In this document: in pieces, positions 1 through 64,000 of the stretch
Layout of the letters: every line of letters begins with the position of its first letter
Position numbering within the stretch: the stretch's first letter is position 1
Assembly: GCA_963771965.1 (NCBI GenBank)
Contig: CAVYVM010000003.1
Span: 43,381-107,380 of the forward strand
Direction: 5' to 3'
DNA: 64,000 bases
Origin: an uncultured Acidobacteriaceae bacterium
Lineage (GTDB): Bacteria > Acidobacteriota > Terriglobia > Terriglobales > Acidobacteriaceae
Made by a program: the position numbers and the translations under genes
The notes under the pieces: generated by a model
What the model was told of the DNA's origin: nothing
The model's database searches: none
Seen by the model: only the letters and a program-made list of their open reading frames with translations

Positions 1-53
1 CTGAAGATTTCCTTGATCAACGTCGAGCCCTTTTGTGATTAAATGACCTCAAA

Positions 54-119
54 CGGCGATGGAGTTCGCCAATAACCGCCCTGCGGTGGCTGTTAGTTTT
101 AGGGCTGATAACTCCTACA
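54..119 (+). ncRNA. fluoride riboswitch (crcB RNA motif)
   Basis: GGCGATGGAGTTCGCC, then AACCGCC, a GCCCT...AGGGC stem, then CTGATAACTCCTAC. GGAGTT/AACTCC is pseudoknot-complementary. Lies directly upstream of crcB. Confidence 0.85.
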
Positions 120-140
120 AATTAAATCTTAAATTTGTAG
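115..140 (+). promoter_or_regulatory. hairpin (CTACAAAT / ATTTGTAG) overlapping the riboswitch 3' end; putative expression platform
   Basis: Perfect 8-bp inverted repeat. The 5' arm shares CTAC with the aptamer 3' end. AGAGG and the GTG start at 153 follow. Confidence 0.5.
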
Positions 141-152
141 AGAGGCTCCGTC

Positions 153-527
153 GTGAAGGACTACCTTGCAATCTCTCTTGCTGCCATTGTGGGTGCGAAT
201 CTGCGTTATCTGCTGAGCCGTCTCACTGCCGCAGAGCTAGGGTATTCTTTTCCTTACGGCACGCTCTTCATCAACCTCGTGGGCAGCCTCATCGTCGGCT
301 TCTTCGTCATCTGGACCAGTGAACGGGTCTTGGTCGATCCGCACTGGCGGTTGCTGGTTGTCGTTGGCTTCTGCGGTTCGTTCACTACTTTTTCCAGCTA
401 CGCCTTTGAAACCATGGCCTATTTCGACCAGGGCCAGTGGGGCCTCATGCTCGCCAACATCTTCAGCAATAATCTGCTCTGCTTAGGCGCGGCGTTGGCG
501 GGGATGGCTCTGGCGCGCGCGATTTGA
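153..527 (+). CDS. crcB: fluoride ion channel CrcB/FluC
   Basis: 124-aa, 4-TM protein with typical CrcB sequence (GANLRY, GTLFINLVGS, GFCGSFTTFS). Preceded by a fluoride riboswitch. GTG start. Confidence 0.9.
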   Translation: MKDYLAISLAAIVGANLRYLLSRLTAAELGYSFPYGTLFINLVGSLIVGFFVIWTSERVLVDPHWRLLVVVGFCGSFTTFSSYAFETMAYFDQGQWGLMLANIFSNNLLCLGAALAGMALARAI

Positions 528-535
528 TCCTGTGC

Positions 536-1081
536 ATGATTCCTACTCTCGAAACCGCGCGGCTCAGGCTGCGCCCGTATCGCGAATCCGACATCGCAGA
601 ACTCCTGCCCCTGATCGGCGCACGCGAAGTCGCGGCCACCACTCTGCGCATCCCGCATCCGTATACCGAGCAGAACGCGAAAGACTTCCTGGTTCTCCTA
701 CAAGACCCTGGCAGGATATGGTTGGCGATTTCACTACGCGGCGATGGCAGCCAAGTCGGCGGTATGGGCCTGACCGTCGATCTGCAACATCAGCACGCCG
801 AACTTGGCTACTGGCTGGGCGTGGCGCATTGGGGCAAAGGCTACGCCACCGAAGCTGCGCGGGAAATGCTGCGCTACGGATTCGAAGACCTTTGCCTCCA
901 CCGTATCTTTGCGTCGCATTTCAAACACAATCCTGCCTCCGGGCGCGTTCTGAGAAAGCTGGGCATGCGCCACGAGGGCTGTCAGCGGCAACATCTGCAT
1001 AAATGGGACCAGTTCGTCGATTCCGAACTCTTCGGCCTCTTGCGGCAAGAATGGGAGCTTTCTCGGGAGGTTCGCGAGTAA
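536..1081 (+). CDS. GNAT family N-acetyltransferase (RimJ/RimL-like)
   Basis: N-terminal TLETARLRLRP motif and GYWLG..WGKGYATEA acetyl-CoA site. The ATG at 536 is preferred over the TTG at 524. Confidence 0.8.
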   Translation: MIPTLETARLRLRPYRESDIAELLPLIGAREVAATTLRIPHPYTEQNAKDFLVLLQDPGRIWLAISLRGDGSQVGGMGLTVDLQHQHAELGYWLGVAHWGKGYATEAAREMLRYGFEDLCLHRIFASHFKHNPASGRVLRKLGMRHEGCQRQHLHKWDQFVDSELFGLLRQEWELSREVRE

Positions 1082-1082
1082 A

Positions 1083-1412
1083 ATGCCAAATGCGATGGCA
1101 GTGCAGGTCACAATTTATTTGAACGCCGGCGATAAGTGGCAGCGCCAGCCTCTGCATATGGAGATTCTCAATTACCTGCACAAGGAAAACGTCTATGCCG
1201 CTACCGCGTTTCATGCTGTGGCGGGATTCTTAGGACGAAGCCGCGTGGAAACGGCGCGCTTGATCGAAGCCGGTGGCAAGCTGCCGGTGATGATTGTCTT
1301 CGTTGATACGGATGAGCACGTGAGCCGCGTCCTGCCTACCTTGAAAGAAATGGCCGCGAATCGCCTGATCGTTCGCGAGAACGTCGTAATTGAGCAGGGG
1401 AATCTGGCCTGA
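1083..1412 (+). CDS. DUF190 (PII-like) domain protein
   Basis: 109 aa with the typical DUF190 pattern (YLH...GATV.rg..GFG ... P..I..VD). This family is known to co-occur with crcB and fluoride riboswitches. Confidence 0.75.
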   Translation: MPNAMAVQVTIYLNAGDKWQRQPLHMEILNYLHKENVYAATAFHAVAGFLGRSRVETARLIEAGGKLPVMIVFVDTDEHVSRVLPTLKEMAANRLIVRENVVIEQGNLA

Positions 1413-1413
1413 C

Positions 1414-2166
1414 ATGCCTGCTACTCCTCTCGATATTCTCGCCATTGCTGCGCACCGTGACGACGTTGAACAAACCTGCGGCGGAACGCTGCTGAAGGCG
1501 GCCCAACGCGGTCAGCGAACGGGCATTCTCGATCTCACGCAAGGCGAGATGGGTACCCGCGGCACTGCCGAAGACCGAGCAAGAGAAGCCGCAGATGCAG
1601 CGAAAATTCTGGGTGCGGGCTGGCGGCGTGCGCTCGATATTCCGGACGGACGCGTCGAAAATACCTGGGAGAACCGGCTCAAAGTTGCCAGCGTGATCCG
1701 TGAGACCCGCCCGCGCGTGATCATTCTTCCTTATTGGAAGGGACGCCATCCCGACCACTACACGGCTTCGATTCTAGGGTACGAGGCCTGTTTTCTTGCG
1801 GGGCTGTCGAAGCTCAATCATGCCGCTGCCGGCTCCGCGGCTGGGGAAACCACAAAGCTCCCGCCGCATCGTCCTTTCAAAATCATTTATGCCACGCTTT
1901 ACTACGACGTCCGCCCTACGTTCGTCGTGGATATAACCCAGCAGTTCGAACAGAAGTTCGCCTCGATCCTGGCTTACAAATCGCAGTTCAGCGACCAGGA
2001 GGCTGGCAAGGACCTCTTTCCTGCCCACGACGAAATTCACGCACGAGTCGAATCGATGGCGCGATTTTACGGCGCTCTCGGCGGCGTTACCTATGCCGAG
2101 CCGTTCGTGCAGAAGGAAGTCGGGCTCGTTGAGGATTTGTTGGCGATTCCGGTGAAATCTATCTAG
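1414..2166 (+). CDS. PIG-L/LmbE family deacetylase (BshB1-like)
   Basis: LAIAAHRDDVEQTCGGTL and HPDH motifs of the LmbE/PIG-L zinc deacetylases. The start is taken at the second ATG, just after the DUF190 stop. Confidence 0.8.
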   Translation: MPATPLDILAIAAHRDDVEQTCGGTLLKAAQRGQRTGILDLTQGEMGTRGTAEDRAREAADAAKILGAGWRRALDIPDGRVENTWENRLKVASVIRETRPRVIILPYWKGRHPDHYTASILGYEACFLAGLSKLNHAAAGSAAGETTKLPPHRPFKIIYATLYYDVRPTFVVDITQQFEQKFASILAYKSQFSDQEAGKDLFPAHDEIHARVESMARFYGALGGVTYAEPFVQKEVGLVEDLLAIPVKSI

Positions 2167-2376
2167 ACTTCGCCGGTTTGTGGTTTCCTGCGGCGTCGTA
2201 CACAATCGATCGAAAGTCGGGCACAAAACGCGCCGAGTAGACCCTACCCTCCTCAAAGGTCAGACGCAGGTAGGCCTGGAGACAATTTGCTCTGCGGCGA
2301 TTGCCTTACCTAGCAGGAACAGCAGGACTAGCGTAGCAGCCAGAAGCACCTTTACCGGCGATGGGAGAATCCTCAC

Positions 2377-4116
2377 TCACCACCGTACTTGCCACCGTTG
2401 GGCCTTGAGACGCCTTGGTTGTCCGCCGGAGGTGCCTATGAGAGTGTCTAACGCAGCCGCTAGATCGCGGGCCGATTGAAATCGATTCTCCGGTTCCTTT
2501 TCCAGACACTGTAGGACGATTTGTTGGAATGATACGGGGACCCCGGCCCGCTCCAGATCGATTTCGGGAGGACCTTCCTGAACCATTGCGATCATCGTGT
2601 CAACATCGGTCTTGCCTGTAAAGGCTCGGCGGCCAGTCAACATTTCATAAAGAATCGCGCCCACGCTAAAGATGTCGCTGCGTTGGTCTACTATCTTGCC
2701 CCGCATTTGCTCGGGCGACATGCATGAGGGGGTTAACTCCTCGACGGAGCGTTCGTATTCTGCCGGCTCGGATTGCAACCTAGCGGCTCCGAAGAAAATC
2801 TTGATCCGGCCGAAGGTCAGAAATAAATTTTCCGGCCTGAGGTCACGGTGAATGATGTGGCGGCGATGAGCCGCGATGAGGCCTTGAACAATTTGTGACG
2901 AGTAATTGACGGCTAGGCGAACGGGCAGTGCTCCTTCCGTCAGCCGCTTACGCAGAGTTTGGCCTTCCAGCAATTCGCAAACGATGTAAAGCGCCCCATC
3001 GTCGAAGCCCACGTCATAAATGGCGACGATGTTAGGGTGATTCATCGAAGCCACGGCGCGAGCTTCCAGTTCAAAACAGCGCAGATGATCGGGGCTGCCG
3101 TTCGAGGCTGGCCGGAAAAGCTTCAGAGCGACATCGCGCCCTAGCCGTTCATCACGCGCCCGGAAAGCCTCGCCCATGGCTCCCGCCCCGATTTTTTCGA
3201 GGATTCGGTAATGACCTATGACTCGTTCGGAAGCGCTAGGCGCAGCGTCCAATGCAGCCGCCAAGTCTCGCGCCGATTGAAAGCGATTCTCCGGTTCCTT
3301 TTTCAGACAACGTCGGACGATCTCCTGGAGTGGCCAGGGGATGCCTGCCTGCTCCAGATCGATTTTGGGAGGTTCTTTCGTAGCCACCGAAATCATCGTG
3401 TCAAGCTTGGTTTCGCCTGGAAAGGCCCGGTGGCCAGTCAACATCTCATAAAGAATCGAGCCCATGCTAAAGAGGTCGCTACGGTGGTCCACTTTCTGGC
3501 TACGCACTTGTTCGGGCGACATATACGGGGGCGTACCAATCAGGAAGCCAGCCTTCGTGACCGTGGTTAACTCTTCCACGGGGCGTCCGGATTCGGGTTG
3601 CACCTTAGCGACTCCGAAGTCGAGAATCTTGGCTCGGCCGTCGGTGGTCAGAAATAGGTTTTCCGGCTTGAGGTCACGGTGGGTGATCTGCTGATCATGA
3701 GCAGCGATAAGGCCTTGAACAATTTGCAACGAGTAGTCGACGGCTAGGCGAACAGGTAGTGCTCCTTCCGACAGCCGTTTACGCAGGGTCTGGCCTTCCA
3801 GCAATTCGCAAACGATGTAGGGCGAGCCTTCGTGCAATCCGACGTCATAAACGGCAACAATGTTGGGGTGATTCAGCGACGCTGCGGCGCGGGCTTCCAG
3901 TTCGAACCGGCGGCGATGATCGGGATTGTCGTTTGAGGATGGTTTAATCAGCTTCAGCGCTACATCGCGCCCCAGCCGTTCATCACGCGCCCGGAAAACT
4001 TCGCCCATGGCTCCCGCCCCGATTTTCTCGAGGATTCGGTAGTGACCTATAATTTGGTCAGGCATACTGCAACGGCGCCCCGCTGGAATGTTAGGACTGA
4101 TATCCCTTGCCGTCAA
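2377..4116 (-). CDS. soluble tandem Ser/Thr protein kinase: intact kinase domain plus degenerate second kinase domain
   Basis: Two copies of IGHYRILEKIGAGAMGE...VALKL...HRDL.PENL. The first has a DFG motif. The second has FFG and a shortened activation segment. Confidence 0.85.
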   Translation of the reverse strand: MTARDISPNIPAGRRCSMPDQIIGHYRILEKIGAGAMGEVFRARDERLGRDVALKLIKPSSNDNPDHRRRFELEARAAASLNHPNIVAVYDVGLHEGSPYIVCELLEGQTLRKRLSEGALPVRLAVDYSLQIVQGLIAAHDQQITHRDLKPENLFLTTDGRAKILDFGVAKVQPESGRPVEELTTVTKAGFLIGTPPYMSPEQVRSQKVDHRSDLFSMGSILYEMLTGHRAFPGETKLDTMISVATKEPPKIDLEQAGIPWPLQEIVRRCLKKEPENRFQSARDLAAALDAAPSASERVIGHYRILEKIGAGAMGEAFRARDERLGRDVALKLFRPASNGSPDHLRCFELEARAVASMNHPNIVAIYDVGFDDGALYIVCELLEGQTLRKRLTEGALPVRLAVNYSSQIVQGLIAAHRRHIIHRDLRPENLFLTFGRIKIFFGAARLQSEPAEYERSVEELTPSCMSPEQMRGKIVDQRSDIFSVGAILYEMLTGRRAFTGKTDVDTMIAMVQEGPPEIDLERAGVPVSFQQIVLQCLEKEPENRFQSARDLAAALDTLIGTSGGQPRRLKAQRWQVRW

Positions 4117-4451
4117 TAGTGGAGACGAGCCGGAAAGTGGCTATTTTTCGCGCAAAAATGAGATCCAAAATGAAAGGGGAAGCTCTATATACGGCTTTTT
4201 GTAGCACCTTTCGCAAATGGCTGCAGTGTCCGGCGATCCCTGAACTCTAATCTACATACTGCCGCTTCCTCGCATGGTTTGCTGCCATGTTCGTGACTCT
4301 CGGATACGCAGACGCATTCGCTTTCTTCCATGGATAGGGCGATTCTATAGATAAGGCGACTCTCTAGATAAGTCGATCCTCTCTCCATCTCTTATCTCCA
4401 CACAAAGCAAATTCAGCCACTACCGAAGAACCAGCCTTACGTGATCTTCTC

Positions 4452-5132
4452 TTACCTCTTCAACGCCACAGCCAGCCCGTCTCGAATCGGCAGGATTGTC
4501 GTGTAGAAATCCCCGGAATTGTAGAGCAGCCGGTTGAACTCGAGGATCGCCTTGGTTCGCGGCTCCTTAGGATTTTTCTCCGCGACCCTGCCGCTCCACA
4601 AAACGTTGTCGGTGATGAACAAGCCGCCCTTCCGCAGGCGCGGTGAAATCAGGCGCAGCACGCGCGGATAATCTTCTTTGTCGACATCGTTAAAGATGAC
4701 GTCAAATTGCTGCTTTTGTTCGGAAAGAACTTCAAGCGCATCGCCCGTATGAAGCGTGATGCGCTTGGAAACGCCTGCGCGATCGAAGTATCTGCGCGCC
4801 CGCTCGGCATTCTTAGGGTCGCCATCCGTATAGATGACACTTCCCTTTTCGCCGACCGCCTGCGCCCACCAGATAGTCGAATATCCAATGGCCGATCCCA
4901 ACTCGAAAACAGTTTTTGCGTTAATGGTCAGCGCAAGTTGCTGAAGCACGCGCGCGACGGCCGGACCGACGATAGGAATATCGTGCTTGCTGGCGTAGTC
5001 TTCCATTTCCTGCAGCACCGGCTCCCGCTTCGGCAGCAAGGAATACATGTAATCGTCGACCGGTCCGGCCGTAGCGAGATCAAAGTGTCGCCAACTTGGT
5101 CTTGCTTCTTCTTTCGGCTTTGCTTGCGCCAT
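4452..5132 (-). CDS. class I SAM-dependent O-methyltransferase (caffeoyl-CoA OMT-like)
   Basis: VFELGSAIGYST SAM-binding motif and DVIFNDVDKEDY. Start taken at the internal ATG (MAQAKPK). Confidence 0.8.
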   Translation of the reverse strand: MAQAKPKEEARPSWRHFDLATAGPVDDYMYSLLPKREPVLQEMEDYASKHDIPIVGPAVARVLQQLALTINAKTVFELGSAIGYSTIWWAQAVGEKGSVIYTDGDPKNAERARRYFDRAGVSKRITLHTGDALEVLSEQKQQFDVIFNDVDKEDYPRVLRLISPRLRKGGLFITDNVLWSGRVAEKNPKEPRTKAILEFNRLLYNSGDFYTTILPIRDGLAVALKR

Positions 5133-5173
5133 GAATCCTTCTCGACTTTCAGTTGACTGCAAAATGTTTGGTT

Positions 5174-5878
5174 TCAGTTGCTGATGGTTTCGCCGGGTTT
5201 CATTGCCAGAATTTCCACGTCTGGCACCAGCTTTTGCAAGTCGTTCGGCGTCCCGGTCAAAACCGGGAACGTTCCAAAATGCATGGGGATCACGGTTTTC
5301 GGTTTGAGAAGCTTGCACGCGTAGGCCGCCTCTCGCGGGCCCATCGTGAAGTGGTCACCAATCGGCAGCATCACGATTTCAGGAGCATAAAGTTCGCGGA
5401 TGATGGCCATGTCCCCAAACACATTCGTATCGCCAGCGTGATATATTTTGACTCCGTTCTCGAACTCGATGACGTAGCCAACCGCCTCGCCTCCATAGAT
5501 AATCTGATCGCCATCCTGAATGCCGCAAGAGTGGTCGGCATGCACCATGGTGATTTTGATATCGCTGATTTTCTGCGTACCGCCCTTGTTCATCATGGCG
5601 ATTTTTTTGGCGCCCTTCTTCTGCAGCCACCCGCACAACTCAGGAATTCCGACGATTTGCGGATTGTGCTGCTTGATGACCTCGACCGCGTCTCCAATGT
5701 GGTCGCCGTGACCGTGCGTGCATAAAAGCAAATCGACGTTCTTCACCTTCTTTTCCGACGATGGGCACATCGGGTTGTTCATGATCCATGGATCGATGAT
5801 GACAGTTTGGCCGCCAGGCGTGACGATGCGGAATGTCGCATGCCCCAGCCATGTAAGTTGAATGCCTTTCAAATCCAT
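5174..5878 (-). CDS. metallo-beta-lactamase fold hydrolase (UPF0173-like)
   Basis: LTWLGHATF, CTHGHGDH (HxHxDH) motif. Confidence 0.8.
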   Translation of the reverse strand: MDLKGIQLTWLGHATFRIVTPGGQTVIIDPWIMNNPMCPSSEKKVKNVDLLLCTHGHGDHIGDAVEVIKQHNPQIVGIPELCGWLQKKGAKKIAMMNKGGTQKISDIKITMVHADHSCGIQDGDQIIYGGEAVGYVIEFENGVKIYHAGDTNVFGDMAIIRELYAPEIVMLPIGDHFTMGPREAAYACKLLKPKTVIPMHFGTFPVLTGTPNDLQKLVPDVEILAMKPGETISN

Positions 5879-5965
5879 AAATAGAGACTCCGGGTGCTTC
5901 CTCGCTTTAAGACACGTACTCCACACCTCACCGAGGGCAGCCGCTTTAGTTTAATATGAAACGCC

Positions 5966-6517
5966 ATGACAGAACTCAAGGTGCTGATTTCGCGCGATGA
6001 GATTGCGAAACGAGTCATAGAACTGGGCGCGGAGATCACTCGCGACTTCGCCGGCCAACCCGTGCTCTTTGTAGGCGTATTGAAGGGCTCGGCAATTTTT
6101 CTCGCCGACTTGGCACGGCAGGTGAAGCTCGACGCGACCTTTGATTTCATCGGCGTCTCCAGCTACGGAAATCGCCCCAGCCCTTCGCAGGAGCTCAAGA
6201 GTGGATGGGACTCAACCGGAGAGGTGAAGCTGACGAAGGATGTCGACCAGTCTCTGAAAGACAAAAATGTAATCGTGGTCGAAGATATTCTGGATACAGG
6301 GTTGACGCTCACCGTCCTGAAGAAATTATTGTTAGCCCATCAACCCAAGTCGCTGAAAATCGCTGCACTTCTCGATAAACCCTCGCGCCGCAAACTGTCT
6401 CTCAAGGGCGACTACGTCGGATTCACCATCCCCGACGAATTTGTTGTTGGTTATGGTCTCGATTATGCCGAACGCTATCGCAACCTTGCCGATGTCTGCA
6501 TCGTGCCCCGCGAGTAA
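5966..6517 (+). CDS. hpt: hypoxanthine phosphoribosyltransferase
   Basis: VIVVEDILDTGLT PRPP-binding motif, GYGLDYAERYRNL C-terminus. Confidence 0.9.
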   Translation: MTELKVLISRDEIAKRVIELGAEITRDFAGQPVLFVGVLKGSAIFLADLARQVKLDATFDFIGVSSYGNRPSPSQELKSGWDSTGEVKLTKDVDQSLKDKNVIVVEDILDTGLTLTVLKKLLLAHQPKSLKIAALLDKPSRRKLSLKGDYVGFTIPDEFVVGYGLDYAERYRNLADVCIVPRE

Positions 6518-6547
6518 CCAAATCGACGCCTGTTATCATAGAAAAAA

Positions 6548-8329
6548 ATGGGGTCCACTCTGAATAAGCAGGAAAATCATCTGCACGTCGAACCGTTTTT
6601 GCTCGAGGTTGCCGACGTAATGTCGACGTCGCTCGACCTGGATACGACTCTGCGCCGAGTCGCGGAAATCGTGCAAAAAGTCATCGACTACGAGATTTTC
6701 GCCATACTCCTGCTCAATGAGAAGACTCAGGAATTACGCTTTCGCTTTCAAGTGGGATATCCACCGGAGTTTGCCGAGCGTGCCCGCGTCAAAGTTGGCG
6801 AAGGAGTAACCGGACAATCGGCCCAGTTGCGGCAAACGATTTTTGTCGACGACGTCACCAAAGATCCGCGGTACATAGCCGCCCTCCCCAACGTGTGCTC
6901 GGAGTTGGCCGTGCCACTGATCGCGAAAAATCGCGTCATCGGTGTCATCGATCTGGAGGCCCGCACGCCGGGCTATTTCACCGAAGAGCATAGCCGGCTG
7001 CTGACGCTGCTCGCTTCAAGAATCGCCAGCGGAATCGAAAACGCGCAGCTTTACACTCGCACCACTCGGCAAGCCCGCATCCTCGGACTGCTGAACGATA
7101 TTGCCCGCGAGCTATCGTCCATCTTGAATCTCGACGAACTGCTAAGCCGGGTCGCCGAACTTTTGCGCAAGCTGATCGACTACCAGATGTTCAGCATTCT
7201 GTTGCTCGATGCTTCCGGCGAAAAGCTGCAGCATCGTTTCTCGCTGCGCTTCCACGAAAATATCCATCTCAAGCATGAGGTTCCCTTGGGACGCGGGCTC
7301 GTCGGGCATGCCGCACAAAGTGGACATGCGATCTTGGTGCCCGATGTGACCAAGGATCCTCGCTATGTCGAGGGGAATCCTGAAACCCGCTCCGAGCTAG
7401 CTGTGCCTCTGATTTACAAAGATAAAGTGATCGGTGTGCTCGACCTGGAGCACACGCGGCGCGGTTTTTTTACCGATGACCACCGGCGCACCATGATGAC
7501 GTTGGCCGCGCAAGTCGCGATTGCGATCGAAAACGCGCGCCTGTACGAGGAAATTGCGCGTCAGGAACGCCGCCTGGAGCGGGACTTGGCGCTGGCTCGC
7601 GAATTGCAAATGCGCCTGCTCCCACAGGCGCGCCCCAAGCTCGCGCATTTGGATGTTGCCGCGAAATTTATTCCGGCTCGTGCCATCGGCGGGGATTTGT
7701 ACGACTTCATTCCCTATTCTCTTTCGCGCCTGGGAATTGTCATTGGCGATGTGAGCGGCAAGGGTGCTCCTGCTGCTATTTATGCCGCGCTGGTGAGCGG
7801 CATTCTGCGCTCCCACGCGCCCATCGAGCCGGGCCCTGCCGAAATGCTCAAGGCGGTCAACATGTCGCTGGCAGAGCGGCGGATTGAAGCGCAATTCGTT
7901 TCGCTCATCTATGCGGTTTGGGAGGATGAGCAGCGCACACTCTTGGTGGCCAACTCGGGTCTACCACGCCCAGTCTACGTGCACGATGGCAAGAATCAGG
8001 TGATTGAGGCCACGGGCCTGCCGCTTGGCCTTTTCGATGACGCGGACTACGACGAGTTTACCTTTCGAATGAAGCCCGGAGACATGTTTGTATTTTTCAG
8101 CGACGGCATTCTCGACGCGCGCAATCGCAAAGGAGAACTGTTTGGCCGCGGACGGGTGGAGAAAATTATTGCGGACTGCGCCGGCAAATCCGCAGACTGC
8201 GTCGTGGACTCTCTTTTCAAAGCGGCGGCCGAGCATTCTGCCGGTGTTGAGACTTTCGACGATCAAACGGTGGTTGCGATTAAGGTGAAAGATGGTCCTC
8301 CTGTCTCTGGGTCGGCCAAGCGAAAATGA
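6548..8329 (+). CDS. GAF-GAF-PP2C (SpoIIE/RsbU-type) serine phosphatase
   Basis: Two GAF repeats (SELAVPL..K..VIGV.DLE), then a PP2C region (GGDLYDF, GDVSGKG, FFSDGI). Confidence 0.85.
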   Translation: MGSTLNKQENHLHVEPFLLEVADVMSTSLDLDTTLRRVAEIVQKVIDYEIFAILLLNEKTQELRFRFQVGYPPEFAERARVKVGEGVTGQSAQLRQTIFVDDVTKDPRYIAALPNVCSELAVPLIAKNRVIGVIDLEARTPGYFTEEHSRLLTLLASRIASGIENAQLYTRTTRQARILGLLNDIARELSSILNLDELLSRVAELLRKLIDYQMFSILLLDASGEKLQHRFSLRFHENIHLKHEVPLGRGLVGHAAQSGHAILVPDVTKDPRYVEGNPETRSELAVPLIYKDKVIGVLDLEHTRRGFFTDDHRRTMMTLAAQVAIAIENARLYEEIARQERRLERDLALARELQMRLLPQARPKLAHLDVAAKFIPARAIGGDLYDFIPYSLSRLGIVIGDVSGKGAPAAIYAALVSGILRSHAPIEPGPAEMLKAVNMSLAERRIEAQFVSLIYAVWEDEQRTLLVANSGLPRPVYVHDGKNQVIEATGLPLGLFDDADYDEFTFRMKPGDMFVFFSDGILDARNRKGELFGRGRVEKIIADCAGKSADCVVDSLFKAAAEHSAGVETFDDQTVVAIKVKDGPPVSGSAKRK

Positions 8330-9687
8330 CCCGGTCCACCCGAGTTACGCGAGCGCCGAACCTTTATCCCGAGCGGCCCCCGGGATTTGTCTTTCGTCAG
8401 CAGAAAAAAAAACGAGCAACGCCTGCTGGGGATCGCGACGAGCTGCACTGTGACAATGTGCCGTTAGCGGCGCTTGCCGAACGTTACGGAACTCCTCTCT
8501 ACGTTTACTCGGAGACTGCAATTCGGGAGCGGCTGGCGACGTTTGAGAAGGCTTTTCGGAATGTCCGGCATACTATTTGTTACTCCGTAAAAGCAAACTC
8601 GAACGTCAGTATCCTTCGTCTGCTGGCGCGGCAGCGATGCGGCTTCGACGTTGTGTCAGGCGGAGAACTGGAGCGCGTGCTGGTTGCCGACCGCCGTGCC
8701 GCAAAGAAAGTCGTCTTCTCCGGCGTCGGCAAATCCCGTGAGGAGATGACCGCCGCACTGAAGGCTGGCATTCTCTTGTTTAACGTAGAAAGCGCCTCGG
8801 AACTCACGGCCTTGAGCGAGTGCGCATCGAAACTGCGCAAAACCGCGCGCGTTGCTCTCCGAGTCAACCCTGACGTTGCCGCAGATACGCACCCTTACAT
8901 CTCTACTGGTCTACATAAACACAAGTTCGGAGTGCCCATCCGCGGGGCGCGCGCGCTCTACGCTGAAACCCCTCGATCGCAATATCTGAAAGTTGCAGGT
9001 GTGAGTGTGCACATCGGATCACAGATCACCGATGTGGCGCCCTTCGCGGAAACGGTGGTGCGGCTTGCCGACTTTGTTCGCGATCTGCGCGTCGACGGAC
9101 ACAAGATCGACTACGTCGACATTGGCGGTGGCCTTGGTATTGCTTATCAAGAACCCGCCGCAGATCTTGCCGATTATGTTGCAGCCTACGCGCAAGCTGT
9201 GACGCGTCCGTTGCGCGGTTTGAATGTGCACCTGTTGCTCGAGCCGGGCAGGTCGATTGTTGGCTCAGCTGGCGCTCTGCTCACATCGGTGATCTACATA
9301 AAAGACAACGACGGCAAGCGCTTTCTGGTTGTAGACGCGGCGATGAACGATCTGATCCGGCCGGCGCTTTACAGCGCGTACCATGAAATCGTTCCTGTAG
9401 TTAGAAATCCACAATCAGCAATTGAAGACTCGTCAGATAAACCAGAGACCGTCGATGTCGTGGGCCCCGTGTGCGAATCCGGAGACTTCTTCGCACGTGA
9501 TCGCGAGTTGCCCCGAGTCGAAGAGGGTGACTTGCTTGCGATTCTGGACGCCGGAGCTTATGGAATGGCACTGGCGTCAAACTACAACACTCGTCCACGG
9601 CCTGCGGAAATTCTAGTCCGCAGAAAGTCGGCGAAGATCATCAGGCGGCGGGAGAAAGTGCATGACCTCTACTCGGCCGAACTCTAG
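8326..9687 (+). CDS. lysA: diaminopimelate decarboxylase
   Basis: GTPLYVY, YSVKANSN (PLP lysine), EPGRSIVG, GPVCESGD motifs. Confidence 0.9.
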   Translation: MTRSTRVTRAPNLYPERPPGFVFRQQKKKRATPAGDRDELHCDNVPLAALAERYGTPLYVYSETAIRERLATFEKAFRNVRHTICYSVKANSNVSILRLLARQRCGFDVVSGGELERVLVADRRAAKKVVFSGVGKSREEMTAALKAGILLFNVESASELTALSECASKLRKTARVALRVNPDVAADTHPYISTGLHKHKFGVPIRGARALYAETPRSQYLKVAGVSVHIGSQITDVAPFAETVVRLADFVRDLRVDGHKIDYVDIGGGLGIAYQEPAADLADYVAAYAQAVTRPLRGLNVHLLLEPGRSIVGSAGALLTSVIYIKDNDGKRFLVVDAAMNDLIRPALYSAYHEIVPVVRNPQSAIEDSSDKPETVDVVGPVCESGDFFARDRELPRVEEGDLLAILDAGAYGMALASNYNTRPRPAEILVRRKSAKIIRRREKVHDLYSAEL

Positions 9688-9740
9688 CCGAGAACTCAGC
9701 CTTAACTTTGCTCGATAACGTTTAATTTTGCACCTGCACT

Positions 9741-10625
9741 TTATCGTTCCCCCCACTTAAGCTTGGTGCGCAGAACATGGAAGAAGTCGGTGCTGGTTCG
9801 AAACAAACTAACTTTGTGTTCGGACCGCCAGCACCGAACCCTGTCGCCATCTCTCAGATCGAGGCCCGGTTGACCATCCATGCTGAGGTATGCAACTTCC
9901 TCGTCGCTGCGGAGCAGGATCTCGACCATAGCTGAATCCGGCACGACCAGCGGACGATGCGTAAGAGAATGCGGAGCCACCGGTGTGATCACAAACGCAT
10001 TCACCGTCGGCATGACCACCGGACCGCCTGCCGAAAGCGAGTAAGCGGTCGAACCTGTCGGGGTCGCAACGATCATTCCGTCAGCGCGATAATTTGTGAC
10101 AAATGCGCCATCGACAAACAACTCATAAGTATTGAGGCGAGCCAGAGCGGTCTTGTTCACTACGACGTCATTAAAAGCCAAATAGCTTCCCAGCGTCGTG
10201 TCGCCTCTGAGTAATTCGCAACGCATGAGCGTGCGCTTCTCCACAGGGGCCTTCCCCTGCGAGATCGTGTCCAGCATTGAGAATAGCGAGGAAAGTGGAA
10301 CGTCTGTAAGAAAACCCAGCGAGCCTAGATTCACGCCGAGCAAAGGCGCGTCCATGGCCGCGGTCGCTCGAACCGCGGAGAGTAAAGTGCCATCGCCACC
10401 GAAAACGACGACCAGATCCAACGATTGCGAGAACATCTGCGCGCGGGGCACTTCTTCCTGTCGCCGGTCACAATACTTCGCCGTTTCAGGATCGACGATG
10501 ACTCGATACTCGTGAGCGTTAAGCCATGCCAAAAGTTCGGGGATAACACGCTCAAGCGCCGGCCGCGCCGAACGCGAGATGACAGCTGCAGTCTTTGGTC
10601 GGGAAGAAGTTTGAGAGCTTGTCAT
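9741..10625 (-). CDS. nadK: NAD kinase
   Basis: GGDGTLL, NLGSLGFLT, GMIVATPTGSTAYSLSAGGP motifs. Start at the internal ATG (MTSSQ). Confidence 0.9.
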   Translation of the reverse strand: MTSSQTSSRPKTAAVISRSARPALERVIPELLAWLNAHEYRVIVDPETAKYCDRRQEEVPRAQMFSQSLDLVVVFGGDGTLLSAVRATAAMDAPLLGVNLGSLGFLTDVPLSSLFSMLDTISQGKAPVEKRTLMRCELLRGDTTLGSYLAFNDVVVNKTALARLNTYELFVDGAFVTNYRADGMIVATPTGSTAYSLSAGGPVVMPTVNAFVITPVAPHSLTHRPLVVPDSAMVEILLRSDEEVAYLSMDGQPGLDLRDGDRVRCWRSEHKVSLFRTSTDFFHVLRTKLKWGER

Positions 10626-10695
10626 AGACAAAGGGAAATTGTACAGAATCCGAGGAAAGAAACACTCGATTGGGAGAGATAAGAACACAAAAGCA

Positions 10696-11445
10696 TCAAA
10701 AGCTCCCCAGAAGAAGAAATTCGCGATTCCCTTCCGTGCCTAGAATCGGAGACTCTATGACATCGGTGTAGGCACAACCGAGGTCGAGCAGCGCGGTCTT
10801 CACTCTTTCAACCGCGGCGAGTTGCGCCGCTTCGTCTCGCACAATGCCGCCCTTACCGACGAATTCCCTTCCCGCCTCGAACTGCGGCTTCACCAGGACC
10901 ACTATCTGCCTGCCTCGGCGTTCACCAGCAAATTGAGGGAACGCGGCATTCACAACCGGAGGAAGAATGAGTGTAGCGGAGATAAACGCAACATCCATGA
11001 CGACGAGGTCAACGGTCTCACCGATCATCTCTCTCGTCACATACCGGGCATTCGTTTTTTCCAGCAAGCGCACGCGGGCATCCTGACGCAATTTGAAATC
11101 CAACTGCCCGTATCCGGTGTCGATCGCAATGACCCGGCTGACGCCGCGTTGCAGCAGGCAATCGGTAAATCCGCCAGTGGAAGCACCGACATCGAGACAG
11201 GTTTTGTGCCCGACATCGATCGACCAGTGTTCGAGAGCGCGTTCGAGCTTAAGACCGCCGCGGCTGACGTACTTCAGATCTTCGCCGAGCAGGCGGACCT
11301 CTGCGTCCGCAATAACCTGTGCGCCGGCTTTTTCGAATTTCTGATCGTTGACCAGAACTTTCCCCGCGAGAATTAGAGCCTGTGCGCGCTCGCGTGAAGC
11401 CGCAAGTCCACGTTCAACCAGAAGTTTATCGAGTCTCAGTTTCAA
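10696..11445 (-). CDS. tlyA: TlyA family rRNA 2'-O-methyltransferase
   Basis: S4-like N-terminus (RLDKLLVERGLAASRERA) and an FtsJ-type MTase (LDVGASTGGFTD). Start uncertain: TTG at 11445 was chosen, and the ORF is open to 11526. Confidence 0.8.
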   Translation of the reverse strand: MKLRLDKLLVERGLAASRERAQALILAGKVLVNDQKFEKAGAQVIADAEVRLLGEDLKYVSRGGLKLERALEHWSIDVGHKTCLDVGASTGGFTDCLLQRGVSRVIAIDTGYGQLDFKLRQDARVRLLEKTNARYVTREMIGETVDLVVMDVAFISATLILPPVVNAAFPQFAGERRGRQIVVLVKPQFEAGREFVGKGGIVRDEAAQLAAVERVKTALLDLGCAYTDVIESPILGTEGNREFLLLGSF

Positions 11446-11695
11446 GTTTGGCCCAGAACAAATCTTACTGGCAAGCTGCGACTCTGCGTTCGCACCACGA
11501 TAGTGCCAGCACCCGATGCGGTGCAAAATGCTGAACCATCTCGTGCTGAATCACTTACAAAGATACTGTCGTGCTTTTCCACAGAATTTTCCACCTCTGT
11601 GTTGAAAACTTTTTGACGCGATGCTCCGAGAGGACATACGCATGGAAAAAGAAAAGCCGCCCGTGAAGGGCGGCACGAATCTTCCAGAGCGCAAC

Positions 11696-12445
11696 CTATC
11701 CGGCAACTTCTTCCAGAAGTTTCTCGTCGATATCGAAATTGGAGTGAACGTTCTGCACATCGTCCTGATCTTCGAGCGCTTCCATCAGCCGGATCATGGT
11801 ATTGGCAGCCTGACCCTCCAGCTTGATGTAGTTCTGCGGAATCATAGCTACGCTGGACGACGCAGGCTCAATCCCAGCTTTCTTCACCGCTTCGAGCACA
11901 GCTTCAAAGGCGTAGGGCTCGGTCAGGATCTCCCAATTCTCGCCATCGTCGTTCAAATCTTCCCCGCCGGCTTCGAGAACGATGTTCATCAGGTCGTCCT
12001 CTTTCGCAGCGCTTTTCGGAATAACAATGTCGCCCTTCTTGTGGAACATCCAGGAGACCGCGCCGGCTTCGGCCATGTTGCCGCCGTTCTTGCCGAAGCA
12101 GTGGCGAATTTCGCTCACTGTACGATTGCGGTTGTCGGTGTTGATGTCGAGCAAAATCGCGACTCCACCAGGACCGTAACCCTCGAGCGAGAACTCTTCG
12201 TAAGTGGCCCCGGGCAGTTCTCCAGTACCGCGCTGAATTGCCCGCTTGATGTTGTCGGCCGGCATATTTTCAGCTTTGGCGGCAACGATAGCGCCACGCA
12301 GTCGAGGATTCGAATCAGGATCGCCGCCGCCATTCTTCGCGGCAATGCTGATTTCCTTAATAAGCCGGGTGAATATCTTGCCGCGCTTGGCGTCGAGCGC
12401 GCCCTTCTTATGCTTGATTGTGGCCCATTTTGAATGGCCAGACAT
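11696..12445 (-). CDS. yebC: YebC/PmpR family DNA-binding regulator
   Basis: [22 protein letters not shown]-terminus is diagnostic. Confidence 0.9.
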
Positions 12446-12694
12446 GACTAGACCTCGTATCTAAGGATCTTGATTGATGCGGAATTCGCCGAAGAAATCA
12501 CAGATTACCTCGACAAATATGCAGGCGAATACAGATTATAACACGACACCATTCCGCAGGTTGCCGCTCTTTCAGATGATAAACAGCCGACACTGCCGCG
12601 GCAAGCTCTTCGCGCCAAATCTACCTCTCTAATCTGTTACTTTCGGTATTGACGCCAAGGCATCGCCGCCCTAACATGCCAACCGGGGTGTGCT

Positions 12695-15259
12695 GTGCAG
12701 GACAACAGCCAGGTCATAGGTCACTACCGGGTCATCGAGAAAATCGGCTCCGGAGCCATGGGCGAGGTTTTCCGGGCGCGTGACGAGAGACTCGGACGGG
12801 ATGTAGCCCTGAAGTTGATCCGGCCCTCCTCGAACGAAAACCCCGATCATCTTCGCCGCTTCGAACTGGAAGCCCGCGCTGCAGCTTCGCTGAATCATCC
12901 CAACATCGTTGCTATTTATGACGTCGGATTCACTGACGGCATTCCTTATATTGTCTGCGAATTGCTGGAAGGCAAGACCTTACGCAAACTCTTGTTGGAG
13001 GGCGCGCTTAGCCTTCGGCTTACTGTCGATTACGCGCTGCAGATTTCGCAAGGCCTCATCGCGGCGCATGATCGCCGCATCGTTCATCGCGATCTTAAGC
13101 CGGAAAATCTGTTCGTGACCATCGACGGCCGCTTGAAGATTCTCGACTTCGGCGTCGCTAAACTGCAGCCCATGTCGGAAGAGGCTGGCCGCACTTTGGA
13201 GGAGTTGACTACTGTAACGAAGAGCGGCGCCGTTGTCGGTACCGTCGCCTACATGTCTCCCGAGCAGTTGCGGAGCAAGGCTGTCGACCACCGCAGCGAT
13301 ATCTTCAGCATGGGTGCGATTCTTTACGAGATGCTGACCGGCCATCGTGCTTTTCAAGGCGAAACGGAAGTCGACACCATGACCGCGGTTTTACTGGAAG
13401 AGCCTCCGGAAGTGGACCTAGAACAGGCCAATATTCCCGTCTCGTTCCAACAAATCGTGCGCCACTGCCTGGAGAAAGATCCTGAGAATCGCTTTCAATC
13501 CGCCCGCGATCTCGCGTTTGCTTTAGAAACTCTCTCCGATGCTGCCCCTATTCGGACAAAACGTACCCTCCCGGTTCGGCCGAGAGGGCGCACTATTCCG
13601 TGGGCTGTTGCCGGGGTGTTCTTATTGGTTACACTGTTTCTATTGGCCGACCTATGGCGGGGACGTAAGCAGTTTCCGACCTACCATCATGTAACGTTTG
13701 AGCAAGGGACCGTCTTTTCGGCGCGGTTTGCGCCGGATTTTCGCTCGATTGTGTACGGCGCCGCCTGGAATGGCAGTCCGAAGCAGCTTTACTCGACCGT
13801 CGCAAATTCCTTTCTGCCCCAGCCCCTTTTACTTTCTGACGCCATTCTGCTCGCGGTTTCGCGCAACGGCGAATTGGCGCTTACGCTCCGTAGCGGCCGC
13901 GGAGCGCATCTGTTGACGCAAGGGGGCACGCTTGGCACGGCACCGCTTGCCGGAGGTTCTCCGCGCGAGGAACTCGATAATGTTCCCTCCGCAGATTGGG
14001 ATGAAAGCGATCAACTGGCTGTGGTTCATCACGTTGACGGCCAGGATCAAATTGAGTATCCGATTGGCCACGTTTTGTTCCGGGCCAAGAGAGGCACGAT
14101 CAGTCATCTCCGGCTTTCTCCGCAAGGCAACAAGATCGCGTTCATGGATCATCCGATGCAGTGGGATGATGGCGGCTGGGTCGACGTCATTGATCTGCAG
14201 GGTCATGTCAGCGTGCTAACGCCGCAGTGGGATTCCGAAGATGGACTGGCGTGGAGTGCCGATGGGAAAGAGATCTGGTTTACTGCCGCTGAAAGCGGAA
14301 CAAACCGAACTCTTTTTGCGGTCGACCTGGCAGCGCATATGCGGACGATCCTGACCTCCCCGGGTGGAATGACGCTACAGGACATAGCCCCGGATGGCCG
14401 CGTCCTGGTCAGTTTTGACGCAGAGCGTCTTGCCTTGGCCACCATGGCCCGAGGCGATTCGAAGCCTGTGGATCTTTCCTGGCACGATTGGAATGTTGCC
14501 AAAGATATTTCGTCCGACGGACAGTCGATCCTGTTCGAGGATGACAGTGAAATTGCCGGGCATATGTTTTCAAGTGCCATTCGCAAAATCGACGGTACGC
14601 CGCCGGTGAATCTTTCGGGAGGAAGCCCCAGTAAACTATCTCCGGACGGAAAATGGGTGATTTCCATCGTGCTGGGCAAGCCGGGAAGAGTATCTCTCGT
14701 CCCCATTGGTGTTGGTCAACCCCACATAATTCCACTGCCCGAGTTCGAGGAAATTCACAACGATACCGATCGCTTCTTGCAAGACGGAAAACATTTCACC
14801 ATCAACGCTAACGAGCCCGGTCACGCCGTACGAACGTACGTAGTAGATTTGGACGGCAAGAACGCCACACCGATCACGCCGGAAGGGACAACCGGCATCT
14901 TAATCTCGCCCGACGGCAAGTATATTTTTCGAATGGACAATTCGGGACTACTCTCCATTTACTCGACCACCGGAGGGGCGGGCCGTCGCATTCCCGATCT
15001 CGAAGCTGGTTTCTTTCCTGTCCAATGGTCCGAGGATCAGTCCTCCATTTACGGTTATTTTTCCGACCAAATTCCGACAAAGGTCTACAAAGTGAACGTG
15101 ACGACGGGCAAGAAAACCCTTGTGCAGGAGTTGCAGCCCGAAACCATCGCAGGCGCGGTCACGATCACCTCGGTGTGCGTAAACCGTGATGGCTCGCGCT
15201 TCGCTTACAGCAACTACCAAGTCCTCTCCGATCTTTACATAATCTCGGGCCTGCGCTAG
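12695..15259 (+). CDS. membrane Ser/Thr protein kinase with C-terminal TolB/WD40-like beta-propeller
   Basis: Complete kinase domain (GSGAMGEV, VALKL, HRDLKPEN, DFG, SPEQ), one TM segment (WAVAGVFLLVTLFLLADL), and repeated S.DG / SPDGK propeller blades. GTG start. Confidence 0.85.
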   Translation: MQDNSQVIGHYRVIEKIGSGAMGEVFRARDERLGRDVALKLIRPSSNENPDHLRRFELEARAAASLNHPNIVAIYDVGFTDGIPYIVCELLEGKTLRKLLLEGALSLRLTVDYALQISQGLIAAHDRRIVHRDLKPENLFVTIDGRLKILDFGVAKLQPMSEEAGRTLEELTTVTKSGAVVGTVAYMSPEQLRSKAVDHRSDIFSMGAILYEMLTGHRAFQGETEVDTMTAVLLEEPPEVDLEQANIPVSFQQIVRHCLEKDPENRFQSARDLAFALETLSDAAPIRTKRTLPVRPRGRTIPWAVAGVFLLVTLFLLADLWRGRKQFPTYHHVTFEQGTVFSARFAPDFRSIVYGAAWNGSPKQLYSTVANSFLPQPLLLSDAILLAVSRNGELALTLRSGRGAHLLTQGGTLGTAPLAGGSPREELDNVPSADWDESDQLAVVHHVDGQDQIEYPIGHVLFRAKRGTISHLRLSPQGNKIAFMDHPMQWDDGGWVDVIDLQGHVSVLTPQWDSEDGLAWSADGKEIWFTAAESGTNRTLFAVDLAAHMRTILTSPGGMTLQDIAPDGRVLVSFDAERLALATMARGDSKPVDLSWHDWNVAKDISSDGQSILFEDDSEIAGHMFSSAIRKIDGTPPVNLSGGSPSKLSPDGKWVISIVLGKPGRVSLVPIGVGQPHIIPLPEFEEIHNDTDRFLQDGKHFTINANEPGHAVRTYVVDLDGKNATPITPEGTTGILISPDGKYIFRMDNSGLLSIYSTTGGAGRRIPDLEAGFFPVQWSEDQSSIYGYFSDQIPTKVYKVNVTTGKKTLVQELQPETIAGAVTITSVCVNRDGSRFAYSNYQVLSDLYIISGLR

Positions 15260-15322
15260 CGCAGGCTGTTAAAGTGGCCAAGGTATTCGAGAGTCAAGCG
15301 GGCAATGAAATTGTCTCGGGGA

Positions 15323-15351
15323 CCGCGCCGCAATCTGCGTCTGCGGCGCGG
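15323..15351. terminator. GC-rich hairpin between convergent genes
   Basis: CCGCGCCGCA / TGCGGCGCGG 10-bp stem followed by CCTTTCCTC. Confidence 0.55.
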
Positions 15352-15398
15352 CCTTTCCTCTATCGGTCTGGCTATCCATGTAAACCGCGTCGTGTCTC

Positions 15399-16508
15399 CT
15401 ACTTGTGAAGCCATCCATTTAAAGTAAAGCGGCTGTCAGCGAAGGCTTCCGATGGGCACTCAACCTGCGTAATCTCATGCAATACCGAGCATGGGAAGAA
15501 CACGATCTGGTTCTGCAGCGGGACGATTGATTCGTAGCTGCCGGTCGGAGAGTTCCAACGCGAATTATGGAGGCGCAGTTCGCCACCCCCAAACTGGCGT
15601 GGCTCACGGTAGAAAAAATAAACGAAGGTGATGCGACGGGAAGAAATTGTTTCCTGCCCATTATCGATGTGATGGCTGAAAAAATCTCCATCATTGCTGG
15701 CCGTGATCTGAGCCTCCGTTCGCGCAACCGGGAACTCTTCGATTCCGAGACGATCAAATACTCCTGGGAGCACGCACCGAATTCGTTGCAGGATTACCTC
15801 CTGGTGTTTTCCCAAGTCCATAAGCACACGCGAACGGCGATGCTCGTAGTCGATCACTCCCCCGCTCGCATTGGGTGAAAGTACCTCGCTATTTTGGAAT
15901 TCGGCCTCATGCTGCAGTGCATAACAGATCAGTTCTCCGAGTTCTTGAGGGGCCAGGAACTCCTCTAGGACCACGTATCGCGGACGCTCCATCCCAGGCA
16001 TGCCCGAAACAGTGACGCTGCTGTGCGGGTTTATCATGCCTCGTACTGGCTCCTGGGTCGTTCCACCACCCGGAGGCATAGGACCGGGAGGGACAGGCAA
16101 ATCTTCATCGGGGCGTACTCCCGGCTTAGGAGACTTGGGACTGACAGGTAACTCCTTTCCCGGTGCCGGTCGGGCTGGCTGCGGTGGGCCCGGTGGCTTG
16201 GGAGTTTTGTCTGTCGCGAAGATAGGTGTGGTGTCGTGACTCTTGGTCATAACACCGCCGCTGGCCAGTATCTGCTCCACAATGCTGCTACCCAGCAACG
16301 TGAAGGCGCGTTGAGCTACCGTTTCACCCACTGAACGTGCTATGGTCGCCGTGACAGCAGACTGAATTTCTGGATTGCTGCCTGGCGTTTTGGCATTTTG
16401 CAGGAGACGGGTCAACAATTGCCGCTCCTGCGAGCTCAGGATTCGTTCATCCTGGATTAGCGTTTGGGAAAATGAATCGAGGATCTGCTTCGCCGTCATG
16501 GGACACAC
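15399..16508 (-). CDS. 2OG-Fe(II) oxygenase family protein with proline-rich linker
   Basis: The C-terminal half has HHIDN...RITFVYFF...GGEL...FFPCSVLHEI, a prolyl-hydroxylase-like HxD...H fold. The middle is a P/G-rich low-complexity stretch. Confidence 0.65.
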   Translation of the reverse strand: MCPMTAKQILDSFSQTLIQDERILSSQERQLLTRLLQNAKTPGSNPEIQSAVTATIARSVGETVAQRAFTLLGSSIVEQILASGGVMTKSHDTTPIFATDKTPKPPGPPQPARPAPGKELPVSPKSPKPGVRPDEDLPVPPGPMPPGGGTTQEPVRGMINPHSSVTVSGMPGMERPRYVVLEEFLAPQELGELICYALQHEAEFQNSEVLSPNASGGVIDYEHRRSRVLMDLGKHQEVILQRIRCVLPGVFDRLGIEEFPVARTEAQITASNDGDFFSHHIDNGQETISSRRITFVYFFYREPRQFGGGELRLHNSRWNSPTGSYESIVPLQNQIVFFPCSVLHEITQVECPSEAFADSRFTLNGWLHK

Positions 16509-16663
16509 TCCTACCCTTATCTACTCGAACCCTCTTTGGGTTCCGGTTAGGCGAATCGGGAAGCAGCTTTCGCGAGACAGTACCATCAAGCGGAAGGATT
16601 TTCAAACGAATTTTTTGGTTCAATATAAGTCGGTAAACGTGGGGTCTTGCAAGCCGGAAGACT

Positions 16664-17359
16664 TTATCGGCTCGCCATCGCGCCCACCATCGAGTGGAAA
16701 ATCTTCATCCCGTCGGTGCATCCGAGCTCCGGTTCGGCGGACCGTTCGGGATGAGGCATCATCCCAACGACGTTTCCGCCCTCACTGCAGATACCCGCGA
16801 TGTTGTCCAGCGAACCGTTCGGATTTGCGGAAGTAGAAACTTCACCGGCCGGTGTCACATAGCGGAATACGATCTGGTTATTACGACGCAACTCGTCTAG
16901 TGACTTGGGCTCACAGAAATAATTCCCTTCCATGTGTCCAATGGGAATCGTCAATACTTCTCCCTGCGAACAAGCGTTGGTAAAAGGAGTCGCGGCATTC
17001 TCTACCCGCACCTGCACCGGCTTGCAAACATATTTCAATCCCGTGTTCCGCATGAGAGCTCCCGGCAATAGCCCGGATTCACAAAGGATTTGGAATCCGT
17101 TGCAAATTCCCAACACCATACCGCCGCTCTCGGCAAACCGGCGCACCGATTCCATCACCGGAGAAAACTTCGCAATTGCCCCCGTCCTCAAGTAGTCTCC
17201 ATACGCAAAGCCTCCCGGGACAATGATGGCGTCGCAATTCTGCAGATCGTGCGATTCGTGCCACAAAAAAGTCACCGGCTGCTTCGCTACCTGCTGGATG
17301 GTCCAGTAAGCATCGTGGTCGCAATTGGAACCGGGAAAGATGATGACTCCGAATTTCAT
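16664..17359 (-). CDS. purQ: phosphoribosylformylglycinamidine synthase subunit PurQ
   Basis: [36 protein letters not shown] glutaminase motifs. Confidence 0.9.
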
Positions 17360-17446
17360 CGCCTATCCATAAATTATGGGATTTAAAAGCAGTTTAACAT
17401 GTTGCGTTTTAGCCAGTTCGCAACCGGGGATCCGGTTAGCTAATTT

Positions 17447-18349
17447 CTAGTGAGCCACAACGTCCGAATTTGGCAATGGCAATGACGATGACGGATTCGA
17501 TGGAGATGGATTGACTAGTGGCGTTACGGATGGTGAGAGAATCGGGGCTAGGTCTTGCGAACTGTTTGCGGCCGGTTCGGGTGAGAGCGGGTTGGGGCCT
17601 TGTCCAGGCGTTGCCAATTCCGTATTTGAGTTCTGAGGCGGAATCCCTTTGGCCCTCACAATGGCCCAATGCCATTCCTGGTCAGGAAACATCGCAAAGT
17701 TCAGCGAAGTGCGAAAGATCGCGGTCGCGGTTGGAGCCGCGGTCCCTTTTACTTTCAATAAAAGGGTTACATCCGGCTGCTTCTGAGACGAGTCCTGCCC
17801 GGTCCGCTCGGAACTGCCCGCTACAGCCGGAACAATTCGCGCCGCACCGAAATAGCCCGCGCTCGTCTCCGGACGTCGAATGATCGTCAGGCCGATCATC
17901 ACCTCGCGAAGATCCCAGGAGGTTCCGTTGTGAATTGCGACCTGCAGCAAATCTCCCTCGATCGTAGCCGGGCCTTCGAGTTTGGCCAATTCGCTGCGCG
18001 GCAACTCATCCACCTGCAGCGAGTCGGAGAGCAGAGAACTCGTCTTAGCACTAAACGATAGGCTGCACGTGACGTCGGGCGACGAGACCTTGAAATTCTT
18101 CCCGCCGGGATCGAATGAGAACACCATCGACGAACCCGACTTGTGATGGCTTTCCGCATCGTCCATCACCTTGGAGATGTTGTCGTTGTCGATGACTGCT
18201 TCGGACGCCTGGGGCTTCCGAAGACTTCGCGCCACGTCGCCTAATGGCGTCTCATCCTCCTGAGCACAAAGTTGCAGAGGCAGCCCCAACAGAAGCAATC
18301 CTAAGAGCACGAGGCCCAAACGGAAGCGAATTCGTAGGTATGTTCTCAC
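17447..18349 (-). CDS. hypothetical secreted protein
   Basis: Signal-peptide-like N-terminus (LVLLGLLLLGLPLQLCAQ). Pro/Ser-rich C-terminus. No family recognised. Confidence 0.45.
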   Translation of the reverse strand: MRTYLRIRFRLGLVLLGLLLLGLPLQLCAQEDETPLGDVARSLRKPQASEAVIDNDNISKVMDDAESHHKSGSSMVFSFDPGGKNFKVSSPDVTCSLSFSAKTSSLLSDSLQVDELPRSELAKLEGPATIEGDLLQVAIHNGTSWDLREVMIGLTIIRRPETSAGYFGAARIVPAVAGSSERTGQDSSQKQPDVTLLLKVKGTAAPTATAIFRTSLNFAMFPDQEWHWAIVRAKGIPPQNSNTELATPGQGPNPLSPEPAANSSQDLAPILSPSVTPLVNPSPSNPSSSLPLPNSDVVAH

Positions 18350-18957
18350 TGGACGATTGCAAAAACTTGCGATCCCGCCTGGGGCACGACAAATTCCTCA
18401 GAGCCGCAATCCTCAACTGCGCACCCAAATTGATTACCTCAGTGCGCACAAGGGTTACTTCTACGATTGTAGTGAGAGCACCGAACAAAGAAGAGATAAC
18501 TCAAGCAAACCTAGGGACTAGCACTTCTGCGCAACGGACGAAATCAGCCGCAATCGAGCGATTGCCGCCTACCCCGAACCAAGATCGTAACCAGAAATGA
18601 AGAAATAGGGCGCACGCTGACGAAATGGTTGCGCAACGGGACGCGCGCCCTAAACTTTAGCTTAAAGCTACAACAGGCCAGAAGTTCGCAACCTCGTGAC
18701 CGGATCGACTACAGGTTGCCGACGGAATACCCAGCGAGCCACCGCAAAGCCTAGCGCCGCGTAACACAGATGCATCAACCTCATAGTCACCCCCAAAACA
18801 TCTGAATCGGCCATCACCTCAGGGGGAGGATCAGCATCACTATCGGGAACATATCAGTGCTAAGTCGGCTGTACAAGGCACATCCGTGCCAGCGAAGTGG
18901 CACGGAAGTAGGAGGAGTCGTGCGCGCGCCCGCTCACAGAAGCGCCCATCCCTATGC

Positions 18958-21900
18958 TCAGCGAGCGTCAGTATTCTTCGCTTCGGCAGCTTTGCCCGCA
19001 GGTGGAACCCCAACGGGGGAAAGACTGCGTTCCGCGGTCAGCTTCTGAAAGGCCGCTAGGTCGCGTCTTTGCAGTTCGTCCCACTGACTGAGCAGTTCCC
19101 CGCCCTGCCGCTTCAGCTTCTCGAATTGAAGTTGCTCCGCCTCCGTGGGAGCTGAGTCCGCGCTGCCGACGTCCATGGAAAGATATGCCAACTTCGTATC
19201 AAACTGCGGAGGATAGGCGAGCGAGTCTTCGTTCGCGCTGATCGTCAGATTCACCATCCGATCGCGCACTGTCTCTAGCTTCTTCTCAAGATCGTCGGCC
19301 GACGAAGCAATGCCCTTCGTGCTGGCGTTCTCGGGCAATCGCCGTTTCAGGCCGGCAATCTGCGAACGGACATCTTGAATTTGGTTCACTGCGTCATAAA
19401 CACCGTTGAGCTCTTCATGAAGCCCCATCAGCAAAGTGAATTGCTGCTCGAGATCCGCCCGGCTCACATGCACCCGCGGATCGAGCTTCACTTCCAACGG
19501 CGCTTCCTGGCTATCTCCGCCAACCGTCAGGCGTACCCGATAGCGGCCCGGCACAGCCACCGGTCCCTTCGCCCCCGCGATGTACTCCCACAAGTAGTAT
19601 CCGGGAACACGATGGGCTTCTTCATAACGCAGGTCCCATACGAATCGATTGAGCCCGGCTTCTGGCTTGATCTCTTTCTCTGGTTTCTTGTCGTCGGGAT
19701 CGAGCGGCTCGTCGGGCAATTGCATAGCGGCGCTCGAATAGGTACGAACCACCTTTCCCGAGTCGTCAAGGATTTCCAACTTCGTTTCTGTGCCAGCCTT
19801 GGGCGCATCTTTCAAGTAGTAGTAAATGATCGCGCCTACCGGCGGATTTTGCCCCGTCCGCTTGGAAGCGTGTAGTTCTCCTGCCGCTCCCGCTTGAATG
19901 CGGAAGGCGGGGGCGGGCGCATACAGATGGACATCTTTCTTCGTGATGTCATCGCTGAACTGCCGCAGCGGGCTGATGTCATCCAGTATCCAGAAGGATC
20001 TGCCGTGCGTCGCCACCACGAGATCGTTGTCCTTCACTGCCAGATCGTGCACCGGCGTCGTCGGCAGATTCAGTTTTATGGACCGCCAGTCCGTGCCGTC
20101 GTTGAAGGAAACGAAAACGCCATTCTCGGTTCCCGCATAAAGCAAGCCACGCTTTTTCGGATCTTCGCGGACCGCACGAACGAACGAACCATCGGGAATC
20201 CTGTTGGTCAGTTTCGTCCACGTCTGGCCGTAGTCGCTCGTTTTGTAGATGTAAGGGCGCAGGTCGTCGTTCTGATGTCGGTCCACCGCAACGTACGCCG
20301 TTCCCGCATCGTGCGGCGACGCGTCGATCAAGCTGACGCGGCTCCACTCCGGCAAGTCCTTCGGCGTGACGTTGGCCCAGTTCTTTCCTGCGTCGCGCGT
20401 GATTTGGACGAGACCGTCATCCGTGCCCACCCAGATCAAGCCCTTTGTGATGGGCGACTCTGCGACTGCAAAAATTGTGTCGTAATATTCCGTGCCGGTG
20501 TCATCAAGCGTGATATCGCCACCCGAAGGCTGCTGCTTGCTTTTGTCATTCCTCGTAAGGTCGGGGCTGATCGTCACCCAGTGAACACCACCGTCGATAG
20601 TTTTGAATAACCGTTCGCCACCGTGGTACAGCGTGTCGGGATCGTGCGGCGAAATCACCACCGGCGCCGTCCACTGAAAGCGATGCTCGAGTTTTGCAGC
20701 GCCGCCTCCATCGGAAAGCTCAGGCTGCTCGGTGATGGCTTTCACCTGCCCGATGCGCTTATCGAAGCGCGTAATGTTTCCCTGATAGTCGGCGGCATAC
20801 ACGATGTTCGGGTCAGGAGGATACGGTGCGATGTAGCCCGCTTCGCCTCCACCCACGTCATACCAGTCGGAGCGGTCGATGGCCCCTCCGTCGCTGCGGC
20901 TCGCTATGCCAACCGTGGTGTTGTCCTGCTGCGCACCATAAACCCGGTAAGGCACCGCATTATCGGTAATGACGTGGTAGAACTGCGCCGTCGGTTGATT
21001 ATCCTGGCGTGTCCAATTCTTGCCGCCATCCAAACTCACGGTTACGCCGCCGTCGTTCGACGCGATCATGCGTTTCGTATCCATTGGGTCTATCCACAAG
21101 CCGTGGTTGTCGCCATGCGGAACCTTAACCTTATTAAACAGGTGACCGCCATCCGTGGATTTGAACGTTTCCACATCCATGACATAGACCACATTCTCAT
21201 CTCTCGGATCGGCGATGATGTGCATGTAATACCAGGGCCGCTGCCACAAGCTATGACTGGGATTCACGAAATCCCAGTTTTCGCCCCCATCGTCGGACCG
21301 GTACAAACCGCCATCGGGATTGCGCGCCTCAATCAGCGCGTAAACTCGGTCGGAGTTGGCCGCCACCGCTACGCCAATGCGTCCATAAGGCCCCTTGGGC
21401 AGACCATGCTCTTCCAGCCGCTTCCAGGTTGTGCCTCCATCGCCCGAGCGGTACAGTCCGCTTCCCGGACCACCGTCAGAAAGATTCCACGACGAGCGCC
21501 GCGCCTGCCACAACGCTGCAAACAAAACATTCGGATTGCGCGGATCGAACACGACATCGATGCCGCCTGTGTTCTCATCTTTATATAAAACTTTTTCCCA
21601 ATTCTTGCCGCCGTCGGTCGTGCGGAAAATACCTCGCTCGGTGTTCGGCCCATAAGGATGTCCAAGAGCCGCCACAAAAACAATGTCTGGATTTGTCGGG
21701 TTGATAATCACCTTGCCGATCGCGCGGCTGTCATGCAGGCCAACATTCTTCCAGCTCTTCCCACCGTCGAGAGATTTGTAAACTCCATCTCCATGAGAAA
21801 TATTGCCGCGAATGCAAGCTTCGCCCGTACCAACGTAGATAGTGTTGTGATCGGAGTTCGCGACCGCTAGGCTGCCAATATCTCCGCTTCCCTCGCGATC

Positions 21901-22305
21901 GAAGACGGAAGACCAAGTCATAGCCCCGTCGGTTGACTTCCACACACCGCCGCCAGTCGCGCCGAAATAATAAGTGGTGGGATCGCCCGGAATTCCCGCC
22001 GCAGTCAGCGATCGTCCGCCGCGGAACGGCCCGATCAGGCGGTATTTCATACCTTTGAACAATTTATCTTCCGGCTTGTTGGACTCGGCTTCAGGCGTAG
22101 CATTCTGGTCAGAGGTCGCCGATTTTGATGAGGCCGCCGATTGCGTCGGCTTAACGGCCTTCGACTCGCGCTCAGGCTTGGTTTGCGCTGAAGCCGCATT
22201 CGTCAGTAAAGCGACAAACGCACAAAGAAGTAATGCCAAGTTCCCGTTCACAAATATTCTTTTTGATGCGCCGCCGCAAAGCGTGTTTCGACCAGACATA
22301 TTCAA
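18958..22305 (-). CDS. secreted BNR/Asp-box, sortilin/VPS10-like repeat protein
   Basis: 1115 aa with a signal peptide and many S.DGG.tW Asp-box repeats (KSTDGAMTW, KSLDGGKSW, RTTDGGKNW, and others). Confidence 0.8.
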   Translation of the reverse strand: MNMSGRNTLCGGASKRIFVNGNLALLLCAFVALLTNAASAQTKPERESKAVKPTQSAASSKSATSDQNATPEAESNKPEDKLFKGMKYRLIGPFRGGRSLTAAGIPGDPTTYYFGATGGGVWKSTDGAMTWSSVFDREGSGDIGSLAVANSDHNTIYVGTGEACIRGNISHGDGVYKSLDGGKSWKNVGLHDSRAIGKVIINPTNPDIVFVAALGHPYGPNTERGIFRTTDGGKNWEKVLYKDENTGGIDVVFDPRNPNVLFAALWQARRSSWNLSDGGPGSGLYRSGDGGTTWKRLEEHGLPKGPYGRIGVAVAANSDRVYALIEARNPDGGLYRSDDGGENWDFVNPSHSLWQRPWYYMHIIADPRDENVVYVMDVETFKSTDGGHLFNKVKVPHGDNHGLWIDPMDTKRMIASNDGGVTVSLDGGKNWTRQDNQPTAQFYHVITDNAVPYRVYGAQQDNTTVGIASRSDGGAIDRSDWYDVGGGEAGYIAPYPPDPNIVYAADYQGNITRFDKRIGQVKAITEQPELSDGGGAAKLEHRFQWTAPVVISPHDPDTLYHGGERLFKTIDGGVHWVTISPDLTRNDKSKQQPSGGDITLDDTGTEYYDTIFAVAESPITKGLIWVGTDDGLVQITRDAGKNWANVTPKDLPEWSRVSLIDASPHDAGTAYVAVDRHQNDDLRPYIYKTSDYGQTWTKLTNRIPDGSFVRAVREDPKKRGLLYAGTENGVFVSFNDGTDWRSIKLNLPTTPVHDLAVKDNDLVVATHGRSFWILDDISPLRQFSDDITKKDVHLYAPAPAFRIQAGAAGELHASKRTGQNPPVGAIIYYYLKDAPKAGTETKLEILDDSGKVVRTYSSAAMQLPDEPLDPDDKKPEKEIKPEAGLNRFVWDLRYEEAHRVPGYYLWEYIAGAKGPVAVPGRYRVRLTVGGDSQEAPLEVKLDPRVHVSRADLEQQFTLLMGLHEELNGVYDAVNQIQDVRSQIAGLKRRLPENASTKGIASSADDLEKKLETVRDRMVNLTISANEDSLAYPPQFDTKLAYLSMDVGSADSAPTEAEQLQFEKLKRQGGELLSQWDELQRRDLAAFQKLTAERSLSPVGVPPAGKAAEAKNTDAR

Positions 22306-22407
22306 GCCCCTTAGATTAGAGAAGTGGAAAAGAGGAAAAGTAGATTACTGCCATGTTAATCCTGCGTCAGCCGGACGCAAAGCACCCGTCGGCCTGTTCA
22401 GCAAAGT

Positions 22408-23292
22408 TCATTTCTTGCCCAGCATCTTGTGAGCCTCTTGCAGCTCTTTGCGCTTCGCGGCGTCGACTTTCGGATACGCAATCCCAAGTTCTTCCAGTGT
22501 TTCTACAATTGCCGCTGCCACCACGAGATGCGTGAACCATTTATTGTCCGCCGGAACCACGTACCAGGGCGCATACTTCGTCGCCGTAAATCGGATCACA
22601 TCTTCATAAGCCTTCTGATATTCATCCCAATAATCGCGTTCGTGAATGTCGGCCGCGGAGAATTTCCAGTTTTTCTCCGGCTCATCCAGTCGCGCCATGA
22701 ATCGCCTTTTCTGCTCTTTCTTTGATAGATGCAGAAAGAACTTACGAATCACCGTCCCACTGCGCGCCATGTGCCGTTCAAAGCCGTGAATGTCTTCGAA
22801 GCGCTCTTCCCAAATGTCTTTCTTCACCAATGACGGTGGCAGCTTCTCATTTTCCAGCACTTTAGGGTGCACCCGCACCACCAGCACTTCCTCATAATAA
22901 GACCGGTTAAAGATACCAATGTGCCCGCGCTCGGGAAGGTTTCGCGTCGTCCGCCACAAGAAATTGTGCTGTAGCTCCGTTTCCGACGGCGTCTTGAACG
23001 AATACACCTCGCAGCCTTCTGGATTCACTCCCGACATGACGTGCTTGATGGTGCCATCTTTTCCCGCGGCATCCATCGCCTGAAAAATCAGCAGGAGAGC
23101 CCACCAATCCTGGGCGTACAGTTTGGCTTGCAAATCCTCCAAGCGGGCCACATCTTTCATCAACTGCTCGTCGGCTTGTTCTTTGGAGTGCAGGTGTGCG
23201 GTGTCGGCAGGATCGAAGTCCTTAAGACGGAAATGCTTGCCGTCATCGATGCGATAGGCGCTGGCCAGTTTGGCAGTCTTCATCGCCATCAA
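22408..23292 (-). CDS. ppk2: polyphosphate kinase 2 family protein
   Basis: FQAMDAAGKDGTIKHV Walker-A-like motif and RSYYEEVLVVRVH, typical of PPK2. Confidence 0.85.
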   Translation of the reverse strand: MMAMKTAKLASAYRIDDGKHFRLKDFDPADTAHLHSKEQADEQLMKDVARLEDLQAKLYAQDWWALLLIFQAMDAAGKDGTIKHVMSGVNPEGCEVYSFKTPSETELQHNFLWRTTRNLPERGHIGIFNRSYYEEVLVVRVHPKVLENEKLPPSLVKKDIWEERFEDIHGFERHMARSGTVIRKFFLHLSKKEQKRRFMARLDEPEKNWKFSAADIHERDYWDEYQKAYEDVIRFTATKYAPWYVVPADNKWFTHLVVAAAIVETLEELGIAYPKVDAAKRKELQEAHKMLGKK

Positions 23293-23612
23293 GTTTACAC
23301 CGCCGGGGATGAGGCCAGGTTTTCGCAGAGACCCGAACAGGTTGTAGGGACGGAGCCTTCAAGCGACCGTTCATTTTGCTGAGGCGTAACTGAAAACGGA
23401 ATGTTCTCGCCGCCGTCCACGGCTCTCCCAGATGGGGCACCAAAATGAACACTAGCAAGTTCGAAGGCCCCGGATAAGCATCAAAGAGCAGGGTTCTTGC
23501 AAAGTAAATCGTTATCGAAAGAAAAGTTTGAAGTTTCCAATAAAACTGGTGCTATGATTGTTTCCCCCGCTCCCAGTCTTCCCCCATTGATGCCTCAAGT
23601 CCTGACCGGAGG

Positions 23613-24665
23613 ATGAGAATGAAGTCGCCCCTGCTTGCGTTTCTTGCAATGATTTGCAGTGTCTTGCCGATCCCTTCCGTAGCTTCCACAATCGCCGTCG
23701 GGAACTGCGACCCGCAACACACCAGCTATGCCACTATTTCCGATGCTGTCGCAGCCGCACCCTCCGGTGCCACCGTGCTCGTGTGCCCGGGAACATACGC
23801 CGAGCAAGTCACGATTACCACTCCCCTGACTCTCAGGGCCATACTTCCGAGTTCTCCGCCGGTCATCAGACCGCCGAGCGGCGGCCTTACCGGGGCGCAG
23901 ATTAATGTCAACGGTGAATTTGATTCTTCACCGCTGGTAGTCAATCTTGGCAGCCTGGTGGTGGATGGACTTGGCTCTTCCGCTACTGCTGGGGTTTCTT
24001 ACAACTCCGCGTCGGGTCAGATCAACCATCTCGAAGTGCGCAATCAAACGACCGGAATATTTCTCGTAGGGGCGATCGACGGAGGGATTGACACGGTAAA
24101 CATCTCTAACAGTTACGTTCATAATTTTTCAGACGAAGGCATAGCCGCTCATGGATTAGATGTCGAGTTCGTTGTGAACATCACCCGTAGTTTCGTCGCA
24201 TCCACGGGCGCCAGTGTGCAAAACGGGATTAGCTACAACATTACGAACGGAACGATTCGGCAAACTGCCATCATTCTGAATGCTGGCGTCGGCCTGCTGC
24301 TCGATAATTTGTTTGACCCGATCACGGCCGAGGGGAATTCCATTGCGGGTGCTACGGTGGGAATAGAATCTGGGGCCGACATGACCGCCGCCGCCAACGT
24401 TATTGAGAACAACGTGCTCTACAACAACGCCACCGGCATCTCGATTTCCGGGCAAGGCGGGGGCGACACCATAACTTCGAACACCATCATGCAGAGCAGC
24501 GTTCAAGCCATCACGCTGAATTGTTCGGCCACAAGCATCGCGCAATATAACAAGATCGATGGAACCCCGATCGGCATTGCCAATATTCAAGCGGGAGACG
24601 TCACATCTCCCAACACATTTACGAATGTCGGAACAGACACCACCGAATGCCCGTCCGGTCAGTAA
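23613..24665 (+). CDS. secreted right-handed parallel beta-helix repeat protein
   Basis: Signal peptide, followed by periodic N..N/G..I.. repeats (NNVLYNNATGISISG, and others). Confidence 0.65.
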   Translation: MRMKSPLLAFLAMICSVLPIPSVASTIAVGNCDPQHTSYATISDAVAAAPSGATVLVCPGTYAEQVTITTPLTLRAILPSSPPVIRPPSGGLTGAQINVNGEFDSSPLVVNLGSLVVDGLGSSATAGVSYNSASGQINHLEVRNQTTGIFLVGAIDGGIDTVNISNSYVHNFSDEGIAAHGLDVEFVVNITRSFVASTGASVQNGISYNITNGTIRQTAIILNAGVGLLLDNLFDPITAEGNSIAGATVGIESGADMTAAANVIENNVLYNNATGISISGQGGGDTITSNTIMQSSVQAITLNCSATSIAQYNKIDGTPIGIANIQAGDVTSPNTFTNVGTDTTECPSGQ

Positions 24666-24748
24666 AGAACCACCAAGTAAAGATTGGCACAGCTATTCGG
24701 AGTTAATCGGCATTCGGGGTCGAAGCAGCCGTGGTTTACATTGGATAG

Positions 24749-25699
24749 TCACCATGGTGGCTGCCGATCCGGCGCAACGAATTCCCTGCGGGATCGCCTG
24801 TCGCCCTTCACATCGAAGCTGTAGTACCACCGATAATAGTCGCGCTCCGATCCGAAAGCCTTCACAGCACCGCGAACAGCTTCTAGACGAGACGAGAATT
24901 GTCCGGCGCGCACGAAGCCGCTTACAAGATTCGTCCAGAAACGTGTGAGAGTTTCATGATAGCCGCTATCTTCCGTATCGCGAATGCCAACACTGCGGTT
25001 GTAATTAAGGAGGCCGGCCTTCATCCTTTGATAAGATCTCTCTGAATCACACTCACAATCGAACGCATAGCAGGCAATGATCGTAATATGCGCAACGTGG
25101 TTCCAGCGGCTTCGAGGTAAAACTCCTCTTTCCCAATCACACACGAATTGCTCCAGACTTGCACTGTTGACAAGATGCGGAGAATCCAAGTTCAGTTTGT
25201 AAAATCCTCCTCGCCACCGGACCAGAGGTTCTCCGCCGTGCAGTCCGAGTTCTTCTATTTCTGCAGTCAGCATTTGGTGTTGCCCCAGATCGATCCAGCC
25301 CCTGTTCACACGGCCAAAGAGAACTGCTAGAGCTTTCTCGATCACAGGCAGGCCGGAATCGCTACGAGTCCATGGTAGAGATAGGTCTTGACCCACATCT
25401 GTCTCAGAGGTGTTCTTCGCCACTACAACCTGGTCCTCACGCAGCACGCTTAATGAAAAATTGTTGATCCTGGAAAGAACGCCTGTCACAGCAGCCGTGC
25501 GCTTTACGAACAGTGCAACCACTGGCGGATCATCAGAGACGGGCACAAAACCACTCAACAAAAGGGCGCATGGCTTGCCCTCGTCATTTAAAGCCCCTAG
25601 CACCGCCGTACCGGTCGGGTAATAAGAACAAGCCCGCCGTAAAAGATCCGCGAACAGCTTACTGTCTTCGTTGCGAAGGACGATCGGCGCAGAAACCAT
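24749..25699 (-). CDS. flavin reductase-like domain protein with unrecognised C-terminal domain
   Basis: The N-terminal ~160 aa resemble the FMN-binding split-barrel flavin reductase family. The C-terminal ~150 aa could not be assigned. Confidence 0.5.
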   Translation of the reverse strand: MVSAPIVLRNEDSKLFADLLRRACSYYPTGTAVLGALNDEGKPCALLLSGFVPVSDDPPVVALFVKRTAAVTGVLSRINNFSLSVLREDQVVVAKNTSETDVGQDLSLPWTRSDSGLPVIEKALAVLFGRVNRGWIDLGQHQMLTAEIEELGLHGGEPLVRWRGGFYKLNLDSPHLVNSASLEQFVCDWERGVLPRSRWNHVAHITIIACYAFDCECDSERSYQRMKAGLLNYNRSVGIRDTEDSGYHETLTRFWTNLVSGFVRAGQFSSRLEAVRGAVKAFGSERDYYRWYYSFDVKGDRRSRREFVAPDRQPPW

Positions 25700-25811
25700 A
25701 GGATGTGTATTTTCTCTTTGTTGGCGGCGCAGCAGGAATCGAAAACTCGCTAAAAGAACGATGTCGAGTTTTTATGTTGACAGCAGCTCTCCACAGCTTA
25801 CGCATTACAAC

Positions 25812-28268
25812 TCACTCATAACGTAATGCTTCCATCGGATTCACAGTCGCCGCCCGGAGCGCAGGCACAAAACTTGCGAGCACGCTGATCAGCAGAAAGA
25901 ATCCCGCGATTCCGACAAATACCGCCGGATCGGTCGGACTTACATCATATAAGAAACTCGATAAGACACGTGTAAGTGCACGGGCGCCGATCAATCCCAG
26001 AATTGTGCCAGCTAAGGTAAGCAAAAATCCCTGACTGATCACCAAAAGCAAAACATGACTCGTCTGCGCCCCGAAAGCTCTGCGTATCCCGATTTCGCGC
26101 GTACGCTGGCTGGCAAAATAGGAAACGATCCCGTAAATTCCCAGAACTGCTAAGAGCAAGGCGATTCCGGAAAAAATGCCGAGCAGCAGCGCCGTAAACC
26201 TTGATCCAGAAACTGAGTCCGCGACTATTTCTTTCATGGTTTCGATATTTGCAACGGGTTGGTTCTTGTCCAGTGACCAGATTTGCTGCCGAACGGAAGC
26301 CGCGATCCTCATGGGATCGCCCGCGGTTCGAACCACAATGTGCATGACTCGCGCTATATTCTGGCTGTAGGCGAGATACAACTCTGGCTTGGCATCCGCA
26401 CCTAGCGCAGAACTCTTGACGTCGTCCGCTACCCCCACAATCTGCATCCATGGCGTAGGATCGTCGGGCCCTCCAATCTTGATTCGATGACCTTCCGGAT
26501 TCTGACCCGGCCAAAAGCGGTTGGCCATGGCCCGATTGACAATGGCGACCTGCACCGATTTCTCATCGTCATGTTCGGTAAAGTAACGCCCGCGCAGTAG
26601 TGGAATCTGCATCGTCTTAAAGTATTCAGGACTGATCAACTGCAGGTTCGCCAATGGTTGCTCATCGGAATAAGCAATTAAGGGCTGTCCATCGATGGTG
26701 AATTTTGAGGTCAGCTTTTGTCCGCTGAGCGGGGGCGTGGCCACAACGCTGACCGATTGAATTCCGGGTAGCGCGCGAATCGAATCCATGGCACGCTGAT
26801 AGAACCGGACTAGTTGTTCATCTTCACTGTATTGTGGTCCGGGGAGGAGGAACTCCATCGTCAATACGTTCTCGGGATTGAAGCCGGGGGCAACGGACTG
26901 AAGATGCAGGAAGGCTTTGATCATGAGCCCCGCGCCCACCAGCAGCGTTACGGCCAGTGACACCTCCAGCACAAGGAGAGCGTTACGCATGCGCGACGAC
27001 GACGGATTAGCGCTTTGCGACTTTTCTCTCAACGACTGATTAAATCCTGGAACAGAAAGAACTACGGCCGGCATCAGTCCTGAAAGTATTCCGCTTAACA
27101 ACGCACATAACGCTGTAAACCCAAGCACCCACCCATCGAGATGGGCCTTATCCAAATTTGCAAGATTGCCCGGCCTGGCAATCGAAATTAGCCGCACTCC
27201 CACCTCAGCAAGCAGCAAACCTAAAACGCCGCCGATTACACCCAGCAACACGCCTTCAGTAAGTAGCTGACGGAAAATTGTTGCTCTTCTTGCACCCAGA
27301 GCTGTTCGCACGGCCATTTCATGTTGGCGAACTACGGAGCGCGCCAGTTGTAAATTGGCAACATTGGCACACGCGATCAAAAGAACAAAACCGACTGCCC
27401 CCCACAGCACCAGAAGAAACGGCCGTAGTCTACCGATTAATTGCTCTTGCAAAGGGACCACGCGCACTCCAAGTCCGTAATCCGAATCGGGGTATTTCAT
27501 CTGAAGCTGGTGAGCAATACCGTCCATATCGCTTTGCGATTGTCGCAAAGTGACGGACGGCTTAAACTCCGCCAGCACTGCGAGATTCCGCGTCCCGTGG
27601 GTTCTTCTCTCCTTCGGATCCAGGCCCAGCGGCGCCCACAATTCCGTGCGTTTTGGAAACTGGAGATAAGAAGGCATTTCCGCCGCGCGAGGGAACTCAA
27701 ATCCTTTCGGCATGACGCCGATTACCGTGCGCTCTAGGCCATTCAGTGTTATCGACTTTCCCACAATACCAGGATCGGAACCGGTAAGACGCTGCCAGAG
27801 TTCATTCCCCAGAATGACCACGTAACTACCGCCGGGTTCATCTTCTTCAGCCGAAAAAGTTCGCCCTAATACGGGCTGGACTCCCAGCATCTGGAAAAAA
27901 GGAGCCGACACATTTGCCGCTTGAATCTCCTCGGGATAGCCCTGGCTCATCAGGTTATAGCGAACGTAACGGAACCCGGCCAATCGATCGAAACTCTGGT
28001 TCTGCTCCTGGAACTCCGTAAAGTCAGCGCCGAAAATTGGCAACTGGTCCACTCCCTGCTGCGCTTTCGGATTACTGCCCCAAACCATGGCAAGACGATG
28101 GGCGTTTGGATAGGGCAAGGGACGGAGCAAGACTGCGTCCACTTCACTAAAAATCGCCGTATTTGCTCCAATGCCTATCGCCAACGCTGCAATGGCAGCG
28201 ATGGCATATCCCGGGTTGCGAATCAGCACGCGTAGGGCGTAACGGACATCTCGGAGTAGGTCTGTCAT
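25812..28268 (-). CDS. ADOP/MacB-like duplicated FtsX-family ABC transporter permease
   Basis: N-terminus LLRDVRYALRVLIRNPGYA, two MacB-periplasmic-plus-FtsX modules, C-terminus RAATVNPMEALRYE. No adjacent ATPase. Confidence 0.85.
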   Translation of the reverse strand: MTDLLRDVRYALRVLIRNPGYAIAAIAALAIGIGANTAIFSEVDAVLLRPLPYPNAHRLAMVWGSNPKAQQGVDQLPIFGADFTEFQEQNQSFDRLAGFRYVRYNLMSQGYPEEIQAANVSAPFFQMLGVQPVLGRTFSAEEDEPGGSYVVILGNELWQRLTGSDPGIVGKSITLNGLERTVIGVMPKGFEFPRAAEMPSYLQFPKRTELWAPLGLDPKERRTHGTRNLAVLAEFKPSVTLRQSQSDMDGIAHQLQMKYPDSDYGLGVRVVPLQEQLIGRLRPFLLVLWGAVGFVLLIACANVANLQLARSVVRQHEMAVRTALGARRATIFRQLLTEGVLLGVIGGVLGLLLAEVGVRLISIARPGNLANLDKAHLDGWVLGFTALCALLSGILSGLMPAVVLSVPGFNQSLREKSQSANPSSSRMRNALLVLEVSLAVTLLVGAGLMIKAFLHLQSVAPGFNPENVLTMEFLLPGPQYSEDEQLVRFYQRAMDSIRALPGIQSVSVVATPPLSGQKLTSKFTIDGQPLIAYSDEQPLANLQLISPEYFKTMQIPLLRGRYFTEHDDEKSVQVAIVNRAMANRFWPGQNPEGHRIKIGGPDDPTPWMQIVGVADDVKSSALGADAKPELYLAYSQNIARVMHIVVRTAGDPMRIAASVRQQIWSLDKNQPVANIETMKEIVADSVSGSRFTALLLGIFSGIALLLAVLGIYGIVSYFASQRTREIGIRRAFGAQTSHVLLLVISQGFLLTLAGTILGLIGARALTRVLSSFLYDVSPTDPAVFVGIAGFFLLISVLASFVPALRAATVNPMEALRYE

Positions 28269-28543
28269 AAAGGCCTCCGGGCGGTGCGCTGTATCTTTAA
28301 AATGATATAACATACCCGCTCACTCGGGGCGACGCTTGCGGCGCGAAAGCTGCATTTTGCGAACGAGTCAGATTTCCCAAATGCCTTTCTTTCTAGATGG
28401 AACTCAACCAGCGAGTACCAGCCAGATACCATCCACTCCTAACAGTTCCTTAGTGCAAATAAGCGATTCTTGCCCGCTGAGCGATTCTCGAATAACATTA
28501 GGTATCCAGTGGTGGGCGGCCGCAAGGGAGGAGATGAACTCGT

Positions 28544-29821
28544 ATGTACCTAGCTATTATCGAACCTCATGAAGCGCTGTTCCGCTATTTCGAAGTTGCC
28601 AAGAGAAAAGGCTATCAAACTCTCGTTGTAACCTCAGATGTGGAATCGTCTAAAAAGGATGAGGAAAAGTACAACCTGTCGATCCGAGGGTCGCACGTTT
28701 GCCGCATGGACAAGTTTGTCATATGCGATGTCGGCGACCCCAAGAGCGTGTTGGACGCTTTGACGCCGCTTAAGAAACAGATTGCGGGAATCGTAGCTGG
28801 TCACGAGATATTTGTGCCCCTGGTCGCAGAGGTAGGAGCTGCTCTGGGTTTCGACTACGCTAAACGCGAAGACGCCACCTGCCAGCAGTTGAAGACCGCG
28901 ATGAAGCAACGGCTGATGGACCGAGGCGTGCGCACCGCCAGATTCACGGTATGCAGCGAACTGGATGAGGCTATGCGAGCATGGCATAACTTCGGCCAAG
29001 ACTGCATCGTAAAGATGGTGAATTTCGTCGGAAGCATGAATGTGTTTCGCGTCAGGAGCCAGGAAGATCTCACGACTGCATGGGACATCATTATCAATGA
29101 CAGGAGAGGTGTGAAGACGCCGTTTCCCCGCCTTCTCCAGGTCATTGTCGAAGAATATATTTCGGGGAGAGAGCTTAGCGCTGAGGGCTACGTACAGAAT
29201 GGCCGGGTAGTCGTTCTCAATTCCTGCGAGAAAATAACAGGACCGAACTTCGTTGTCGTGGGTCACCTGCTACCCTCGCAGCTCTCGCCCCAGGAAAAAG
29301 CGAAACTTGAGGAGATAGCTGCGCAGTGTGTGCTGGCACTAGGTGTACACAACACTGTCTTCCACGCCGAAGTGCATATTATGAATGGTGTGCCTTATGT
29401 GATTGAATGCGCGTCTCGTCCTCCAGGACTGCATGTAGCTGAACTTATTAGTCGTTCTTATAACATTGATTTAATGGAAATCAGCATAGATTTGGCGACG
29501 GGCAAGAAAGTAACTGTGTCTCCACGGGCTCCCCACCTTCACTACGCAATGATGGCCCTCTATGCGCAGCAAACAGGAACGCTGAAAAAGATTGAAGGAC
29601 TGGACGAACTGCAAGCTCGTGGCGGAGCGTTGCGAATCCATCTTGGCGTCAAGGAGGGAGATAAGGTGGATGCGTTATCGACCTTCCGCAACAAGTGCGG
29701 GTTTGCGATATTGGAGGACGCGACTCCCGAGGGTGTGCGGGAAAAGGCAGCCTGGTTGCAAGCGAACGTTCACTTCGAGGTCGATAGCACCATGACCGAG
29801 CCTGTTTCAGCCGTCTCTTAA
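28544..29821 (+). CDS. ATP-grasp domain ligase (L-amino-acid-ligase-like), copy 1
   Basis: Pre-ATP-grasp plus ATP-grasp architecture (CIVKMV, VEEYISGRELSAEG, FHAEVH..., YVIECASRPPG). Paralog of 48100..49425. Confidence 0.75.
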   Translation: MYLAIIEPHEALFRYFEVAKRKGYQTLVVTSDVESSKKDEEKYNLSIRGSHVCRMDKFVICDVGDPKSVLDALTPLKKQIAGIVAGHEIFVPLVAEVGAALGFDYAKREDATCQQLKTAMKQRLMDRGVRTARFTVCSELDEAMRAWHNFGQDCIVKMVNFVGSMNVFRVRSQEDLTTAWDIIINDRRGVKTPFPRLLQVIVEEYISGRELSAEGYVQNGRVVVLNSCEKITGPNFVVVGHLLPSQLSPQEKAKLEEIAAQCVLALGVHNTVFHAEVHIMNGVPYVIECASRPPGLHVAELISRSYNIDLMEISIDLATGKKVTVSPRAPHLHYAMMALYAQQTGTLKKIEGLDELQARGGALRIHLGVKEGDKVDALSTFRNKCGFAILEDATPEGVREKAAWLQANVHFEVDSTMTEPVSAVS

Positions 29822-29910
29822 GAAACTGACAGGCAGCCGACAGGCCGTTGGATGATTAAGTGAGTCTGACTCGATCTTACAGCAAGTGCGCGAGCTTGCT
29901 CGACCGCAAA

Positions 29911-31266
29911 CTAACCATGTCCGTGTCCGTGGGCAAAGATTCTTACCGCCTGTCCCACTGGCACTGTGTCAGGAAGCTCTTCTTCGATGAATTTAAGGTG
30001 GCGAGATTGCGAAGCAACCGCCACGGACACAATCACCAGGAGCCCGAGAAGCGTAATGAGAAGCCCAATGCCACGGCTCTCTCCGGTTCCAAAGATCCAA
30101 CCTAACCTGCCGGACAGGGGTCCGCCTTGAATGAGAAGGTGCCGGAAGACTTTGTCTGTGAGCGGGCCCGCGATAACAAAGGCCAGAGGAGCCATGACAT
30201 GATTGATTAAGCCCTTGAGGGCAAAGATACGTCCTTGTAGAACAGGCGCAACCTTTGTCTGCCAAAGGGCCTTGTCTGTGACAATTACAACCGTATAGCA
30301 GAAGTGAAAAGCGAAGATGCTTGCGCTAATCAGCGTCGCCGAAGATCTGAGCCCGGTGAGAGCGATAAATAATCCAGTGAGCGCTCCAAAGCCCAGGATA
30401 CCTGCAATGCGGCGCTTGGGGCCACCCCAGGCGCCCATCACCGTTCCGCCCACTAACCAGCCTATCCCGCCCATGGATAAGACTGTCCCTAGAACCGCGG
30501 GTGAACCAAAGCCCAACACGAGTGGAGTCAGCAAGACTACCGTGAACGCGAGACTGAAATTAATGGCGGCGAAAAGGAGAAGCAAAGTTAGTAAACCTCT
30601 CCTGTCCTTGATATACCGAAAGCCGTTCCATGTTTCGGATAACAATGATGTCTTGTGCGATGCAGATTGTTCGGCAGGCAGCCTCGCAGGTATGCGAATC
30701 ATAAGTAGCGTCAGGACCGCGAATAGGTACGTCGCAAAATCGATCAGCGCTACTCCTTGAACTTTAATGTAGCCAATGAGAACGCCGGCGAGCGTTGGCG
30801 AAATGATCGGAACTGCGGCCTCCGCCATTTCAATCAGGCCATTGGCTCTGCCGAGATGTTCTCGCGGGACCAGCATGGTGGTCGCGGCGGTGTAGGCCGG
30901 CAGTTGTATCGCCGCAAAAATCCGAAGGAGAGCAACCAACAGATAGAGTTGCCAGAGCTGATGCCGTCCTGTGAAGAAGAGGACAGCAAGACAGAGCGTG
31001 CAAAATCCAGCCCCGAGTTCGCTGAAGATCATTGCCCGCCGCAGGTCCCAACGATCCACCATCGCACCCAAGAACGGCAGAAGCACCAGACTGGGGGTCG
31101 TACCGATGAACGATACTAGAGCTAATTTGGTGATGGATCCAGTGACTTGATAGATCCACACGCTCACGGCGAAGGCAGTCAAGCCGCTTCCGACTAACGA
31201 TACTAACTGACCTCCCCATACGATAAAAAATGCAGACTTACGGTCCCACAATGTTCCCCCCGCCAT
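29911..31266 (-). CDS. MFS transporter (putative exporter)
   Basis: About 12 predicted TM segments and an MVDRWDLRR loop motif typical of MFS efflux pumps. Confidence 0.8.
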   Translation of the reverse strand: MAGGTLWDRKSAFFIVWGGQLVSLVGSGLTAFAVSVWIYQVTGSITKLALVSFIGTTPSLVLLPFLGAMVDRWDLRRAMIFSELGAGFCTLCLAVLFFTGRHQLWQLYLLVALLRIFAAIQLPAYTAATTMLVPREHLGRANGLIEMAEAAVPIISPTLAGVLIGYIKVQGVALIDFATYLFAVLTLLMIRIPARLPAEQSASHKTSLLSETWNGFRYIKDRRGLLTLLLLFAAINFSLAFTVVLLTPLVLGFGSPAVLGTVLSMGGIGWLVGGTVMGAWGGPKRRIAGILGFGALTGLFIALTGLRSSATLISASIFAFHFCYTVVIVTDKALWQTKVAPVLQGRIFALKGLINHVMAPLAFVIAGPLTDKVFRHLLIQGGPLSGRLGWIFGTGESRGIGLLITLLGLLVIVSVAVASQSRHLKFIEEELPDTVPVGQAVRIFAHGHGHG

Positions 31267-31304
31267 GCTCGGAGCCTCCTTCGGGCACTGTGCAACATAC
31301 CTGA

Positions 31305-32069
31305 TTATGTTTCCCGGATAATTCTGACTAGCTTAGCATTCCCGCTGATGCGAGCAGGTTGAGGCATCACCTTGGCCGCGCTCGACAATTGGGACTTCTC
31401 GGTTACGATGTTGGCCATGCGCGCTTTACGGATAGCCTCTCGCCGCCGCGTCACCTTGAGCTTCTGCAAAATGTTATGAACATGGCTTTTTGCCGTAGAG
31501 GTTGAAATGCCTAACCGACTGGCAATTTCCTTGTTCGCAAGATGGTAGGACATTAACTGCAGAATTTCCTTCTCCCGCGCGCTCAACATCAAAGGCTGAT
31601 CGCATTCCCCAGATAGCTTTCTGAGCCGTGACACCGCCAGCGTTATTAAATCAGTGGAGTACGACATTTCGTTCCTGTGCACGGTCTTGATCGCCTCGAT
31701 AAGTTGCTCGAATGAGCAATGTTCAGATAGAAATCCATTCACGCCGCCATTGATAAATCCTAGGACGCTTTCTTCTGACGGCTCCAATCCCAAAATGAGT
31801 ATCTTGACGTACGGCAGGGCCATCTTAATGTCGTGAGCAGCTAAAAGTGTACTCAAGCAATCACTCGAGGATTCAAGCAAAAGTACGTGGAAGTTCAGCG
31901 ACTTCATGCCTATCAGTTCGCTCGCAACTTCGAACGTGTTAGCATGGCCGATCACTTGCAGCCCGGGCACCTCCTCCAACGCGACCATAAGTGACTCTGC
32001 AAACAAACGGTGTCCGCTGATCAAGAATGTACGAATCGTCTCTTCTGACGGATGGACATCCTCATGCAT
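31305..32069 (-). CDS. LuxR-family regulator with degenerate receiver domain
   Basis: C-terminal LSAREKEILQLMS...NKEIA..LGIS..TAKSHVHNILQKL HTH. In the N-terminal receiver-like fold, the acidic pocket reads SG and the phospho-Asp position reads LLLES. Confidence 0.8.
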   Translation of the reverse strand: MHEDVHPSEETIRTFLISGHRLFAESLMVALEEVPGLQVIGHANTFEVASELIGMKSLNFHVLLLESSSDCLSTLLAAHDIKMALPYVKILILGLEPSEESVLGFINGGVNGFLSEHCSFEQLIEAIKTVHRNEMSYSTDLITLAVSRLRKLSGECDQPLMLSAREKEILQLMSYHLANKEIASRLGISTSTAKSHVHNILQKLKVTRRREAIRKARMANIVTEKSQLSSAAKVMPQPARISGNAKLVRIIRET

Positions 32070-32125
32070 GGCGAACTCTTCTCAACTCGCTCTTGAGCGT
32101 CAGTGCTGACGAGGAGGCCCAATGC

Positions 32126-32944
32126 TTAACGACCCGCAAAATGCCCTCTGACAACTTCTAAGTCGCTATTTTTCGGGCCGTTCGTTAGTCCATTATCTCT
32201 AACACTCGATGGAAACTTGGGTTTGCTTGGACTATCAATAATCACCCGCTCCGCAGTTGCCGTTCCCATATTCAGCCGTCTTCTTCCGTAAACTTCTTGT
32301 ACTGCCAGGAGCCGCCTGTTTACGTGTAATTTCCCGAGGATGTTATGGACATGGTTTTTCACGGTATGGGCAGAAATAGATAAGCGGTCCCCAATCTGCC
32401 AATTTGTGAGGCCCGCCGCCATCAATTCTAGGATTTCGTTCTCACGTAAGGTGAGTATCTGCGACTCGCACTCGTGAATGTGCTGGTTTTCGCCGCATAA
32501 ATTTGCCAGTCGCCCAAAAATTGCAGGCGCGGCACTCTGAGAACAAACTACCTCGCCTTTCGCAACCTGCTGGATCGCTGCTCTTATGTCAGAAAGAGAC
32601 ACTTCGCCTGGGATATATCCTTGAGCCCCAGCTTCTAAGTAATAAACCGCAAAGCGCTCAGAAACGGGATCCCCCAAGATAAGTATCTTGACATCGACAA
32701 AGGCTCGCGAAAGAAATGTGATCAAGTCCAGACATCGATCATCTTGATTATCATTTCTTAAAAGAATAATGCTCGAGGGATTTGTTTCGATGTGCGCGCA
32801 GATTTGTGACTTGTCACAATCGGCAATGTCCACCGCGAACTGCCCGATTCTCCGCAGCGCCACGGCCAGACATTCGGCAAACAACCTGTACCAACTGACC
32901 ACGAGTAACGTTGTAGCGCGCGGCATTTCGTTTGATCGGAGCAT
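32126..32944 (-). CDS. LuxR-family regulator with degenerate receiver domain (paralog)
   Basis: LTLRENEILELMAAGLTNWQIGDRLSISAHTVKNHVHNILGKL HTH. The receiver-like N-terminus lacks the DD pair (reads SW) and lacks a clear phospho-Asp. Confidence 0.8.
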   Translation of the reverse strand: MLRSNEMPRATTLLVVSWYRLFAECLAVALRRIGQFAVDIADCDKSQICAHIETNPSSIILLRNDNQDDRCLDLITFLSRAFVDVKILILGDPVSERFAVYYLEAGAQGYIPGEVSLSDIRAAIQQVAKGEVVCSQSAAPAIFGRLANLCGENQHIHECESQILTLRENEILELMAAGLTNWQIGDRLSISAHTVKNHVHNILGKLHVNRRLLAVQEVYGRRRLNMGTATAERVIIDSPSKPKFPSSVRDNGLTNGPKNSDLEVVRGHFAGR

Positions 32945-33208
32945 CGATAGCCACTCTTAGCAGACCCTTCCGCCAACGCATCGGCTTAAGTTAACAATCC
33001 GTGATACGATCTAACAAGAACACTAACACGTCCATTTCATCATTAGCTATCGGATTATTGCACACGGTATATCGAAGTTATGACGCGATGACAGGTTGTC
33101 CGGAAAACGTAACATCGACTAAGAAGGGAAGCGGCCTTAACAAAGCCAGAGCCACTAGTTATTCCCTCGCGCATCGGAGTGTAAGTCAAACCGCTTAGCA
33201 GCTGGACA

Positions 33209-34699
33209 CTAGCCAGCAATTTCAAGCACAGCCCGGTACAAGCTGCGAATGCCCTGCTCAAAGCTGCTGATCGCGACGCGCTCATTTGGGCCATGAACGC
33301 CTCCCAGATCTGCAGGGCTGATTAGAAAGGGCACCCATCCATAACAGGGCACCCCCGCGGAGCGGAAGTAACGCCCGTCGCTTGCACCGGGCGACAAAAT
33401 CGGAGCCACGATGCCGCCTTGTTGTCCGACGGCATGCTTTGCCAGAGCAGCGAATTCCTGTGTTTGAAAATCAGATGTGTTAGCCGGGTGGGCGTGAGAA
33501 GGCAATTGAGAGACGCGTATGCCATCTTTGGAAAGTTCACTAGCAATTTTCTCCCGCATGGTCTCCAAGTCAGATCCCGGCAAGAGCCTAATGTTCAGAA
33601 CTGCCCGCGCCTGGCCTGGCACAAGGTTTCCTTTCATGCCACTTTCAAGGACAGTGAGGGCGATCGTGTCATGAAGCATTGCGTTGACCGCAGGTATCTT
33701 GGACAAGTGTCGCGCAGTCAACCGCGATTTCAGAAGCGGGAATCGAAATAGAAAACGTGCCGGACCCTCGGCCTCACTCGCCAGGCTTTCGAGAAAACAC
33801 TTGGTGGCTGGCGTAATTCGCATTCCGAACTTCATGCTTAACACACGGTTCAAGGCCGCAACCAAACGTGCGGGCGGCGCGTCTCCGGAGATAATGCTCG
33901 CATGATGTCCGTTTGACTCCGCTACACATTCCAACTCTAGGCACGCCTTTTCAGCGACCGCAATCGCATGCACGTCACGGCCATGCCATAGGCCGCGCAC
34001 GGAAAACCCGCCTTCGCCGAACACCAACCCACACTGCAACAGTTCGGGGCGATGCTTCAGCATCCACTCCGTGCCAAAGTGCCCGCCAGCCTCCTCATCG
34101 GCAACAACCAGCAGAATAACATCGCGGTTTAGCGGCACCCGCAACTTGCGAAGCAGAATGACAATCATCAAGTGGGCGATCCCAAGCCCTTTCAGATCCA
34201 ACACCCCTCTTCCGTAAATATATCCTTCACGGACGGTCCCAGAAAATGGGTTAATCGCTGAGTCCCACTCTTGCCGCGAGACAGGGACGACGTCGCTGTG
34301 ACTAAGCAGAATGAGCGGAGGTTTGATTGAGCTACCCGTACTCAGTCGCGCTATAAGATTGATTCTTCCGGGTGCAGACTCCAGTAACTCGGCAGCGATC
34401 CCAGCATCTTGCAACACACTGGCTAGCCATCTCGCGGCGTCGGCTTCGCAGCCTGCCAACCATGGCGCATTTTGGATTTCCGTAGAGCTTAGGCGAAGAG
34501 GGTCATTGACGGTAGGAAATCGGAGGTATTGTCTAAGTAAGTCAACCGCCTGTTCGAGAACCGCAGGCCACGATAGCTCTGACTCCAGCACAGGAAGGTC
34601 TGATAGAGAAGATTGTGGTACCACGTAGCCACCGTTTAAAGGCGATCTTTCACCTTCTGAATTGCTGTGGGATATTGAAGCCTGCTGGTTTTGGAGCAA
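33209..34699 (-). CDS. M20/M25/M40 family metallopeptidase
   Basis: LLSHSDVVP, GRGVLDLKG, VADEEAGG and GASDGRYF motifs of the ArgE/DapE/ACY1/CPG2 clan. Confidence 0.8.
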   Translation of the reverse strand: MLQNQQASISHSNSEGERSPLNGGYVVPQSSLSDLPVLESELSWPAVLEQAVDLLRQYLRFPTVNDPLRLSSTEIQNAPWLAGCEADAARWLASVLQDAGIAAELLESAPGRINLIARLSTGSSIKPPLILLSHSDVVPVSRQEWDSAINPFSGTVREGYIYGRGVLDLKGLGIAHLMIVILLRKLRVPLNRDVILLVVADEEAGGHFGTEWMLKHRPELLQCGLVFGEGGFSVRGLWHGRDVHAIAVAEKACLELECVAESNGHHASIISGDAPPARLVAALNRVLSMKFGMRITPATKCFLESLASEAEGPARFLFRFPLLKSRLTARHLSKIPAVNAMLHDTIALTVLESGMKGNLVPGQARAVLNIRLLPGSDLETMREKIASELSKDGIRVSQLPSHAHPANTSDFQTQEFAALAKHAVGQQGGIVAPILSPGASDGRYFRSAGVPCYGWVPFLISPADLGGVHGPNERVAISSFEQGIRSLYRAVLEIAG

Positions 34700-34710
34700 A
34701 ACGCTTCTCC

Positions 34711-35622
34711 CTATGCGGTTCCTGCCACAGAAGACAATTTGATCGGGCGCTCTCCTTGAACCGTAGTTGGGGCCCGCAAGAACCGTGCAATCAATGAATT
34801 AACCCGATCCGGATCTTCTTCGTGAGGAAGATGGCCACAGTCGGCAAGAATTTCCAACTGAGCATGCTGCATCTCCCTCTTAAACCTCTGCGCATTGTCT
34901 ACCGGCAATATGTGGTCCTTAGCTCCCCAAATAATCAGAGTCTCGTGAGGTATCGCTGGAATAATCGCTGCCAGCCGACTTTCGTCAAACTCTTCCAAGG
35001 TAGCTAGAAAGCTCCGCTCGCCCGATTCCGACCGAAGCAACTGAAAATAAGAATCAACTAGATCCGGGGTAGCACGGCTCCTGTCCTTATAGGAGCGACG
35101 CAGCCCAGCTGCAAAGATTCGCCTGCCAAACATGTCCGATCGCAACGTCGGCTCCAGCAGCTTTCTAAGCACGTTGATACGCAGTAGTTGCTCAATGGAG
35201 TGTCGTCCTCCTGGGTAGCCTACGCTGTTAATCAATACGAGTCGGTCTACTTTTTCTGGACACTTCCTTGCCAGCGCGAGGGCAACTGCGCACCCGTATG
35301 AGCTGCCCGCTATACTGACTCGCGACAGCCTAAGCTTCTCCATCAGTTGCAAAACAAATTGCACATGAGCTTCGGGGCTATAAAGTCCTGCTACCTTCGA
35401 TGAACGTCCGAAGCCCTTCATATCCAGTGCTATAACATCCAGAGACGTTGATAACTCAGGTATGTTACGACGCCAGGTAAGTAAGGAAAGAGGTGCACCA
35501 TGCAACAAGATGACTGGAGCACCTACTCCCCTGCGCACAAAACAAGCGTCCCCGTCGGGAAGAGTAATTGTTTGAGCGTCGTGATAGCTAGCGCTCATCA
35601 CCTGAGATGAAATAGATGGCAT
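34711..35622 (-). CDS. alpha/beta hydrolase
   Basis: HGAPLS oxyanion region, GSSYG nucleophile elbow (GxSxG), C-terminal CGHLPHEE. Confidence 0.8.
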   Translation of the reverse strand: MPSISSQVMSASYHDAQTITLPDGDACFVRRGVGAPVILLHGAPLSLLTWRRNIPELSTSLDVIALDMKGFGRSSKVAGLYSPEAHVQFVLQLMEKLRLSRVSIAGSSYGCAVALALARKCPEKVDRLVLINSVGYPGGRHSIEQLLRINVLRKLLEPTLRSDMFGRRIFAAGLRRSYKDRSRATPDLVDSYFQLLRSESGERSFLATLEEFDESRLAAIIPAIPHETLIIWGAKDHILPVDNAQRFKREMQHAQLEILADCGHLPHEEDPDRVNSLIARFLRAPTTVQGERPIKLSSVAGTA

Positions 35623-35917
35623 TTTGTGTTACCGAGTCTCACGACATCTGCCATACTAACTCAACACGTTTGTTGGCTTACGGCCAGTGCCGGACGCTCT
35701 CACTGTTGAGTTCAGAAACCATAGGCAGCACGACCTTTTCTATTCGAAAAACCACCCAGGCCACAATAGACCGTTTGGTCCAATATGGAACTATAGGGCT
35801 AGTGTCGCTTGCCATGAGAAGTGGAGTTCCCAACGATCTGCGAGATGCCGGCAAATCTTTTGCTTGCTTTTTACCCCTCGGCAATGCGATTAAGATAATT
35901 CAGTAGGGTTTGGAAAT

Positions 35918-37219
35918 ATGCGCAAATATGTTGGGGTTGATTTCGGCACCACAAACAGTGCCGTAGCCATTGCCGAGGAGGATGGCAGCGTGCGCACGGT
36001 GCGATTCCCTGCGGGGAACGATAGCACCGAAAGTTTCAGGTCGCTCATTTACTTCGAGCGCGTTCGAGAGAACGGGCGCTTTCATCTTCGCGCTCATACC
36101 GGACCGGAGGCCATCACGCGATATTTAGCGTCAGACGAAAAGGGCCGCCTCATTCAGTCTTTAAAGGCGTTTCTACCCAGCACATTGGTGCGGTCCACCA
36201 GGATTTTCAACACGGTCTACATGCTCGAAGACATGGTCGCGTTTCTTGTTCAACAGCTTCTAAGAAAGTCTGAGAATCTGGTGGGCGAACTCGGGCCCAA
36301 ATCTGTGGTTGGCAGGCCGGTGCGATTTTCAAGCAAGGAGTCGGCAACGGATGATTCTCTTGCAGTCCAGAGACTGCAGGACGCCTTCCTGAGGGCTGGC
36401 ATGGCGGATGTTACATTTGAATACGAACCGGTCGCAGCGGCCTACTATTACGAGAGCCTTCTTCACAAAGATGAGATCATTTTGGTCGCAGACTTCGGCG
36501 GTGGTACCAGTGACTTCTCTCTTGTTCGTCTGGGACCTTCCTTCCGGGGCACATTTGCTGACCGGGAGATTCTCGGCAGTGAAGGCATCGCGTCCGCCGG
36601 CGATGCTTTCGACGCAAAAATCGTTAAGCATCTCGTCTCGCCGCTACTGGGAGCTGATTCGGGGTATCGATCTCTTGGGAAGCTCTTGGTTATGCCAGCG
36701 TGGATTTACATTCACCTTGAACATTGGCATCACTTATCTTTTCTGAAAAGCAAGGACACCATGGATGTCCTGACAAGTTTGCGAGCAATGGCAGTGGAAC
36801 CGGAGAGAATAGATAATCTGATCAATGTCATTCAGGATGACCTGGGCTTTCACCTGCACCAAGCCGTTCAGAAGACTAAAGCTACATTATCGGAAGCCGA
36901 CAGTAGCTTATTTTTCTTCGACGTGCCGGGCATTTCAATTAGCAAGCAAGTGACACGAAGTGACTTTGAAATTTGGATTGCCGAAGAACTCGACATGATT
37001 TCACACTGCCTGGACCACCTCATTAAAGAGTCGGACGTGAGACCATCACAAGTCGACCGTGTCTTCTTGACCGGCGGGACCTCTTTCGTGCCGGCGGTTC
37101 GGCAGATCTTTCTGAAACGCTTTAGCGCCGATCGGATCGCAACTGGCGCCGAGTTTACCTCAGTTGCGAAGGGACTGGCTTTACGGTCGTTAGAACTTGC
37201 TCGGTTAGAGAACCGCTGA
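35918..37219 (+). CDS. Hsp70-family ATPase, nucleotide-binding domain only (YegD-like)
   Basis: VGVDFGTTNSAVA phosphate-1 motif, DFGGGTSD phosphate-2, LTGGTSFVP adenosine motif. At 433 aa there is no canonical substrate-binding domain. Confidence 0.8.
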   Translation: MRKYVGVDFGTTNSAVAIAEEDGSVRTVRFPAGNDSTESFRSLIYFERVRENGRFHLRAHTGPEAITRYLASDEKGRLIQSLKAFLPSTLVRSTRIFNTVYMLEDMVAFLVQQLLRKSENLVGELGPKSVVGRPVRFSSKESATDDSLAVQRLQDAFLRAGMADVTFEYEPVAAAYYYESLLHKDEIILVADFGGGTSDFSLVRLGPSFRGTFADREILGSEGIASAGDAFDAKIVKHLVSPLLGADSGYRSLGKLLVMPAWIYIHLEHWHHLSFLKSKDTMDVLTSLRAMAVEPERIDNLINVIQDDLGFHLHQAVQKTKATLSEADSSLFFFDVPGISISKQVTRSDFEIWIAEELDMISHCLDHLIKESDVRPSQVDRVFLTGGTSFVPAVRQIFLKRFSADRIATGAEFTSVAKGLALRSLELARLENR

Positions 37220-37501
37220 GCAAGCGCCTGCTCCACTAACCCTACCTAGTATTCCACCATGCAATGCCATGCTGTTCTTACTATTACACTAGCTAGGTAA
37301 CAGCAGAGGCACTCGGCTACCTACTGTGGGCTCGCGTACCCAACGCCATTTACTTCACCGTGCAAGGCGTTGCTACCACCTCAGATCTACACATACTAAC
37401 GTACCCAATAGACCATTATTGGTGACAACGGTCTATTGAGCTAATTACAAAGCAAGGGTACTGTTCTAACTCTTAAGATCATTTATTTTCCCCTTGAAAG
37501 G

Positions 37502-38977
37502 ATGGACACAATGAGCACGACAGCTTGGAGAGAGACTTCAGTACAAGCTCGGCTGGAAGAGCGATTACCCGACGGAATCGTTCGCTGCCATTTGTCTCCG
37601 CGGAACTGTACCATTCGCGAAGGCCAGCATGGCTTTTGTGGGGTTCGCGCGAATCGGAACGGGCGGCTCGTGAGCCTTAATTATGGCAAAAGCGTTCATC
37701 TTACCCAGGAGACGATCGAGACCGAGGCAGTAAATCACTACGCTCCCGGAACGCCGATTGTGTCCATGGGAAATGTAGGGTGCATGTTGAATTGTGTCTA
37801 CTGCCACAATTGGAAAACATCCCAGGCGAAGCATGTTGAGGACAAAGATGTCTACTACTACACGCCGGAGGGGGTGGTCGAGACGGCGCTGCGGCATAAC
37901 ATCCGGGTTATATCATGGACTTACAACGACCCTGTAGTGTGGCATGAATTTGTCCGAGACACAGCAAAGCTCGCACAGCAAGCCGGCATCATCAATCTTT
38001 ACAAGTCAGCCTTCTTTATTACGCCCGAGGCTATTGAAGAGCTGCTGCCCTATATCGACATCTTTTCCATTTCAGTGAAGTCTATCGACCCCGAATACTA
38101 CAAAAAGTATACGTCTGGTTGGCTTCAGCCGGTTTTGGATGGAGCGAAGCAGGTATTTCAGGCTGGTAAGCATCTGGAGCTGAGCACGCTGATGATTACC
38201 GACATCAGCGACAACGAAGATACCGCGCGGCGGGTGGCTGATTGGGTGCTCACCAATCTGAGTTCTGCTGTGCCGATCCATTTTGTCCGATTCCATCCTG
38301 ACTACAAACTTCGGGACACCATTCGCACGCCAGTGGACCGGCTGGAGAGGGCGCGCGAGGTGGGATTGGAAATGGGTCTGGAGCATGTCTATCTTGGCAA
38401 TGTATACGACACAAAGTGGTCGAACACCTATTGCCGCGGCTGCAACCAATTGTTAGTGTCGCGCTATGGTTTGAACGCCAGCATCGTCGGTCTGGATTCT
38501 AAAGGCCACTGCACTCAGTGCGGTCGCGATGCACACTTCAAGTTGTTGGCACCTCAAACGCAGAAAGAGGCCTCGGCCGCCGTTAATATGGGGCCTTCGG
38601 CAGAGCATGTCATGAGGCAGTTTTACTGGCATGGCGATATTCGCTCGTTACACGCTCAGGTCCGCAATACGTCTACATCCCCTACAAGCCTCTTTCAACG
38701 CCGCCTTTTGAAGAATGGCACGTCCGAATGGAGCGAACTGCAGCTTATTGCTGGGGAGAGCTACCGTTTCATCGTTGCCAAGGCGTATGAGGAGGAAGTG
38801 GGTTGTGAAATTGGTTGCCCACCCGCGATCGAGTCGAACTTGCATGAAGTGTTTGATCGCGCACACTTTCCCACAGTGGCCGTGGAAGAGGCGGATGCCT
38901 CCACCGATATTTCGCCCCTGCCAATGTACCCAGGGCGACAGGTGGCGGTCAGACTAGCAGCAACCGGCACAGACTAA
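37502..38977 (+). CDS. radical SAM enzyme, AmmeMemoRadiSam (AmrS)/PflA-activase-like, with ~130-aa C-terminal extension
   Basis: CTIREGQHGFCGVR N-terminal Cys region, GCMLNCVYCHNW (CX3CX2C), C-terminal CRGC...CTQC zinc-ribbon-like pair. The likely true start is the ATG at 37511, after GAAAGGATGG. Confidence 0.8.
   Translation: MDTMSTTAWRETSVQARLEERLPDGIVRCHLSPRNCTIREGQHGFCGVRANRNGRLVSLNYGKSVHLTQETIETEAVNHYAPGTPIVSMGNVGCMLNCVYCHNWKTSQAKHVEDKDVYYYTPEGVVETALRHNIRVISWTYNDPVVWHEFVRDTAKLAQQAGIINLYKSAFFITPEAIEELLPYIDIFSISVKSIDPEYYKKYTSGWLQPVLDGAKQVFQAGKHLELSTLMITDISDNEDTARRVADWVLTNLSSAVPIHFVRFHPDYKLRDTIRTPVDRLERAREVGLEMGLEHVYLGNVYDTKWSNTYCRGCNQLLVSRYGLNASIVGLDSKGHCTQCGRDAHFKLLAPQTQKEASAAVNMGPSAEHVMRQFYWHGDIRSLHAQVRNTSTSPTSLFQRRLLKNGTSEWSELQLIAGESYRFIVAKAYEEEVGCEIGCPPAIESNLHEVFDRAHFPTVAVEEADASTDISPLPMYPGRQVAVRLAATGTD
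37781..37804 (+). other. CX3CX2C radical-SAM cluster motif (CMLNCVYC)
   Basis: Read directly from the translation. Confidence 0.9.
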
Positions 38978-39018
38978 CCCGCGGCCACCCACTCGTCTCG
39001 GCCTCAGCAAAACGGAAG

Positions 39019-40593
39019 GTGGACACAATGATTGACACGCAAGCGCCTCCAAACTCAGAACGCAACAACTCGGCATGGCGTCATGAACGGGACTATAAGG
39101 TTGTCCACTTAGGCGATCGGTCGGCACTGTTCTTGACTGGCAACCATCGGATATTCCTAACGTCAGCAGATCTCGGCAAGCGTCTTGAAAACGGACTGGA
39201 TCAAATGACCGGAGAGGAAGCGCAGGAGTGGTCAACCCTGGAACAGAACGGGTTGCTGACAGATGTACATCGCGAACGTCTGGCCGCATCCACTTACGAA
39301 GACGGCGCCAACCTGGCGCTTAACATCAATCTGACTGGCACCTGCAACTTAGCCTGCACGTACTGTTTTGCCGATGGAGGCGATTACGGGCGCATTTACA
39401 AAAAGATGGAAATCCACACGGTTGATTACATTTTCGAGTTCATTCGCAAGCATGTCACTAAGTCGAGGAGGGTTCGCTTTGAATTCTTTGGCGGCGAGCC
39501 CCTTTTGAACTTTCCAATCATTAAAGAGGTATGTGAACGTAGCGACCGCGTGGCAGAAGAGACCGGTATTCAGTTTATCAATCGAATCTCAACCAACCTT
39601 ACGGTAATGCCCGCCGGCACAATTGAGTTATTCCACGCGAAACACTTCATCGTCTCAGTATCGATTGACGGTGGCGCCGATACGCACAATCAGAATCGGC
39701 CCACAAAAGGAGGCAAGGACTCCTTTGCGGGAATTATTGAGAACTGCAAGAAGGTGAGAGAGCGTGGCGACGCTGTGACCATGGTTGCCCGCATGACGGT
39801 GGTTTCGGATGAGCCTCCGCTGATTGAAAATGTGATGCAGCTGTATCAGCTCAACATTTTCGACTACTTTCAGATCTATCCTGCGGTCACTGCGCCGGGT
39901 ACGGGCGGATGCGGCGGACAGCCAAAGCTGGTGCAGTTAGCGTCTTCCGAAGCGCCGCCGAAACCTGACGGCCCCACGATGAACGGAGGCTTTCTCAATC
40001 AACTCGCGGAGTTTGTAAAAATCTATCCAAGTCTGTTCAACAGTGGAAATCGCTTTCGAGGGGTCCTGGAATACGAGCGCATCGCCGAGATGTTGCTCGA
40101 TGGCAAGATGGCGCTGGGGTTCTGCGGTGGCGGCGGTACCTACTTCACGTTTTCTCCAGACGACTCCATCATGCCCTGCCATCGAATGGTGGGTGATACG
40201 CAGTTTCAAGTGGGCTCGGGCGCTACGGGTCTAAGCGGAGACACTCGCGACTGGACCCTGCCCGTCGACGCCCACCCTATTTGCTCAAATTGCTGGGCCC
40301 GGTATGTCTGCGGGGGCAATTGCAGGCAGGAGAACTTCCTGGCCAGCGGTACGCTTCGCGGTCTTAACGAAGAAACCTGCCGCTATCAGCAACAACTTTT
40401 AGAGAAAGTGATCTTCCATTTGGGACTAGCTCCCGCGCAATATCTGCATTCAACCCGGGACTTGGAAGATATGTTTGTTTCCTGCGGGCGTCCGGTAATG
40501 AATAACCTGCGTCAAGGAGTCGAATCGAAGGCGACAAATCTCCGTTACTTCCAGTTGCTGACATCGGCGCAGCCTGAAATGCAAACCGCGTAA
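39019..40593 (+). CDS. radical SAM / SPASM-domain maturase-like enzyme
   Basis: CNLACTYC (CX3CX2C), FFGGEPLL, C-terminal auxiliary-cluster Cys pattern (CGGGG...MPCH...CSNCWARYVCGGNC...C). The ~100-aa N-terminal extension lies before the core. The likely start is the ATG at 39028. Confidence 0.85.
   Translation: MDTMIDTQAPPNSERNNSAWRHERDYKVVHLGDRSALFLTGNHRIFLTSADLGKRLENGLDQMTGEEAQEWSTLEQNGLLTDVHRERLAASTYEDGANLALNINLTGTCNLACTYCFADGGDYGRIYKKMEIHTVDYIFEFIRKHVTKSRRVRFEFFGGEPLLNFPIIKEVCERSDRVAEETGIQFINRISTNLTVMPAGTIELFHAKHFIVSVSIDGGADTHNQNRPTKGGKDSFAGIIENCKKVRERGDAVTMVARMTVVSDEPPLIENVMQLYQLNIFDYFQIYPAVTAPGTGGCGGQPKLVQLASSEAPPKPDGPTMNGGFLNQLAEFVKIYPSLFNSGNRFRGVLEYERIAEMLLDGKMALGFCGGGGTYFTFSPDDSIMPCHRMVGDTQFQVGSGATGLSGDTRDWTLPVDAHPICSNCWARYVCGGNCRQENFLASGTLRGLNEETCRYQQQLLEKVIFHLGLAPAQYLHSTRDLEDMFVSCGRPVMNNLRQGVESKATNLRYFQLLTSAQPEMQTA
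39343..39366 (+). other. CX3CX2C radical-SAM cluster motif (CNLACTYC)
   Basis: Read directly from the translation. Confidence 0.9.
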
Positions 40594-40618
40594 TGATCAA
40601 TATTCGAGGAGAACGTTT

Positions 40619-41920
40619 ATGGGTGACTTAGCGAAAGTTCGCCGCAATATTCATACTTACCCCTTTAAGTATCGGCATATCCCTGAAGATGATTTCTTTG
40701 CACTGGAAAAAGGGTCCATTTATATCCACATACCGTTCTGTAGCACCAAGTGCTACTTCTGCGATTACACCGTGTACACAGACAAGACTGCGGGTGTGCG
40801 CGCCCAGTACGTGGATGCACTCTGCAAGGAAATCGCGCGGTTCTCTGAGGACCGCACCTTCCCCGCGTTCGAAATCGAAGCGATTTACTTGGGGGGCGGA
40901 ACGCCTGGGCTTCTGACTGGCGATCAGTTTGAGAAGATCCTTACCACCTGCCGCGATAACTATCAGCTCACATCAGACTGCGAAGTCTGCGCGGAATTCG
41001 ATCCTGCGTCCGTCGAATACGAAAAGGTGCAACAGATGCTCGAGGCAGGGTACACGCGACTTAGTATGGGCGTGCAGTGCTTCGACGACGACATCCTGCG
41101 ACAAGCGAACCGTCCTCATAACCTTGAGTCGGTCTATTCGGGATACGAAGCTATGCGCAAAGCGGGATGCAAGCATCTGAACGTCGATCTTATTTATCCC
41201 ATGCCTAACCTCACGCAGGAAATATGGCAAACCTCCGTCCAGAAGGCGATCGCCCTCAAGCCCGACTGCATTACTGCTTACGGACTGGAAGTCTGGCCTG
41301 GGACGGCTTATTACAACTGGCTCAAGAAAGGAAAAATCACGCTACCAGACGGAGATTCGGAAGTGAAGATGTACAAGTACGCGGTTGACGAACTTGAGGC
41401 TGCCGGCTTCGTACCCCGCAGCAATAGCGGCTACTACCATCCTGAGCGCACACCAAAATATTGTCGATTCCTGGACTTCTATTGGCGCACTTGGCCCATG
41501 ATCGGCTTCGGCGTTTCCTCCAAAACTGTCATTCACAACCGCTTGTGGACGAATATCAAGCCGCTCAATGAGTACATCGATCGCGTCGAAAAAGGCGACT
41601 TGGTGATGGATTTCGCAACATTCATGTCCAAGGACACGGAAATGAGGCGAGTAATGATTCGCGGTCTCAAGATGTGCGAGGTTGCAAAAGAAGATTTTGC
41701 AGAGCGGTTTGGAATTCCAATGGAACGTGTGTTTGCTTCTGAAATCCAGAGCCTTGTGGATGATGGTCTTGCAGTAGATGAGCCGGAACGGGTCATTCTG
41801 ACCAAAAAAGGCAGGACCTATGGAACCAACGTATACGAGCGGTTCTATACCAAGGAAGACCTTCGCGCGCCGAACCCCGGCGAAGTGCAATTCGGAATCT
41901 CAATGCTTGTTTTGAACTGA
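40619..41920 (+). CDS. radical SAM enzyme, HemN/HemW-like (class C family)
   Basis: YIHIPFCSTKCYFCDY (CX3CX2C with the HemN-type context), GGGTPG, and an RLSMGVQCFDD-like region. Confidence 0.85.
   Translation: MGDLAKVRRNIHTYPFKYRHIPEDDFFALEKGSIYIHIPFCSTKCYFCDYTVYTDKTAGVRAQYVDALCKEIARFSEDRTFPAFEIEAIYLGGGTPGLLTGDQFEKILTTCRDNYQLTSDCEVCAEFDPASVEYEKVQQMLEAGYTRLSMGVQCFDDDILRQANRPHNLESVYSGYEAMRKAGCKHLNVDLIYPMPNLTQEIWQTSVQKAIALKPDCITAYGLEVWPGTAYYNWLKKGKITLPDGDSEVKMYKYAVDELEAAGFVPRSNSGYYHPERTPKYCRFLDFYWRTWPMIGFGVSSKTVIHNRLWTNIKPLNEYIDRVEKGDLVMDFATFMSKDTEMRRVMIRGLKMCEVAKEDFAERFGIPMERVFASEIQSLVDDGLAVDEPERVILTKKGRTYGTNVYERFYTKEDLRAPNPGEVQFGISMLVLN
40739..40762 (+). other. CX3CX2C radical-SAM cluster motif (CSTKCYFC)
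   Basis: Read directly from the translation. Confidence 0.9.
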
Positions 41921-41940
41921 CGCGCGGGGAGACTCGACCA

Positions 41941-42657
41941 ATGTTGATGTACGGATGGATGAAATTTGTCGAATTGGCGCCTGAACGCTATGACTGGGCT
42001 GTGAGGCTCATGACGGCGGGAAGGTTGGATCGACTGAAGGACCGCATTGCCAGCATGGTCAACGCCAATGACCGGGTTCTCGACATTGGGTGCGGTACCG
42101 GGACCCTGGCTTTGCGGATGCTGCGTCGAGGAGCGAATGTCACAGGGCTGGACATGTCTGAGCACATGCTCGGAGTAGCGCGCAAATATGCAGATGGCGA
42201 AGGACTAGGTTCCCGGCTTGTGCTCATCAAAGACAGTGTGACCCAGCTTAGCAAACATGCCCAGCCGGGCAGCTTCGACTGCATCGTGTGCACCATGGTT
42301 TTGGGCGAGCTAAGTTCCGAGTACGTGAAGTTTGTCTTTGACGAATGTTTCAACTTGTTGCGGCCCGGAGGGCGTTTGCTGATTGGGGACGAAGTGTGGC
42401 CGGAAAATCCTTTCATGCACGCCATTTACCGAGCCATGCTCGTCGTGTCGTGGATCCCACAGTTTCTCCTTCTCCGCCGGGTGAACTATCCAGTCAGCGA
42501 CATGCGGCGGCTTGTTCAGGATGCGGGTTTCAAAATCAATCACGTTGAAAACTGGCTTATGACTTCTTTCAGCCTCATCGCAGCAACAAAATCTGAGGAC
42601 CTAAAAGCGAACAGTCCAAGCTTCTCTAGCATCGAGCAGATGCAATGGGTGCAATAG
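41941..42657 (+). CDS. class I SAM-dependent methyltransferase
   Basis: VLDIGCGTGTL motif I and LRPGGRLLIGD post-II region. Confidence 0.8.
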   Translation: MLMYGWMKFVELAPERYDWAVRLMTAGRLDRLKDRIASMVNANDRVLDIGCGTGTLALRMLRRGANVTGLDMSEHMLGVARKYADGEGLGSRLVLIKDSVTQLSKHAQPGSFDCIVCTMVLGELSSEYVKFVFDECFNLLRPGGRLLIGDEVWPENPFMHAIYRAMLVVSWIPQFLLLRRVNYPVSDMRRLVQDAGFKINHVENWLMTSFSLIAATKSEDLKANSPSFSSIEQMQWVQ

Positions 42658-42663
42658 AAGGGG

Positions 42664-43908
42664 TTGCTCATGGGGCGACTAAGTGGGTTCTTGTGGGAAA
42701 CATTCCACACTTTCTTCAGAAACTTCAATTTCCCGTGTGAACTTGGATTGATTCGAGTAGGCAATCCAACGGTCGATTCCCCTGTATTCGTAAGTGGAAA
42801 CTACAGTCTTGTGGTTGAGAGATTGTTACGCGTGCTGCAGGGTACGGACTGCTATTTGCTCGTAGCCAATTCTCGCGGCTCCAACGTTTGGTGTGCGGCG
42901 GGGATGAATGAATATACCGAACACGACATTGTGGATGCCATCAATGTCAGCCACTTATCCAAGATAGTCCGTCATAGGCAAATTATCGCTCCGCCCTATG
43001 CCGCCCCCGGAGTTGACATTCGTGCCATCAAGCGCGAAACCGGATTTCACATTAAATGGGGGCCCACACATCTCGACGACATCCCGGCATACATCAAGCA
43101 CGGCTACAAACGAAGCAACGAGATGGTCCAGGTGCAATTTGGGTTTCGCGACCGCCTGGAGCAGGCGCTCGCGAACACCTGCACCTATTCTCTGACGATT
43201 GCGATCGGGTTGCTGTTCTTTCCAAAATTTATTCTGGGACTGATGGCCCTGATCGCGACCGGGCACCTGCTCTGGTTTTGCGGCTGGAACTGGCTTCCGG
43301 AAGAGCGTTACTGGCGGCGTACCGCGACCGTTGCCGCCATCATGATGCTGCTCGTGGCCGGCTTCGGAAATTTGCGAGGTTGGTCAGCGTCGCAGTTTGC
43401 GATTTGGCTCGTTACTACATTCATCCTGGTTGTGGTAATGGGAATCGACGGATGCGGCAGCTCCGCCGTCTACAAGACCACCGCGGTGCATTGGATCACC
43501 AAGGGTAACTACGACAGCCTGTTCGATCCGGTCATCGATCCCGAGAGGTGCACAAATTGCATGCAGTGCGTCCTCGTATGCCCTATGAACGTGTTCGCGG
43601 CCAAAAGGACCGGCGACTATAAGGTGGTCGCCGTACATCCGGACAATTGCATCGATTGTATGGCCTGCGTGAAGCAGTGCGACGACGACGCGTTTTTCAA
43701 TCGCTCCACGGAATTTAAGGGCGACGTTAAGAGTGTTCCGAACCTAGCGGTAATAATGACCCGCGACTGGTCGCACTTGAAGGACGAAGATCGCTGGCTA
43801 AACCATCCGACAACTTTACGAAACGGGCTTCCAGTCTTGGACACGTCTTGCAACGGTAAGGCCACGCAAACAGCGGAGCAGACTCATGGATCGGTTGCTT
43901 TTTCCTAA
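42664..43908 (+). CDS. fused HgcA-like corrinoid protein / transmembrane domain / HgcB-like 2x[4Fe-4S] ferredoxin
   Basis: N-terminal CdhD/CFeSP-like domain with cap-helix motif GSNVWCAAGM (HgcA consensus N(V/I)WCA(A/G)GK), plus DSPV..NY, HR..I.P...APGV, TGF...GP. About 4 TM helices at residues ~173-262. Ferredoxin motifs CTNCMQCVLVCP and CIDCMACVKQC. Confidence 0.7.
   Translation: MLMGRLSGFLWETFHTFFRNFNFPCELGLIRVGNPTVDSPVFVSGNYSLVVERLLRVLQGTDCYLLVANSRGSNVWCAAGMNEYTEHDIVDAINVSHLSKIVRHRQIIAPPYAAPGVDIRAIKRETGFHIKWGPTHLDDIPAYIKHGYKRSNEMVQVQFGFRDRLEQALANTCTYSLTIAIGLLFFPKFILGLMALIATGHLLWFCGWNWLPEERYWRRTATVAAIMMLLVAGFGNLRGWSASQFAIWLVTTFILVVVMGIDGCGSSAVYKTTAVHWITKGNYDSLFDPVIDPERCTNCMQCVLVCPMNVFAAKRTGDYKVVAVHPDNCIDCMACVKQCDDDAFFNRSTEFKGDVKSVPNLAVIMTRDWSHLKDEDRWLNHPTTLRNGLPVLDTSCNGKATQTAEQTHGSVAFS
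42883..42903 (+). other. HgcA-type cap-helix motif NVWCAAG (Cys77 codon at 42892-42894)
   Basis: aac gtt tgg tgt gcg gcg ggg, read directly from the sequence. Confidence 0.85.
43549..43683 (+). other. two CX2CX2CX3C [4Fe-4S] ferredoxin motifs (HgcB-like module)
   Basis: CTNCMQCVLVCP ... CIDCMACVKQC. Confidence 0.85.
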
Positions 43909-44758
43909 TAGCTTCGGGCTTTCGCACCAGGGCTTCGAGATCGAAGTCGTCCCGGAGGGTTGCCGGCGATACCCCGAGCTGCTCGAAAGCATTCAGGAGC
44001 AGGTCTTACGGATCGCAACCTTCTCTCGTGGCTGGGATGAACAGAGTCTGGACCACATGCGGACCTATTTCAAGTTGGGTCCACTCTACGAGGCAAACTC
44101 TTTAGTGCTGATCAAAAAAAACGACACGCTGGTGGGATTGGTTGGTAGCGTGAATGATTGGCGTGTCGATGGGCGTTCCTTGATCCATCTTTGCAGCCTG
44201 GGATTGCTGCCGTCGGCCCAGCGGCGTGGATTTCTGCCGGTTCTGCTCGGAATCCTTTGGACCATTACATTACGCCGGCCAGAGATTAACGAAGATTTTC
44301 GTCAGGGTCGGAGTTATATCTCCGCTATCACGCAGAGCCCCTACCTTTATGCCGCATTGCATAAGTTGTTCGATCTCTATCCTTCTCCAGACCATTCGGT
44401 TGTTCCCGCAGAGGTGCGCGACCTGGCCCATGCGGTAGTGGATCGCTTTGACGAAGAACTGCAGTTGGAGGAGGAAACGTTGACGCTGAGAAACGAATGC
44501 CGATTTTTTTATCAGAAGACGCCTTACAGTACCAGCCGGGAGTTGAACTCGTTCTGTGACCAAAACCTTAACTATCGCAACGGGGATGTCTTTGTACTGA
44601 TAGGTCGAGTAATTCAAGAACGAGTGGAACAGTATATCGAGTTTGTTGCGAACACACATTCCGACCTATATCTCCGTTTCTGCGTGGCCCTTGAAGAACA
44701 TGGTTATAAGGACATTCGTCAGACGAATATGACCGTGGGGATTGCATCCCGTGGCTAA
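43886..44758 (+). CDS. hypothetical protein, possibly GNAT-fold acyltransferase
   Basis: Overlaps the upstream stop by 23 nt. A LVGLVGS...LCSLGLLPSAQRRGFLPVLL segment resembles the GNAT beta4-alpha3 CoA site. Weak call. Confidence 0.4.
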   Translation: MDRLLFPNSFGLSHQGFEIEVVPEGCRRYPELLESIQEQVLRIATFSRGWDEQSLDHMRTYFKLGPLYEANSLVLIKKNDTLVGLVGSVNDWRVDGRSLIHLCSLGLLPSAQRRGFLPVLLGILWTITLRRPEINEDFRQGRSYISAITQSPYLYAALHKLFDLYPSPDHSVVPAEVRDLAHAVVDRFDEELQLEEETLTLRNECRFFYQKTPYSTSRELNSFCDQNLNYRNGDVFVLIGRVIQERVEQYIEFVANTHSDLYLRFCVALEEHGYKDIRQTNMTVGIASRG

Positions 44759-46478
44759 AAGCAAAGATCTCTATACCCTTTGTTATTCGCGAAACATTGG
44801 AATCCTTACCGAAAAGGAACAGCAGCGTCTTGGCCAGGCGGCGGTCGCCATAGCCGGGATGGGCGGCATTGGCAGCAATACTGCGGTGTTACTGGCACGG
44901 ATGGGGGTCAGCAAATTCCGGCTCGCCGATTTCGATACGTTCGAATATGCCAACGTGAACCGCCAATACGGAGCGTTTCTTGACACCATCGGTCACCCAA
45001 AAGTTGCGGTCATGGAAAAAGAGCTGCGACGGATTAACCCGAAGGCTGAAGTTACAGTTGAGACCGGAGGGTTCACCGCCGATAACGCTGAACGATTTCT
45101 AACTGGGGTTGACTTAGTCATCGATGCTATCGATTTTTACTCCATCGAAGCACACCTGGAACTGCATCGCCAGGCCCGTAAACGAGGGCTCTACGTGTTC
45201 ATGGGATCTCCCGTTGGTTTTAGCGCTTGTCTTCAGATCTTTGATCCCGAAGGCATGAGCCTGGAAGAGTATTGCGGAATTGAGCCGGGCATGATGGGGC
45301 TGGAAAAACAATTACGTTATGCGTGCGGAGTAGTGCCGAATTTGGCCCACATCGATTACTTCGACGTGTCGCAGGGACCCTCGAACACAAACTTCCTAAA
45401 GAAGACCGGCCCATCGCTGGCTTGCGCGACAACCCTCGCCGCATCGCTGGTAGCAAGCGAGGTCGCGATCATGCTGGCGAGCCGCCGCAAGCCAAAAGCC
45501 ATTCCGTACACTTTTCAATTTGATCCTTATACCTTTCGCTACGAAAAGGTATGGCTTGAAAAAGGAATGGCGAGCTTCGATGTAGACCGCGCTTTAAGCC
45601 GCCTTCAGGATCGATCCTCTTTAATTCCTCTGGTCTTGAAGTACCTCTACAAGCGCCGGAAAACACATCGTGCAAAGGTGAACGGCGCGGAGCTCTACTA
45701 CGAAATGGAGGGCGAGGGCGATAATCTGCTGCTCATCGGCCCGCTTGGCGCTGACTCAAGTTTCTGGGCGCGGCAGGTACAGCAACTGGCCCAGCATTTC
45801 CGAGTGATCACTTTCGACAGCCGTGGCACAGGGTTCTCCACTGCGTGCAAACAAAGCCACTCCACCGTCGAGATTGCAGAGGATGCAATCGCCCTTCTGA
45901 AAAAACTTGGCATACGACGTACCCATGTGGTTGGACTCGCTTTAGGAGGCCTGGTTGCCCAACACATCGCCGTACTTCAGCCATCTCTTGTCGACCAGTT
46001 AGCGCTCGTATCCACCTATGCCAAGGCTGATGAGGTTATTAGTGCAACCGTGTCAGGCTGGCAGCAGATCGCGTCGAGGCAGGGCATGGACGAGTTATTT
46101 GACGCCTCCGTGGAATCGCTGTTTTCAAGTGAGTATGTGCAAAGCGCGAACGGCGAAATCGACAAGCTCCGCACGTTCTTTCATTTGAACCTGCAGGACC
46201 CAATGAATTTTATCTATCAGAGTACCGCAGGAATTCTTCATGATTCCAGGGGCCTGCTATCGAAGATCGCATGCCCCACCCTGGTATTGCATGGTGGAGC
46301 GGATCGCGTCGTCGACCTGTCTCATGGAAAGGAATTGGCTGCGGGCATTCGGAGTTCAAGGCTTGAAGTGATGGAACGAGCGTCGCACTTTATGAATTGG
46401 GAGCGCCCGGAAGGCTTCAACGAGACAGTCTTTCAATTCCTCACAGCCTCACCGGAAGTCTCGCAGCGTTCAGCATGA
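44742..46478 (+). CDS. ThiF/MoeB/E1-like adenylyltransferase fused to alpha/beta hydrolase
   Basis: N-terminus: VAIAGMGGIGSNTAVLLARMGV (GxGxxG Rossmann) ...DFD....NVNRQ. C-terminus: FDSRGTGFS and LGGLVAQ (nucleophile-elbow-like), LHGGADRVV, ASHFMNWERPE. The start codon is uncertain (TTG at 44742 or GTG at 44751). Confidence 0.75.
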   Translation: MHPVAKSKDLYTLCYSRNIGILTEKEQQRLGQAAVAIAGMGGIGSNTAVLLARMGVSKFRLADFDTFEYANVNRQYGAFLDTIGHPKVAVMEKELRRINPKAEVTVETGGFTADNAERFLTGVDLVIDAIDFYSIEAHLELHRQARKRGLYVFMGSPVGFSACLQIFDPEGMSLEEYCGIEPGMMGLEKQLRYACGVVPNLAHIDYFDVSQGPSNTNFLKKTGPSLACATTLAASLVASEVAIMLASRRKPKAIPYTFQFDPYTFRYEKVWLEKGMASFDVDRALSRLQDRSSLIPLVLKYLYKRRKTHRAKVNGAELYYEMEGEGDNLLLIGPLGADSSFWARQVQQLAQHFRVITFDSRGTGFSTACKQSHSTVEIAEDAIALLKKLGIRRTHVVGLALGGLVAQHIAVLQPSLVDQLALVSTYAKADEVISATVSGWQQIASRQGMDELFDASVESLFSSEYVQSANGEIDKLRTFFHLNLQDPMNFIYQSTAGILHDSRGLLSKIACPTLVLHGGADRVVDLSHGKELAAGIRSSRLEVMERASHFMNWERPEGFNETVFQFLTASPEVSQRSA

Positions 46479-46537
46479 CTTTCGAACGGCGTGGCTGGTG
46501 GAAGGACGACCCAGGTTGAACCGCAGGAGTAACTGCA

Positions 46538-47281
46538 ATGAAGAAAGATAACGATGACAACCACGCAATCGAAAAGCGCTCTCAGCCGCGTTGGCGCAAG
46601 TATAGCTCTAAGATCTTTTCCTGGTTCAACAAGGAACAATATGAGCTCTATCTGGCGGGGTGCGTGGCGTTTTCATTCGGGGCGAATGCGTTTATTGCCT
46701 CACATCTCGGTACGGACCCCCTGGACGTCTTTTCTCTAGGCCTGAAGAAGCATATGCCTATGACCATTGGCATAGCGCAGGGAGGGTTTGCGGCTTTGTG
46801 CCTGGTGGTGTGGGGCATATGGAATAGAAGAAGACCTCCGCTCTCTCCTTTTTTTACTTTCTTCTTTTGTGGTTCCTTGATTGATCTCTGGATGTGGAGT
46901 GGCATTGCTAATCAACTGCGATTAGGCCCCTATCTTCTGCTCGTGCTGGGCGTGATGCTCTGTGGAATAGGATCGGCACTGATCATCATGAGCGGCATCG
47001 GAATTCGAGCCATGGATCTCGTTGCCATCACGATGTACGAAAGGCTCGGCCAGCCATTCTGGCTGTGTAAAGGAATACTGGAAGTGATGTTGCTCGTGTC
47101 TGGATGGCTGATGGGGGGACCCGTAGGAATCGGAACAGTCGCGTTCCTGGGGGTTGTCGGGTGGTCGATCCAACCTATGATGTGGTTTGGCGGGCGCTAC
47201 TTTAGCCTGCCAAACTATGGTCTACGGCCTACCTCAGCCGCGCCTGACCGACTGGCGAATCAACAAGTGTACGGGCAATAG
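46538..47281 (+). CDS. integral membrane protein (YczE/YitT-like)
   Basis: About 6 hydrophobic segments. A GTDPLDVFSLGL-like motif resembles the YczE family. Moderate confidence. Confidence 0.55.
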   Translation: MKKDNDDNHAIEKRSQPRWRKYSSKIFSWFNKEQYELYLAGCVAFSFGANAFIASHLGTDPLDVFSLGLKKHMPMTIGIAQGGFAALCLVVWGIWNRRRPPLSPFFTFFFCGSLIDLWMWSGIANQLRLGPYLLLVLGVMLCGIGSALIIMSGIGIRAMDLVAITMYERLGQPFWLCKGILEVMLLVSGWLMGGPVGIGTVAFLGVVGWSIQPMMWFGGRYFSLPNYGLRPTSAAPDRLANQQVYGQ

Positions 47282-47302
47282 GGCACAGGCAGTGAGGGGA
47301 AT

Positions 47303-48025
47303 ATGAAACCGACCGGGCTACAAAAACGTTCTTCTAAGCGTGGGCGGTCGGACAGCGGCACGCAGTGGAGCTATAGGCATGACTTGGTTTTCTTTGGGGA
47401 ACTGCTGCACAAAAGACATTATATTTCCGGCGTCGACGGGAACCTATCCGTCCGCTTGGATTCCACGCGCGTGTTGACGACGCCGACTGGAATGAGTAAA
47501 GGATTCATGAAGCCGGCGGATATGGTGGTTGTAGATCTTGATGGCGAGAGAGTCAGCGGCACACATAAACCCTCGAGCGAACTTGAAATGCATCTCACCA
47601 TTTACAAGCTTCGGCCGGATGTCGGGGCGGTAATCCACGCTCATCCCTGTACCGCAACCGGCTTTGCATCCTCAGGACTTGGCCTGACCGAGGCTGTTTG
47701 TTCGGAACTCGTATTAACCTTGGGTGGAGTACCTCTGGCAGAGTATGCGCTTCCCGGCAGCGCAGAGCTTAGTGAGTCTTTGCGGCCATTTATACGGAGC
47801 CACGACGCGATTCTCATGGAAAACCATGGAGTCGTCGCCTACGGAGCGACATTAATGCAGGCATATCTCAACATGGAGTCCGTCGAGCACAGCGCGATGA
47901 TAATGCTTGTTACCAAGATTATAGGCCGGGCGAATACTCTCAGCGAAAAAGAGGTAGGCCGCCTGCTCGCACGCAGATCGAAAGACAGGTCTCTGGTTCA
48001 ACCTTCAGTAGCGGAGATGATGTAA
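47303..48025 (+). CDS. class II aldolase/adducin-domain protein
   Basis: ISGVDGNLSVRL, SSELEMHLTIY, AVIHAHP, MENHGVV motifs of the FucA/MtnB/AraD family. Confidence 0.8.
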   Translation: MKPTGLQKRSSKRGRSDSGTQWSYRHDLVFFGELLHKRHYISGVDGNLSVRLDSTRVLTTPTGMSKGFMKPADMVVVDLDGERVSGTHKPSSELEMHLTIYKLRPDVGAVIHAHPCTATGFASSGLGLTEAVCSELVLTLGGVPLAEYALPGSAELSESLRPFIRSHDAILMENHGVVAYGATLMQAYLNMESVEHSAMIMLVTKIIGRANTLSEKEVGRLLARRSKDRSLVQPSVAEMM

Positions 48026-48099
48026 GTCTTCGCGATGCCAACTTGTCAGAATCACAGTAAGGCTCTCGCCTCCCCGAGCCGGCAAATCGTATATATTTA

Positions 48100-49425
48100 T
48101 TGTTACTAAATAACTCGAGAGACCTTGCGATGGAACAAGCTGCTCCAGCCTTAGTGCAATCGCCAACGGAAAAATCCGACACCTACATTGTGATCGTTGA
48201 ACCCTTCACGTCTCTTTTTCGCTACGTACAAATTGCCCATCGGCGCTTTCGAACATTGGTAATCAGTGCCAATCCACAGGACTGCCTGGCGCGCGAGAAG
48301 GCATACAATTCTTCTATCGGCCAGCCGGAGGTCACCCACATTGATCGGTTCATACAGTGCGATACGTCTGACGTTTCGGTTATGCGCCAAGCGCTGGAGC
48401 CTATGAGGACAGAACTTGCTGGCGTTTTAGGAGCGCAAGAAACATTTTTGGCTGTGAGCTTGGAGTTGGGCTGGAGCCTGGGATTTGACTATGCCAAGCC
48501 GGAAGATGCGATTACCCATCGTTTAAAGAGCGCCATGCGGCGCCGGTATCAAGAACGCGGGGTACCGTCGCCACGGTTTTTCGTCGCAACTACGTTGGAA
48601 CAAGCCAAGCAGTCGTGGGAGGACCTAGGACGCGATTGCATGGTCAAAATGGTGGACGCTGACTCCAGCATGAACATTTTTCGGGCAACTACTTTAGACG
48701 AACTCGAATCCGCCTGGGACATCATCATAAACAACCGCAGAAATATAAAGAGCCTGATACCACTTTCCAAAGAGGTAGTGCTCGAAGAATTTGTTACCGG
48801 CCGCGAGCTTACGGTGGAAGGCTATACCCAGGGTGACCGCGTCGTCTGCCTGAATTTCTCGGAAAAAATTACCGAGAGTTCGTTCGTTGTGGTCGGTCAT
48901 CTGATTCCCGCTATGGTGTCCGCAAAAGAAGAGCAAATCTTGAGCAAATTGGCCGATCAAGTTGTCCGCGCCGAAGGAATGCGCAACAGCGTATTTCATA
49001 TGGAGGTACATCTACAGGGCGATAAGCCATATGTAATTGAGTGCACTTCGCGGCCTCCGGGCCAGCATGCTGCGGAAGTGATCTATCGTTCGCATGGCTG
49101 CGACCTCATGGACATCGGCGTTTCGCTCGCAGTCGGAGAGCCGGTCTTTGACGAACTCAGTCCACCGAAGAAACATTTTGCCATGTTGGCACTATATTCT
49201 CTGCGCGAAGGCATCTTCGAAAAGCTCGAAGGAGAGGAAGAGTTGAAGCGCCGCGGAGGTCTGTTTCACTTGCATCTCGACGTAAAGCCCGGAGATCGAA
49301 TCGAGCCGTTGTCGACCTTTCGCCAGAGATATGGATTCGTCATTCTTGAAGACGATACGGCGGAGGGAGTGCGCGAAAAAGCCCGTTGGGCGCGAACTCA
49401 CCTGCACCTGGCGCTGAAGAATTGA
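48100..49425 (+). CDS. ATP-grasp domain ligase (L-amino-acid-ligase-like), copy 2
   Basis: Colinear with 28544..29821 over the full length (LGFDYAK.EDA, CMVKMV, AWDIIINNRR, YVIECTSRPPG, GVREKA.W). The likely start is the ATG at 48130. Confidence 0.75.
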   Translation: MLLNNSRDLAMEQAAPALVQSPTEKSDTYIVIVEPFTSLFRYVQIAHRRFRTLVISANPQDCLAREKAYNSSIGQPEVTHIDRFIQCDTSDVSVMRQALEPMRTELAGVLGAQETFLAVSLELGWSLGFDYAKPEDAITHRLKSAMRRRYQERGVPSPRFFVATTLEQAKQSWEDLGRDCMVKMVDADSSMNIFRATTLDELESAWDIIINNRRNIKSLIPLSKEVVLEEFVTGRELTVEGYTQGDRVVCLNFSEKITESSFVVVGHLIPAMVSAKEEQILSKLADQVVRAEGMRNSVFHMEVHLQGDKPYVIECTSRPPGQHAAEVIYRSHGCDLMDIGVSLAVGEPVFDELSPPKKHFAMLALYSLREGIFEKLEGEEELKRRGGLFHLHLDVKPGDRIEPLSTFRQRYGFVILEDDTAEGVREKARWARTHLHLALKN

Positions 49426-49470
49426 AGTCTGTGTGGGAGAGAAAAAGCGCGCAAGTCAGCAAGAGTCCAA

Positions 49471-49560
49471 TGGTGCCGGGAGGGGGAATCGAACCCCCAC
49501 AGTCCTTTTCGGACCTGCGGATTTTAAGTCCGCTGCGTCTGCCAATTTCGCCATCCCGGC
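49471..49560 (-). tRNA. tRNA-Leu (anticodon TAA), CCA encoded
   Basis: The reverse complement reads GCCGGGA...CTTAAAA anticodon loop...long variable arm...GGTTCGATTCC T-loop...TCCCGGCACCA. Confidence 0.9.
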
Positions 49561-49788
49561 CCGCGAATTATTTTAGCTCACACCGTGCCATTGGTTCTGA
49601 AACTGGCAACGAATCTCGCTTGGATCGCCGGGCAATGAATTACTTAACCGCGCGTGCAGAAAAATCCGCTAGTGGAAAGCACAGGAAGGCCGGCTGATGG
49701 AGATGCAGGAAGAAGAACCACAAAGCAAGACAAATAAGAAGCGATGAAGGAGGTAAGGGAGAAAATACGTCTGCTGCGCTACCCTAAA

Positions 49789-50925
49789 TTAGGCGGAAAC
49801 CGCGGCAGCCGCGCCGCCACGTTGCTTGCGTAACTCCGCGAGAAAGTTATCGGCTGGTAGCGTTCCTTTATTGCGGAACAAATTAAGCAATGGATCTTCC
49901 ACTGCACCCGCATCGGCGGCAACGGCTAGATCACGCTGCGGCGACTCCGTTTCCAAACCCTCCGGTTCCACCAGCAATTCGGGCAGAACGTCACGATTCT
50001 CAGTGAGTGTTCCGAGGAATTTTTCCAGCACTGCTCGATGTTCCGGGGTACTCTGGGTGAATTGCACGCCCATCCCTTTATCCGGATGCATCACTCGAAC
50101 CACACCTGCGGCCCGAAGGTCCACACCTGCGGCGCGCATCGACAACGTGACCCTGGTCGCCGCTGGAAAGGGCGAAGCAATCTCGAGGTAACAGCCGCCC
50201 ATGCTCAAATCTGTGAGTCGGCAGGCAACCGGCGGATCGTCCTTTTCAGCGTCAGGAGAATTCCGGCCCAGCCAATCTCGCAGCTCCCGCGCAACCTCCG
50301 GCGTCGGATCCTGGAAGCGCAAACCCACCTGCGTTCCTGTGCCCTCCCAGGCGAACTCCGCAAGAACTTTCAGCGGGGCCGCAGAACTTGGCAGCGTGAA
50401 CGACAACTCCCAGCGGCCAGCAGGTTTGCTACGACGCGGCAGGCTAACTGCAAGACCGCCTTCACCTACGTCCGTGGTATTCACCCTAAAATGAGCGCCG
50501 GATTCGAGGCTCGACATCTCCACCGGGAACTGCACCGGTATTCGTGTATTGTGACGGCGCTCCTTCTTCATCAGAGCCCGTGCCACGCGAAAACTTGATT
50601 TAGCCTTCTCGCTCGATACCGGCTTATAGAGAACGAAGTGCGCCCCAAGATCAAAGGCCGAACGAACCCCTTTCTGTGGGTCCAGAATTGCCACCGCAAC
50701 CGCCCGCTTATTGCACGGGGCCGACCGCGCATTGCGCAACACCTCCGCCGCTCCAGGCCCGGCGCAATCTACAATGATGGCCTCAAATCGCTCCCGCGTC
50801 AGCTGGCGCACGGCGATCTCCGCCGTGGCGCAGTGTTCAATCCCGATGTCAAGATCTCCCAGAGTGCGTCGCAGCACCCGTACGATCTTTTCATCCGAAC
50901 AGAGCAGCAGTGATTTCAGGTTCAT
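49789..50925 (-). CDS. response-regulator receiver plus two PilZ-like domains
   Basis: Receiver (LLLCSDEK..., AIIVD). First PilZ has RRHNTR...DVGEGG. The second has DLSMGG. Start at the internal ATG (MNLKSLL). Confidence 0.7.
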   Translation of the reverse strand: MNLKSLLLCSDEKIVRVLRRTLGDLDIGIEHCATAEIAVRQLTRERFEAIIVDCAGPGAAEVLRNARSAPCNKRAVAVAILDPQKGVRSAFDLGAHFVLYKPVSSEKAKSSFRVARALMKKERRHNTRIPVQFPVEMSSLESGAHFRVNTTDVGEGGLAVSLPRRSKPAGRWELSFTLPSSAAPLKVLAEFAWEGTGTQVGLRFQDPTPEVARELRDWLGRNSPDAEKDDPPVACRLTDLSMGGCYLEIASPFPAATRVTLSMRAAGVDLRAAGVVRVMHPDKGMGVQFTQSTPEHRAVLEKFLGTLTENRDVLPELLVEPEGLETESPQRDLAVAADAGAVEDPLLNLFRNKGTLPADNFLAELRKQRGGAAAAVSA

Positions 50926-51243
50926 GGCAAGGTCCCAAATGCATTGGCATAGCCGTGCAAGCACCCAGGGCCTTCCGCAAGGAATCGTCTCTTCCGGAAA
51001 GCATAGGTCCAACCTCCACTCTAAGCCGGGGAAAGAGGTCTTATCAATAAAGCTGCGCAGTATGGGATTACGCTGGTAACGCGGCTATCCTTGTAATGTC
51101 CTGTTTCGATGAGCTTCATTCCAGCCAAGAGAGCGGATTGACTATCACGACTCTTAAGATTGGGAGGATGGCTTCGTCGATAAGTAACTTATAATCCAGT
51201 GACTTAAGGGTTTTCCCTTCAAGTGAAACGGGGGATTTTTTGA

Positions 51244-51272
51244 TTGACTTTTGCGGAAAATCGTCCTATGCT
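51244..51272 (+). promoter_or_regulatory. sigma70-like promoter (TTGACT-17 nt-TATGCT)
   Basis: Near-consensus hexamers with a 17-nt spacer, ~160 nt upstream of the small ORF at 51433. Confidence 0.4.
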
Positions 51273-51432
51273 ATCCAGTCTCCGATTAGCTTTTGGTCCC
51301 TGAGGATGCCCATTGATATTTCGATGGAGTTATCGTTTCCATGCATCCTTAGAGCACCCGGAGAATCATATAGATAGATAGAGCGGTAGAGCATTAAGTA
51401 CATCCCCCCATTTGTAGGAAAGGGCATTTTTC

Positions 51433-51660
51433 ATGGCGAAGCGACGCGGCAATCCGAACTGGGGCAAACCGGAGCCGATCGGTCCGATTGTCCCCACCAT
51501 CACGGAATTCGAACAGGTCGTGCGCGAATACAAGCTCTCCCCCGACCAGTATCTTCGTTCAACCCGTCTGCGCGAGTGGGCGCGCCGCAATAAGAACTCT
51601 AAATATATCCCGGAGCCTCTCTTGGAGGCGTGGGGATTTGAAATCGAGTCCACGCTGTAA
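51433..51660 (+). CDS. small conserved-looking hypothetical protein (75 aa)
   Basis: ATG preceded by GGAAAGGG. Balanced, non-repetitive composition. No family recognised. Confidence 0.45.
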   Translation: MAKRRGNPNWGKPEPIGPIVPTITEFEQVVREYKLSPDQYLRSTRLREWARRNKNSKYIPEPLLEAWGFEIESTL

Positions 51661-51802
51661 ACGCAAGCGTGTTAAGGACTTTCAAGGGTCGCTGAGAAGC
51701 GGCTCTTTGTCTTTTGAAGGCTATGTGTTTGAATCGCGATGTTGGTGGGTTTCTCGGTCGAAGGTGAAGCACCGGAGACCGGCAACCTGAGACCTACGCC
51801 TA

Positions 51803-52423
51803 ATGCTGAACTGGTTGCAAATCCCTCTTCCTGAGTTGTTTGCGTTGTTGGCAGCAATCGCCTTTGCTGCTGGCCTGAATGTCTATGCCACCGTAGCCGC
51901 GCTCGGTCTGCTCGCCCGTTTCGGACACGTGCCCCTCCCGCCGGCCCTTCAAATCCTGGAAACTTGGCCCATCATCGCTGCCAGCGGAACTCTCTTCGTG
52001 GTCGAGTTCTTCGCCGACAAAATCCCCGCCTTCGATCTAATCTGGAGCGCCCTTCACACCTTTGTGCGGGTACCTGCGGCCGCGTTGCTGGCCTACGGCG
52101 CGACCCGGCAACTGCCCCCTGTCGAGCAGCTCCTCGCAGCCCTGCTCGGAGCAGCCGTTGCCCTCGCTGCTCATGGAGGCAAGACCGCAGCCCGGGCCGC
52201 CGTGACTCCTTCGCCGGAACCGTTCTCGAACATCACTCTGAGTTTGGTGGAAGACGCGCTTGCCGTCGCCCTGACTTGGCTGGCCACACGGCATCCTTAT
52301 GTCGCAGCCACGATTGCGCTTTGCCTGGTAGCGGTTATCGTGATGTTGACCCGCTTCGTAATTCGAGCGCTGAGAGCGCTATTTCGCGGCGCTGAGATCG
52401 AACTGTCTGGGAAGCCAACTTAG
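51803..52423 (+). CDS. DUF4126 family membrane protein
   Basis: GLNVYATVAALGL...EFFADKIP motif typical of DUF4126. Confidence 0.7.
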   Translation: MLNWLQIPLPELFALLAAIAFAAGLNVYATVAALGLLARFGHVPLPPALQILETWPIIAASGTLFVVEFFADKIPAFDLIWSALHTFVRVPAAALLAYGATRQLPPVEQLLAALLGAAVALAAHGGKTAARAAVTPSPEPFSNITLSLVEDALAVALTWLATRHPYVAATIALCLVAVIVMLTRFVIRALRALFRGAEIELSGKPT

Positions 52424-53122
52424 GCAGGCTGGATAGGAATGCGCTTCCAGCAAACTGCTGGGCGCCCTCTGGCTTCAGACTGACCTGATTAGCGGTTCAA
52501 CCCGATCTACGGGCCGCTCGGTGCGATTTTTCTTAGTACCCGGTTACTTTGCCGCGCGGTAACTATTACGTCCGTGCCAGTCGACATGCGCCAACGAGCC
52601 ATTCACGCAACATCGCCGCTTCGCTACGATTGAGTTGCCCGAGTGCATGATCGTGCATGTGTCGCTTCCATTCAGATTGTCGAACGGGTTGCCTTCGTAG
52701 CGCTGCAAGACGCTTCTACGGACGCGTCAGGATTTAAAAGGAGTTGCATCTTGGCATTCACCGAACACAATCACGTGGTAACCGGACAGCACGATAATTT
52801 TCACATCCTCCAGCCGCAGCCGCGCCCTCATCAACCCACCTGTCAAGTACACGTACCCGAAGGTGGCTCGGGATGGGCATTTGTTTTGGCTGCGTTCGCC
52901 ATAATCGGATTGGCAGTAATCAAACGCTACAGCGAAAAGATCTCCTTCCAGCACACCGCGTAAACTTTCACGTCTGCCATTTCTCGCCACGCCGCGAGAA
53001 GTGGCGGCTCGTGTGGAGCGGACACTCCTGTCCGCTGCCTTTGACCTTAGCTTTTGCTTTGGATCTTTCCATCGCCCCGAATTCGAAGGAGCTTCTGCTG
53101 CCACAAGCAGCACCGTGGAAGA

Positions 53123-53176
53123 GCGGCGCTTCAGCGCCGCGTAAAGCCTTGGGTGGCGCAGCGCTTCAGCGCTGCG
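53123..53176. repeat. pair of GCGC-TTCA-GCGC hairpins (intergenic repeat)
   Basis: GCGGCGC TTCA GCGCCGC at 53123-53140 and CGCAGCGC TTCA GCGCTGCG at 53157-53176. Confidence 0.6.
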
Positions 53177-53356
53177 ATAACTGGCCTACTTTGAACTTCG
53201 GCTTTAGCCGCTGAGGGACGTCGCCCCGCACGATCACCGCCTCCACCCTCCGCCAAGTCTCGCCTATAACCCCTGCTCAATCCCAACCTTCGCTGCTATA
53301 CTCGCCCTTTCCCCACGGGCCCAACCATCTTCGTCGAGAGGGAGCAGCACCCGCCC

Positions 53357-55740
53357 ATGGATCAAGTTCGAGTACTGCGCATCGTCGTCGCCTCGCCCGG
53401 CAACGTCAAACCCGAGCGCGACATCGTTCCCAAAGTAGTCGAGGAAGTAAACCGCAACATCGCTCGCGAGCGCGGACTGCACCTCGAAGTGCGCCTTTGG
53501 GAGACCGACAGTTTTCCTGGATTCCATCCCGACGGGCCTCAGGGCCTGATCGACAGTCTCCTGAAAATCCAAGAGTGTGACATTCTGATCGCGATTTTCT
53601 GGAAGCGTTTTGGCACACCAGTCAAAGGCGCTAGGTCCGGCACCGAACACGAGTTCCTCGCCGCTTACGAGGCTTGGCAGAAAAACCGAAAGCCTCAAAT
53701 CATGGTCTATTTCTCTCAGAAGGATTCCAAGCCCAGGTCAAAACAGGAGGCAGATCAATGGGGACTCGTGCTGCAATTCAAGGAAGAGTTCCCGCCCGAG
53801 GGCCTGTGGTCCGACTATGAAGATGAAGCCGACTTCGAGCGGCAAGTTCGCAATCACCTTTCTGTCTTTCTGACCTCGAAGTTTCCTGCTCAGGGTCCGG
53901 AGGCGAAGCAGCCCGAACCACACGATCCAGCTAAGGTTGTAGCGCCTTCACTCACCCCGCTCCACCAGCTCCCACCCCCGCCCGCCGACTTCACCGGACG
54001 CACCGCCGAACTCGCCGAACTCCGCGCCGCCATCGAAAAAGGCGGCGTCCACATCTCCGGACTCCAGGGTCAGGGCGGAGTCGGCAAGACCGCCCTCGCC
54101 CTAAAACTCGCCACCGAACTTGTACCCAACTACCCCGATGCCCAAATCTACCTCGACCTCAAAGGCGTCAGCGAAAAACCCCTCACCGCCGCCGAAGCCA
54201 TGTCCCACGTCCTCCGCACTTCCATCCCGAAGCCACCCTCCCCGAAAAAGATGACGACCTCCGCGCACTGTACCTGTCCGTCCTCCACGGCAAGCGCGCC
54301 CTGCTGCTAATGGACAATGCCAGGGACGGAGGCCAGATACGGCCGCTCATTCCGCCGCCAAAGTGCGTCCTTCTAGTCACATCTCGTTATCACTTCGTGG
54401 TAGAAGGACTCCATGCTCGAAACCTCGACACTCTTCCGCCAGAAGACGCGGCAACCCTCCTGCTTCGGATCGCTCCTCGCATTGACGGCGAGGCCCAGAC
54501 CATCGCAAAGCTGTGCGGCTACCTAGCTCTTGCCTTGCGTCTCGCGGCGACGGCCATCGCCGAGCGCATCGACCTCGCTCCCTCAGACTACCGGCAGAAG
54601 CTTGCGGACGAGAAGAGCCGCCTGAAGCTGCTAGGCGGCGATAAGGGCGTGGAAGCTTCCACCACCCTGAGCTACGACCTGCTCGACACCGAAACCCAAA
54701 AGCGCTGGCGCATGTTGGCCGTCTTTCCCGACACATTCGACCCCCTCGCCGCGGCGGTCGTCTGGGAGACCGGACCCGATGCCTCTCAGGAAACGCTCAG
54801 CCGACTCCTGCAATACTCCATTCTCGAATGGAACGATGCCACCAAACGCTACCGCCTGCACGACCTCATGCGCGATTTCGCTCGCGAAAAGCTGAGCGAA
54901 GAGGAGCACGAAGCTGCCGCCTTGCGCCATGCCCGGCACTATCTCGAAGTGATTTGCCGCGCTGGCGATCTTTATAAGCAAGGCGGGGAATCGATCATGC
55001 GTGGGCTGGCCCTGTTTGACCTGGAGTGGGGCAATATTCAGGTGGGACAGTCCTCGGCTGCTGCGTACGCGGAATCGAACCGCGGGGCCGCCGCGCTGTG
55101 CAGTGAGTACCCCGCCTACGGCAACGACATTTTTCATATGCGGCAACGTCCTCGGGAGATCATCCGGTGGCGCGAATCGGCGCTGGCCGCAGCGCGCGAA
55201 CTGAAGGATCGAGAATGCGAGGGCGTCCATCTAGGAAACCTTGGCGTCGCATACGAGTCTCTGGGCGAGTACAGCCGCGCCATCGAATACCACGAGAAGC
55301 ATCTGGCCATCACCCGCGAAAGAGGCAACCGGAAAGGCGAAGGACAAGCGCTAGGCAACCTAGGCAACGCGTACAACTTGCTGGGCGAGTACAGCCGCGC
55401 CATCGAATACCATGAGCAAGCAGTGGTCATCGACCGCGAAATCGGCGATCGACGGGGCGAGGGGCAAGACTTGGGCAACCTAGGCAACGCGTACAACTTG
55501 CTGGGCGAGCACCGCCGTGCCATCGAATGCCACGAGCACGCCCTAGCCCTCACCCGCGAGATCGGCGACCGGCAAGGCGAGGGCGTCGCGCTTGGCAACA
55601 TGGGCCTAGTACTAGACCAAGTCGGCAACCGTAAGAAGGCCATCGAACACGCCGAGGTCGCGCTCAAGATCTTCGAGGAAATCGAATCCCCCAACGCCGC
55701 GAAGGTCAGAAAGAAGCTCGATATCTGGCGAAACAGCTGA
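53357..55740 (+). pseudogene. DUF4062-like / NB-ARC (STAND) / TPR protein interrupted by a -1 frameshift near 54215-54222
   Basis: ORF 53357..54310 carries a DUF4062-like domain and the P-loop GQGGVGKTALA. The frame of ORF 54310..55740 is open upstream and reads FHPEATLPEKDDDLRALYLSVLHGKRALLLMDNA, which continues the NB-ARC domain. TPR repeats follow. Confidence 0.7.
55201..55620 (+). repeat. tandem 120-bp coding repeats (TPR units)
   Basis: CTGGGCGAGTACAGCCGCGCCATCGAATACCA recurs at 55261 and 55381, with a diverged copy at 55501. Confidence 0.8.
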
Positions 55741-55818
55741 CCACTCCCCACGATTATCGTTCCGACCCTCGGTACAGGTGGCCCAGCTCTCTATCTTTAA
55801 CTTCGCTCCCTAAACCTG

Positions 55819-55959
55819 CTGTCATCCTGAGGCGGCGGAGTCCTCGGCTTCGCCGAGGACTCCCAACGAAGGACCTATGCAACTCGCATGCGGCGCTGAT
55901 GCTGCTGGCAAATACATAGGTCCTTCAGCCCGCAAAGAACGCGGGCTTCAGGATGACAG
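55819..55959. repeat. nested multi-hairpin palindromic intergenic element
   Basis: Outer arms CTGTCATCCTGA / TCAGGATGACAG. Inner perfect hairpins GGAGTCCTCGGC-ttc-GCCGAGGACTCC, GAAGGACCTATG...CATAGGTCCTTC and AGCCCGC...GCGGGCT. Confidence 0.8.
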
Positions 55960-56025
55960 GGCGTGTTTGAGACGCGGGTGCTGGAAGCTTATTAAACTAG
56001 TGGTACTTGCTACAATGATTCCATC

Positions 56026-57207
56026 ATGGCCACCCAACCCTTCGCCGACGTTCCTACCGCCATCGAAGATTTCCGCGCCGGCCGCATGATTGTCGTCGTC
56101 GACGATGAGGACCGCGAGAACGAAGGCGATCTCACGCTTGCCGCAGAGAAGGTCACGCCCGAAGCCATCAACTTTATGGCCAAGTATGGACGCGGCCTGG
56201 TTTGCCTCACCATGACCGAAGAGCGCCTCGACCACCTGCGCCTCGGTCCCATGAGCGCCGAGAACACTTCGCAATACGGCACGGCATTTTGTGAGGCGAT
56301 CGACGCGCGCGTAGGCGTGACCACCGGCATCTCCGCGTACGACCGGGCGCGCACCATCCAGGTGGCGATCGATCCCGCGACCAACGCATCCGACCTGGCG
56401 CGGCCCGGCCACGTCTTCCCTCTTCGCGCCCGCAAAGGCGGAGTCCTGGTGCGCGCCGGACAAACCGAAGCCTCGGTCGATCTCGCGCGCCTCGCCGGCA
56501 TGATTCCCGCCGGCATCATCTGCGAAATCATGAAGGATGACGGAACCATGGCGCGGATTCCCGACCTTGTCGGGTTCTGCCAGGAGCATGGCCTCAAGAT
56601 GCTCACCGTTGCCGAACTGATCCGCTACCGCATGGCGCATGAACGCTACGTGCACCGCGTGGGCGAAGCGATGATCGATACGCGCTTCGGCGAATTTCGC
56701 CTCATCGCTTACGAAAGCGAGGTCGATGGTGGCGAATCGCATGTGGCCCTGATCAAAGGAGAAATGCCTAAAGGAGATGTGGAGAACAGCGACTCGCCAG
56801 TGCTGGTTCGCATGCACGCTCACTGCCTGATGGGCGACGTATTCGGTTCAACCGGATGCGAGTGCCACGCCACTCTCGAAGGCTCACTTCGCCGCATCGC
56901 GCAGGAAGGGCGCGGAGCTCTGATCTATCTGCATCAAACGTCGCAAGGTTTTTCCGTGGAGAAAGTTGGCGAGCGGGGAGCCTTAAGTTTCCACCGCGGC
57001 CACAAGGTGTCCTCCCTGCTCGACAGCGAGCGGCAGACGCAACGCGAGATCGGCATCGGCGCGCAGATTTTGTCGGATTTGAATTTGCGCCGCATTCGCC
57101 TGCTAACGAACCGGCCTAAAAAAGTAGCGGGGCTTGAGGGCTTTGGAATCGAAATTGTCGATCAGGTTCCGGTGGAAATGGGCGGAGTGCGGACGGGCAC
57201 GAACTGA
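56026..57207 (+). CDS. ribBA: bifunctional 3,4-dihydroxy-2-butanone-4-phosphate synthase / GTP cyclohydrolase II
   Basis: VVDDEDRENEGDL (RibB) and the C-terminal RibA region with CEC..., GIGAQIL.DLG. Confidence 0.9.
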   Translation: MATQPFADVPTAIEDFRAGRMIVVVDDEDRENEGDLTLAAEKVTPEAINFMAKYGRGLVCLTMTEERLDHLRLGPMSAENTSQYGTAFCEAIDARVGVTTGISAYDRARTIQVAIDPATNASDLARPGHVFPLRARKGGVLVRAGQTEASVDLARLAGMIPAGIICEIMKDDGTMARIPDLVGFCQEHGLKMLTVAELIRYRMAHERYVHRVGEAMIDTRFGEFRLIAYESEVDGGESHVALIKGEMPKGDVENSDSPVLVRMHAHCLMGDVFGSTGCECHATLEGSLRRIAQEGRGALIYLHQTSQGFSVEKVGERGALSFHRGHKVSSLLDSERQTQREIGIGAQILSDLNLRRIRLLTNRPKKVAGLEGFGIEIVDQVPVEMGGVRTGTN

Positions 57208-57241
57208 GAAGCAGTTTAAGTTTTTCTTACCGCAAGAGTTC

Positions 57242-57259
57242 GCGGGCGGGGGCGCCCGC
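57242..57259. terminator. GC hairpin between convergent ribBA and small ORF
   Basis: GCGGGCG-gggg-CGCCCGC. Confidence 0.4.
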
Positions 57260-57267
57260 GCTACATG

Positions 57268-57531
57268 TCAGAACGGCTTGCGCACGATGACTTCCGCATC
57301 GCGAATGAAAAACTGTGCGGAGCATTGCTCCGAGCCGCAAATAACGGGCATGAGACCGTGAATTTGCCGGCGCGTGATCAGGCCGAGCATGCCACAAGAC
57401 GGGCAAGCCAGCACGGCCCAGTAGGGGTCTTCTTTTTCGCCGACTTCGCCGGCGTTCTCCAGAACAAAAATTGTTCCGGGCTGCATCTGTTCGGGAATCC
57501 ACTCGCTGAGAAGATCCAATTCACCGACCAT
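57268..57531 (-). CDS. small Cys-containing hypothetical protein (87 aa)
   Basis: CPSCG...CGSEQC zinc-ribbon-like spacing. Start taken at the internal ATG (MVGELDLL). Confidence 0.4.
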   Translation of the reverse strand: MVGELDLLSEWIPEQMQPGTIFVLENAGEVGEKEDPYWAVLACPSCGMLGLITRRQIHGLMPVICGSEQCSAQFFIRDAEVIVRKPF

Positions 57532-57632
57532 GCACTCCTCCTGGGTCAAACATTGAAAGCAAAACCTGAATCCAAAAACCTGAATGCAAAACACCCCGCA
57601 CAACCTGAGACCGAAACATGGGTACAACTTGC

Positions 57633-58106
57633 CTACGAAACCTTTCTAGCACGCCGCCCTGTGGACGGAGTTGTTACCGAAGTGTTCAGCTTTTTGGCTA
57701 CGACCTCCGCGCGCACCTGACGGACTGCATCGCTGAGGCACACGCCCAAAATGGGCTGGCTGGAATTCTTCAGGATGTCCACGATCTGCCGCGCCGAAGT
57801 TTCCAGGTAAAGATGCTTGCCGTCGGTGAGCAGGTGAACATCAGAGGTGCGGCTGACGATCTCGGCCAAGCCCTTGCTAAATTCGCGCTGCAGGAATCGC
57901 ATCACTTTGCGCACGGCCTGCAGCGAGAACCCTTTGCGTTTCAGTTCGCAGATCACCGCAATTTCGGTGACATTCTGCATGGAATAGAGGCGGCGATGTC
58001 CCTGACGCTGCGGCTTGACCACTCCCCGCTCGTCCCACCACTGAAGCTGGCGGGCGCTGATGCCGGTCAGGGCGATCACTTCTCGGGATGGAAAACTATC
58101 CTGCAT
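57633..58106 (-). CDS. MerR family transcriptional regulator
   Basis: VIALTGISARQLQWWDERGVV...RLYS HTH-wing signature. Confidence 0.8.
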   Translation of the reverse strand: MQDSFPSREVIALTGISARQLQWWDERGVVKPQRQGHRRLYSMQNVTEIAVICELKRKGFSLQAVRKVMRFLQREFSKGLAEIVSRTSDVHLLTDGKHLYLETSARQIVDILKNSSQPILGVCLSDAVRQVRAEVVAKKLNTSVTTPSTGRRARKVS

Positions 58107-58225
58107 TCGCGTCCTATTCTGTTTGAAACAACGTACGGGATAAATGTTTCAAACATTTTAGGCGCAGATGGTTGAGTGTCAACAGGAGATTCGCATGAGA
58201 GGTTAACTAGAAGAGTGCGCGAGGA

Positions 58226-58462
58226 TTAGCCGACAGGGCACGGTTTTGAAAGGCAGCCGCCCCCGACGAAGTGGACGATTTCCAGTCGGTCGCCGTCGTT
58301 GAGCAGTGTCTGCGGCCAGCGATCGCGCGGAACGATGTCGCGGTTCAGTTCGACGGCGACGCGATCGGACTTCATACCAAGGGATTCAATCAGCGCTGCC
58401 AATGTGAAGGGACCTGAAGAGTCTGGGAAAGTGCGCTCGTCGCCGTTGATGTAGAGGTTCAT
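58226..58462 (-). CDS. thiS: sulfur carrier protein ThiS with 9-residue extension after the Gly-Gly
   Basis: MNLYINGD...VAVELNRDIVPRDRW...DGDRLEIVHFVGGG followed by CLSKPCPVG and a stop. Confidence 0.75.
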   Translation of the reverse strand: MNLYINGDERTFPDSSGPFTLAALIESLGMKSDRVAVELNRDIVPRDRWPQTLLNDGDRLEIVHFVGGGCLSKPCPVG

Positions 58463-58534
58463 TTCTTCGATCCATCTGCGCTTCGGCGCGATGGAGTTGA
58501 TTGTCTCACGATTGTTTTTACGAAACGACCTGGA

Positions 58535-59119
58535 TTAGTCCGCTTTGCGCAAGGCGAATTTGCGGGTTACGGTGCGGCCGTCGTGGTTGGCTTGCACAAT
58601 GACGGAGGAGTCGGGAAGGACAGATTCTTCGACTTCGACCGAGATGGAGGCATTGCCTGCCGCGTCCGTGACAGCCTGGGTATAGAAAGGCGCAGCGTCG
58701 GGACGGGCGAAGCGAAACGTGAGGCGGGCGCTGGCTATGGCCGTTCCATCTTCTGTGACACGCAATTCCATGGTCAGATTGCGATTGGCGTGGACCGACT
58801 CGGCGTTCACCCATTCCAAGTCCAGTTGTTTGATGGCGGCCAAGGTTTCGTGTTCGGCGGGATCCAACATGCTTTCCAACTTGCCTTCGCGGATGGCTTC
58901 GAGAACCTGGCGATGCTGATCGCGCAGTTGCTGCTCTTTTTGGGGATCTCCGAAACCCGCCTGGTTGGCCGTGCTGGCGTACGAAACCGCTCGCTTGCCG
59001 ACGCATCGTCCGCGCACAAAAACTTGCGTCTGCAACAATTTCTCGCTTTCGCGCGCTTCGCTTTGCACATGGTAGATGGTGTTGCCGTGCTTAACGTCGG
59101 TATTGAAGCCGAAGATCAT
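58535..59119 (-). CDS. hypothetical protein
   Basis: 194-aa ORF with a plausible ATG start and non-repetitive composition. No family recognised. Confidence 0.45.
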   Translation of the reverse strand: MIFGFNTDVKHGNTIYHVQSEARESEKLLQTQVFVRGRCVGKRAVSYASTANQAGFGDPQKEQQLRDQHRQVLEAIREGKLESMLDPAEHETLAAIKQLDLEWVNAESVHANRNLTMELRVTEDGTAIASARLTFRFARPDAAPFYTQAVTDAAGNASISVEVEESVLPDSSVIVQANHDGRTVTRKFALRKAD

Positions 59120-59133
59120 AGGGAATCTTAATT

Positions 59134-59257
59134 TAGCGATTGCGCGATTGGGTCATCGGGCGATTGAAAACCGGATCGGTTTCATCTTATCGCGTTCGCG
59201 TGCAGTTTCCAGTTTCATTTCAATTGCACAATCTCCCGATCGCGCAATGACTCAATA
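59134..59257. repeat. REP-like inverted-repeat element, copy A
   Basis: Left arm ...GGGTCATCGGGCGATTGAAAA, right arm TTTCAATTGCACAATCTCCCGATCGCGCAATGACTCAAT. Confidence 0.7.
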
Positions 59258-59370
59258 TTTTCCTTTCCCAAATCGGCAAAATCACGTGCCGTTCCCTTGA
59301 CACTCTCGCACACCAACACTAATCTAGAATGTTTATTAGCACACGGCGCGAATTATATATAGCCTGCCCT

Positions 59371-59763
59371 ATGCCCGACAATTATTTCGCTGGCTACCTG
59401 CCCTTCCTGATCCACATTTTGCTGGCAGGCGGAATCGCGACCGCAATTGTCTCCCTTTCTTGGCTCGTCGGACAGCGCAAACCGACGCGCGCCAAACTTT
59501 CCGCTTACGAATGCGGAATGACGCCGGTGGGCGACACGCGCGGGCGCTTCTCGGTACAGTTTTACCTGGTCGCCATGCTTTTCATTTTGTTCGACGTTGA
59601 GGCGATCTTTCTTTATCCCTGGGCGGTGATCCTGCACGATCTTAAGCACTTCGGCCTTTGGGAGATGCTGGTCTACATCGGGATTGTGCTGGTGGGCTTC
59701 TTCTATGTGTGGAAAAAAGGCGTTCTGGAGTGGGGGCCGACGCCTCGGCGGAGAGAACGCTGA
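59371..59763 (+). CDS. nuoA: NADH-quinone oxidoreductase subunit A
   Basis: YECGM.P.G..R..F...FYL.A..F..FD.E typical NuoA core. Confidence 0.9.
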   Translation: MPDNYFAGYLPFLIHILLAGGIATAIVSLSWLVGQRKPTRAKLSAYECGMTPVGDTRGRFSVQFYLVAMLFILFDVEAIFLYPWAVILHDLKHFGLWEMLVYIGIVLVGFFYVWKKGVLEWGPTPRRRER

Positions 59764-60260
59764 TGCCCGCGTCCCCCGCCGTCACCGATCTGGAACAACT
59801 GAAGACTCATCCAGCAGTGGCGCGTTTGCTCGCATGGAACCGGGAAGCCGTGCTGGGAGCCAAGTTCGACCGGGAAGAAATGACGATTGTCATCGATCGG
59901 GCGAAGATACGCGAGGCCTGCACACTGTTGCGCGACCGTCCGGAGTGCGATTTCAACTTTCTTTCTGATATAACCTGCGTCGACTGGTATCCGGCGGAGC
60001 CTCGGTTTGAAGTGGTCTATCATTTGCTCTCGATCCCGCGGAAAGAGCGGGTGCGGTTGAAGGTACGGCTGGACAGCGGCAATCCAACAGTCGATTCGCT
60101 CACTCCTATGTGGCCGGGAGCGAATTACTTTGAGCGTGAGGTCTTCGATTTATTCGGAATTCGCTTCAGCGGCCATCCTTATATGGTGCGCATTCTGATG
60201 CCTGAAGACTGGGAAGGCCACCCACTGCGCAAAGATTATCCGGTGGAGGGTTACCGCTAA
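59763..60260 (+). CDS. nuoC: NADH-quinone oxidoreductase subunit C
   Basis: FNFLSDITCVDWYP...FEVVYHL, ANYFEREVFDLFGI.F.GHP, LRKDYP. The ATG overlaps the nuoA TGA. Confidence 0.9.
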   Translation: MPASPAVTDLEQLKTHPAVARLLAWNREAVLGAKFDREEMTIVIDRAKIREACTLLRDRPECDFNFLSDITCVDWYPAEPRFEVVYHLLSIPRKERVRLKVRLDSGNPTVDSLTPMWPGANYFEREVFDLFGIRFSGHPYMVRILMPEDWEGHPLRKDYPVEGYR

Positions 60261-60262
60261 CG

Positions 60263-61468
60263 ATGGCGCACCTTTCCCCCACGCCAGTGCTTGAGCCCGG
60301 ACAGGATCGAACGATGATCCTGAACATGGGGCCGCAGCATCCCTCGACCCATGGCGTGCTTCGGGTATTGCTCGAAATCGATGGTGAGACCATCGTGCGG
60401 ATCATGCCGGATATCGGCTTCCTGCATACCGGAATCGAAAAGACTTGCGAAGCAAAGTTTTACCAGCAGGTTGTGCCGCTCACCGACCGCATCGACTATC
60501 TCTGCCCCATGACCAACAATCTTTGCTACGTGCTGGCCGTGGAAAAGTTGCTGGGGCTGGAGATTCCTCCGAAAGCGCAATGGATGCGGGTGCTGATGAA
60601 CGAGTTAACACGTATCAACTCGCATCTGGTGTGGTTGGGAACGCACGCGCTTGATATTGGCGCGATGTCGGTGTTTTTGTATTGCTTCCGCGAGCGCGAA
60701 GAGATTCTGAAGCTGTTTGAGATGATCAGCGGGCAGCGGATGATGACTTCCTACTTTCGCATAGGAGGCCTAGCTCTCGAGCCGCCGCTGGGCTTCTTCG
60801 AACGCGTCGCTAAATTTGCGGATAGATTTCCTGAGAAGGTGGATGAGTACGAAAACCTACTTACGGGAAATCCAATTTTCATGATGCGGACCAAGGGAGT
60901 CGCGCGGCTCACGAAGGAAGATGCGATTGCATTGGGCGCGTCCGGTCCAACTTTACGCGGAAGTGGTGTCGACCTTGATCTTCGGCGCGACATGCCCTAC
61001 TCAGGCTATGAAAACTTTAAGTTCAAGATTCCGGTGTCTCAAGAAGGCGATGTGTTTGCTCGTTACCTGTGCCGAGTGCGGGAACTGCGGGAATCGAACG
61101 AAATTGTGAAGCAAGCTCTGGCGGGCATGCCGGAAGGCCGCATCAAGGCAGACGCTCCCGGGATTGTGCTGCCCGACCGAGAGAAGATGAAGACGCAGAT
61201 GGAAGCGCTCATCTACCATTTCAAAATTATTACCGAGGGTTTCGCGGTGCCTGCGGGCGAGGTTTATCAGGCGGTGGAATCGCCTCGCGGAGAGATGGGC
61301 TATTACGTCGTCAGCGATGGGACAGCAAAGCCTTATCGCGTGCACATGCGAGCCGCCTGCTTGGCGAACTTGCAAACTTTGCCCAAGATGTGCGAGGGCG
61401 GGCTGATTGCGGATGTGGTGGCGGCCATCGGAAGCATCGACATCGTGCTGGGAGAAATCGACAGGTAG
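60263..61468 (+). CDS. nuoD: NADH-quinone oxidoreductase subunit D
   Basis: MILNMGPQHPSTHGVLR, GFLHTGIEK, ESPRGE.G.Y, SID.VLGE.DR. Confidence 0.95.
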   Translation: MAHLSPTPVLEPGQDRTMILNMGPQHPSTHGVLRVLLEIDGETIVRIMPDIGFLHTGIEKTCEAKFYQQVVPLTDRIDYLCPMTNNLCYVLAVEKLLGLEIPPKAQWMRVLMNELTRINSHLVWLGTHALDIGAMSVFLYCFREREEILKLFEMISGQRMMTSYFRIGGLALEPPLGFFERVAKFADRFPEKVDEYENLLTGNPIFMMRTKGVARLTKEDAIALGASGPTLRGSGVDLDLRRDMPYSGYENFKFKIPVSQEGDVFARYLCRVRELRESNEIVKQALAGMPEGRIKADAPGIVLPDREKMKTQMEALIYHFKIITEGFAVPAGEVYQAVESPRGEMGYYVVSDGTAKPYRVHMRAACLANLQTLPKMCEGGLIADVVAAIGSIDIVLGEIDR

Positions 61469-61470
61469 GG

Positions 61471-61507
61471 ATTGAGCGATTGGGCCATCGGGCGATTTTG
61501 CGATTTT
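61471..61507. repeat. REP-like element copy B, left arm
   Basis: ATTGAGCGATTGGGCCATCGGGCGATTTTGCGATTTT. This is the reverse complement of the right arm at 61892-61930, with a few mismatches. Confidence 0.75.
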
Positions 61508-61529
61508 AAAAACCGATTAAAGGAATGTC

Positions 61530-61889
61530 GTGAGCAGTCAGCCGGAGCAGCTTCGTGACAGGACTAAAGCATTCGCTTTGCGCGTGATTCGGCTTTACCG
61601 CTCGCTGCCTTACAAGACGGATACTCAGGTTCTAGGTAAGCAGTTGTTGCGTTGTGGAACATCTGTGGCCGCCAATTATCGCGCGGTGTGTCGGGCGAGA
61701 TCGAAGGCGGAATTTGTGGCGCGAATGGGTGTTGTGGTTGAGGAAGCGGACGAGGCAATTCTGTGGCTGGAGTTGATGACGGAATCGGGAATTGTTTCAT
61801 TGACGAAAACGGAGGCACTGCTGAAAGAAGCGAGCGAACTAACGGCGATTTTTGCAGCTTCGCAACGCACGGCAAGAATTGCGGCATGA
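61530..61889 (+). CDS. four-helix-bundle protein (23S rRNA intervening-sequence protein family)
   Basis: The pattern L.DRT..FAL.VIRLY..LP......LGKQLLR.GTSV.AN..A...ARS..EF......V.EEADE...WLEL is diagnostic. GTG start. Confidence 0.85.
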   Translation: MSSQPEQLRDRTKAFALRVIRLYRSLPYKTDTQVLGKQLLRCGTSVAANYRAVCRARSKAEFVARMGVVVEEADEAILWLELMTESGIVSLTKTEALLKEASELTAIFAASQRTARIAA

Positions 61890-61891
61890 GG

Positions 61892-61930
61892 TTTTCAATC
61901 GCAAAATCACCCGATCACCCAATGGCTCAA
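61892..61930. repeat. REP-like element copy B, right arm
   Basis: TTTTCAATCGCAAAATCACCCGATCACCCAATGGCTCAA. Confidence 0.75.
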
Positions 61931-61935
61931 TTTCT

Positions 61936-62409
61936 ATGAGATTTTCTGACGAATTCGAGACTCGGCTTGCCGAGATGGTGCCGCACTATCCGACGAAGCG
62001 CTCGGCGCTTGTGCCAACTCTTTTATATGCGCAGGATGAAGTTGGGTTTCTGTCGGACGAAGTGATTGCTGAGATTGCCGGTAGGCTGGACCTGACCGAA
62101 CTAGAAGTACGCAACGTGATTAGTTACTACTCGATGTTGACCACTAAGCCGCGCGGAAAGTTTAACGTGCAGGTTTGCACCAACATCAGTTGCCTGGTTC
62201 GGGGTGGAGAAGAGATTCTTCGTCACTGCGCAAAGAAGCTGGGCGTTGGCCACAAAGGAACGACGGCCGACGGGATGTTTACCCTGGAAGAAGTTGAATG
62301 CATTGGGGCTTGCAGTTGGGCTCCAGCGGCGCAGGTGAATTACGACTTTCATGAGAACCTGACGGTGGAAAAGATGGATAAGGTTCTGGACGAATACAGG
62401 AAAATTTAG
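61936..62409 (+). CDS. nuoE: NADH-quinone oxidoreductase subunit E
   Basis: YP.KRSAL.P.L..AQ, C....C...G, ECIGAC..AP [2Fe-2S] motifs. Confidence 0.9.
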   Translation: MRFSDEFETRLAEMVPHYPTKRSALVPTLLYAQDEVGFLSDEVIAEIAGRLDLTELEVRNVISYYSMLTTKPRGKFNVQVCTNISCLVRGGEEILRHCAKKLGVGHKGTTADGMFTLEEVECIGACSWAPAAQVNYDFHENLTVEKMDKVLDEYRKI

Positions 62410-62514
62410 CGATTGTGTGATCGGGTGATCGCGCGATTGTAAGGCAACCGGAAATGGCAGACTATCCGGGAACGGCTTTTCAATCGCACAATAACTCGAT
62501 CGCAAAATCACCCA
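62407..62514. repeat. REP-like inverted-repeat element, copy C
   Basis: TAGCGATTGTGTGATCGGGTGATCGCGCGATTGT ... TTTTCAATCGCACAATAACTCGATCGCAAAATCACCCA. Confidence 0.75.
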
Positions 62515-63837
62515 ATGGCTTCACTCGTTTCCCATCCCGACGAGGTAAAGGTTGTCTCCCGGCGCTTCGGCCAGGGAGCGACGAATATTGACCGGTATCT
62601 CGAACTGGACGGCTACAAGGCCGTGCAGAAGGCACTCGCCATGGAGCCGGATGCCATTGTTAACGAAGTAAAAAGCTCCGGGCTGCGGGGGCGCGGCGGC
62701 GCTGGTTTTTCGACGGGGATGAAGTGGTCGTTCGTGCCCAAGCAATCGGCCAAGCCGAAGTATGTGCTCTGTAACGGGGACGAGAGCGAACCGGGCACTT
62801 GCAAAGATCGATTGATCTTTGAGCATGATCCGCATTCGGTGATTGAAGGCGTGATGATCGCGGCTCTGGCGGTGGGCGCAGCAAGCGGTTATATCTACAT
62901 CCGCGGCGAATATCGATATCTGTCGATCATCATGCAGAAGGCGATTCGCGACGCTTACGCGAAGGGCTTTGCGGGAAAGAATATTTTCGGCAGCGGACGC
63001 ACTCTCGACATTTTCTGGCACGGCGGCGCGGGCGCTTACGAAGTCGGCGAAGAATCGGCGCTGATGGAGTCGCTCGAAGGCAAGCGCGGCATTCCGCGCA
63101 TTCGGCCTCCGTTCCCTGCGGTCGTGGGGCTGTGGGGCGGTCCGACGGTCATCAATAATGCGGAGACGCTGGCCAATGTGCCACACATTATTCTTGGCGG
63201 CGCCGATTGGTATGCCAAGCTGGGCACTCCGAAGAACGGCGGCACGCGGTTGTTTTGCCTAAGCGGCAACATCAACAAGCCTGGGGTCTACGAGTTGCCG
63301 ATGGGCTACAACCTGAAAAAGATGATTTACGAAGTGGGCGGCGGAATTCCCGGCGGTCGCGAACTGAAGGCGGTGGTACCGGGTGGGGCGTCGTGTCCGG
63401 CGCTAACGGTCGATGAAATCGACGTCGCCATGGATTTCGATTCCGTGGCGAAGGCGGGATCGATGCTGGGTTCGGGCGGCGTGGTCGTGGTTGACGACGC
63501 GCAGTGCATCGTGAAGTTCGCCCTGCGAACGATGAAATTTTATAAACACGAAAGTTGCGGCTGGTGTATCCCGTGCCGCGAAGGCACAGATTGGCTGGAG
63601 AAGACGCTGACTCGCTTTCATCGTGGCGGCGGCCTGATGAAAGATATCGACAACATGCAGTATCTCGCGGAGAACATGCTGGGACGGACGTTTTGTCCGC
63701 TCGGCGACGCGGCCGCGATGCCGACGATCGCGTTCGTAAAAAAGTTCAGAAAAGAATTCGAAGACCATTTGGAAGGCAGGCCGTGCCCTTACGAGAAGCA
63801 TGGCGCGGTGGAAGAAGTGCCGGCGATGGCACACTGA
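62515..63837 (+). CDS. nuoF: NADH-quinone oxidoreductase subunit F
   Basis: GLRGRGGAGF.TG.KW, CN.DE.EPGT.KDR, ESCG.C.PCREG, C.LGD. Confidence 0.95.
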   Translation: MASLVSHPDEVKVVSRRFGQGATNIDRYLELDGYKAVQKALAMEPDAIVNEVKSSGLRGRGGAGFSTGMKWSFVPKQSAKPKYVLCNGDESEPGTCKDRLIFEHDPHSVIEGVMIAALAVGAASGYIYIRGEYRYLSIIMQKAIRDAYAKGFAGKNIFGSGRTLDIFWHGGAGAYEVGEESALMESLEGKRGIPRIRPPFPAVVGLWGGPTVINNAETLANVPHIILGGADWYAKLGTPKNGGTRLFCLSGNINKPGVYELPMGYNLKKMIYEVGGGIPGGRELKAVVPGGASCPALTVDEIDVAMDFDSVAKAGSMLGSGGVVVVDDAQCIVKFALRTMKFYKHESCGWCIPCREGTDWLEKTLTRFHRGGGLMKDIDNMQYLAENMLGRTFCPLGDAAAMPTIAFVKKFRKEFEDHLEGRPCPYEKHGAVEEVPAMAH

Positions 63838-63841
63838 GGAA

Positions 63842-63939
63842 CATTGAGTCATTGGGCGATCGGGTCGTTTTGTGATTGAAAATCTAAAATCGATAGGTTG
63901 CTAGGTTTTTCAATCGCACAATCACCCGATCACTCAATG
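63842..63939. repeat. REP-like inverted-repeat element, copy D
   Basis: CATTGAGTCATTGGGCGATCGGGTCGTTTTGTGATTGAAAA ... TTTTTCAATCGCACAATCACCCGATCACTCAATG. Confidence 0.8.
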
Positions 63940-63949
63940 CTAAATTCTT

Positions 63950-64000
63950 ATGGCTGACGTAACACTCACAGTCGATGGCAAGAAGGTCACGGCTCCTGCA
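63950..64000 (+). CDS. nuoG: NADH-quinone oxidoreductase subunit G, N-terminal fragment (runs off the window)
   Basis: MADVTLTVDGKKVTAPA matches the usual NuoG start, and it sits in the expected operon position. Confidence 0.6.
   Translation, partial: MADVTLTVDGKKVTAPA

Follow-up and report, generated by a model that had tools for sequence, protein, structure and literature searches.

The window, a 64-kb stretch of DNA from an uncultured Acidobacteriaceae bacterium, contains at positions 28544–49425 a real, uncharacterised biosynthetic gene cluster (Table 1). It is an intact accessory cluster and belongs to a conserved family that is kept across four phyla, which upholds the original prediction of an accessory cluster of biosynthetic type. 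Every one of the 17 genes claimed was found as an open reading frame at its predicted position, and profile searches agreed with each domain assignment. The operon at 37502–49425 is co-directional as proposed, but its intergenic gaps (41, 25, 20, 6, −23, −17, 59, 21, and 74 nt, in order) reach a maximum of 74 nt rather than about 100 nt. The GC content is 0.525 in 28544–49425, 0.550 in 1–28543, and 0.569 in 49426–64000. Flanks of 63–75% GC had been described as consistent with horizontal acquisition; such flanks are nonexistent, since no 1-kb window in the whole stretch exceeds 0.62, and the compositional case for acquisition fails with 52.5% inside against 55.0% and 56.9% outside, a difference of just 2.5–4.4 points. 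In addition, a site beside an FtsX-type permease gene (L014) and the PilZ gene (L016) recurs among Acidobacteriaceae relatives.

Table 1. Genes and other features of the cluster and its borders.
Feature	Position	Strand	Evidence
LAL1, ATP-grasp L-amino-acid ligase	28544–29821	+	ATP-grasp_4 + LAL_C2
MFS efflux transporter, putative exporter	29911–31266	−	MFS_1, 108 bits; NCBIfam: H+ antiporter, EntS/Mef-like
LuxR/GerE-family regulator 1, NarL-like layout	31305–32069	−	GerE, 60 bits
LuxR/GerE-family regulator 2	32126–32944	−	GerE, 64 bits
M20 metallopeptidase or deacylase	33209–34699	−	Peptidase_M20 + M20_dimer
Stand-alone α/β-hydrolase (ABH)	34711–35622	−	Abhydrolase_1, 99.6 bits
Palindrome copy 2, 2 mismatches	35766–35794		Divergent ABH/Hsp70 promoter region
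Hsp70-like (YegD-type) ATPase, lineage-specific accessory	35918–37219	+	HSP70, 76 bits; PRK11678-like
Candidate operator, palindrome CAATAGACCATT-N9-AACGGTCTATTG	37406–37438		Inverted repeat, 12-nt arms, 92% complementary
AmrS-like radical-SAM enzyme, first of trio	37502–38977	+	TIGR04337 (AmmeMemoRadiSam-type), 302.9 bits, cutoff 220
SPASM-type radical-SAM enzyme, peptide-maturase-like	39019–40593	+	NCBIfam + PDB matches
HemN-like (class C-type) radical-SAM enzyme	40619–41920	+	Radical_SAM + HemN_C
CpaM, SAM-dependent methyltransferase	41941–42657	+	NF043040, 248.1, cutoff 180
HgcAB-like corrinoid/ferredoxin fusion	42664–43908	+	NF043039, 361.9, cutoff 285
unk290, GNAT-fold protein	43886–44758	+	AF2 pLDDT 91.4; Foldseek probability 1.0, TM-scores 0.3–0.5
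E1/ThiF-like adenylyltransferase + PcaD-like α/β-hydrolase fusion	44742–46478	+	ThiF 15–271 (142 bits); Abhydrolase_1 329–556
YczE-like (DUF6198) membrane protein	46538–47281	+	NF052291, 87.5 bits, sub-cutoff
Class II aldolase/adducin-family enzyme, accessory	47303–48025	+	Aldolase_II, 162 bits
LAL2, second ATP-grasp L-amino-acid ligase	48100–49425	+	LAL_C2 + ATP-grasp_4
tRNA-Leu(TAA), 3′ border of cluster	49471–49560	−	ARAGORN + Rfam RF00005, 61 bits

A check proposed with the original prediction, whether the core of three radical-SAM enzymes, methyltransferase, HgcAB-like protein, and E1 enzyme exists elsewhere, was run on 41 related loci, with gene presence scored by tblastn, and was positive. 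At least 17 loci from Acidobacteriota, Actinomycetota, Chloroflexota, and Alphaproteobacteria contain the full core in conserved order: AmrS-like, CteB-like SPASM, and HemN-like radical-SAM enzymes, CpaM, the HgcAB-like protein, the GNAT-fold protein, and the ThiF/hydrolase fusion. Its usual companions are an α/β-hydrolase, an M20 or DUF2817 peptidase, and an ATP-grasp ligase. Co-conservation covers about 12 of the 17 genes described as a coherent unit; the Hsp70-like, aldolase, second ligase, and MFS genes are lineage-restricted or sporadic. As had been stated, no published or characterised pathway was found to match the cluster, and the literature yielded no paper describing this gene context.

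The AmrS-like enzyme, present in 28 of the 41 loci (tblastn) and in nearly every locus with sufficient upstream sequence, contains a CX3CX2C motif (Cys94/98/101) and an extra C-terminal domain of ~130 aa, in which W376, H384, R422, and DRAHFP (452–457) are invariant in 16 orthologs. The SPASM-type enzyme (C422X2C425X5C431X3C435, i.e., CX2CX5CX3C) gives nif11-like, PapB, and SCIFF maturases as its top NCBIfam matches, missing every curated maturase cutoff. In the PDB, it matches CteB best (5wgg, E 9e-29), with an alignment starting at residue 48, and its N-terminal region is retained. The HemN-like enzyme scores 213.6 against the HemW model (cutoff 205.4) and 218 against that of ChuW/HutW (cutoff 400); its PDB matches include HemN (1olt, E 2e-36) and the methyltransferase NocN (9p2u, E 5e-21).

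The CpaM gene lies 6 nt 5′ of the HgcAB-like gene. Both are adjacent in 38 of the 41 loci (tblastn) and fused in three cases (L007, P0033, and P0082). The HgcAB-like protein combines a corrinoid domain, whose cap helix contains Cys77, with four TM helices and a 2×[4Fe-4S] ferredoxin domain; N74-V-W-C77-A-x-G80 and all eight ferredoxin-domain Cys residues are invariant. The family is rare (175 clusters among 5.8 billion proteins). For the AF2 model of the protein (pLDDT 82.3), Foldseek ranks the HgcAB model 9a0b_A (E 1e-11) first and CFeSP next. The protein shares with HgcAB a CFeSP-like N-terminal corrinoid domain, the N-V-W-C-A-x-G cap helix with its Cys, a transmembrane bundle, and a 2×[4Fe-4S] ferredoxin module. 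However, the HgcA and HgcB parts are on a single chain, which scores below cutoff with the curated HgcA model (159 against 275) while passing a separate HgcAB-like one; Met replaces the Lys following the cap-helix Gly, and a conserved C-terminal Cys pair is missing. Moreover, the protein always stands beside a dedicated CpaM and AmrS-like enzyme and occurs in aerobic lineages, e.g., Bradyrhizobium, Stappia, and Kineosporia.

The HgcA-type fold with its conserved cap-helix Cys, together with the weak similarity of CpaM to ArsM-type methyltransferases (42–43 bits), might suggest metal(loid) methylation or detoxification, in which a CpaM-loaded HgcAB-like protein methylates Hg, As, Se, or Te and the other genes are unrelated neighbours. 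This seems highly improbable, given the score far below the true HgcA model and the lack of a conserved equivalent of the HgcB C-terminal Cys pair, which is required for Hg methylation. Pyrococcus furiosus with its fused HgcAB also yielded no methylmercury in culture, a result that its authors do not regard as proof of enzyme inactivity (PMC4646819). No metal-resistance gene was matched by Pfam/NCBIfam profiles among the cluster genes, and metal methylation would leave unexplained the tight operon linkage and translational coupling to peptide-modifying enzymes across phyla.

The trio of AmrS-like enzyme, CpaM, and HgcAB-like protein recurs in a second, unrelated cluster type, and we infer that it is a portable module for methyl transfer from SAM to cobalt to substrate. 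In true HgcAB, the methyl group comes from SAM and passes through Cys-ligated methyl-Co(III), and the protein self-methylates without a separate methyltransferase (PMC11588087); the role proposed for CpaM is therefore tentative. Class B radical-SAM methyltransferases (Fom3, TokK, Mmp10, and TsrM) likewise have a radical-SAM [4Fe-4S] enzyme, SAM, and methyl-corrinoid available, a cofactor set that could methylate unactivated positions in peptides or small molecules. Whereas their B12-binding and radical-SAM domains share one soluble polypeptide, those of the cluster are separate proteins, and its HgcA/CFeSP-fold carrier is predicted to be membrane-embedded and Cys-ligated. The carrier also comes with a ferredoxin domain and a methyltransferase of its own, and its functional coupling to the radical-SAM enzyme is suggested by their co-occurrence. 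The placement of an orphan HgcAB relative amid peptide-modifying enzymes gives this protein family a testable function.

For unk290, originally labelled "GNAT-like?", a GNAT fold was indeed found by AF2 and Foldseek. The gene shares 23 nt with one neighbour and 17 nt with the other. Every full cluster has it immediately 3′ of the HgcAB-like gene, except for the alphaproteobacterial loci, which have one gene between them. It has no Pfam domain, all named members are annotated as hypothetical, and its 38 database clusters among 5.8 billion proteins mark it, by homology, as a small cluster-specific family. The ThiF/hydrolase fusion, which matches PRK08223 (269.5, cutoff 266), is present in all full clusters (45–75%). 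The YczE-like gene occurs in L001, L008, L012, L025, L027, and L032, and its L016 ortholog is a DUF6198 protein; the aldolase gene, outside the 96–98%-identical L016 and L018, occurs only in L006 and L014.

Among known structures, BL00235, RizA, and BacD, all L-amino-acid ligases, come nearest to LAL1 and LAL2. LAL1 is likely the ortholog of the single ligase of related clusters, judging from its 42–55% identity to the ligases of 14 loci, from which LAL2 is mostly slightly more distant. LAL2, whose L016 and L018 orthologs show 47% identity to the LAL1 query, is classed by sequence as a lineage-specific paralog. M20 orthologs (48–63%) lie within the core operon in eight loci (L002, L003, L005, L008, L022, L025, L026, and L035), a DUF2817 protein occupying this slot in the alphaproteobacterial L017. 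Most full clusters include an ortholog of the stand-alone α/β-hydrolase (38–62%), frequently flanked by the HemN-like gene and CpaM. The Hsp70-like gene is limited to Acidobacteriaceae versions (L001, L014, L016, and L018), and an MFS ortholog is absent within 10 kb in most relatives; L003 and L015 carry unrelated MFS genes.

A previously unnamed peptide family of 67–82 aa with a near-invariant C-terminal Cys is encoded in or beside many relatives' clusters. Its 46 members include the endings CW (30), CL (4), CR (4), and VC (4). Peptide genes lie beside cluster genes in nine loci, and two further loci were retrieved via the peptide itself. The gene is a tandem duplicate in L005, forms one co-directional string with the entire core in L042, and heads the same operon in some relatives. 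The ending predicts the adjacent tailoring gene: an HFCD flavoprotein gene comes next in three of three cases where the peptide ends at Cys, and genes for a large unknown protein and a ligase follow C-W or C-R endings. Because of this peptide and the link between its ending and the tailoring gene, the family is most likely of the RiPP type; the operon-head precursor and the closeness of the SPASM enzyme to CteB, a peptide thioether-forming maturase, indicate the same chemistry. As the best explanation of the whole, we propose, with a probability of about 0.6, a RiPP-type family in which a ribosomal peptide is remodelled at its Cys-containing C-terminal tail.

In this pathway, the SPASM enzyme would act on the peptide, while the ThiF domain would adenylate a carboxylate and pass the acyl group to the fused hydrolase domain. 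CpaM, or SAM directly, would methylate the Co(I) of the Cys-ligated corrinoid, with the ferredoxin domain holding cobalt in the reduced state, and the methyl group would move to a substrate position made ready by the radical-SAM partner. Hydrolases and ligases may trim or extend the product, which the MFS transporter would export. Activation of the C-terminal carboxylate of a precursor peptide by ThiF-like enzymes is established, e.g., for GrcB, with two radical-SAM enzymes and a C-terminal Cys (PMC12250964). Systems of this type (MccB, PaaA, GrcB, and EnfB) share E1/ThiF-like and radical-SAM enzymes, a transporter, and regulators with the cluster (PMC12250964) and, with its relatives, a precursor peptide whose reactive end is a C-terminal Cys or carboxylate. 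Yet, these enzymes carry an N-terminal peptide-recognition element, which the ThiF domain here lacks in its Pfam layout, starting at residue 15 and having the hydrolase fused C-terminally. None of their clusters contains a corrinoid protein, a HemN-like enzyme, or an L-amino-acid ligase, and the window has no peptide gene.

The conserved leader and last residues, the SPASM enzyme, and peptidases (M20 or DUF2817) that could free a C-terminal fragment also recall mycofactocin, PQQ, and pearlin-type small molecules. By analogy with the first two, C-terminal residues might be modified, released, and finished as a diffusible redox or other cofactor, which the cross-phylum spread and conserved order would fit. 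We consider this improbable: the distribution is patchy, the HgcAB-like and unk290 families are rare, and no co-conserved cofactor-dependent oxidoreductase was seen in the loci examined. Nor was an MftB/PqqD-type stand-alone RRE, an MftD/PqqC-type finishing enzyme, or a tRNA-dependent PEARL ligase detected, and the LuxR regulators, MFS exporter, and variable accessory genes resemble secondary metabolism.

For the window's lineage, a peptide substrate is less certain because a peptide gene was not found: the 46-sequence HMM, run unfiltered, revealed no family member anywhere in the window (64 kb), nor in L001, L014, L016, and L018. Both genes that accompany the peptides elsewhere, for the HFCD flavoprotein and the large unknown protein, are absent from this lineage, which has two free-standing amino-acid ligases. 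The bacilysin/tabtoxin/rhizocticin logic originally invoked, improbable as the main logic of the family, is therefore still live here. A leaderless, non-ribosomal pathway would have the radical-SAM and corrinoid enzymes turn a free metabolite into an unusual amino acid, LAL1 and LAL2 build it into an antimetabolite of two or three residues, the GNAT-fold and M20 proteins add and remove a protecting acyl group, and the MFS transporter export the product. Indeed, two true L-amino-acid-ligase (LAL_C2 ATP-grasp) homologs, an M20 deacylase-type enzyme, and an MFS exporter are present, much as for BacD, RizA, TabS (tabtoxin), and DdaF (dapdiamide), and the GNAT-fold protein would also suit this reading. 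Even so, we regard it as rather unlikely. The warhead-forming genes of those pathways (e.g., PEP mutase, prephenate route, and beta-lactam synthetase) have no Pfam match in the cluster, and a precursor gene may sit elsewhere in the genome. The core enzymes, including the CteB-like SPASM enzyme with its N-terminal region, are 42–68% identical to those of peptide-encoding clusters, a similarity that suggests a shared substrate type. Relatives have the ligase gene directly after the ribosomal peptide gene, an arrangement suggesting that the ligase works on a peptide, as acceptor or donor, instead of coupling two free amino acids.

Regulation in the proposed RiPP-type pathway may involve the LuxR pair acting via a common palindromic operator. 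The candidate operator lies ~65 nt 5′ of the operon start codon; it is kept in L016, and the L001 leader is alignable at that segment only. The palindrome has four matches in the 64-kb window, where 1.1 would be expected, and two lie within the cluster's intergenic DNA, which totals 577 nt. Regulator 1 matches NarL/MadR-type models over its full length, below cutoff, with no Pfam match for a receiver domain. Pairs of LuxR genes border the clusters of L002, L022, and L025 as well.

The cluster comprises 17 genes, and all 17 ORFs lie where the original prediction had placed them. Ten of them form a co-directional block on the + strand (the operon), with intergenic gaps of 41, 25, 20, 6, -23, -17, 59, 21, and 74 nt. 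Every domain call made at that stage was upheld by Pfam and NCBIfam. Besides an AmrS-like and a SPASM-type radical-SAM (rSAM) enzyme, the cluster encodes two ATP-grasp ligases with an L-amino-acid-ligase C-terminal domain (LAL1 and LAL2), an MFS transporter, two GerE/LuxR regulators, an M20 peptidase, a stand-alone α/β-hydrolase, an Hsp70-like ATPase, a HemN-like rSAM, a SAM methyltransferase, a corrinoid/ferredoxin membrane protein (HgcAB-like), a ThiF + α/β-hydrolase fusion, a YczE-like membrane protein, and a class II aldolase. The remaining protein of 290 residues (unk290), which had been called GNAT-like with a question mark, indeed shows a GNAT fold in its AlphaFold model (pLDDT 91.4); its family consists of just 38 database clusters and has no Pfam domain.

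The left border of the cluster is an FtsX/MacB-type permease gene and the right border is a tRNA-Leu(TAA) gene, with housekeeping genes farther out. The original prediction also drew a strong GC contrast with the flanks, and this was not borne out: GC content is 52.5% in the cluster vs. 55.0% and 56.9% in the flanks, and no 1-kb window across the 64 kb exceeds 62%. Recent horizontal acquisition as judged from composition was rejected, because this difference is just 2.5–4.4 points, neighboring genes are the same in two relatives (the FtsX-type permease gene adjoins the cluster in locus L014 and the PilZ gene in locus L016), no integrase was found, and a plasmid search revealed no plasmid carrying an HgcAB-like gene. 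For want of an integrase or direct repeat, the tRNA gene is by itself a border mark and not evidence of an integration event. Thus, the prediction of a real and interesting cluster stands, whereas its compositional argument does not. In L016, a 96%-identical relative, an IS1595-family transposase gene that is absent from the window separates the last cluster gene from the PilZ gene. The window further contains a fluoride riboswitch (57.3 bits vs. a gathering score of 34) and, in the left flank, a large protein with Sortilin/Vps10-type repeats, both unrelated to the cluster.

Coordinates of features in the window and in related loci (L numbers)
Sequence	Feature	Position	Strand	Remark
Window	LAL1	28544-29821		ATP-grasp L-amino-acid ligase
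Window	LAL2	48100-49425	+	ATP-grasp L-amino-acid ligase
Window	Operon	37502-49425	+	10 genes
Window	Palindrome	37406-37438		12-nt arms, ~65 nt upstream of operon
Window	Palindrome copy	35766-35794		2 mismatches
Window	tRNA-Leu(TAA)	49471-49560	-	45 nt beyond last cluster gene
Window	Fluoride riboswitch	46-124	+	crcB motif, RF01734
Window	Sortilin/Vps10-type repeat protein	18958-22305	-	1115 aa
L016	IS1595-family transposase	17739-18582		DDE_Tnp_IS1595 + Zn_ribbon_IS1595
L003	ATP-grasp + FemAB-type GNAT protein	16665-19103		Streptosporangiaceae; 812 aa; Acetyltransf_6
L007	CpaM/HgcAB-like fusion	9263-11203
L004	Second trio context	3583-13977
L006	Second trio context	4972-18180
L005	Tandem peptide gene	20572-20817	-	Thermoanaerobaculia
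L005	Tandem peptide gene	20872-21099	-	Thermoanaerobaculia
L002	720-890-aa protein	15345-17834
L005	720-890-aa protein	15238-17637
L010	720-890-aa protein	1372-3594
L011	720-890-aa protein	16320-18590	-
L020	720-890-aa protein	9728-12403
L035	720-890-aa protein	247-2610	-

Looking up the exact sequence of the HgcAB-like protein from the window returned no match, and homologs were used instead. An alignment of 22 such proteins led to 15 genome and 24 metagenome loci with flanks of up to 10 kb, and exact-protein look-up added two more. When the window proteins were compared with all 41 loci by tblastn, the full core, i.e., three rSAM enzymes, the corrinoid protein-associated methyltransferase (CpaM), the HgcAB-like protein, the GNAT-fold protein, and the ThiF/hydrolase, was found with its order kept in at least 17 loci at 36–78% identity. 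These loci belong to Acidobacteriaceae, Pyrinomonadaceae, Thermoanaerobaculia, Streptosporangiaceae, Chloroflexi, Bradyrhizobium, Stappia, Telmatospirillum, and other alphaproteobacteria. A lack of co-conservation would have spoken against the original prediction by its own criterion; the co-conservation observed favors a real functional unit of about 12 genes plus lineage-specific accessories. Frequent companions are the α/β-hydrolase, the M20 peptidase (replaced in its slot by a DUF2817 protein in the alphaproteobacterial locus L017), and a LAL1-like ligase; L002, L022, and L025 also have LuxR pairs. The Hsp70-like, aldolase, LAL2, and MFS genes are specific to the window lineage or sporadic. 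In Streptosporangiaceae (L003), a protein combining ATP-grasp and FemAB-type GNAT domains is encoded after an MFS gene, downstream of the ThiF/hydrolase, and may represent an alternative ligation system.

The HgcAB-like protein matches the fusion protein model NF043039 (361.9 bits, cutoff 285; residues 11–344 against model positions 2–349) and falls below the cutoffs of the curated HgcA equivalog model NF040863 (159.3, cutoff 275) and the HgcB model (38.7, cutoff 99). Its AlphaFold model (pLDDT 82.3) comprises an α/β corrinoid domain, four long helices at residues 161–265, and a ferredoxin domain, and Foldseek ranks the HgcAB model 9a0b_A first (E 1e-11), ahead of CFeSP corrinoid domains with an RMSD of 3.3–3.5 Å. 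Both the model and the Foldseek matches thus support the fused corrinoid/transmembrane/ferredoxin architecture. This likeness to HgcAB raises the alternative that the cluster serves metal(loid) methylation. The cap helix reads N74-V-W-C77-A-A-G80-M, whereas the HgcAB motif is N(V/I)WCA(A/G)GK, the final Lys being replaced by Met. N74, V75, W76, C77, A78, and G80 and eight ferredoxin cysteines are invariant in the 22 homologs. Mercury methylation requires C73 and the C-terminal pair C94/C95 of HgcB (PMC11588087), and no counterpart of this pair is conserved in the C-terminal tail beyond the eight cluster-binding cysteines among the 22 homologs; Cys396, the sole tail cysteine of the window protein, is not conserved. 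Fused HgcAB proteins were found in 2015, and Pyrococcus furiosus, which carries one, produced no methylmercury in culture (PMC4646819). A fused HgcAB in the aerobe Breoghania has been noted as unexplained (bioRxiv 10.1101/2022.11.21.517362). Metal(loid) methylation is an alternative that we consider highly improbable. True HgcAB uses SAM, not methyl-tetrahydrofolate, as the methyl donor to its Cys-ligated cobalamin (PMC11588087), and HgcAB can also dechlorinate halomethanes (bioRxiv 2026). In the mercury literature, fused HgcAB is an orphan clade: the papers searched contain no description of its gene neighborhood and no link between HgcA-type proteins and radical-SAM biosynthetic clusters.

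The window's methyltransferase matches the CpaM model NF043040 (248.1 bits, cutoff 180), a name that no paper in the literature searched uses. A gap of 6 nt separates its gene from the HgcAB-like gene downstream, and the two are adjacent in 38 of the 41 loci by tblastn. In Chloroflexi, both are joined in a single gene (locus L007 and the homologs P0033 and P0082), giving natural fusions of 646–651 aa. Such fusions constitute Rosetta-stone evidence, from which CpaM and the HgcAB-like protein are predicted to work together. The AmrS-like rSAM is found in 28 of the 41 loci, including nearly all with enough upstream sequence. It matches the AmmeMemoRadiSam model TIGR04337 over residues 20–344 (302.9 bits, cutoff 220), while neither of the partner domains, AMMECR1 and Memo, occurs among the 17 cluster proteins and 12 flanking proteins; the literature searched on AmmeMemoRadiSam function contained nothing relevant.

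The trio of AmrS-like rSAM, CpaM, and HgcAB-like protein appears to be a portable module, occurring without the remaining core in six loci with long flanks (L004, L006, L015, L027, L032, and L033). Four of these (L004, L006, L027, and L033) share a second, unrelated conserved context, which encodes extra rSAM enzymes, 2-oxoacid dehydrogenase E1 α/β, a hexapeptide-repeat transferase, a Cys/Met-type PLP enzyme, an ABC1 kinase, and an acyl-AMP ligase with a carrier-protein reductase, and which looks like another uncharacterized pathway. The AmrS-like enzymes from both contexts extend at the C-terminus by a further domain of roughly 130 aa (residues 345–491 in the window enzyme, encoded at 37502–38977), for which the 349-position AmmeMemoRadiSam model has no equivalent and in which W376, H384, R422, and DRAHFP (452–457) are invariant. 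This domain is confined to the subfamily that accompanies HgcAB-like proteins. No B12-binding domain was matched at the reporting threshold on the three rSAM proteins of the cluster. In class B cobalamin-dependent rSAM methyltransferases, the B12-binding and rSAM domains reside in a single polypeptide, whereas the corrinoid domain here is on a separate membrane protein. Tentatively, the trio might be a new kind of multi-component, membrane-anchored, cobalamin-dependent radical methyltransferase, a split relative of the class B enzymes that pathways to peptide-derived natural products would use as a portable module for tailoring; we regard this as possible, though short of probable. If true, the orphan fused-HgcAB clade would gain its first physiological role, and the methylation of mercury by HgcAB would look like a side reaction of an ancient machine for biosynthetic methyl transfer.

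A candidate substrate is encoded in relatives of the cluster. An unmasked search for conserved small ORFs yielded only shadow frames of large genes; once the conserved genes were masked, a family of 67–82 aa was recovered, in which a helical leader with the conserved pattern H-x-x-L ... (Y/H)-H-x-E precedes a C-terminus of the form ...A-x-C-W. It has no counterpart in Pfam or NCBIfam. HMM searches of the fetched loci located copies next to cluster genes in nine relatives, L002, L005 (a tandem pair), L007, L011, L017, L020, L022, L025, and L029; two further loci with cluster genes were fetched via the peptide. Across 1.84 billion representatives, exhaustive HMMER searching retrieved 41 matches. 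In the 46-sequence peptide set, the endings are CW (30), CL (4), CR (4), and VC (4), with five others. The two tandem genes of L005, both ending in Cys-Trp, have diverged to 49% identity; RiPP precursors typically show such duplication in tandem.

The ending of the peptide predicts the neighboring tailoring gene. Where Cys is the last residue (L007, L042, and L043), the next gene in all three cases encodes an HFCD flavoprotein, a family of EpiD/LanD enzymes that carry out oxidative decarboxylation of C-terminal cysteines. Downstream of peptides with a C-W or C-R end lie genes for a conserved 720–890-aa protein without a Pfam domain and for the ligase. L042 forms a single co-directional string of peptide, HFCD, AmrS-like rSAM, SPASM rSAM, HemN-like rSAM, CpaM, HgcAB-like protein, a 277-aa protein in the position of unk290, and ThiF/hydrolase. 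Genes of the 720–890-aa family always adjoin the ligase gene and often come directly after the gene of a C-W-ending peptide.

In the window itself, the peptide family was not found by HMMs of 5, 12, and 46 sequences without filters, by jackhmmer with three seeds, or by inspection of intergenic ORFs, nor was it among the ORFs of the window ending in Cys-aromatic, which were listed directly. It was not found in the close relatives L001, L014, L016, and L018 either. Two candidates, an ORF of L001 ending in ...AARCW and a 45-aa ORF between the α/β-hydrolase and Hsp70-like genes, were rejected as chance or non-conserved. The window lineage has neither an HFCD gene nor a homolog of the 720–890-aa protein, and has instead an Hsp70-like gene at the operon head, a second ligase, an aldolase, and an MFS transporter. 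The SPASM rSAM contains the CX2CX5CX3C motif, and its nearest solved relative, aligned from residue 48, is CteB, a thioether-forming SCIFF maturase. It has no PqqD/RRE Pfam match and misses every curated maturase cutoff. Its catalytic core shares 47–68% identity with the orthologs of peptide-encoding loci, and its N-terminal region 40–57% with those of four of the five loci compared (32% for L011). Since this region is still similar, a peptide encoded elsewhere in the window organism is plausible.

A leaderless variant, i.e., an amino-acid or dipeptide pathway in the window lineage, is likewise plausible and receives a minor share of the probability. Both ligases score above the LAL_C2 cutoff of 29.4 (LAL1, 57.4 bits; LAL2, 54.3 bits), and the PDB entries nearest to them are L-amino-acid ligases. 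None of the warhead enzymes of L-amino-acid-ligase antibiotic clusters (PEP mutase, the prephenate-derived anticapsin route, and tabtoxin β-lactam genes) is among the 17 proteins. In the ThiF fusion, the ThiF domain spans residues 15–271, the α/β-hydrolase being fused C-terminally. MccB, PaaA, GrcB, and EnfB consist of an N-terminal RRE followed by ThiF, whereas the window protein has no room for an N-terminal RRE. Adenylation of the C-terminal carboxylate of a precursor peptide by ThiF-like enzymes is established, and GrcB acts together with two rSAM enzymes on a precursor bearing a C-terminal Cys (PMC12250964). A cofactor-maturation pathway is a further alternative, which we judge improbable.

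Collectively, the cluster probably represents a new form of peptide-derived natural-product biosynthesis with an HgcA-type corrinoid protein among its components. From the conserved gene content, the fold assignments, and the peptide family with its correlation with tailoring genes, the best-supported reading, to which we assign a probability of roughly 0.6, is that the cluster family serves RiPP-type, or at least peptide-tail-modifying, biosynthesis with cobalamin-mediated methyl transfer by the trio. The peptide would be the substrate of the cluster enzymes and the trio would transfer methyl groups, with putative roles for the ThiF/hydrolase fusion, the GNAT protein, the M20 peptidase, and the ligases, and with predicted export and regulation. 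The fused HgcAB-like clade, unexplained since 2015 and present even in aerobes, has been counted or filtered out in mercury-methylation surveys. It now has a cross-phylum context of a dedicated SAM methyltransferase, a specialized rSAM, and, usually, a peptide-modifying operon with the gene of a Cys-ending peptide at its head, and a candidate substrate and defined partner proteins make its function experimentally approachable. This would help environmental surveys to tell true mercury methylators from look-alikes. It also points to an unexplored natural-product class in Acidobacteriota, Actinomycetota, Chloroflexota, and Alphaproteobacteria and, if the module works as proposed, to a new mode of coupling radical-SAM and corrinoid chemistry.

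As for regulation, scans for sigma-70 promoters and intrinsic terminators remained at chance level, and none of the Rfam families reached the gathering score in the operon leader or the rest of the cluster, so that riboswitches, including the cobalamin and SAM types, were not detected. The leader contains the palindrome CAATAGACCATT-N9-AACGGTCTATTG, the best-conserved stretch of the operon leader in relatives, being kept in L016 and L018 and partly in L001. A copy with two mismatches lies in the divergent intergenic region between the α/β-hydrolase and Hsp70-like genes, against just 1.1 matches expected in the whole window. This suggests a shared operator, possibly one that serves the LuxR pair.

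Follow-up and report, generated by a model that had tools for sequence, protein, structure and literature searches.

The window, by which is meant the whole 64,000-nucleotide stretch of DNA analysed here, holds two adjacent forward-strand genes from the open reading frame list, one for a 238-residue CpaM methyltransferase (41941..42657) and one for an HgcAB-like fusion protein (42664..43908; 414 residues from a TTG codon). The cpaM stop codon TAG occupies 42655-42657 and is followed in the DNA by AAGGGG, a TTG at 42664 and an ATG at 42670. Because the DNA offers both codons, and because a 97% identical relative (P0001) is 412 residues long, the true start of the fusion gene is probably the ATG at 42670, giving a protein of the same length, 412 residues, and therefore a gap behind cpaM of 12 nt, not 6. 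Thus, the original prediction of a fusion gene 6 nt downstream of a class I SAM methyltransferase gene stands as to adjacency but probably not as to distance. As it also stated, the fusion gene overlaps the next gene (a GNAT-fold gene starting at 43886, with a 23-nt overlap), and three radical SAM genes lie close by, directly upstream at 37502-41920; cpaM begins 20 nt after the HemN-like gene among them. The GC content is 0.51-0.54 across about 24-50 kb of the window, as against 0.55-0.61 in the flanks.

The fusion protein scores 361.9 bits against the NCBIfam model NF043039, "HgcAB-like fusion protein" (E=4.6e-108, with residues 11-344 covering positions 2-349 of the 350-position profile), well above the equivalog cutoff of 285 bits, and is therefore a member of that family. 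The original prediction had proposed searches with HgcA, HgcB and CdhD models, and these divided: Pfam CdhD (PF03599) matches residues 28-142 at 28.7 bits, above its GA of 24.8, while the scores against HgcA (NF040863; 159.3 bits, E=1.3e-46, residues 22-267) and HgcB (NF040864; 38.7 bits for the whole protein, 40.8 for the tail alone) fall under the equivalog cutoffs of 275 and 99. The HMMs and an AF2 model (pLDDT 92.9, pTM 0.88) agree on a single polypeptide with CdhD at residues 28-142, four transmembrane helices at 161-266 and Fer4 at 289-344 and, with the alignment of Cys77, bear out the description of a fused HgcA-HgcB-like corrinoid/ferredoxin membrane protein. The AF2 model finds its best Foldseek matches in the HgcAB model 9a0b_A (E=2.7e-11) and in the CFeSP structures 2h9a, 4c1n, 2ycl and 4djd. 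A neighbor-joining tree of 112 sequences, a rough one with a midpoint root, without bootstrap and without a CFeSP outgroup, places the window clade inside the fused radiation and groups all unfused HgcA with the GK motif together. HMMs, Foldseek and tree thus concur that the N-terminal domain belongs to the HgcA/CFeSP superfamily and, within it, to the radiation of fused HgcAB proteins. Three outcomes had been named in advance as speaking against the prediction (a domain outside that clade, a cysteine that does not align with that of HgcA and a neighborhood that is not conserved), and none of them was observed.

By sequence, the fusion protein is paralogous to HgcA+HgcB, the mercury methylase. 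Both it and the cpaM product belong to already curated NCBIfam families (HgcAB_like and CpaM) rather than to new ones, and the novelty of the locus had been estimated too highly; proteins of the clade are already called 'HgcAB-like fusion protein' at NCBI, for example in Breoghania sp. L-A4 and Bradyrhizobium sp. Ai1a-2. New here are the subclade, the conserved CpaM/radical SAM cluster, a set of 18 CpaM-HgcA(B)-like fusions and candidate precursor peptides in related loci.

The corrinoid-binding Rossmann-like domain (residues 28-145; 42745..43098, + strand) is delimited by Pfam CdhD and by superposition of CFeSP structures, which fit it with an rmsd of 2.3-2.6 Å over about 128 residues. Residues G33, P35, N46, G72, N74, W76, C77, A114, G116, G133 and P134 are invariant in the alignment of HgcA and fused proteins. 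Cys77, the predicted lower axial cobalt ligand, is encoded by the TGT codon at 42892..42894 (+ strand, read from the DNA) within GSNVWCAAGMNE and lines up with the cysteine of NVWCAAGKG in the seven proteins of the comparison set, all of which pass the HgcA equivalog cutoff. Because G72, N74, W76 and C77 are invariant in relation to these seven, Cys77 is the cap-helix cysteine corresponding to Cys93 of ND132, as originally proposed. The cap region has the lowest AF2 confidence in the protein (pLDDT 67), which counts against the reading preferred below. The window motif, NVWCAAGM, ends in M rather than K as the original prediction had it, and does not match the full cap-helix signature N(V/I)WC(A/S)(A/G/S)GK that serves as the high-stringency HgcA criterion (PMC10087281). 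This exchange alone is not diagnostic, because the bona fide HgcA of locus L044, a strong equivalog, reads NVWCAAGMGT and also has M. Within the window clade, MNE after the Cys is invariant in the alignments.

The membrane domain (residues 161-266; 43144..43461, + strand) contains a conserved LPEER loop and a DxCGS motif, and P212, E214, D262, C264 and G265 are conserved. Its four helices in the AF2 model (161-184, 187-206, 218-238 and 242-266) agree with the hydropathy peaks and with the number originally predicted, but the likeness to HgcA claimed on this point does not hold, as HgcA is described with five transmembrane helices (PMC11588087). The HgcB-like dicluster ferredoxin domain follows (residues 289-346; 43528..43701, + strand; Fer4 family matches at 289-344), with the two expected CX2CX2CX3C motifs (C296/299/302/306 and C329/332/335/339) invariant in 113 clade members, and this tail aligns with the true HgcB (117.7 bits) of locus L020. 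The protein ends in a conserved extension of ~60 aa (KGDVKS...RDWSHL..EDRW; 43702..43908, + strand; clade alignments A1 and A4), which lies outside the NF043039 model, is kept in the clade, is missing in HgcB and in the other HgcAB-like clades, and is folded to about residue 392 in the AF2 model.

The cpaM product scores 248.1 bits against NF043040, "corrinoid protein-associated methyltransferase CpaM" (cutoff 180), and with a corrinoid-protein gene 6-12 nt downstream it is a CpaM by context as well. It also matches Pfam Methyltransf_25/11 and carries the class I SAM motif VLDIGCGTG. CpaM is present in all 38 loci of the clade, and in 36 of 37 its gene precedes the fusion gene by no more than 400 nt; the same position just ahead of the HgcAB-like gene is seen in three further clades of the family (L016, L017 and L046). 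A physical partnership between CpaM and the corrinoid protein is supported by natural CpaM-HgcA(B)-like fusions, found in 18 database proteins. In true HgcAB, SAM directly methylates Co(I), and the ligation is Co-S(Cys) (PMC11588087); together with the 18 fusions this strengthens the proposal that CpaM is the methyl loader. From its SAM-binding motif and the natural fusions, we infer that CpaM loads the corrinoid protein with the methyl group of SAM. CpaM may serve a different purpose, because true HgcAB takes the SAM methyl without a separate methyltransferase (PMC11588087).

Besides three radical SAM enzymes, the surrounding cluster encodes hydrolases, a peptidase and amino-acid ligases of the ATP-grasp type, as well as a GNAT-fold protein and a ThiF-hydrolase fusion. 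Its distribution was counted in 18 of the 38 clade loci, those with enough flanking sequence. The first radical SAM gene (37502..38977, + strand), found in all 18, encodes a long form of the PflA/AmmeMemoRadiSam type with an extra C-terminal ~150 aa; it passes TIGR04337 (302.9 bits, cutoff 220), although neither an AMMECR1 nor a Memo gene was found among the cluster genes scanned with Pfam and NCBIfam. The second (39019..40593, + strand; Pfam Radical_SAM and Fer4_12) encodes a radical SAM/SPASM-type peptide-maturase-like enzyme whose best NCBIfam matches are RiPP maturases, all under cutoff. The third (40619..41920, + strand; Radical_SAM and HemN_C) is of the HemN family and HemW/ChuW-like, with scores of 213.6 for HemW (cutoff 205.4) and 217.9 for ChuW/HutW (cutoff 400). 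The B12-binding domain PF02310 was not matched in any of the three proteins, and no polypeptide in the window joins a B12-binding and a radical SAM domain.

Downstream of the fusion gene on the same strand, the overlapping gene (43886..44758) encodes a divergent GNAT-fold protein of 290 aa (AF2 pLDDT 91.4) without an NCBIfam match; Pfam Acetyltransf_1 scores 18.2 bits, under its GA of 20.7, and the fold is recognized by Foldseek through matches to GNAT acetyltransferases (E about 2e-5). Its family comprises no more than 38 clusters in a set of 5.8 billion proteins. The next gene (44742..46478, +) encodes a ThiF-like adenylyltransferase fused to an alpha/beta hydrolase (Pfam ThiF 141.9 bits, Abhydrolase_1; NF006077 269.5, cutoff 266), the nearest solved ThiF-type structures being TcdA, UBA5, ThiF and MoeB. 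The SPASM-type, HemN-like, GNAT-fold and ThiF-hydrolase genes each occur in 14 of the 18 loci. There follow a YczE/DUF6198-like membrane protein (46538..47281, +; NF052291 87.5 bits, under cutoff), which recurs in nine clade loci and adjoins CpaM in L047, a class II aldolase family protein (47303..48025, +; Pfam Aldolase_II 162 bits) present in only 3 of 18 loci, and an ATP-grasp L-amino-acid-ligase-type enzyme (48100..49425, +; ATP-grasp_4 and LAL_C2) present in 11 of 18, with the L-amino acid ligases BL00235 and BacD as nearest solved structures. A tRNA-Leu(TAA) gene (49471..49560, - strand; ARAGORN, Rfam) lies at the right edge of the cluster. On the other side, the minus strand carries an alpha/beta hydrolase gene (34711..35622; Pfam Abhydrolase_1; 13 of 18 loci), which in most related loci sits between the HemN-like gene and cpaM, an M20 family peptidase gene (33209..34699; Pfam Peptidase_M20 105 bits), which is within the operon in L002, L003, L005, L008, L028 and L038, and a gene for an MFS efflux-type transporter (29911..31266; Pfam MFS_1, TIGR00900 183 bits), which is not conserved in related loci. 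The probable left edge is a second ATP-grasp L-amino-acid-ligase-type gene (28544..29821, + strand; ATP-grasp_4 and LAL_C2) with homologues in L028, L023 and L038.

The window protein falls in a tight, separate subclade, with bit scores dropping from 366 to 204 at the next relatives and the neighbor-joining tree in agreement; its hallmarks are an invariant NVWCA(A/V)GMNE and the conserved C-terminal extension. The association with this neighborhood, which the original prediction had expected to recur in other genomes, does so, with gene order kept across six phyla: cluster loci span Acidobacteriota, Actinomycetota, Chloroflexota, Alphaproteobacteria, Planctomycetota and Desulfobacteraceae, aerobes included. 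The cluster is probably not only conserved but horizontally mobile. The trio of AmmeMemo-type radical SAM, CpaM and fusion protein also occurs inside NRPS-like and lipid-like clusters. A candidate precursor-peptide family of 67-82 aa is encoded in eight related loci (nine matches, two of them in L005), seven of the nine peptides ending in CW, CL or C; in the window itself, no recognizable precursor peptide gene was found. The product of the cluster is most likely a peptide- or amino-acid-derived specialized metabolite. Gene adjacency could partly reflect co-transfer, a consideration that tells against the reading that follows.

The explanation that we favor, at about even chances, is that the fusion protein and CpaM form a methyl-transfer module, fed by SAM and built on a Cys-ligated corrinoid, for tailoring a metabolite of peptide or amino-acid origin. 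In this scheme the cytoplasmic corrinoid domain would hold cobalamin with Cys77 as lower axial ligand, and the C-terminal two-cluster ferredoxin domain, which four transmembrane helices rather than five would put on the cytoplasmic side too, would reduce the cobalt to Co(I). CpaM would bind SAM and offer its methyl group to Co(I), yielding CH3-Co(III), from which the methyl would go to an organic intermediate of the surrounding pathway and not to Hg(II). Co(I) and Fe-S chemistry is fragile in aerobes. Many of the clade's host organisms are aerobes, which counts against this explanation.

A genuine methylase of mercury or of a soft metal(loid) (As, Se, Te, Sn, Bi), acting in resistance or making an organometal(loid) product, would account for homology to HgcA and HgcB throughout and for the retained Cys ligand, yet we hold it to be improbable. 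Beyond the failed HgcA and HgcB equivalog cutoffs, the fusion tail lacks the mercury-handling cysteines of HgcB, the Cys73 equivalent and the C-terminal Cys-Cys (KGDVKS against GVGC and ...GGCC in the HgcB of L020); no conserved C-terminal Cys was found in any fusion tail aligned with that protein, and the N-terminal CU/CC extension described for HgcA is likewise missing. The two HgcB features are crucial for Hg methylation (PMC11588087), and their absence lends support to an acceptor other than mercury. Tested organisms with fused forms, which are members outside the present subclade, all gave no methylmercury (PMC4646819, PMC10087281, PMC7319479), in agreement with the original prediction, which had mercury methylation missing where the fused form alone is carried; against this, Podar et al. 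regard the missing MeHg in P. furiosus as no proof that the fused protein is incapable, and the M of L044 weakens the K-to-M exchange as an objection. Extra cysteines conserved in the clade (C25, C63 and C264) could bind a metal, and generic matches of CpaM include arsenite and tellurite methyltransferase models, but its scores against ArsM and TehB are far under their cutoffs and ars, mer and other metal-resistance families are absent among the Pfam/NCBIfam matches of the cluster genes scanned. Given the place of the pair in a biosynthetic gene cluster that several phyla share, the substrate methylated is probably a natural product and not mercury. Reductive chemistry at Co(I) (dehalogenation, demethylation, or the reduction of an epoxide or another group) in the manner of QueG or the reductive dehalogenases, with CpaM methylating the substrate separately from SAM, fits the set of cobalamin and two 4Fe-4S clusters, and CpaM, with its intact class I SAM motif and UbiG and UbiE as next-best models, could be an ordinary small-molecule methyltransferase. 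We give this little credence, in that the corrinoid domain belongs with the methyl carriers CFeSP and HgcA and not with the QueG/RdhA type, repeated covalent CpaM-corrinoid fusion is hard to explain if the steps are separate, and Cys-on ligation has been demonstrated for the methyl-Co(III) state of HgcA (PMC11588087).

A more specific version of the favored module, a split cobalamin-dependent radical methylase, strikes us as unlikely but less so than the other alternatives. In this three-protein equivalent of the class B radical SAM methyltransferases, the AmmeMemo-type enzyme would make a substrate radical that takes the methyl from the CH3-Co(III) of the HgcAB-like protein, with SAM-dependent reloading of the corrinoid by CpaM and reduction of Co(II) back to Co(I) by the ferredoxin domain. 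The radical SAM gene is constant in all 18 loci, including 'minimal' contexts in which the other genes differ, it lies directly downstream of a 39% identical HgcAB-like gene in L040 (NVWCAAGMGE), and of the two mechanisms proposed for HgcA, one passes on a methyl radical from methylcobalamin with Cys ligation (PMC11588087). Yet the radical SAM family is much larger (1048 matches), two of three sampled contexts lack HgcAB-like and CpaM genes and adjoin PLP enzymes, the gene is 2-5 kb off or on the other strand in several loci (L008, L028 and L036), no fusion of it to the corrinoid protein was seen, and other HgcAB-like clades do without it. Those clades, in L016, L017 and L046, carry only CpaM and otherwise unrelated neighbors, the radical SAM/ThiF/ATP-grasp set not being seen around three members of other clades. 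This would suit a housekeeping or stand-alone pair, for example in membrane lipid or quinone modification, brought into the cluster by co-transfer, as would the membrane embedding of the fusion protein, the resemblance of CpaM to quinone methyltransferases and the occurrence of the pair in two different cluster types. The chances of this are also slim, given a gene order kept across six phyla, the short gap and overlap that tie the pair to the HemN-like and GNAT-fold genes, and a GNAT-fold family about as rare as the clade itself.

Comparison with known systems places the proposed methyl-transfer module nearest to the HgcAB proteins. The CFeSP large subunit (AcsC/CdhE, Wood-Ljungdahl) has only the corrinoid-binding Rossmann-like domain in common: the fusion protein reaches 51.9 bits against NF003195 (cutoff 306), only the last ~120 profile positions matching, and unlike CFeSP it is membrane-anchored with predicted Cys ligation and lacks the N-terminal [4Fe-4S] domain, the TIM barrel and a small subunit. 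In class B radical SAM methyltransferases (TsrM, Fom3, TokK), SAM methylates Co(I), the methyl is handed on to an intermediate of a natural product, and electrons come from an Fe-S cluster. The analogy to these is functional only, with a radical SAM enzyme always near the fusion gene; the window's cobalamin domain is of a different type, on a separate membrane-bound protein, and the class I methyltransferase is separate too. QueG (mentioned in PMC13331322) and the reductive dehalogenases (RdhA) combine cobalamin and two [4Fe-4S] clusters in one polypeptide for reductive chemistry. Their cofactor complement is that predicted for the fusion protein, but they bind cobalamin with an unrelated fold, and neither sequence searches nor Foldseek matched the fusion protein to them. 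HgcA and HgcB of Pseudodesulfovibrio mercurii ND132 share the homologous corrinoid domain, cap-helix Cys, transmembrane domain and dicluster ferredoxin, and SAM as the likely methyl source (PMC11588087); the fusion protein differs in being 25-29% identical to HgcA, in one polypeptide with four transmembrane helices instead of five and M for K, in its SAM methyltransferase partner and biosynthetic-cluster context, and in occurring in aerobes. Closest are the fused HgcAB proteins of NF043039 (Podar et al. 2015; Pyrococcus furiosus, Methanococcoides methylutens), with the same corrinoid-binding Cys, transmembrane domain and fused dicluster ferredoxin and with CpaM upstream or fused, from which the window subclade is set apart by an invariant GMNE after the Cys, the ~60-aa extension and the radical SAM/ThiF/ATP-grasp cluster.

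The HgcAB-like fusion protein and the class I SAM methyltransferase encoded upstream of it are members of families that already carry names. The fusion protein passes the NCBIfam equivalog NF043039, "HgcAB-like fusion protein" (361.9 bits, cutoff 285, E=4.6e-108), and fails the models for HgcA (159.3 vs 275), HgcB (38.7 vs 99) and the acetyl-CoA synthase gamma subunit (51.9 vs 306). The methyltransferase passes NF043040, "corrinoid protein-associated methyltransferase CpaM" (248.1 vs 180). Because both cutoffs are passed, the two genes belong to families that NCBI curators had already defined as a pair, and the family identity of the fusion protein is near certain. Within it, the Pfam CdhD model for the corrinoid domain of the corrinoid iron-sulfur protein (CFeSP) matches residues 28-142 at just over its gathering score, and Pfam dicluster ferredoxin models match residues 289-344. 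A PDB sequence search with the fusion protein returned only ferredoxins and CFeSP, and no HgcA entry. A literature search on CpaM, on the function of fused HgcAB and on this cluster returned only surveys and phylogenies, and neither CpaM nor the fusion family is mentioned in the preprint of Haft & Gwadz (10.1101/2022.07.06.499078).

Relatives of the HgcA-like part were gathered by searching 1.84 billion cluster representatives exhaustively with HMMER, and NCBIfam models served to separate true HgcA from the fused-type proteins. The closest named relatives are Acidobacteriaceae MAGs, and members from Breoghania sp. L-A4 and Bradyrhizobium sp. Ai1a-2 are already titled "HgcAB-like fusion protein" at NCBI. 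The window's protein belongs to a GMNE subclade, beyond which the bit score falls from 366 to 204 and which shrinks to about three representatives at 50% clustering. Identity to the fusion protein is 46-97% within this subclade, 32-38% to other fused clades and 25-29% to HgcA. Invariant or almost invariant among 113 members are the motif NVWCA(A/V)GMNE (with one NIWC variant), an LPEER loop, the DxCGS of the last helix and, beyond the reach of the NF043039 model, a C-terminal extension, KGDVKS...RDWSHL..EDRW; C25, C63 and C264 are further conserved cysteines. In a rough neighbour-joining tree of 112 sequences, built without bootstrap or outgroup, the subclade is a monophyletic branch inside a diverse fused radiation and the unfused HgcA proteins with the GK motif all fall in one clade, in agreement with the separate clade of fused forms reported by Lin et al. 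No description of the subclade, its motif or its C-terminal extension was found in the literature searched.

The original prediction had matched a cap-helix cysteine by eye to the cobalt ligand of HgcA, and this correspondence holds in a joint alignment of seven HgcA equivalogs and eleven fused proteins. Residues G33, P35, N46, G72, N74, W76, C77, A114, G116, G133 and P134 are invariant there, and because of this invariance Cys77 (codon TGT, 42892-42894) is, by alignment, the homologue of the HgcA cobalt ligand. The AlphaFold2 model of the fusion protein is confident (pLDDT 92.9, pTM 0.88), with the cap region as its least confident part, and comprises a Rossmann-like domain, four membrane helices (161-266), a ferredoxin domain and a folded C-terminal extension. 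Its best Foldseek match in the PDB is the deposited HgcAB integrative model 9a0b_A (E=2.7e-11), followed by CFeSP corrinoid domains at 2.3-2.6 A rmsd. HgcA itself is reported to have five membrane helices (PMC11588087), whereas the model of the fusion protein has four; with four helices rather than five, the fused ferredoxin and the corrinoid domain should face the same side of the membrane.

The fusion protein is probably not a mercury methylase. The cysteines Cys73, Cys94 and Cys95 of HgcB are reportedly crucial for methylation (PMC11588087), and a CC end is nearly universal in HgcB (10.1101/2022.07.06.499078). A true HgcB adjoining a true HgcA in the sampled locus L020 (117.7 bits, cutoff 99) has both the GVGC cysteine at the Cys73 position and a GGCC end, whereas the fused tails read KGDVKS at the GVGC position and have no C-terminal cysteine that is conserved. 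The fusion protein also differs from most HgcA proteins in the absence of their N-terminal CU/CC extension (10.1101/2022.07.06.499078), and the Hg-MATE protocol does not count NVWCAAGM as one of its high-stringency HgcA motifs (PMC10087281). The motif alone is nevertheless a weak argument. The lysine-to-methionine change was considered as a diagnostic of non-function and rejected, since unfused HgcA proteins with the cap motif NVWCAAGMGT occur at L044:1500-2900 and L045:2300-3800, the former scoring 426 bits on the HgcA equivalog model; a high-stringency filter requiring a GK ending would thus miss some apparently genuine HgcA. In published tests, organisms with fused hgcAB yielded no methylmercury (PMC4646819, PMC10087281, PMC7319479). 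Environmental surveys should not take these genes, which are carried by aerobic bacteria of soils and of the sea, as a sign of mercury-methylation potential, and the absent HgcB cysteines together with the GMNE motif offer simple filters.

CpaM is the constant partner of the fusion protein. Scanning JGI metagenomes and a single genome of each species gave forty loci, a context look-up added two more (L047, L048), and 38 of the sampled loci hold a clade member at ≥44% identity. They span Acidobacteriota, Actinomycetota (Streptosporangiaceae), Chloroflexota, Alphaproteobacteria (Bradyrhizobium, Stappia, Rhizobium, Telmatospirillum), Planctomycetota and Desulfobacteraceae. All 38 encode CpaM, and in 36 of 37 cpaM precedes the fusion gene by 400 nt or less; it is also directly upstream in three other fused clades (L016, L017 and L046). 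Moreover, 18 natural CpaM-HgcA(B)-like fusions, with the methyltransferase N-terminal, are present among the sampled proteins, two of them (database proteins P0082 and P0033) in the window's clade. These fusions argue strongly that CpaM and the corrinoid protein would form a physical complex.

Gene content was counted in the 18 loci whose flanks reach 7 kb or more upstream and 5 kb or more downstream. A PflA/AmmeMemo-type radical SAM enzyme is encoded in every one; a SPASM radical SAM enzyme, a HemN-like radical SAM enzyme, a 290-aa protein and a ThiF fusion each occur in 14, an alpha/beta hydrolase in 13, an ATP-grasp ligase in 11 and an M20 peptidase in 8. The remaining four loci, together with L047, are minimal, comprising the radical SAM enzyme, CpaM, the fusion protein and often a YczE/DUF6198 membrane protein, and their neighbours are NRPS-like adenylation, PCP-reductase and condensation proteins, an E1 dehydrogenase, a fatty-acid desaturase and a hexapeptide-repeat protein. 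Thus the trio behaves like a cassette shared by different specialised-metabolite clusters. The pairing reaches past the GMNE subclade, as in L040 (165-2662), where a more distant HgcAB-like protein (39% identical, NVWCAAGMGE, 350.8 bits on NF043039) has an AmmeMemo-type radical SAM gene directly 3' of its own. Neither the strict radical SAM association nor the multi-phylum biosynthetic cluster was found described in the literature searched. Dedication of the long-form AmmeMemo-type enzyme to the HgcAB-like module was rejected, as two of three sampled contexts are without the module and the long-form family is much larger. In those two, L049:9001-10419 and L050:9001-10422, the enzyme (~470-490 aa) is encoded without CpaM or HgcAB-like genes and adjoins a Cys/Met-metabolism PLP enzyme, joined in L050 by an Orn/DAP decarboxylase; these neighbours hint at an amino-acid-type substrate.

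In the window the genes form a tightly packed operon on the forward strand. Three radical SAM genes (37502-38977, PflA/AmmeMemo-type; 39019-40593; 40619-41920) precede cpaM (41941-42657, 238 aa) and the fusion gene (42664-43908, 414 aa), which overlaps the gene for the 290-aa protein (43886-44758) by 23 nt. A ThiF-alpha/beta-hydrolase fusion (44742-46478) follows, and then a YczE-like membrane protein, a class II aldolase and an ATP-grasp ligase ending at 49425. After the cpaM stop codon the DNA reads AAGGGG, then TTG (42664) and ATG (42670); translation of the fusion gene probably begins at 42670, in keeping with a 97%-identical database protein of 412 aa. An M20 peptidase and an alpha/beta hydrolase (33209-35622) are encoded on the other strand, immediately before the operon. 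Further left come another ATP-grasp ligase, two LuxR-type regulators (31305-32944) and an MFS transporter. With these genes the cluster probably extends over ~28.5-49.4 kb. A MacB/FtsX-type ABC permease (25812-28313, reverse strand) and a double PilZ-domain protein (49789-51012, reverse strand) flank it and, having no homologue in the related loci, are probably outside it. A tRNA-Leu(TAA) gene (49471-49560, reverse strand) stands at the cluster's end, 46 nt past the last gene, and GC content is 0.51-0.54 over the ~24-50 kb stretch against 0.55-0.61 in the flanks; both are consistent with, and suggest, a horizontally acquired island. The first radical SAM gene is preceded by a gap of 283 nt, of which a 33-nt stretch (37409-37441, forward strand) is 85% identical to the same position in the closely related locus L001 (4754-4786) and may be a promoter or operator element; the remaining intergenic sequence is not conserved in comparison with L001 and L014. 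No cobalamin riboswitch was detected in the window. A fluoride riboswitch of the crcB motif is present at 46-124 on the forward strand (57.3 bits, gathering score 34) and is unrelated to the cluster.

Among the other cluster proteins, the 290-aa protein, whose family is as rare as the window's clade (38 clusters among 5.8 billion proteins), has a weak sub-threshold acetyltransferase hit as its sole Pfam match, no NCBIfam match and no PDB sequence match even with a profile; its confident model is a divergent GNAT fold, a similarity seen only in the predicted fold. The ThiF domain is nearest TcdA, UBA5, ThiF and MoeB, and the ATP-grasp enzymes are nearest L-amino-acid ligases such as BacD. Neither the C-terminal domain of the AmmeMemo-type enzyme nor the N-terminal region of the SPASM enzyme has a Pfam or NCBIfam match.

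Eight related loci encode a family of helical peptides of 67-82 aa (nine hits), immediately ahead of either the first radical SAM gene or an ATP-grasp gene: L002:3429-3677, L007:2183-2416, L023:9-242, L025:3106-3360, L028:17040-17366 and L032:804-1016 on the forward strand, and L005:20572-21099 (two tandem copies) and L011:19839-20042 on the reverse strand. Seven of the nine end in ...ALCW, AACW, ILCW, AACL or VTVC, and the divergent L028 peptide ends in ...DSLFG without Cys. The family, which has no Pfam or NCBIfam match and whose Cys-Trp members were not found described in the literature searched, is a candidate for precursor or scaffold peptides. In the window, a related-locus HMM, C-terminal Cys scans and inspection of intergenic ORFs gave no precursor peptide, and the family is not detectable in the closest relatives L001, L014 and L021. 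In these four loci only, the peptide position is occupied by a YegD-like Hsp70-family gene (window 35918-37219, forward strand; PRK11678 at 202 bits, below cutoff). Given peptides in related loci and none in the window or its closest relatives, the cluster may be RiPP-like or may build an amino-acid-derived dipeptide-type product.

In the reading preferred here, CpaM and the fusion protein would form a methyl carrier built on a Cys-ligated corrinoid and fed by SAM; its own ferredoxin domain would reactivate it, and it would methylate an intermediate of the cluster's product. Taken as a whole, this account stands at an even balance between right and wrong. Its parts differ in strength: cofactor binding is likely, while we infer that CpaM loads the corrinoid and that the acceptor is organic. 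In true HgcAB, SAM and not methyl-tetrahydrofolate methylates Co(I), and the methyl-Co(III) state has Co-S ligation (Zheng et al. 2024, PMC11588087). Since SAM is the methyl donor there, the simplest role of CpaM would, by analogy, be to bind SAM and load the corrinoid. True HgcAB, however, works without a separate methyltransferase, which leaves room for another role. An alternative, reductive chemistry at the corrinoid with CpaM acting independently, appears improbable. Methylation of a metal or metalloid in place of an organic intermediate is given an equally slim chance, and little probability attaches to a stand-alone membrane function.

Why the HgcA/HgcB family exists, and what its non-methylating fused paralogues do, have been questions since 2013-2015. 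The present locus puts one well-defined fused subclade, along with a dedicated SAM methyltransferase, in a biosynthetic cluster conserved across several phyla, so that a "paralogue of unknown function" yields a testable hypothesis, the search for a missing methyl group. The interest of the locus lies in making the question of fused HgcAB directly testable, and cultured carriers exist (Bradyrhizobium sp. Ai1a-2, Stappia sp. TSB10P1A, Breoghania sp. L-A4 and Kineosporia sp. NBRC 101731). Should the proposed carrier methylate an unusual atom or a carbon that is not activated, the module would represent a cobalamin-dependent tailoring enzyme of a new kind. A bolder and rather unlikely extension is that the HgcAB-like protein, CpaM and the PflA/AmmeMemo-type enzyme form a portable three-component methylation cassette, in which a membrane-anchored, Cys-ligated methylcobalamin carrier, loaded from SAM, would discharge onto a substrate radical, and which would be plugged into at least two kinds of cluster, the peptide/amino-acid-ligase kind of the window and an NRPS-like or lipid type. 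Were that so, the HgcA superfamily would have the methylation of natural products as its native chemistry, with the methylation of mercury as a side or derived activity in one of its branches, and the radical SAM-coupled module would be a split analogue of the class B radical SAM methylases.
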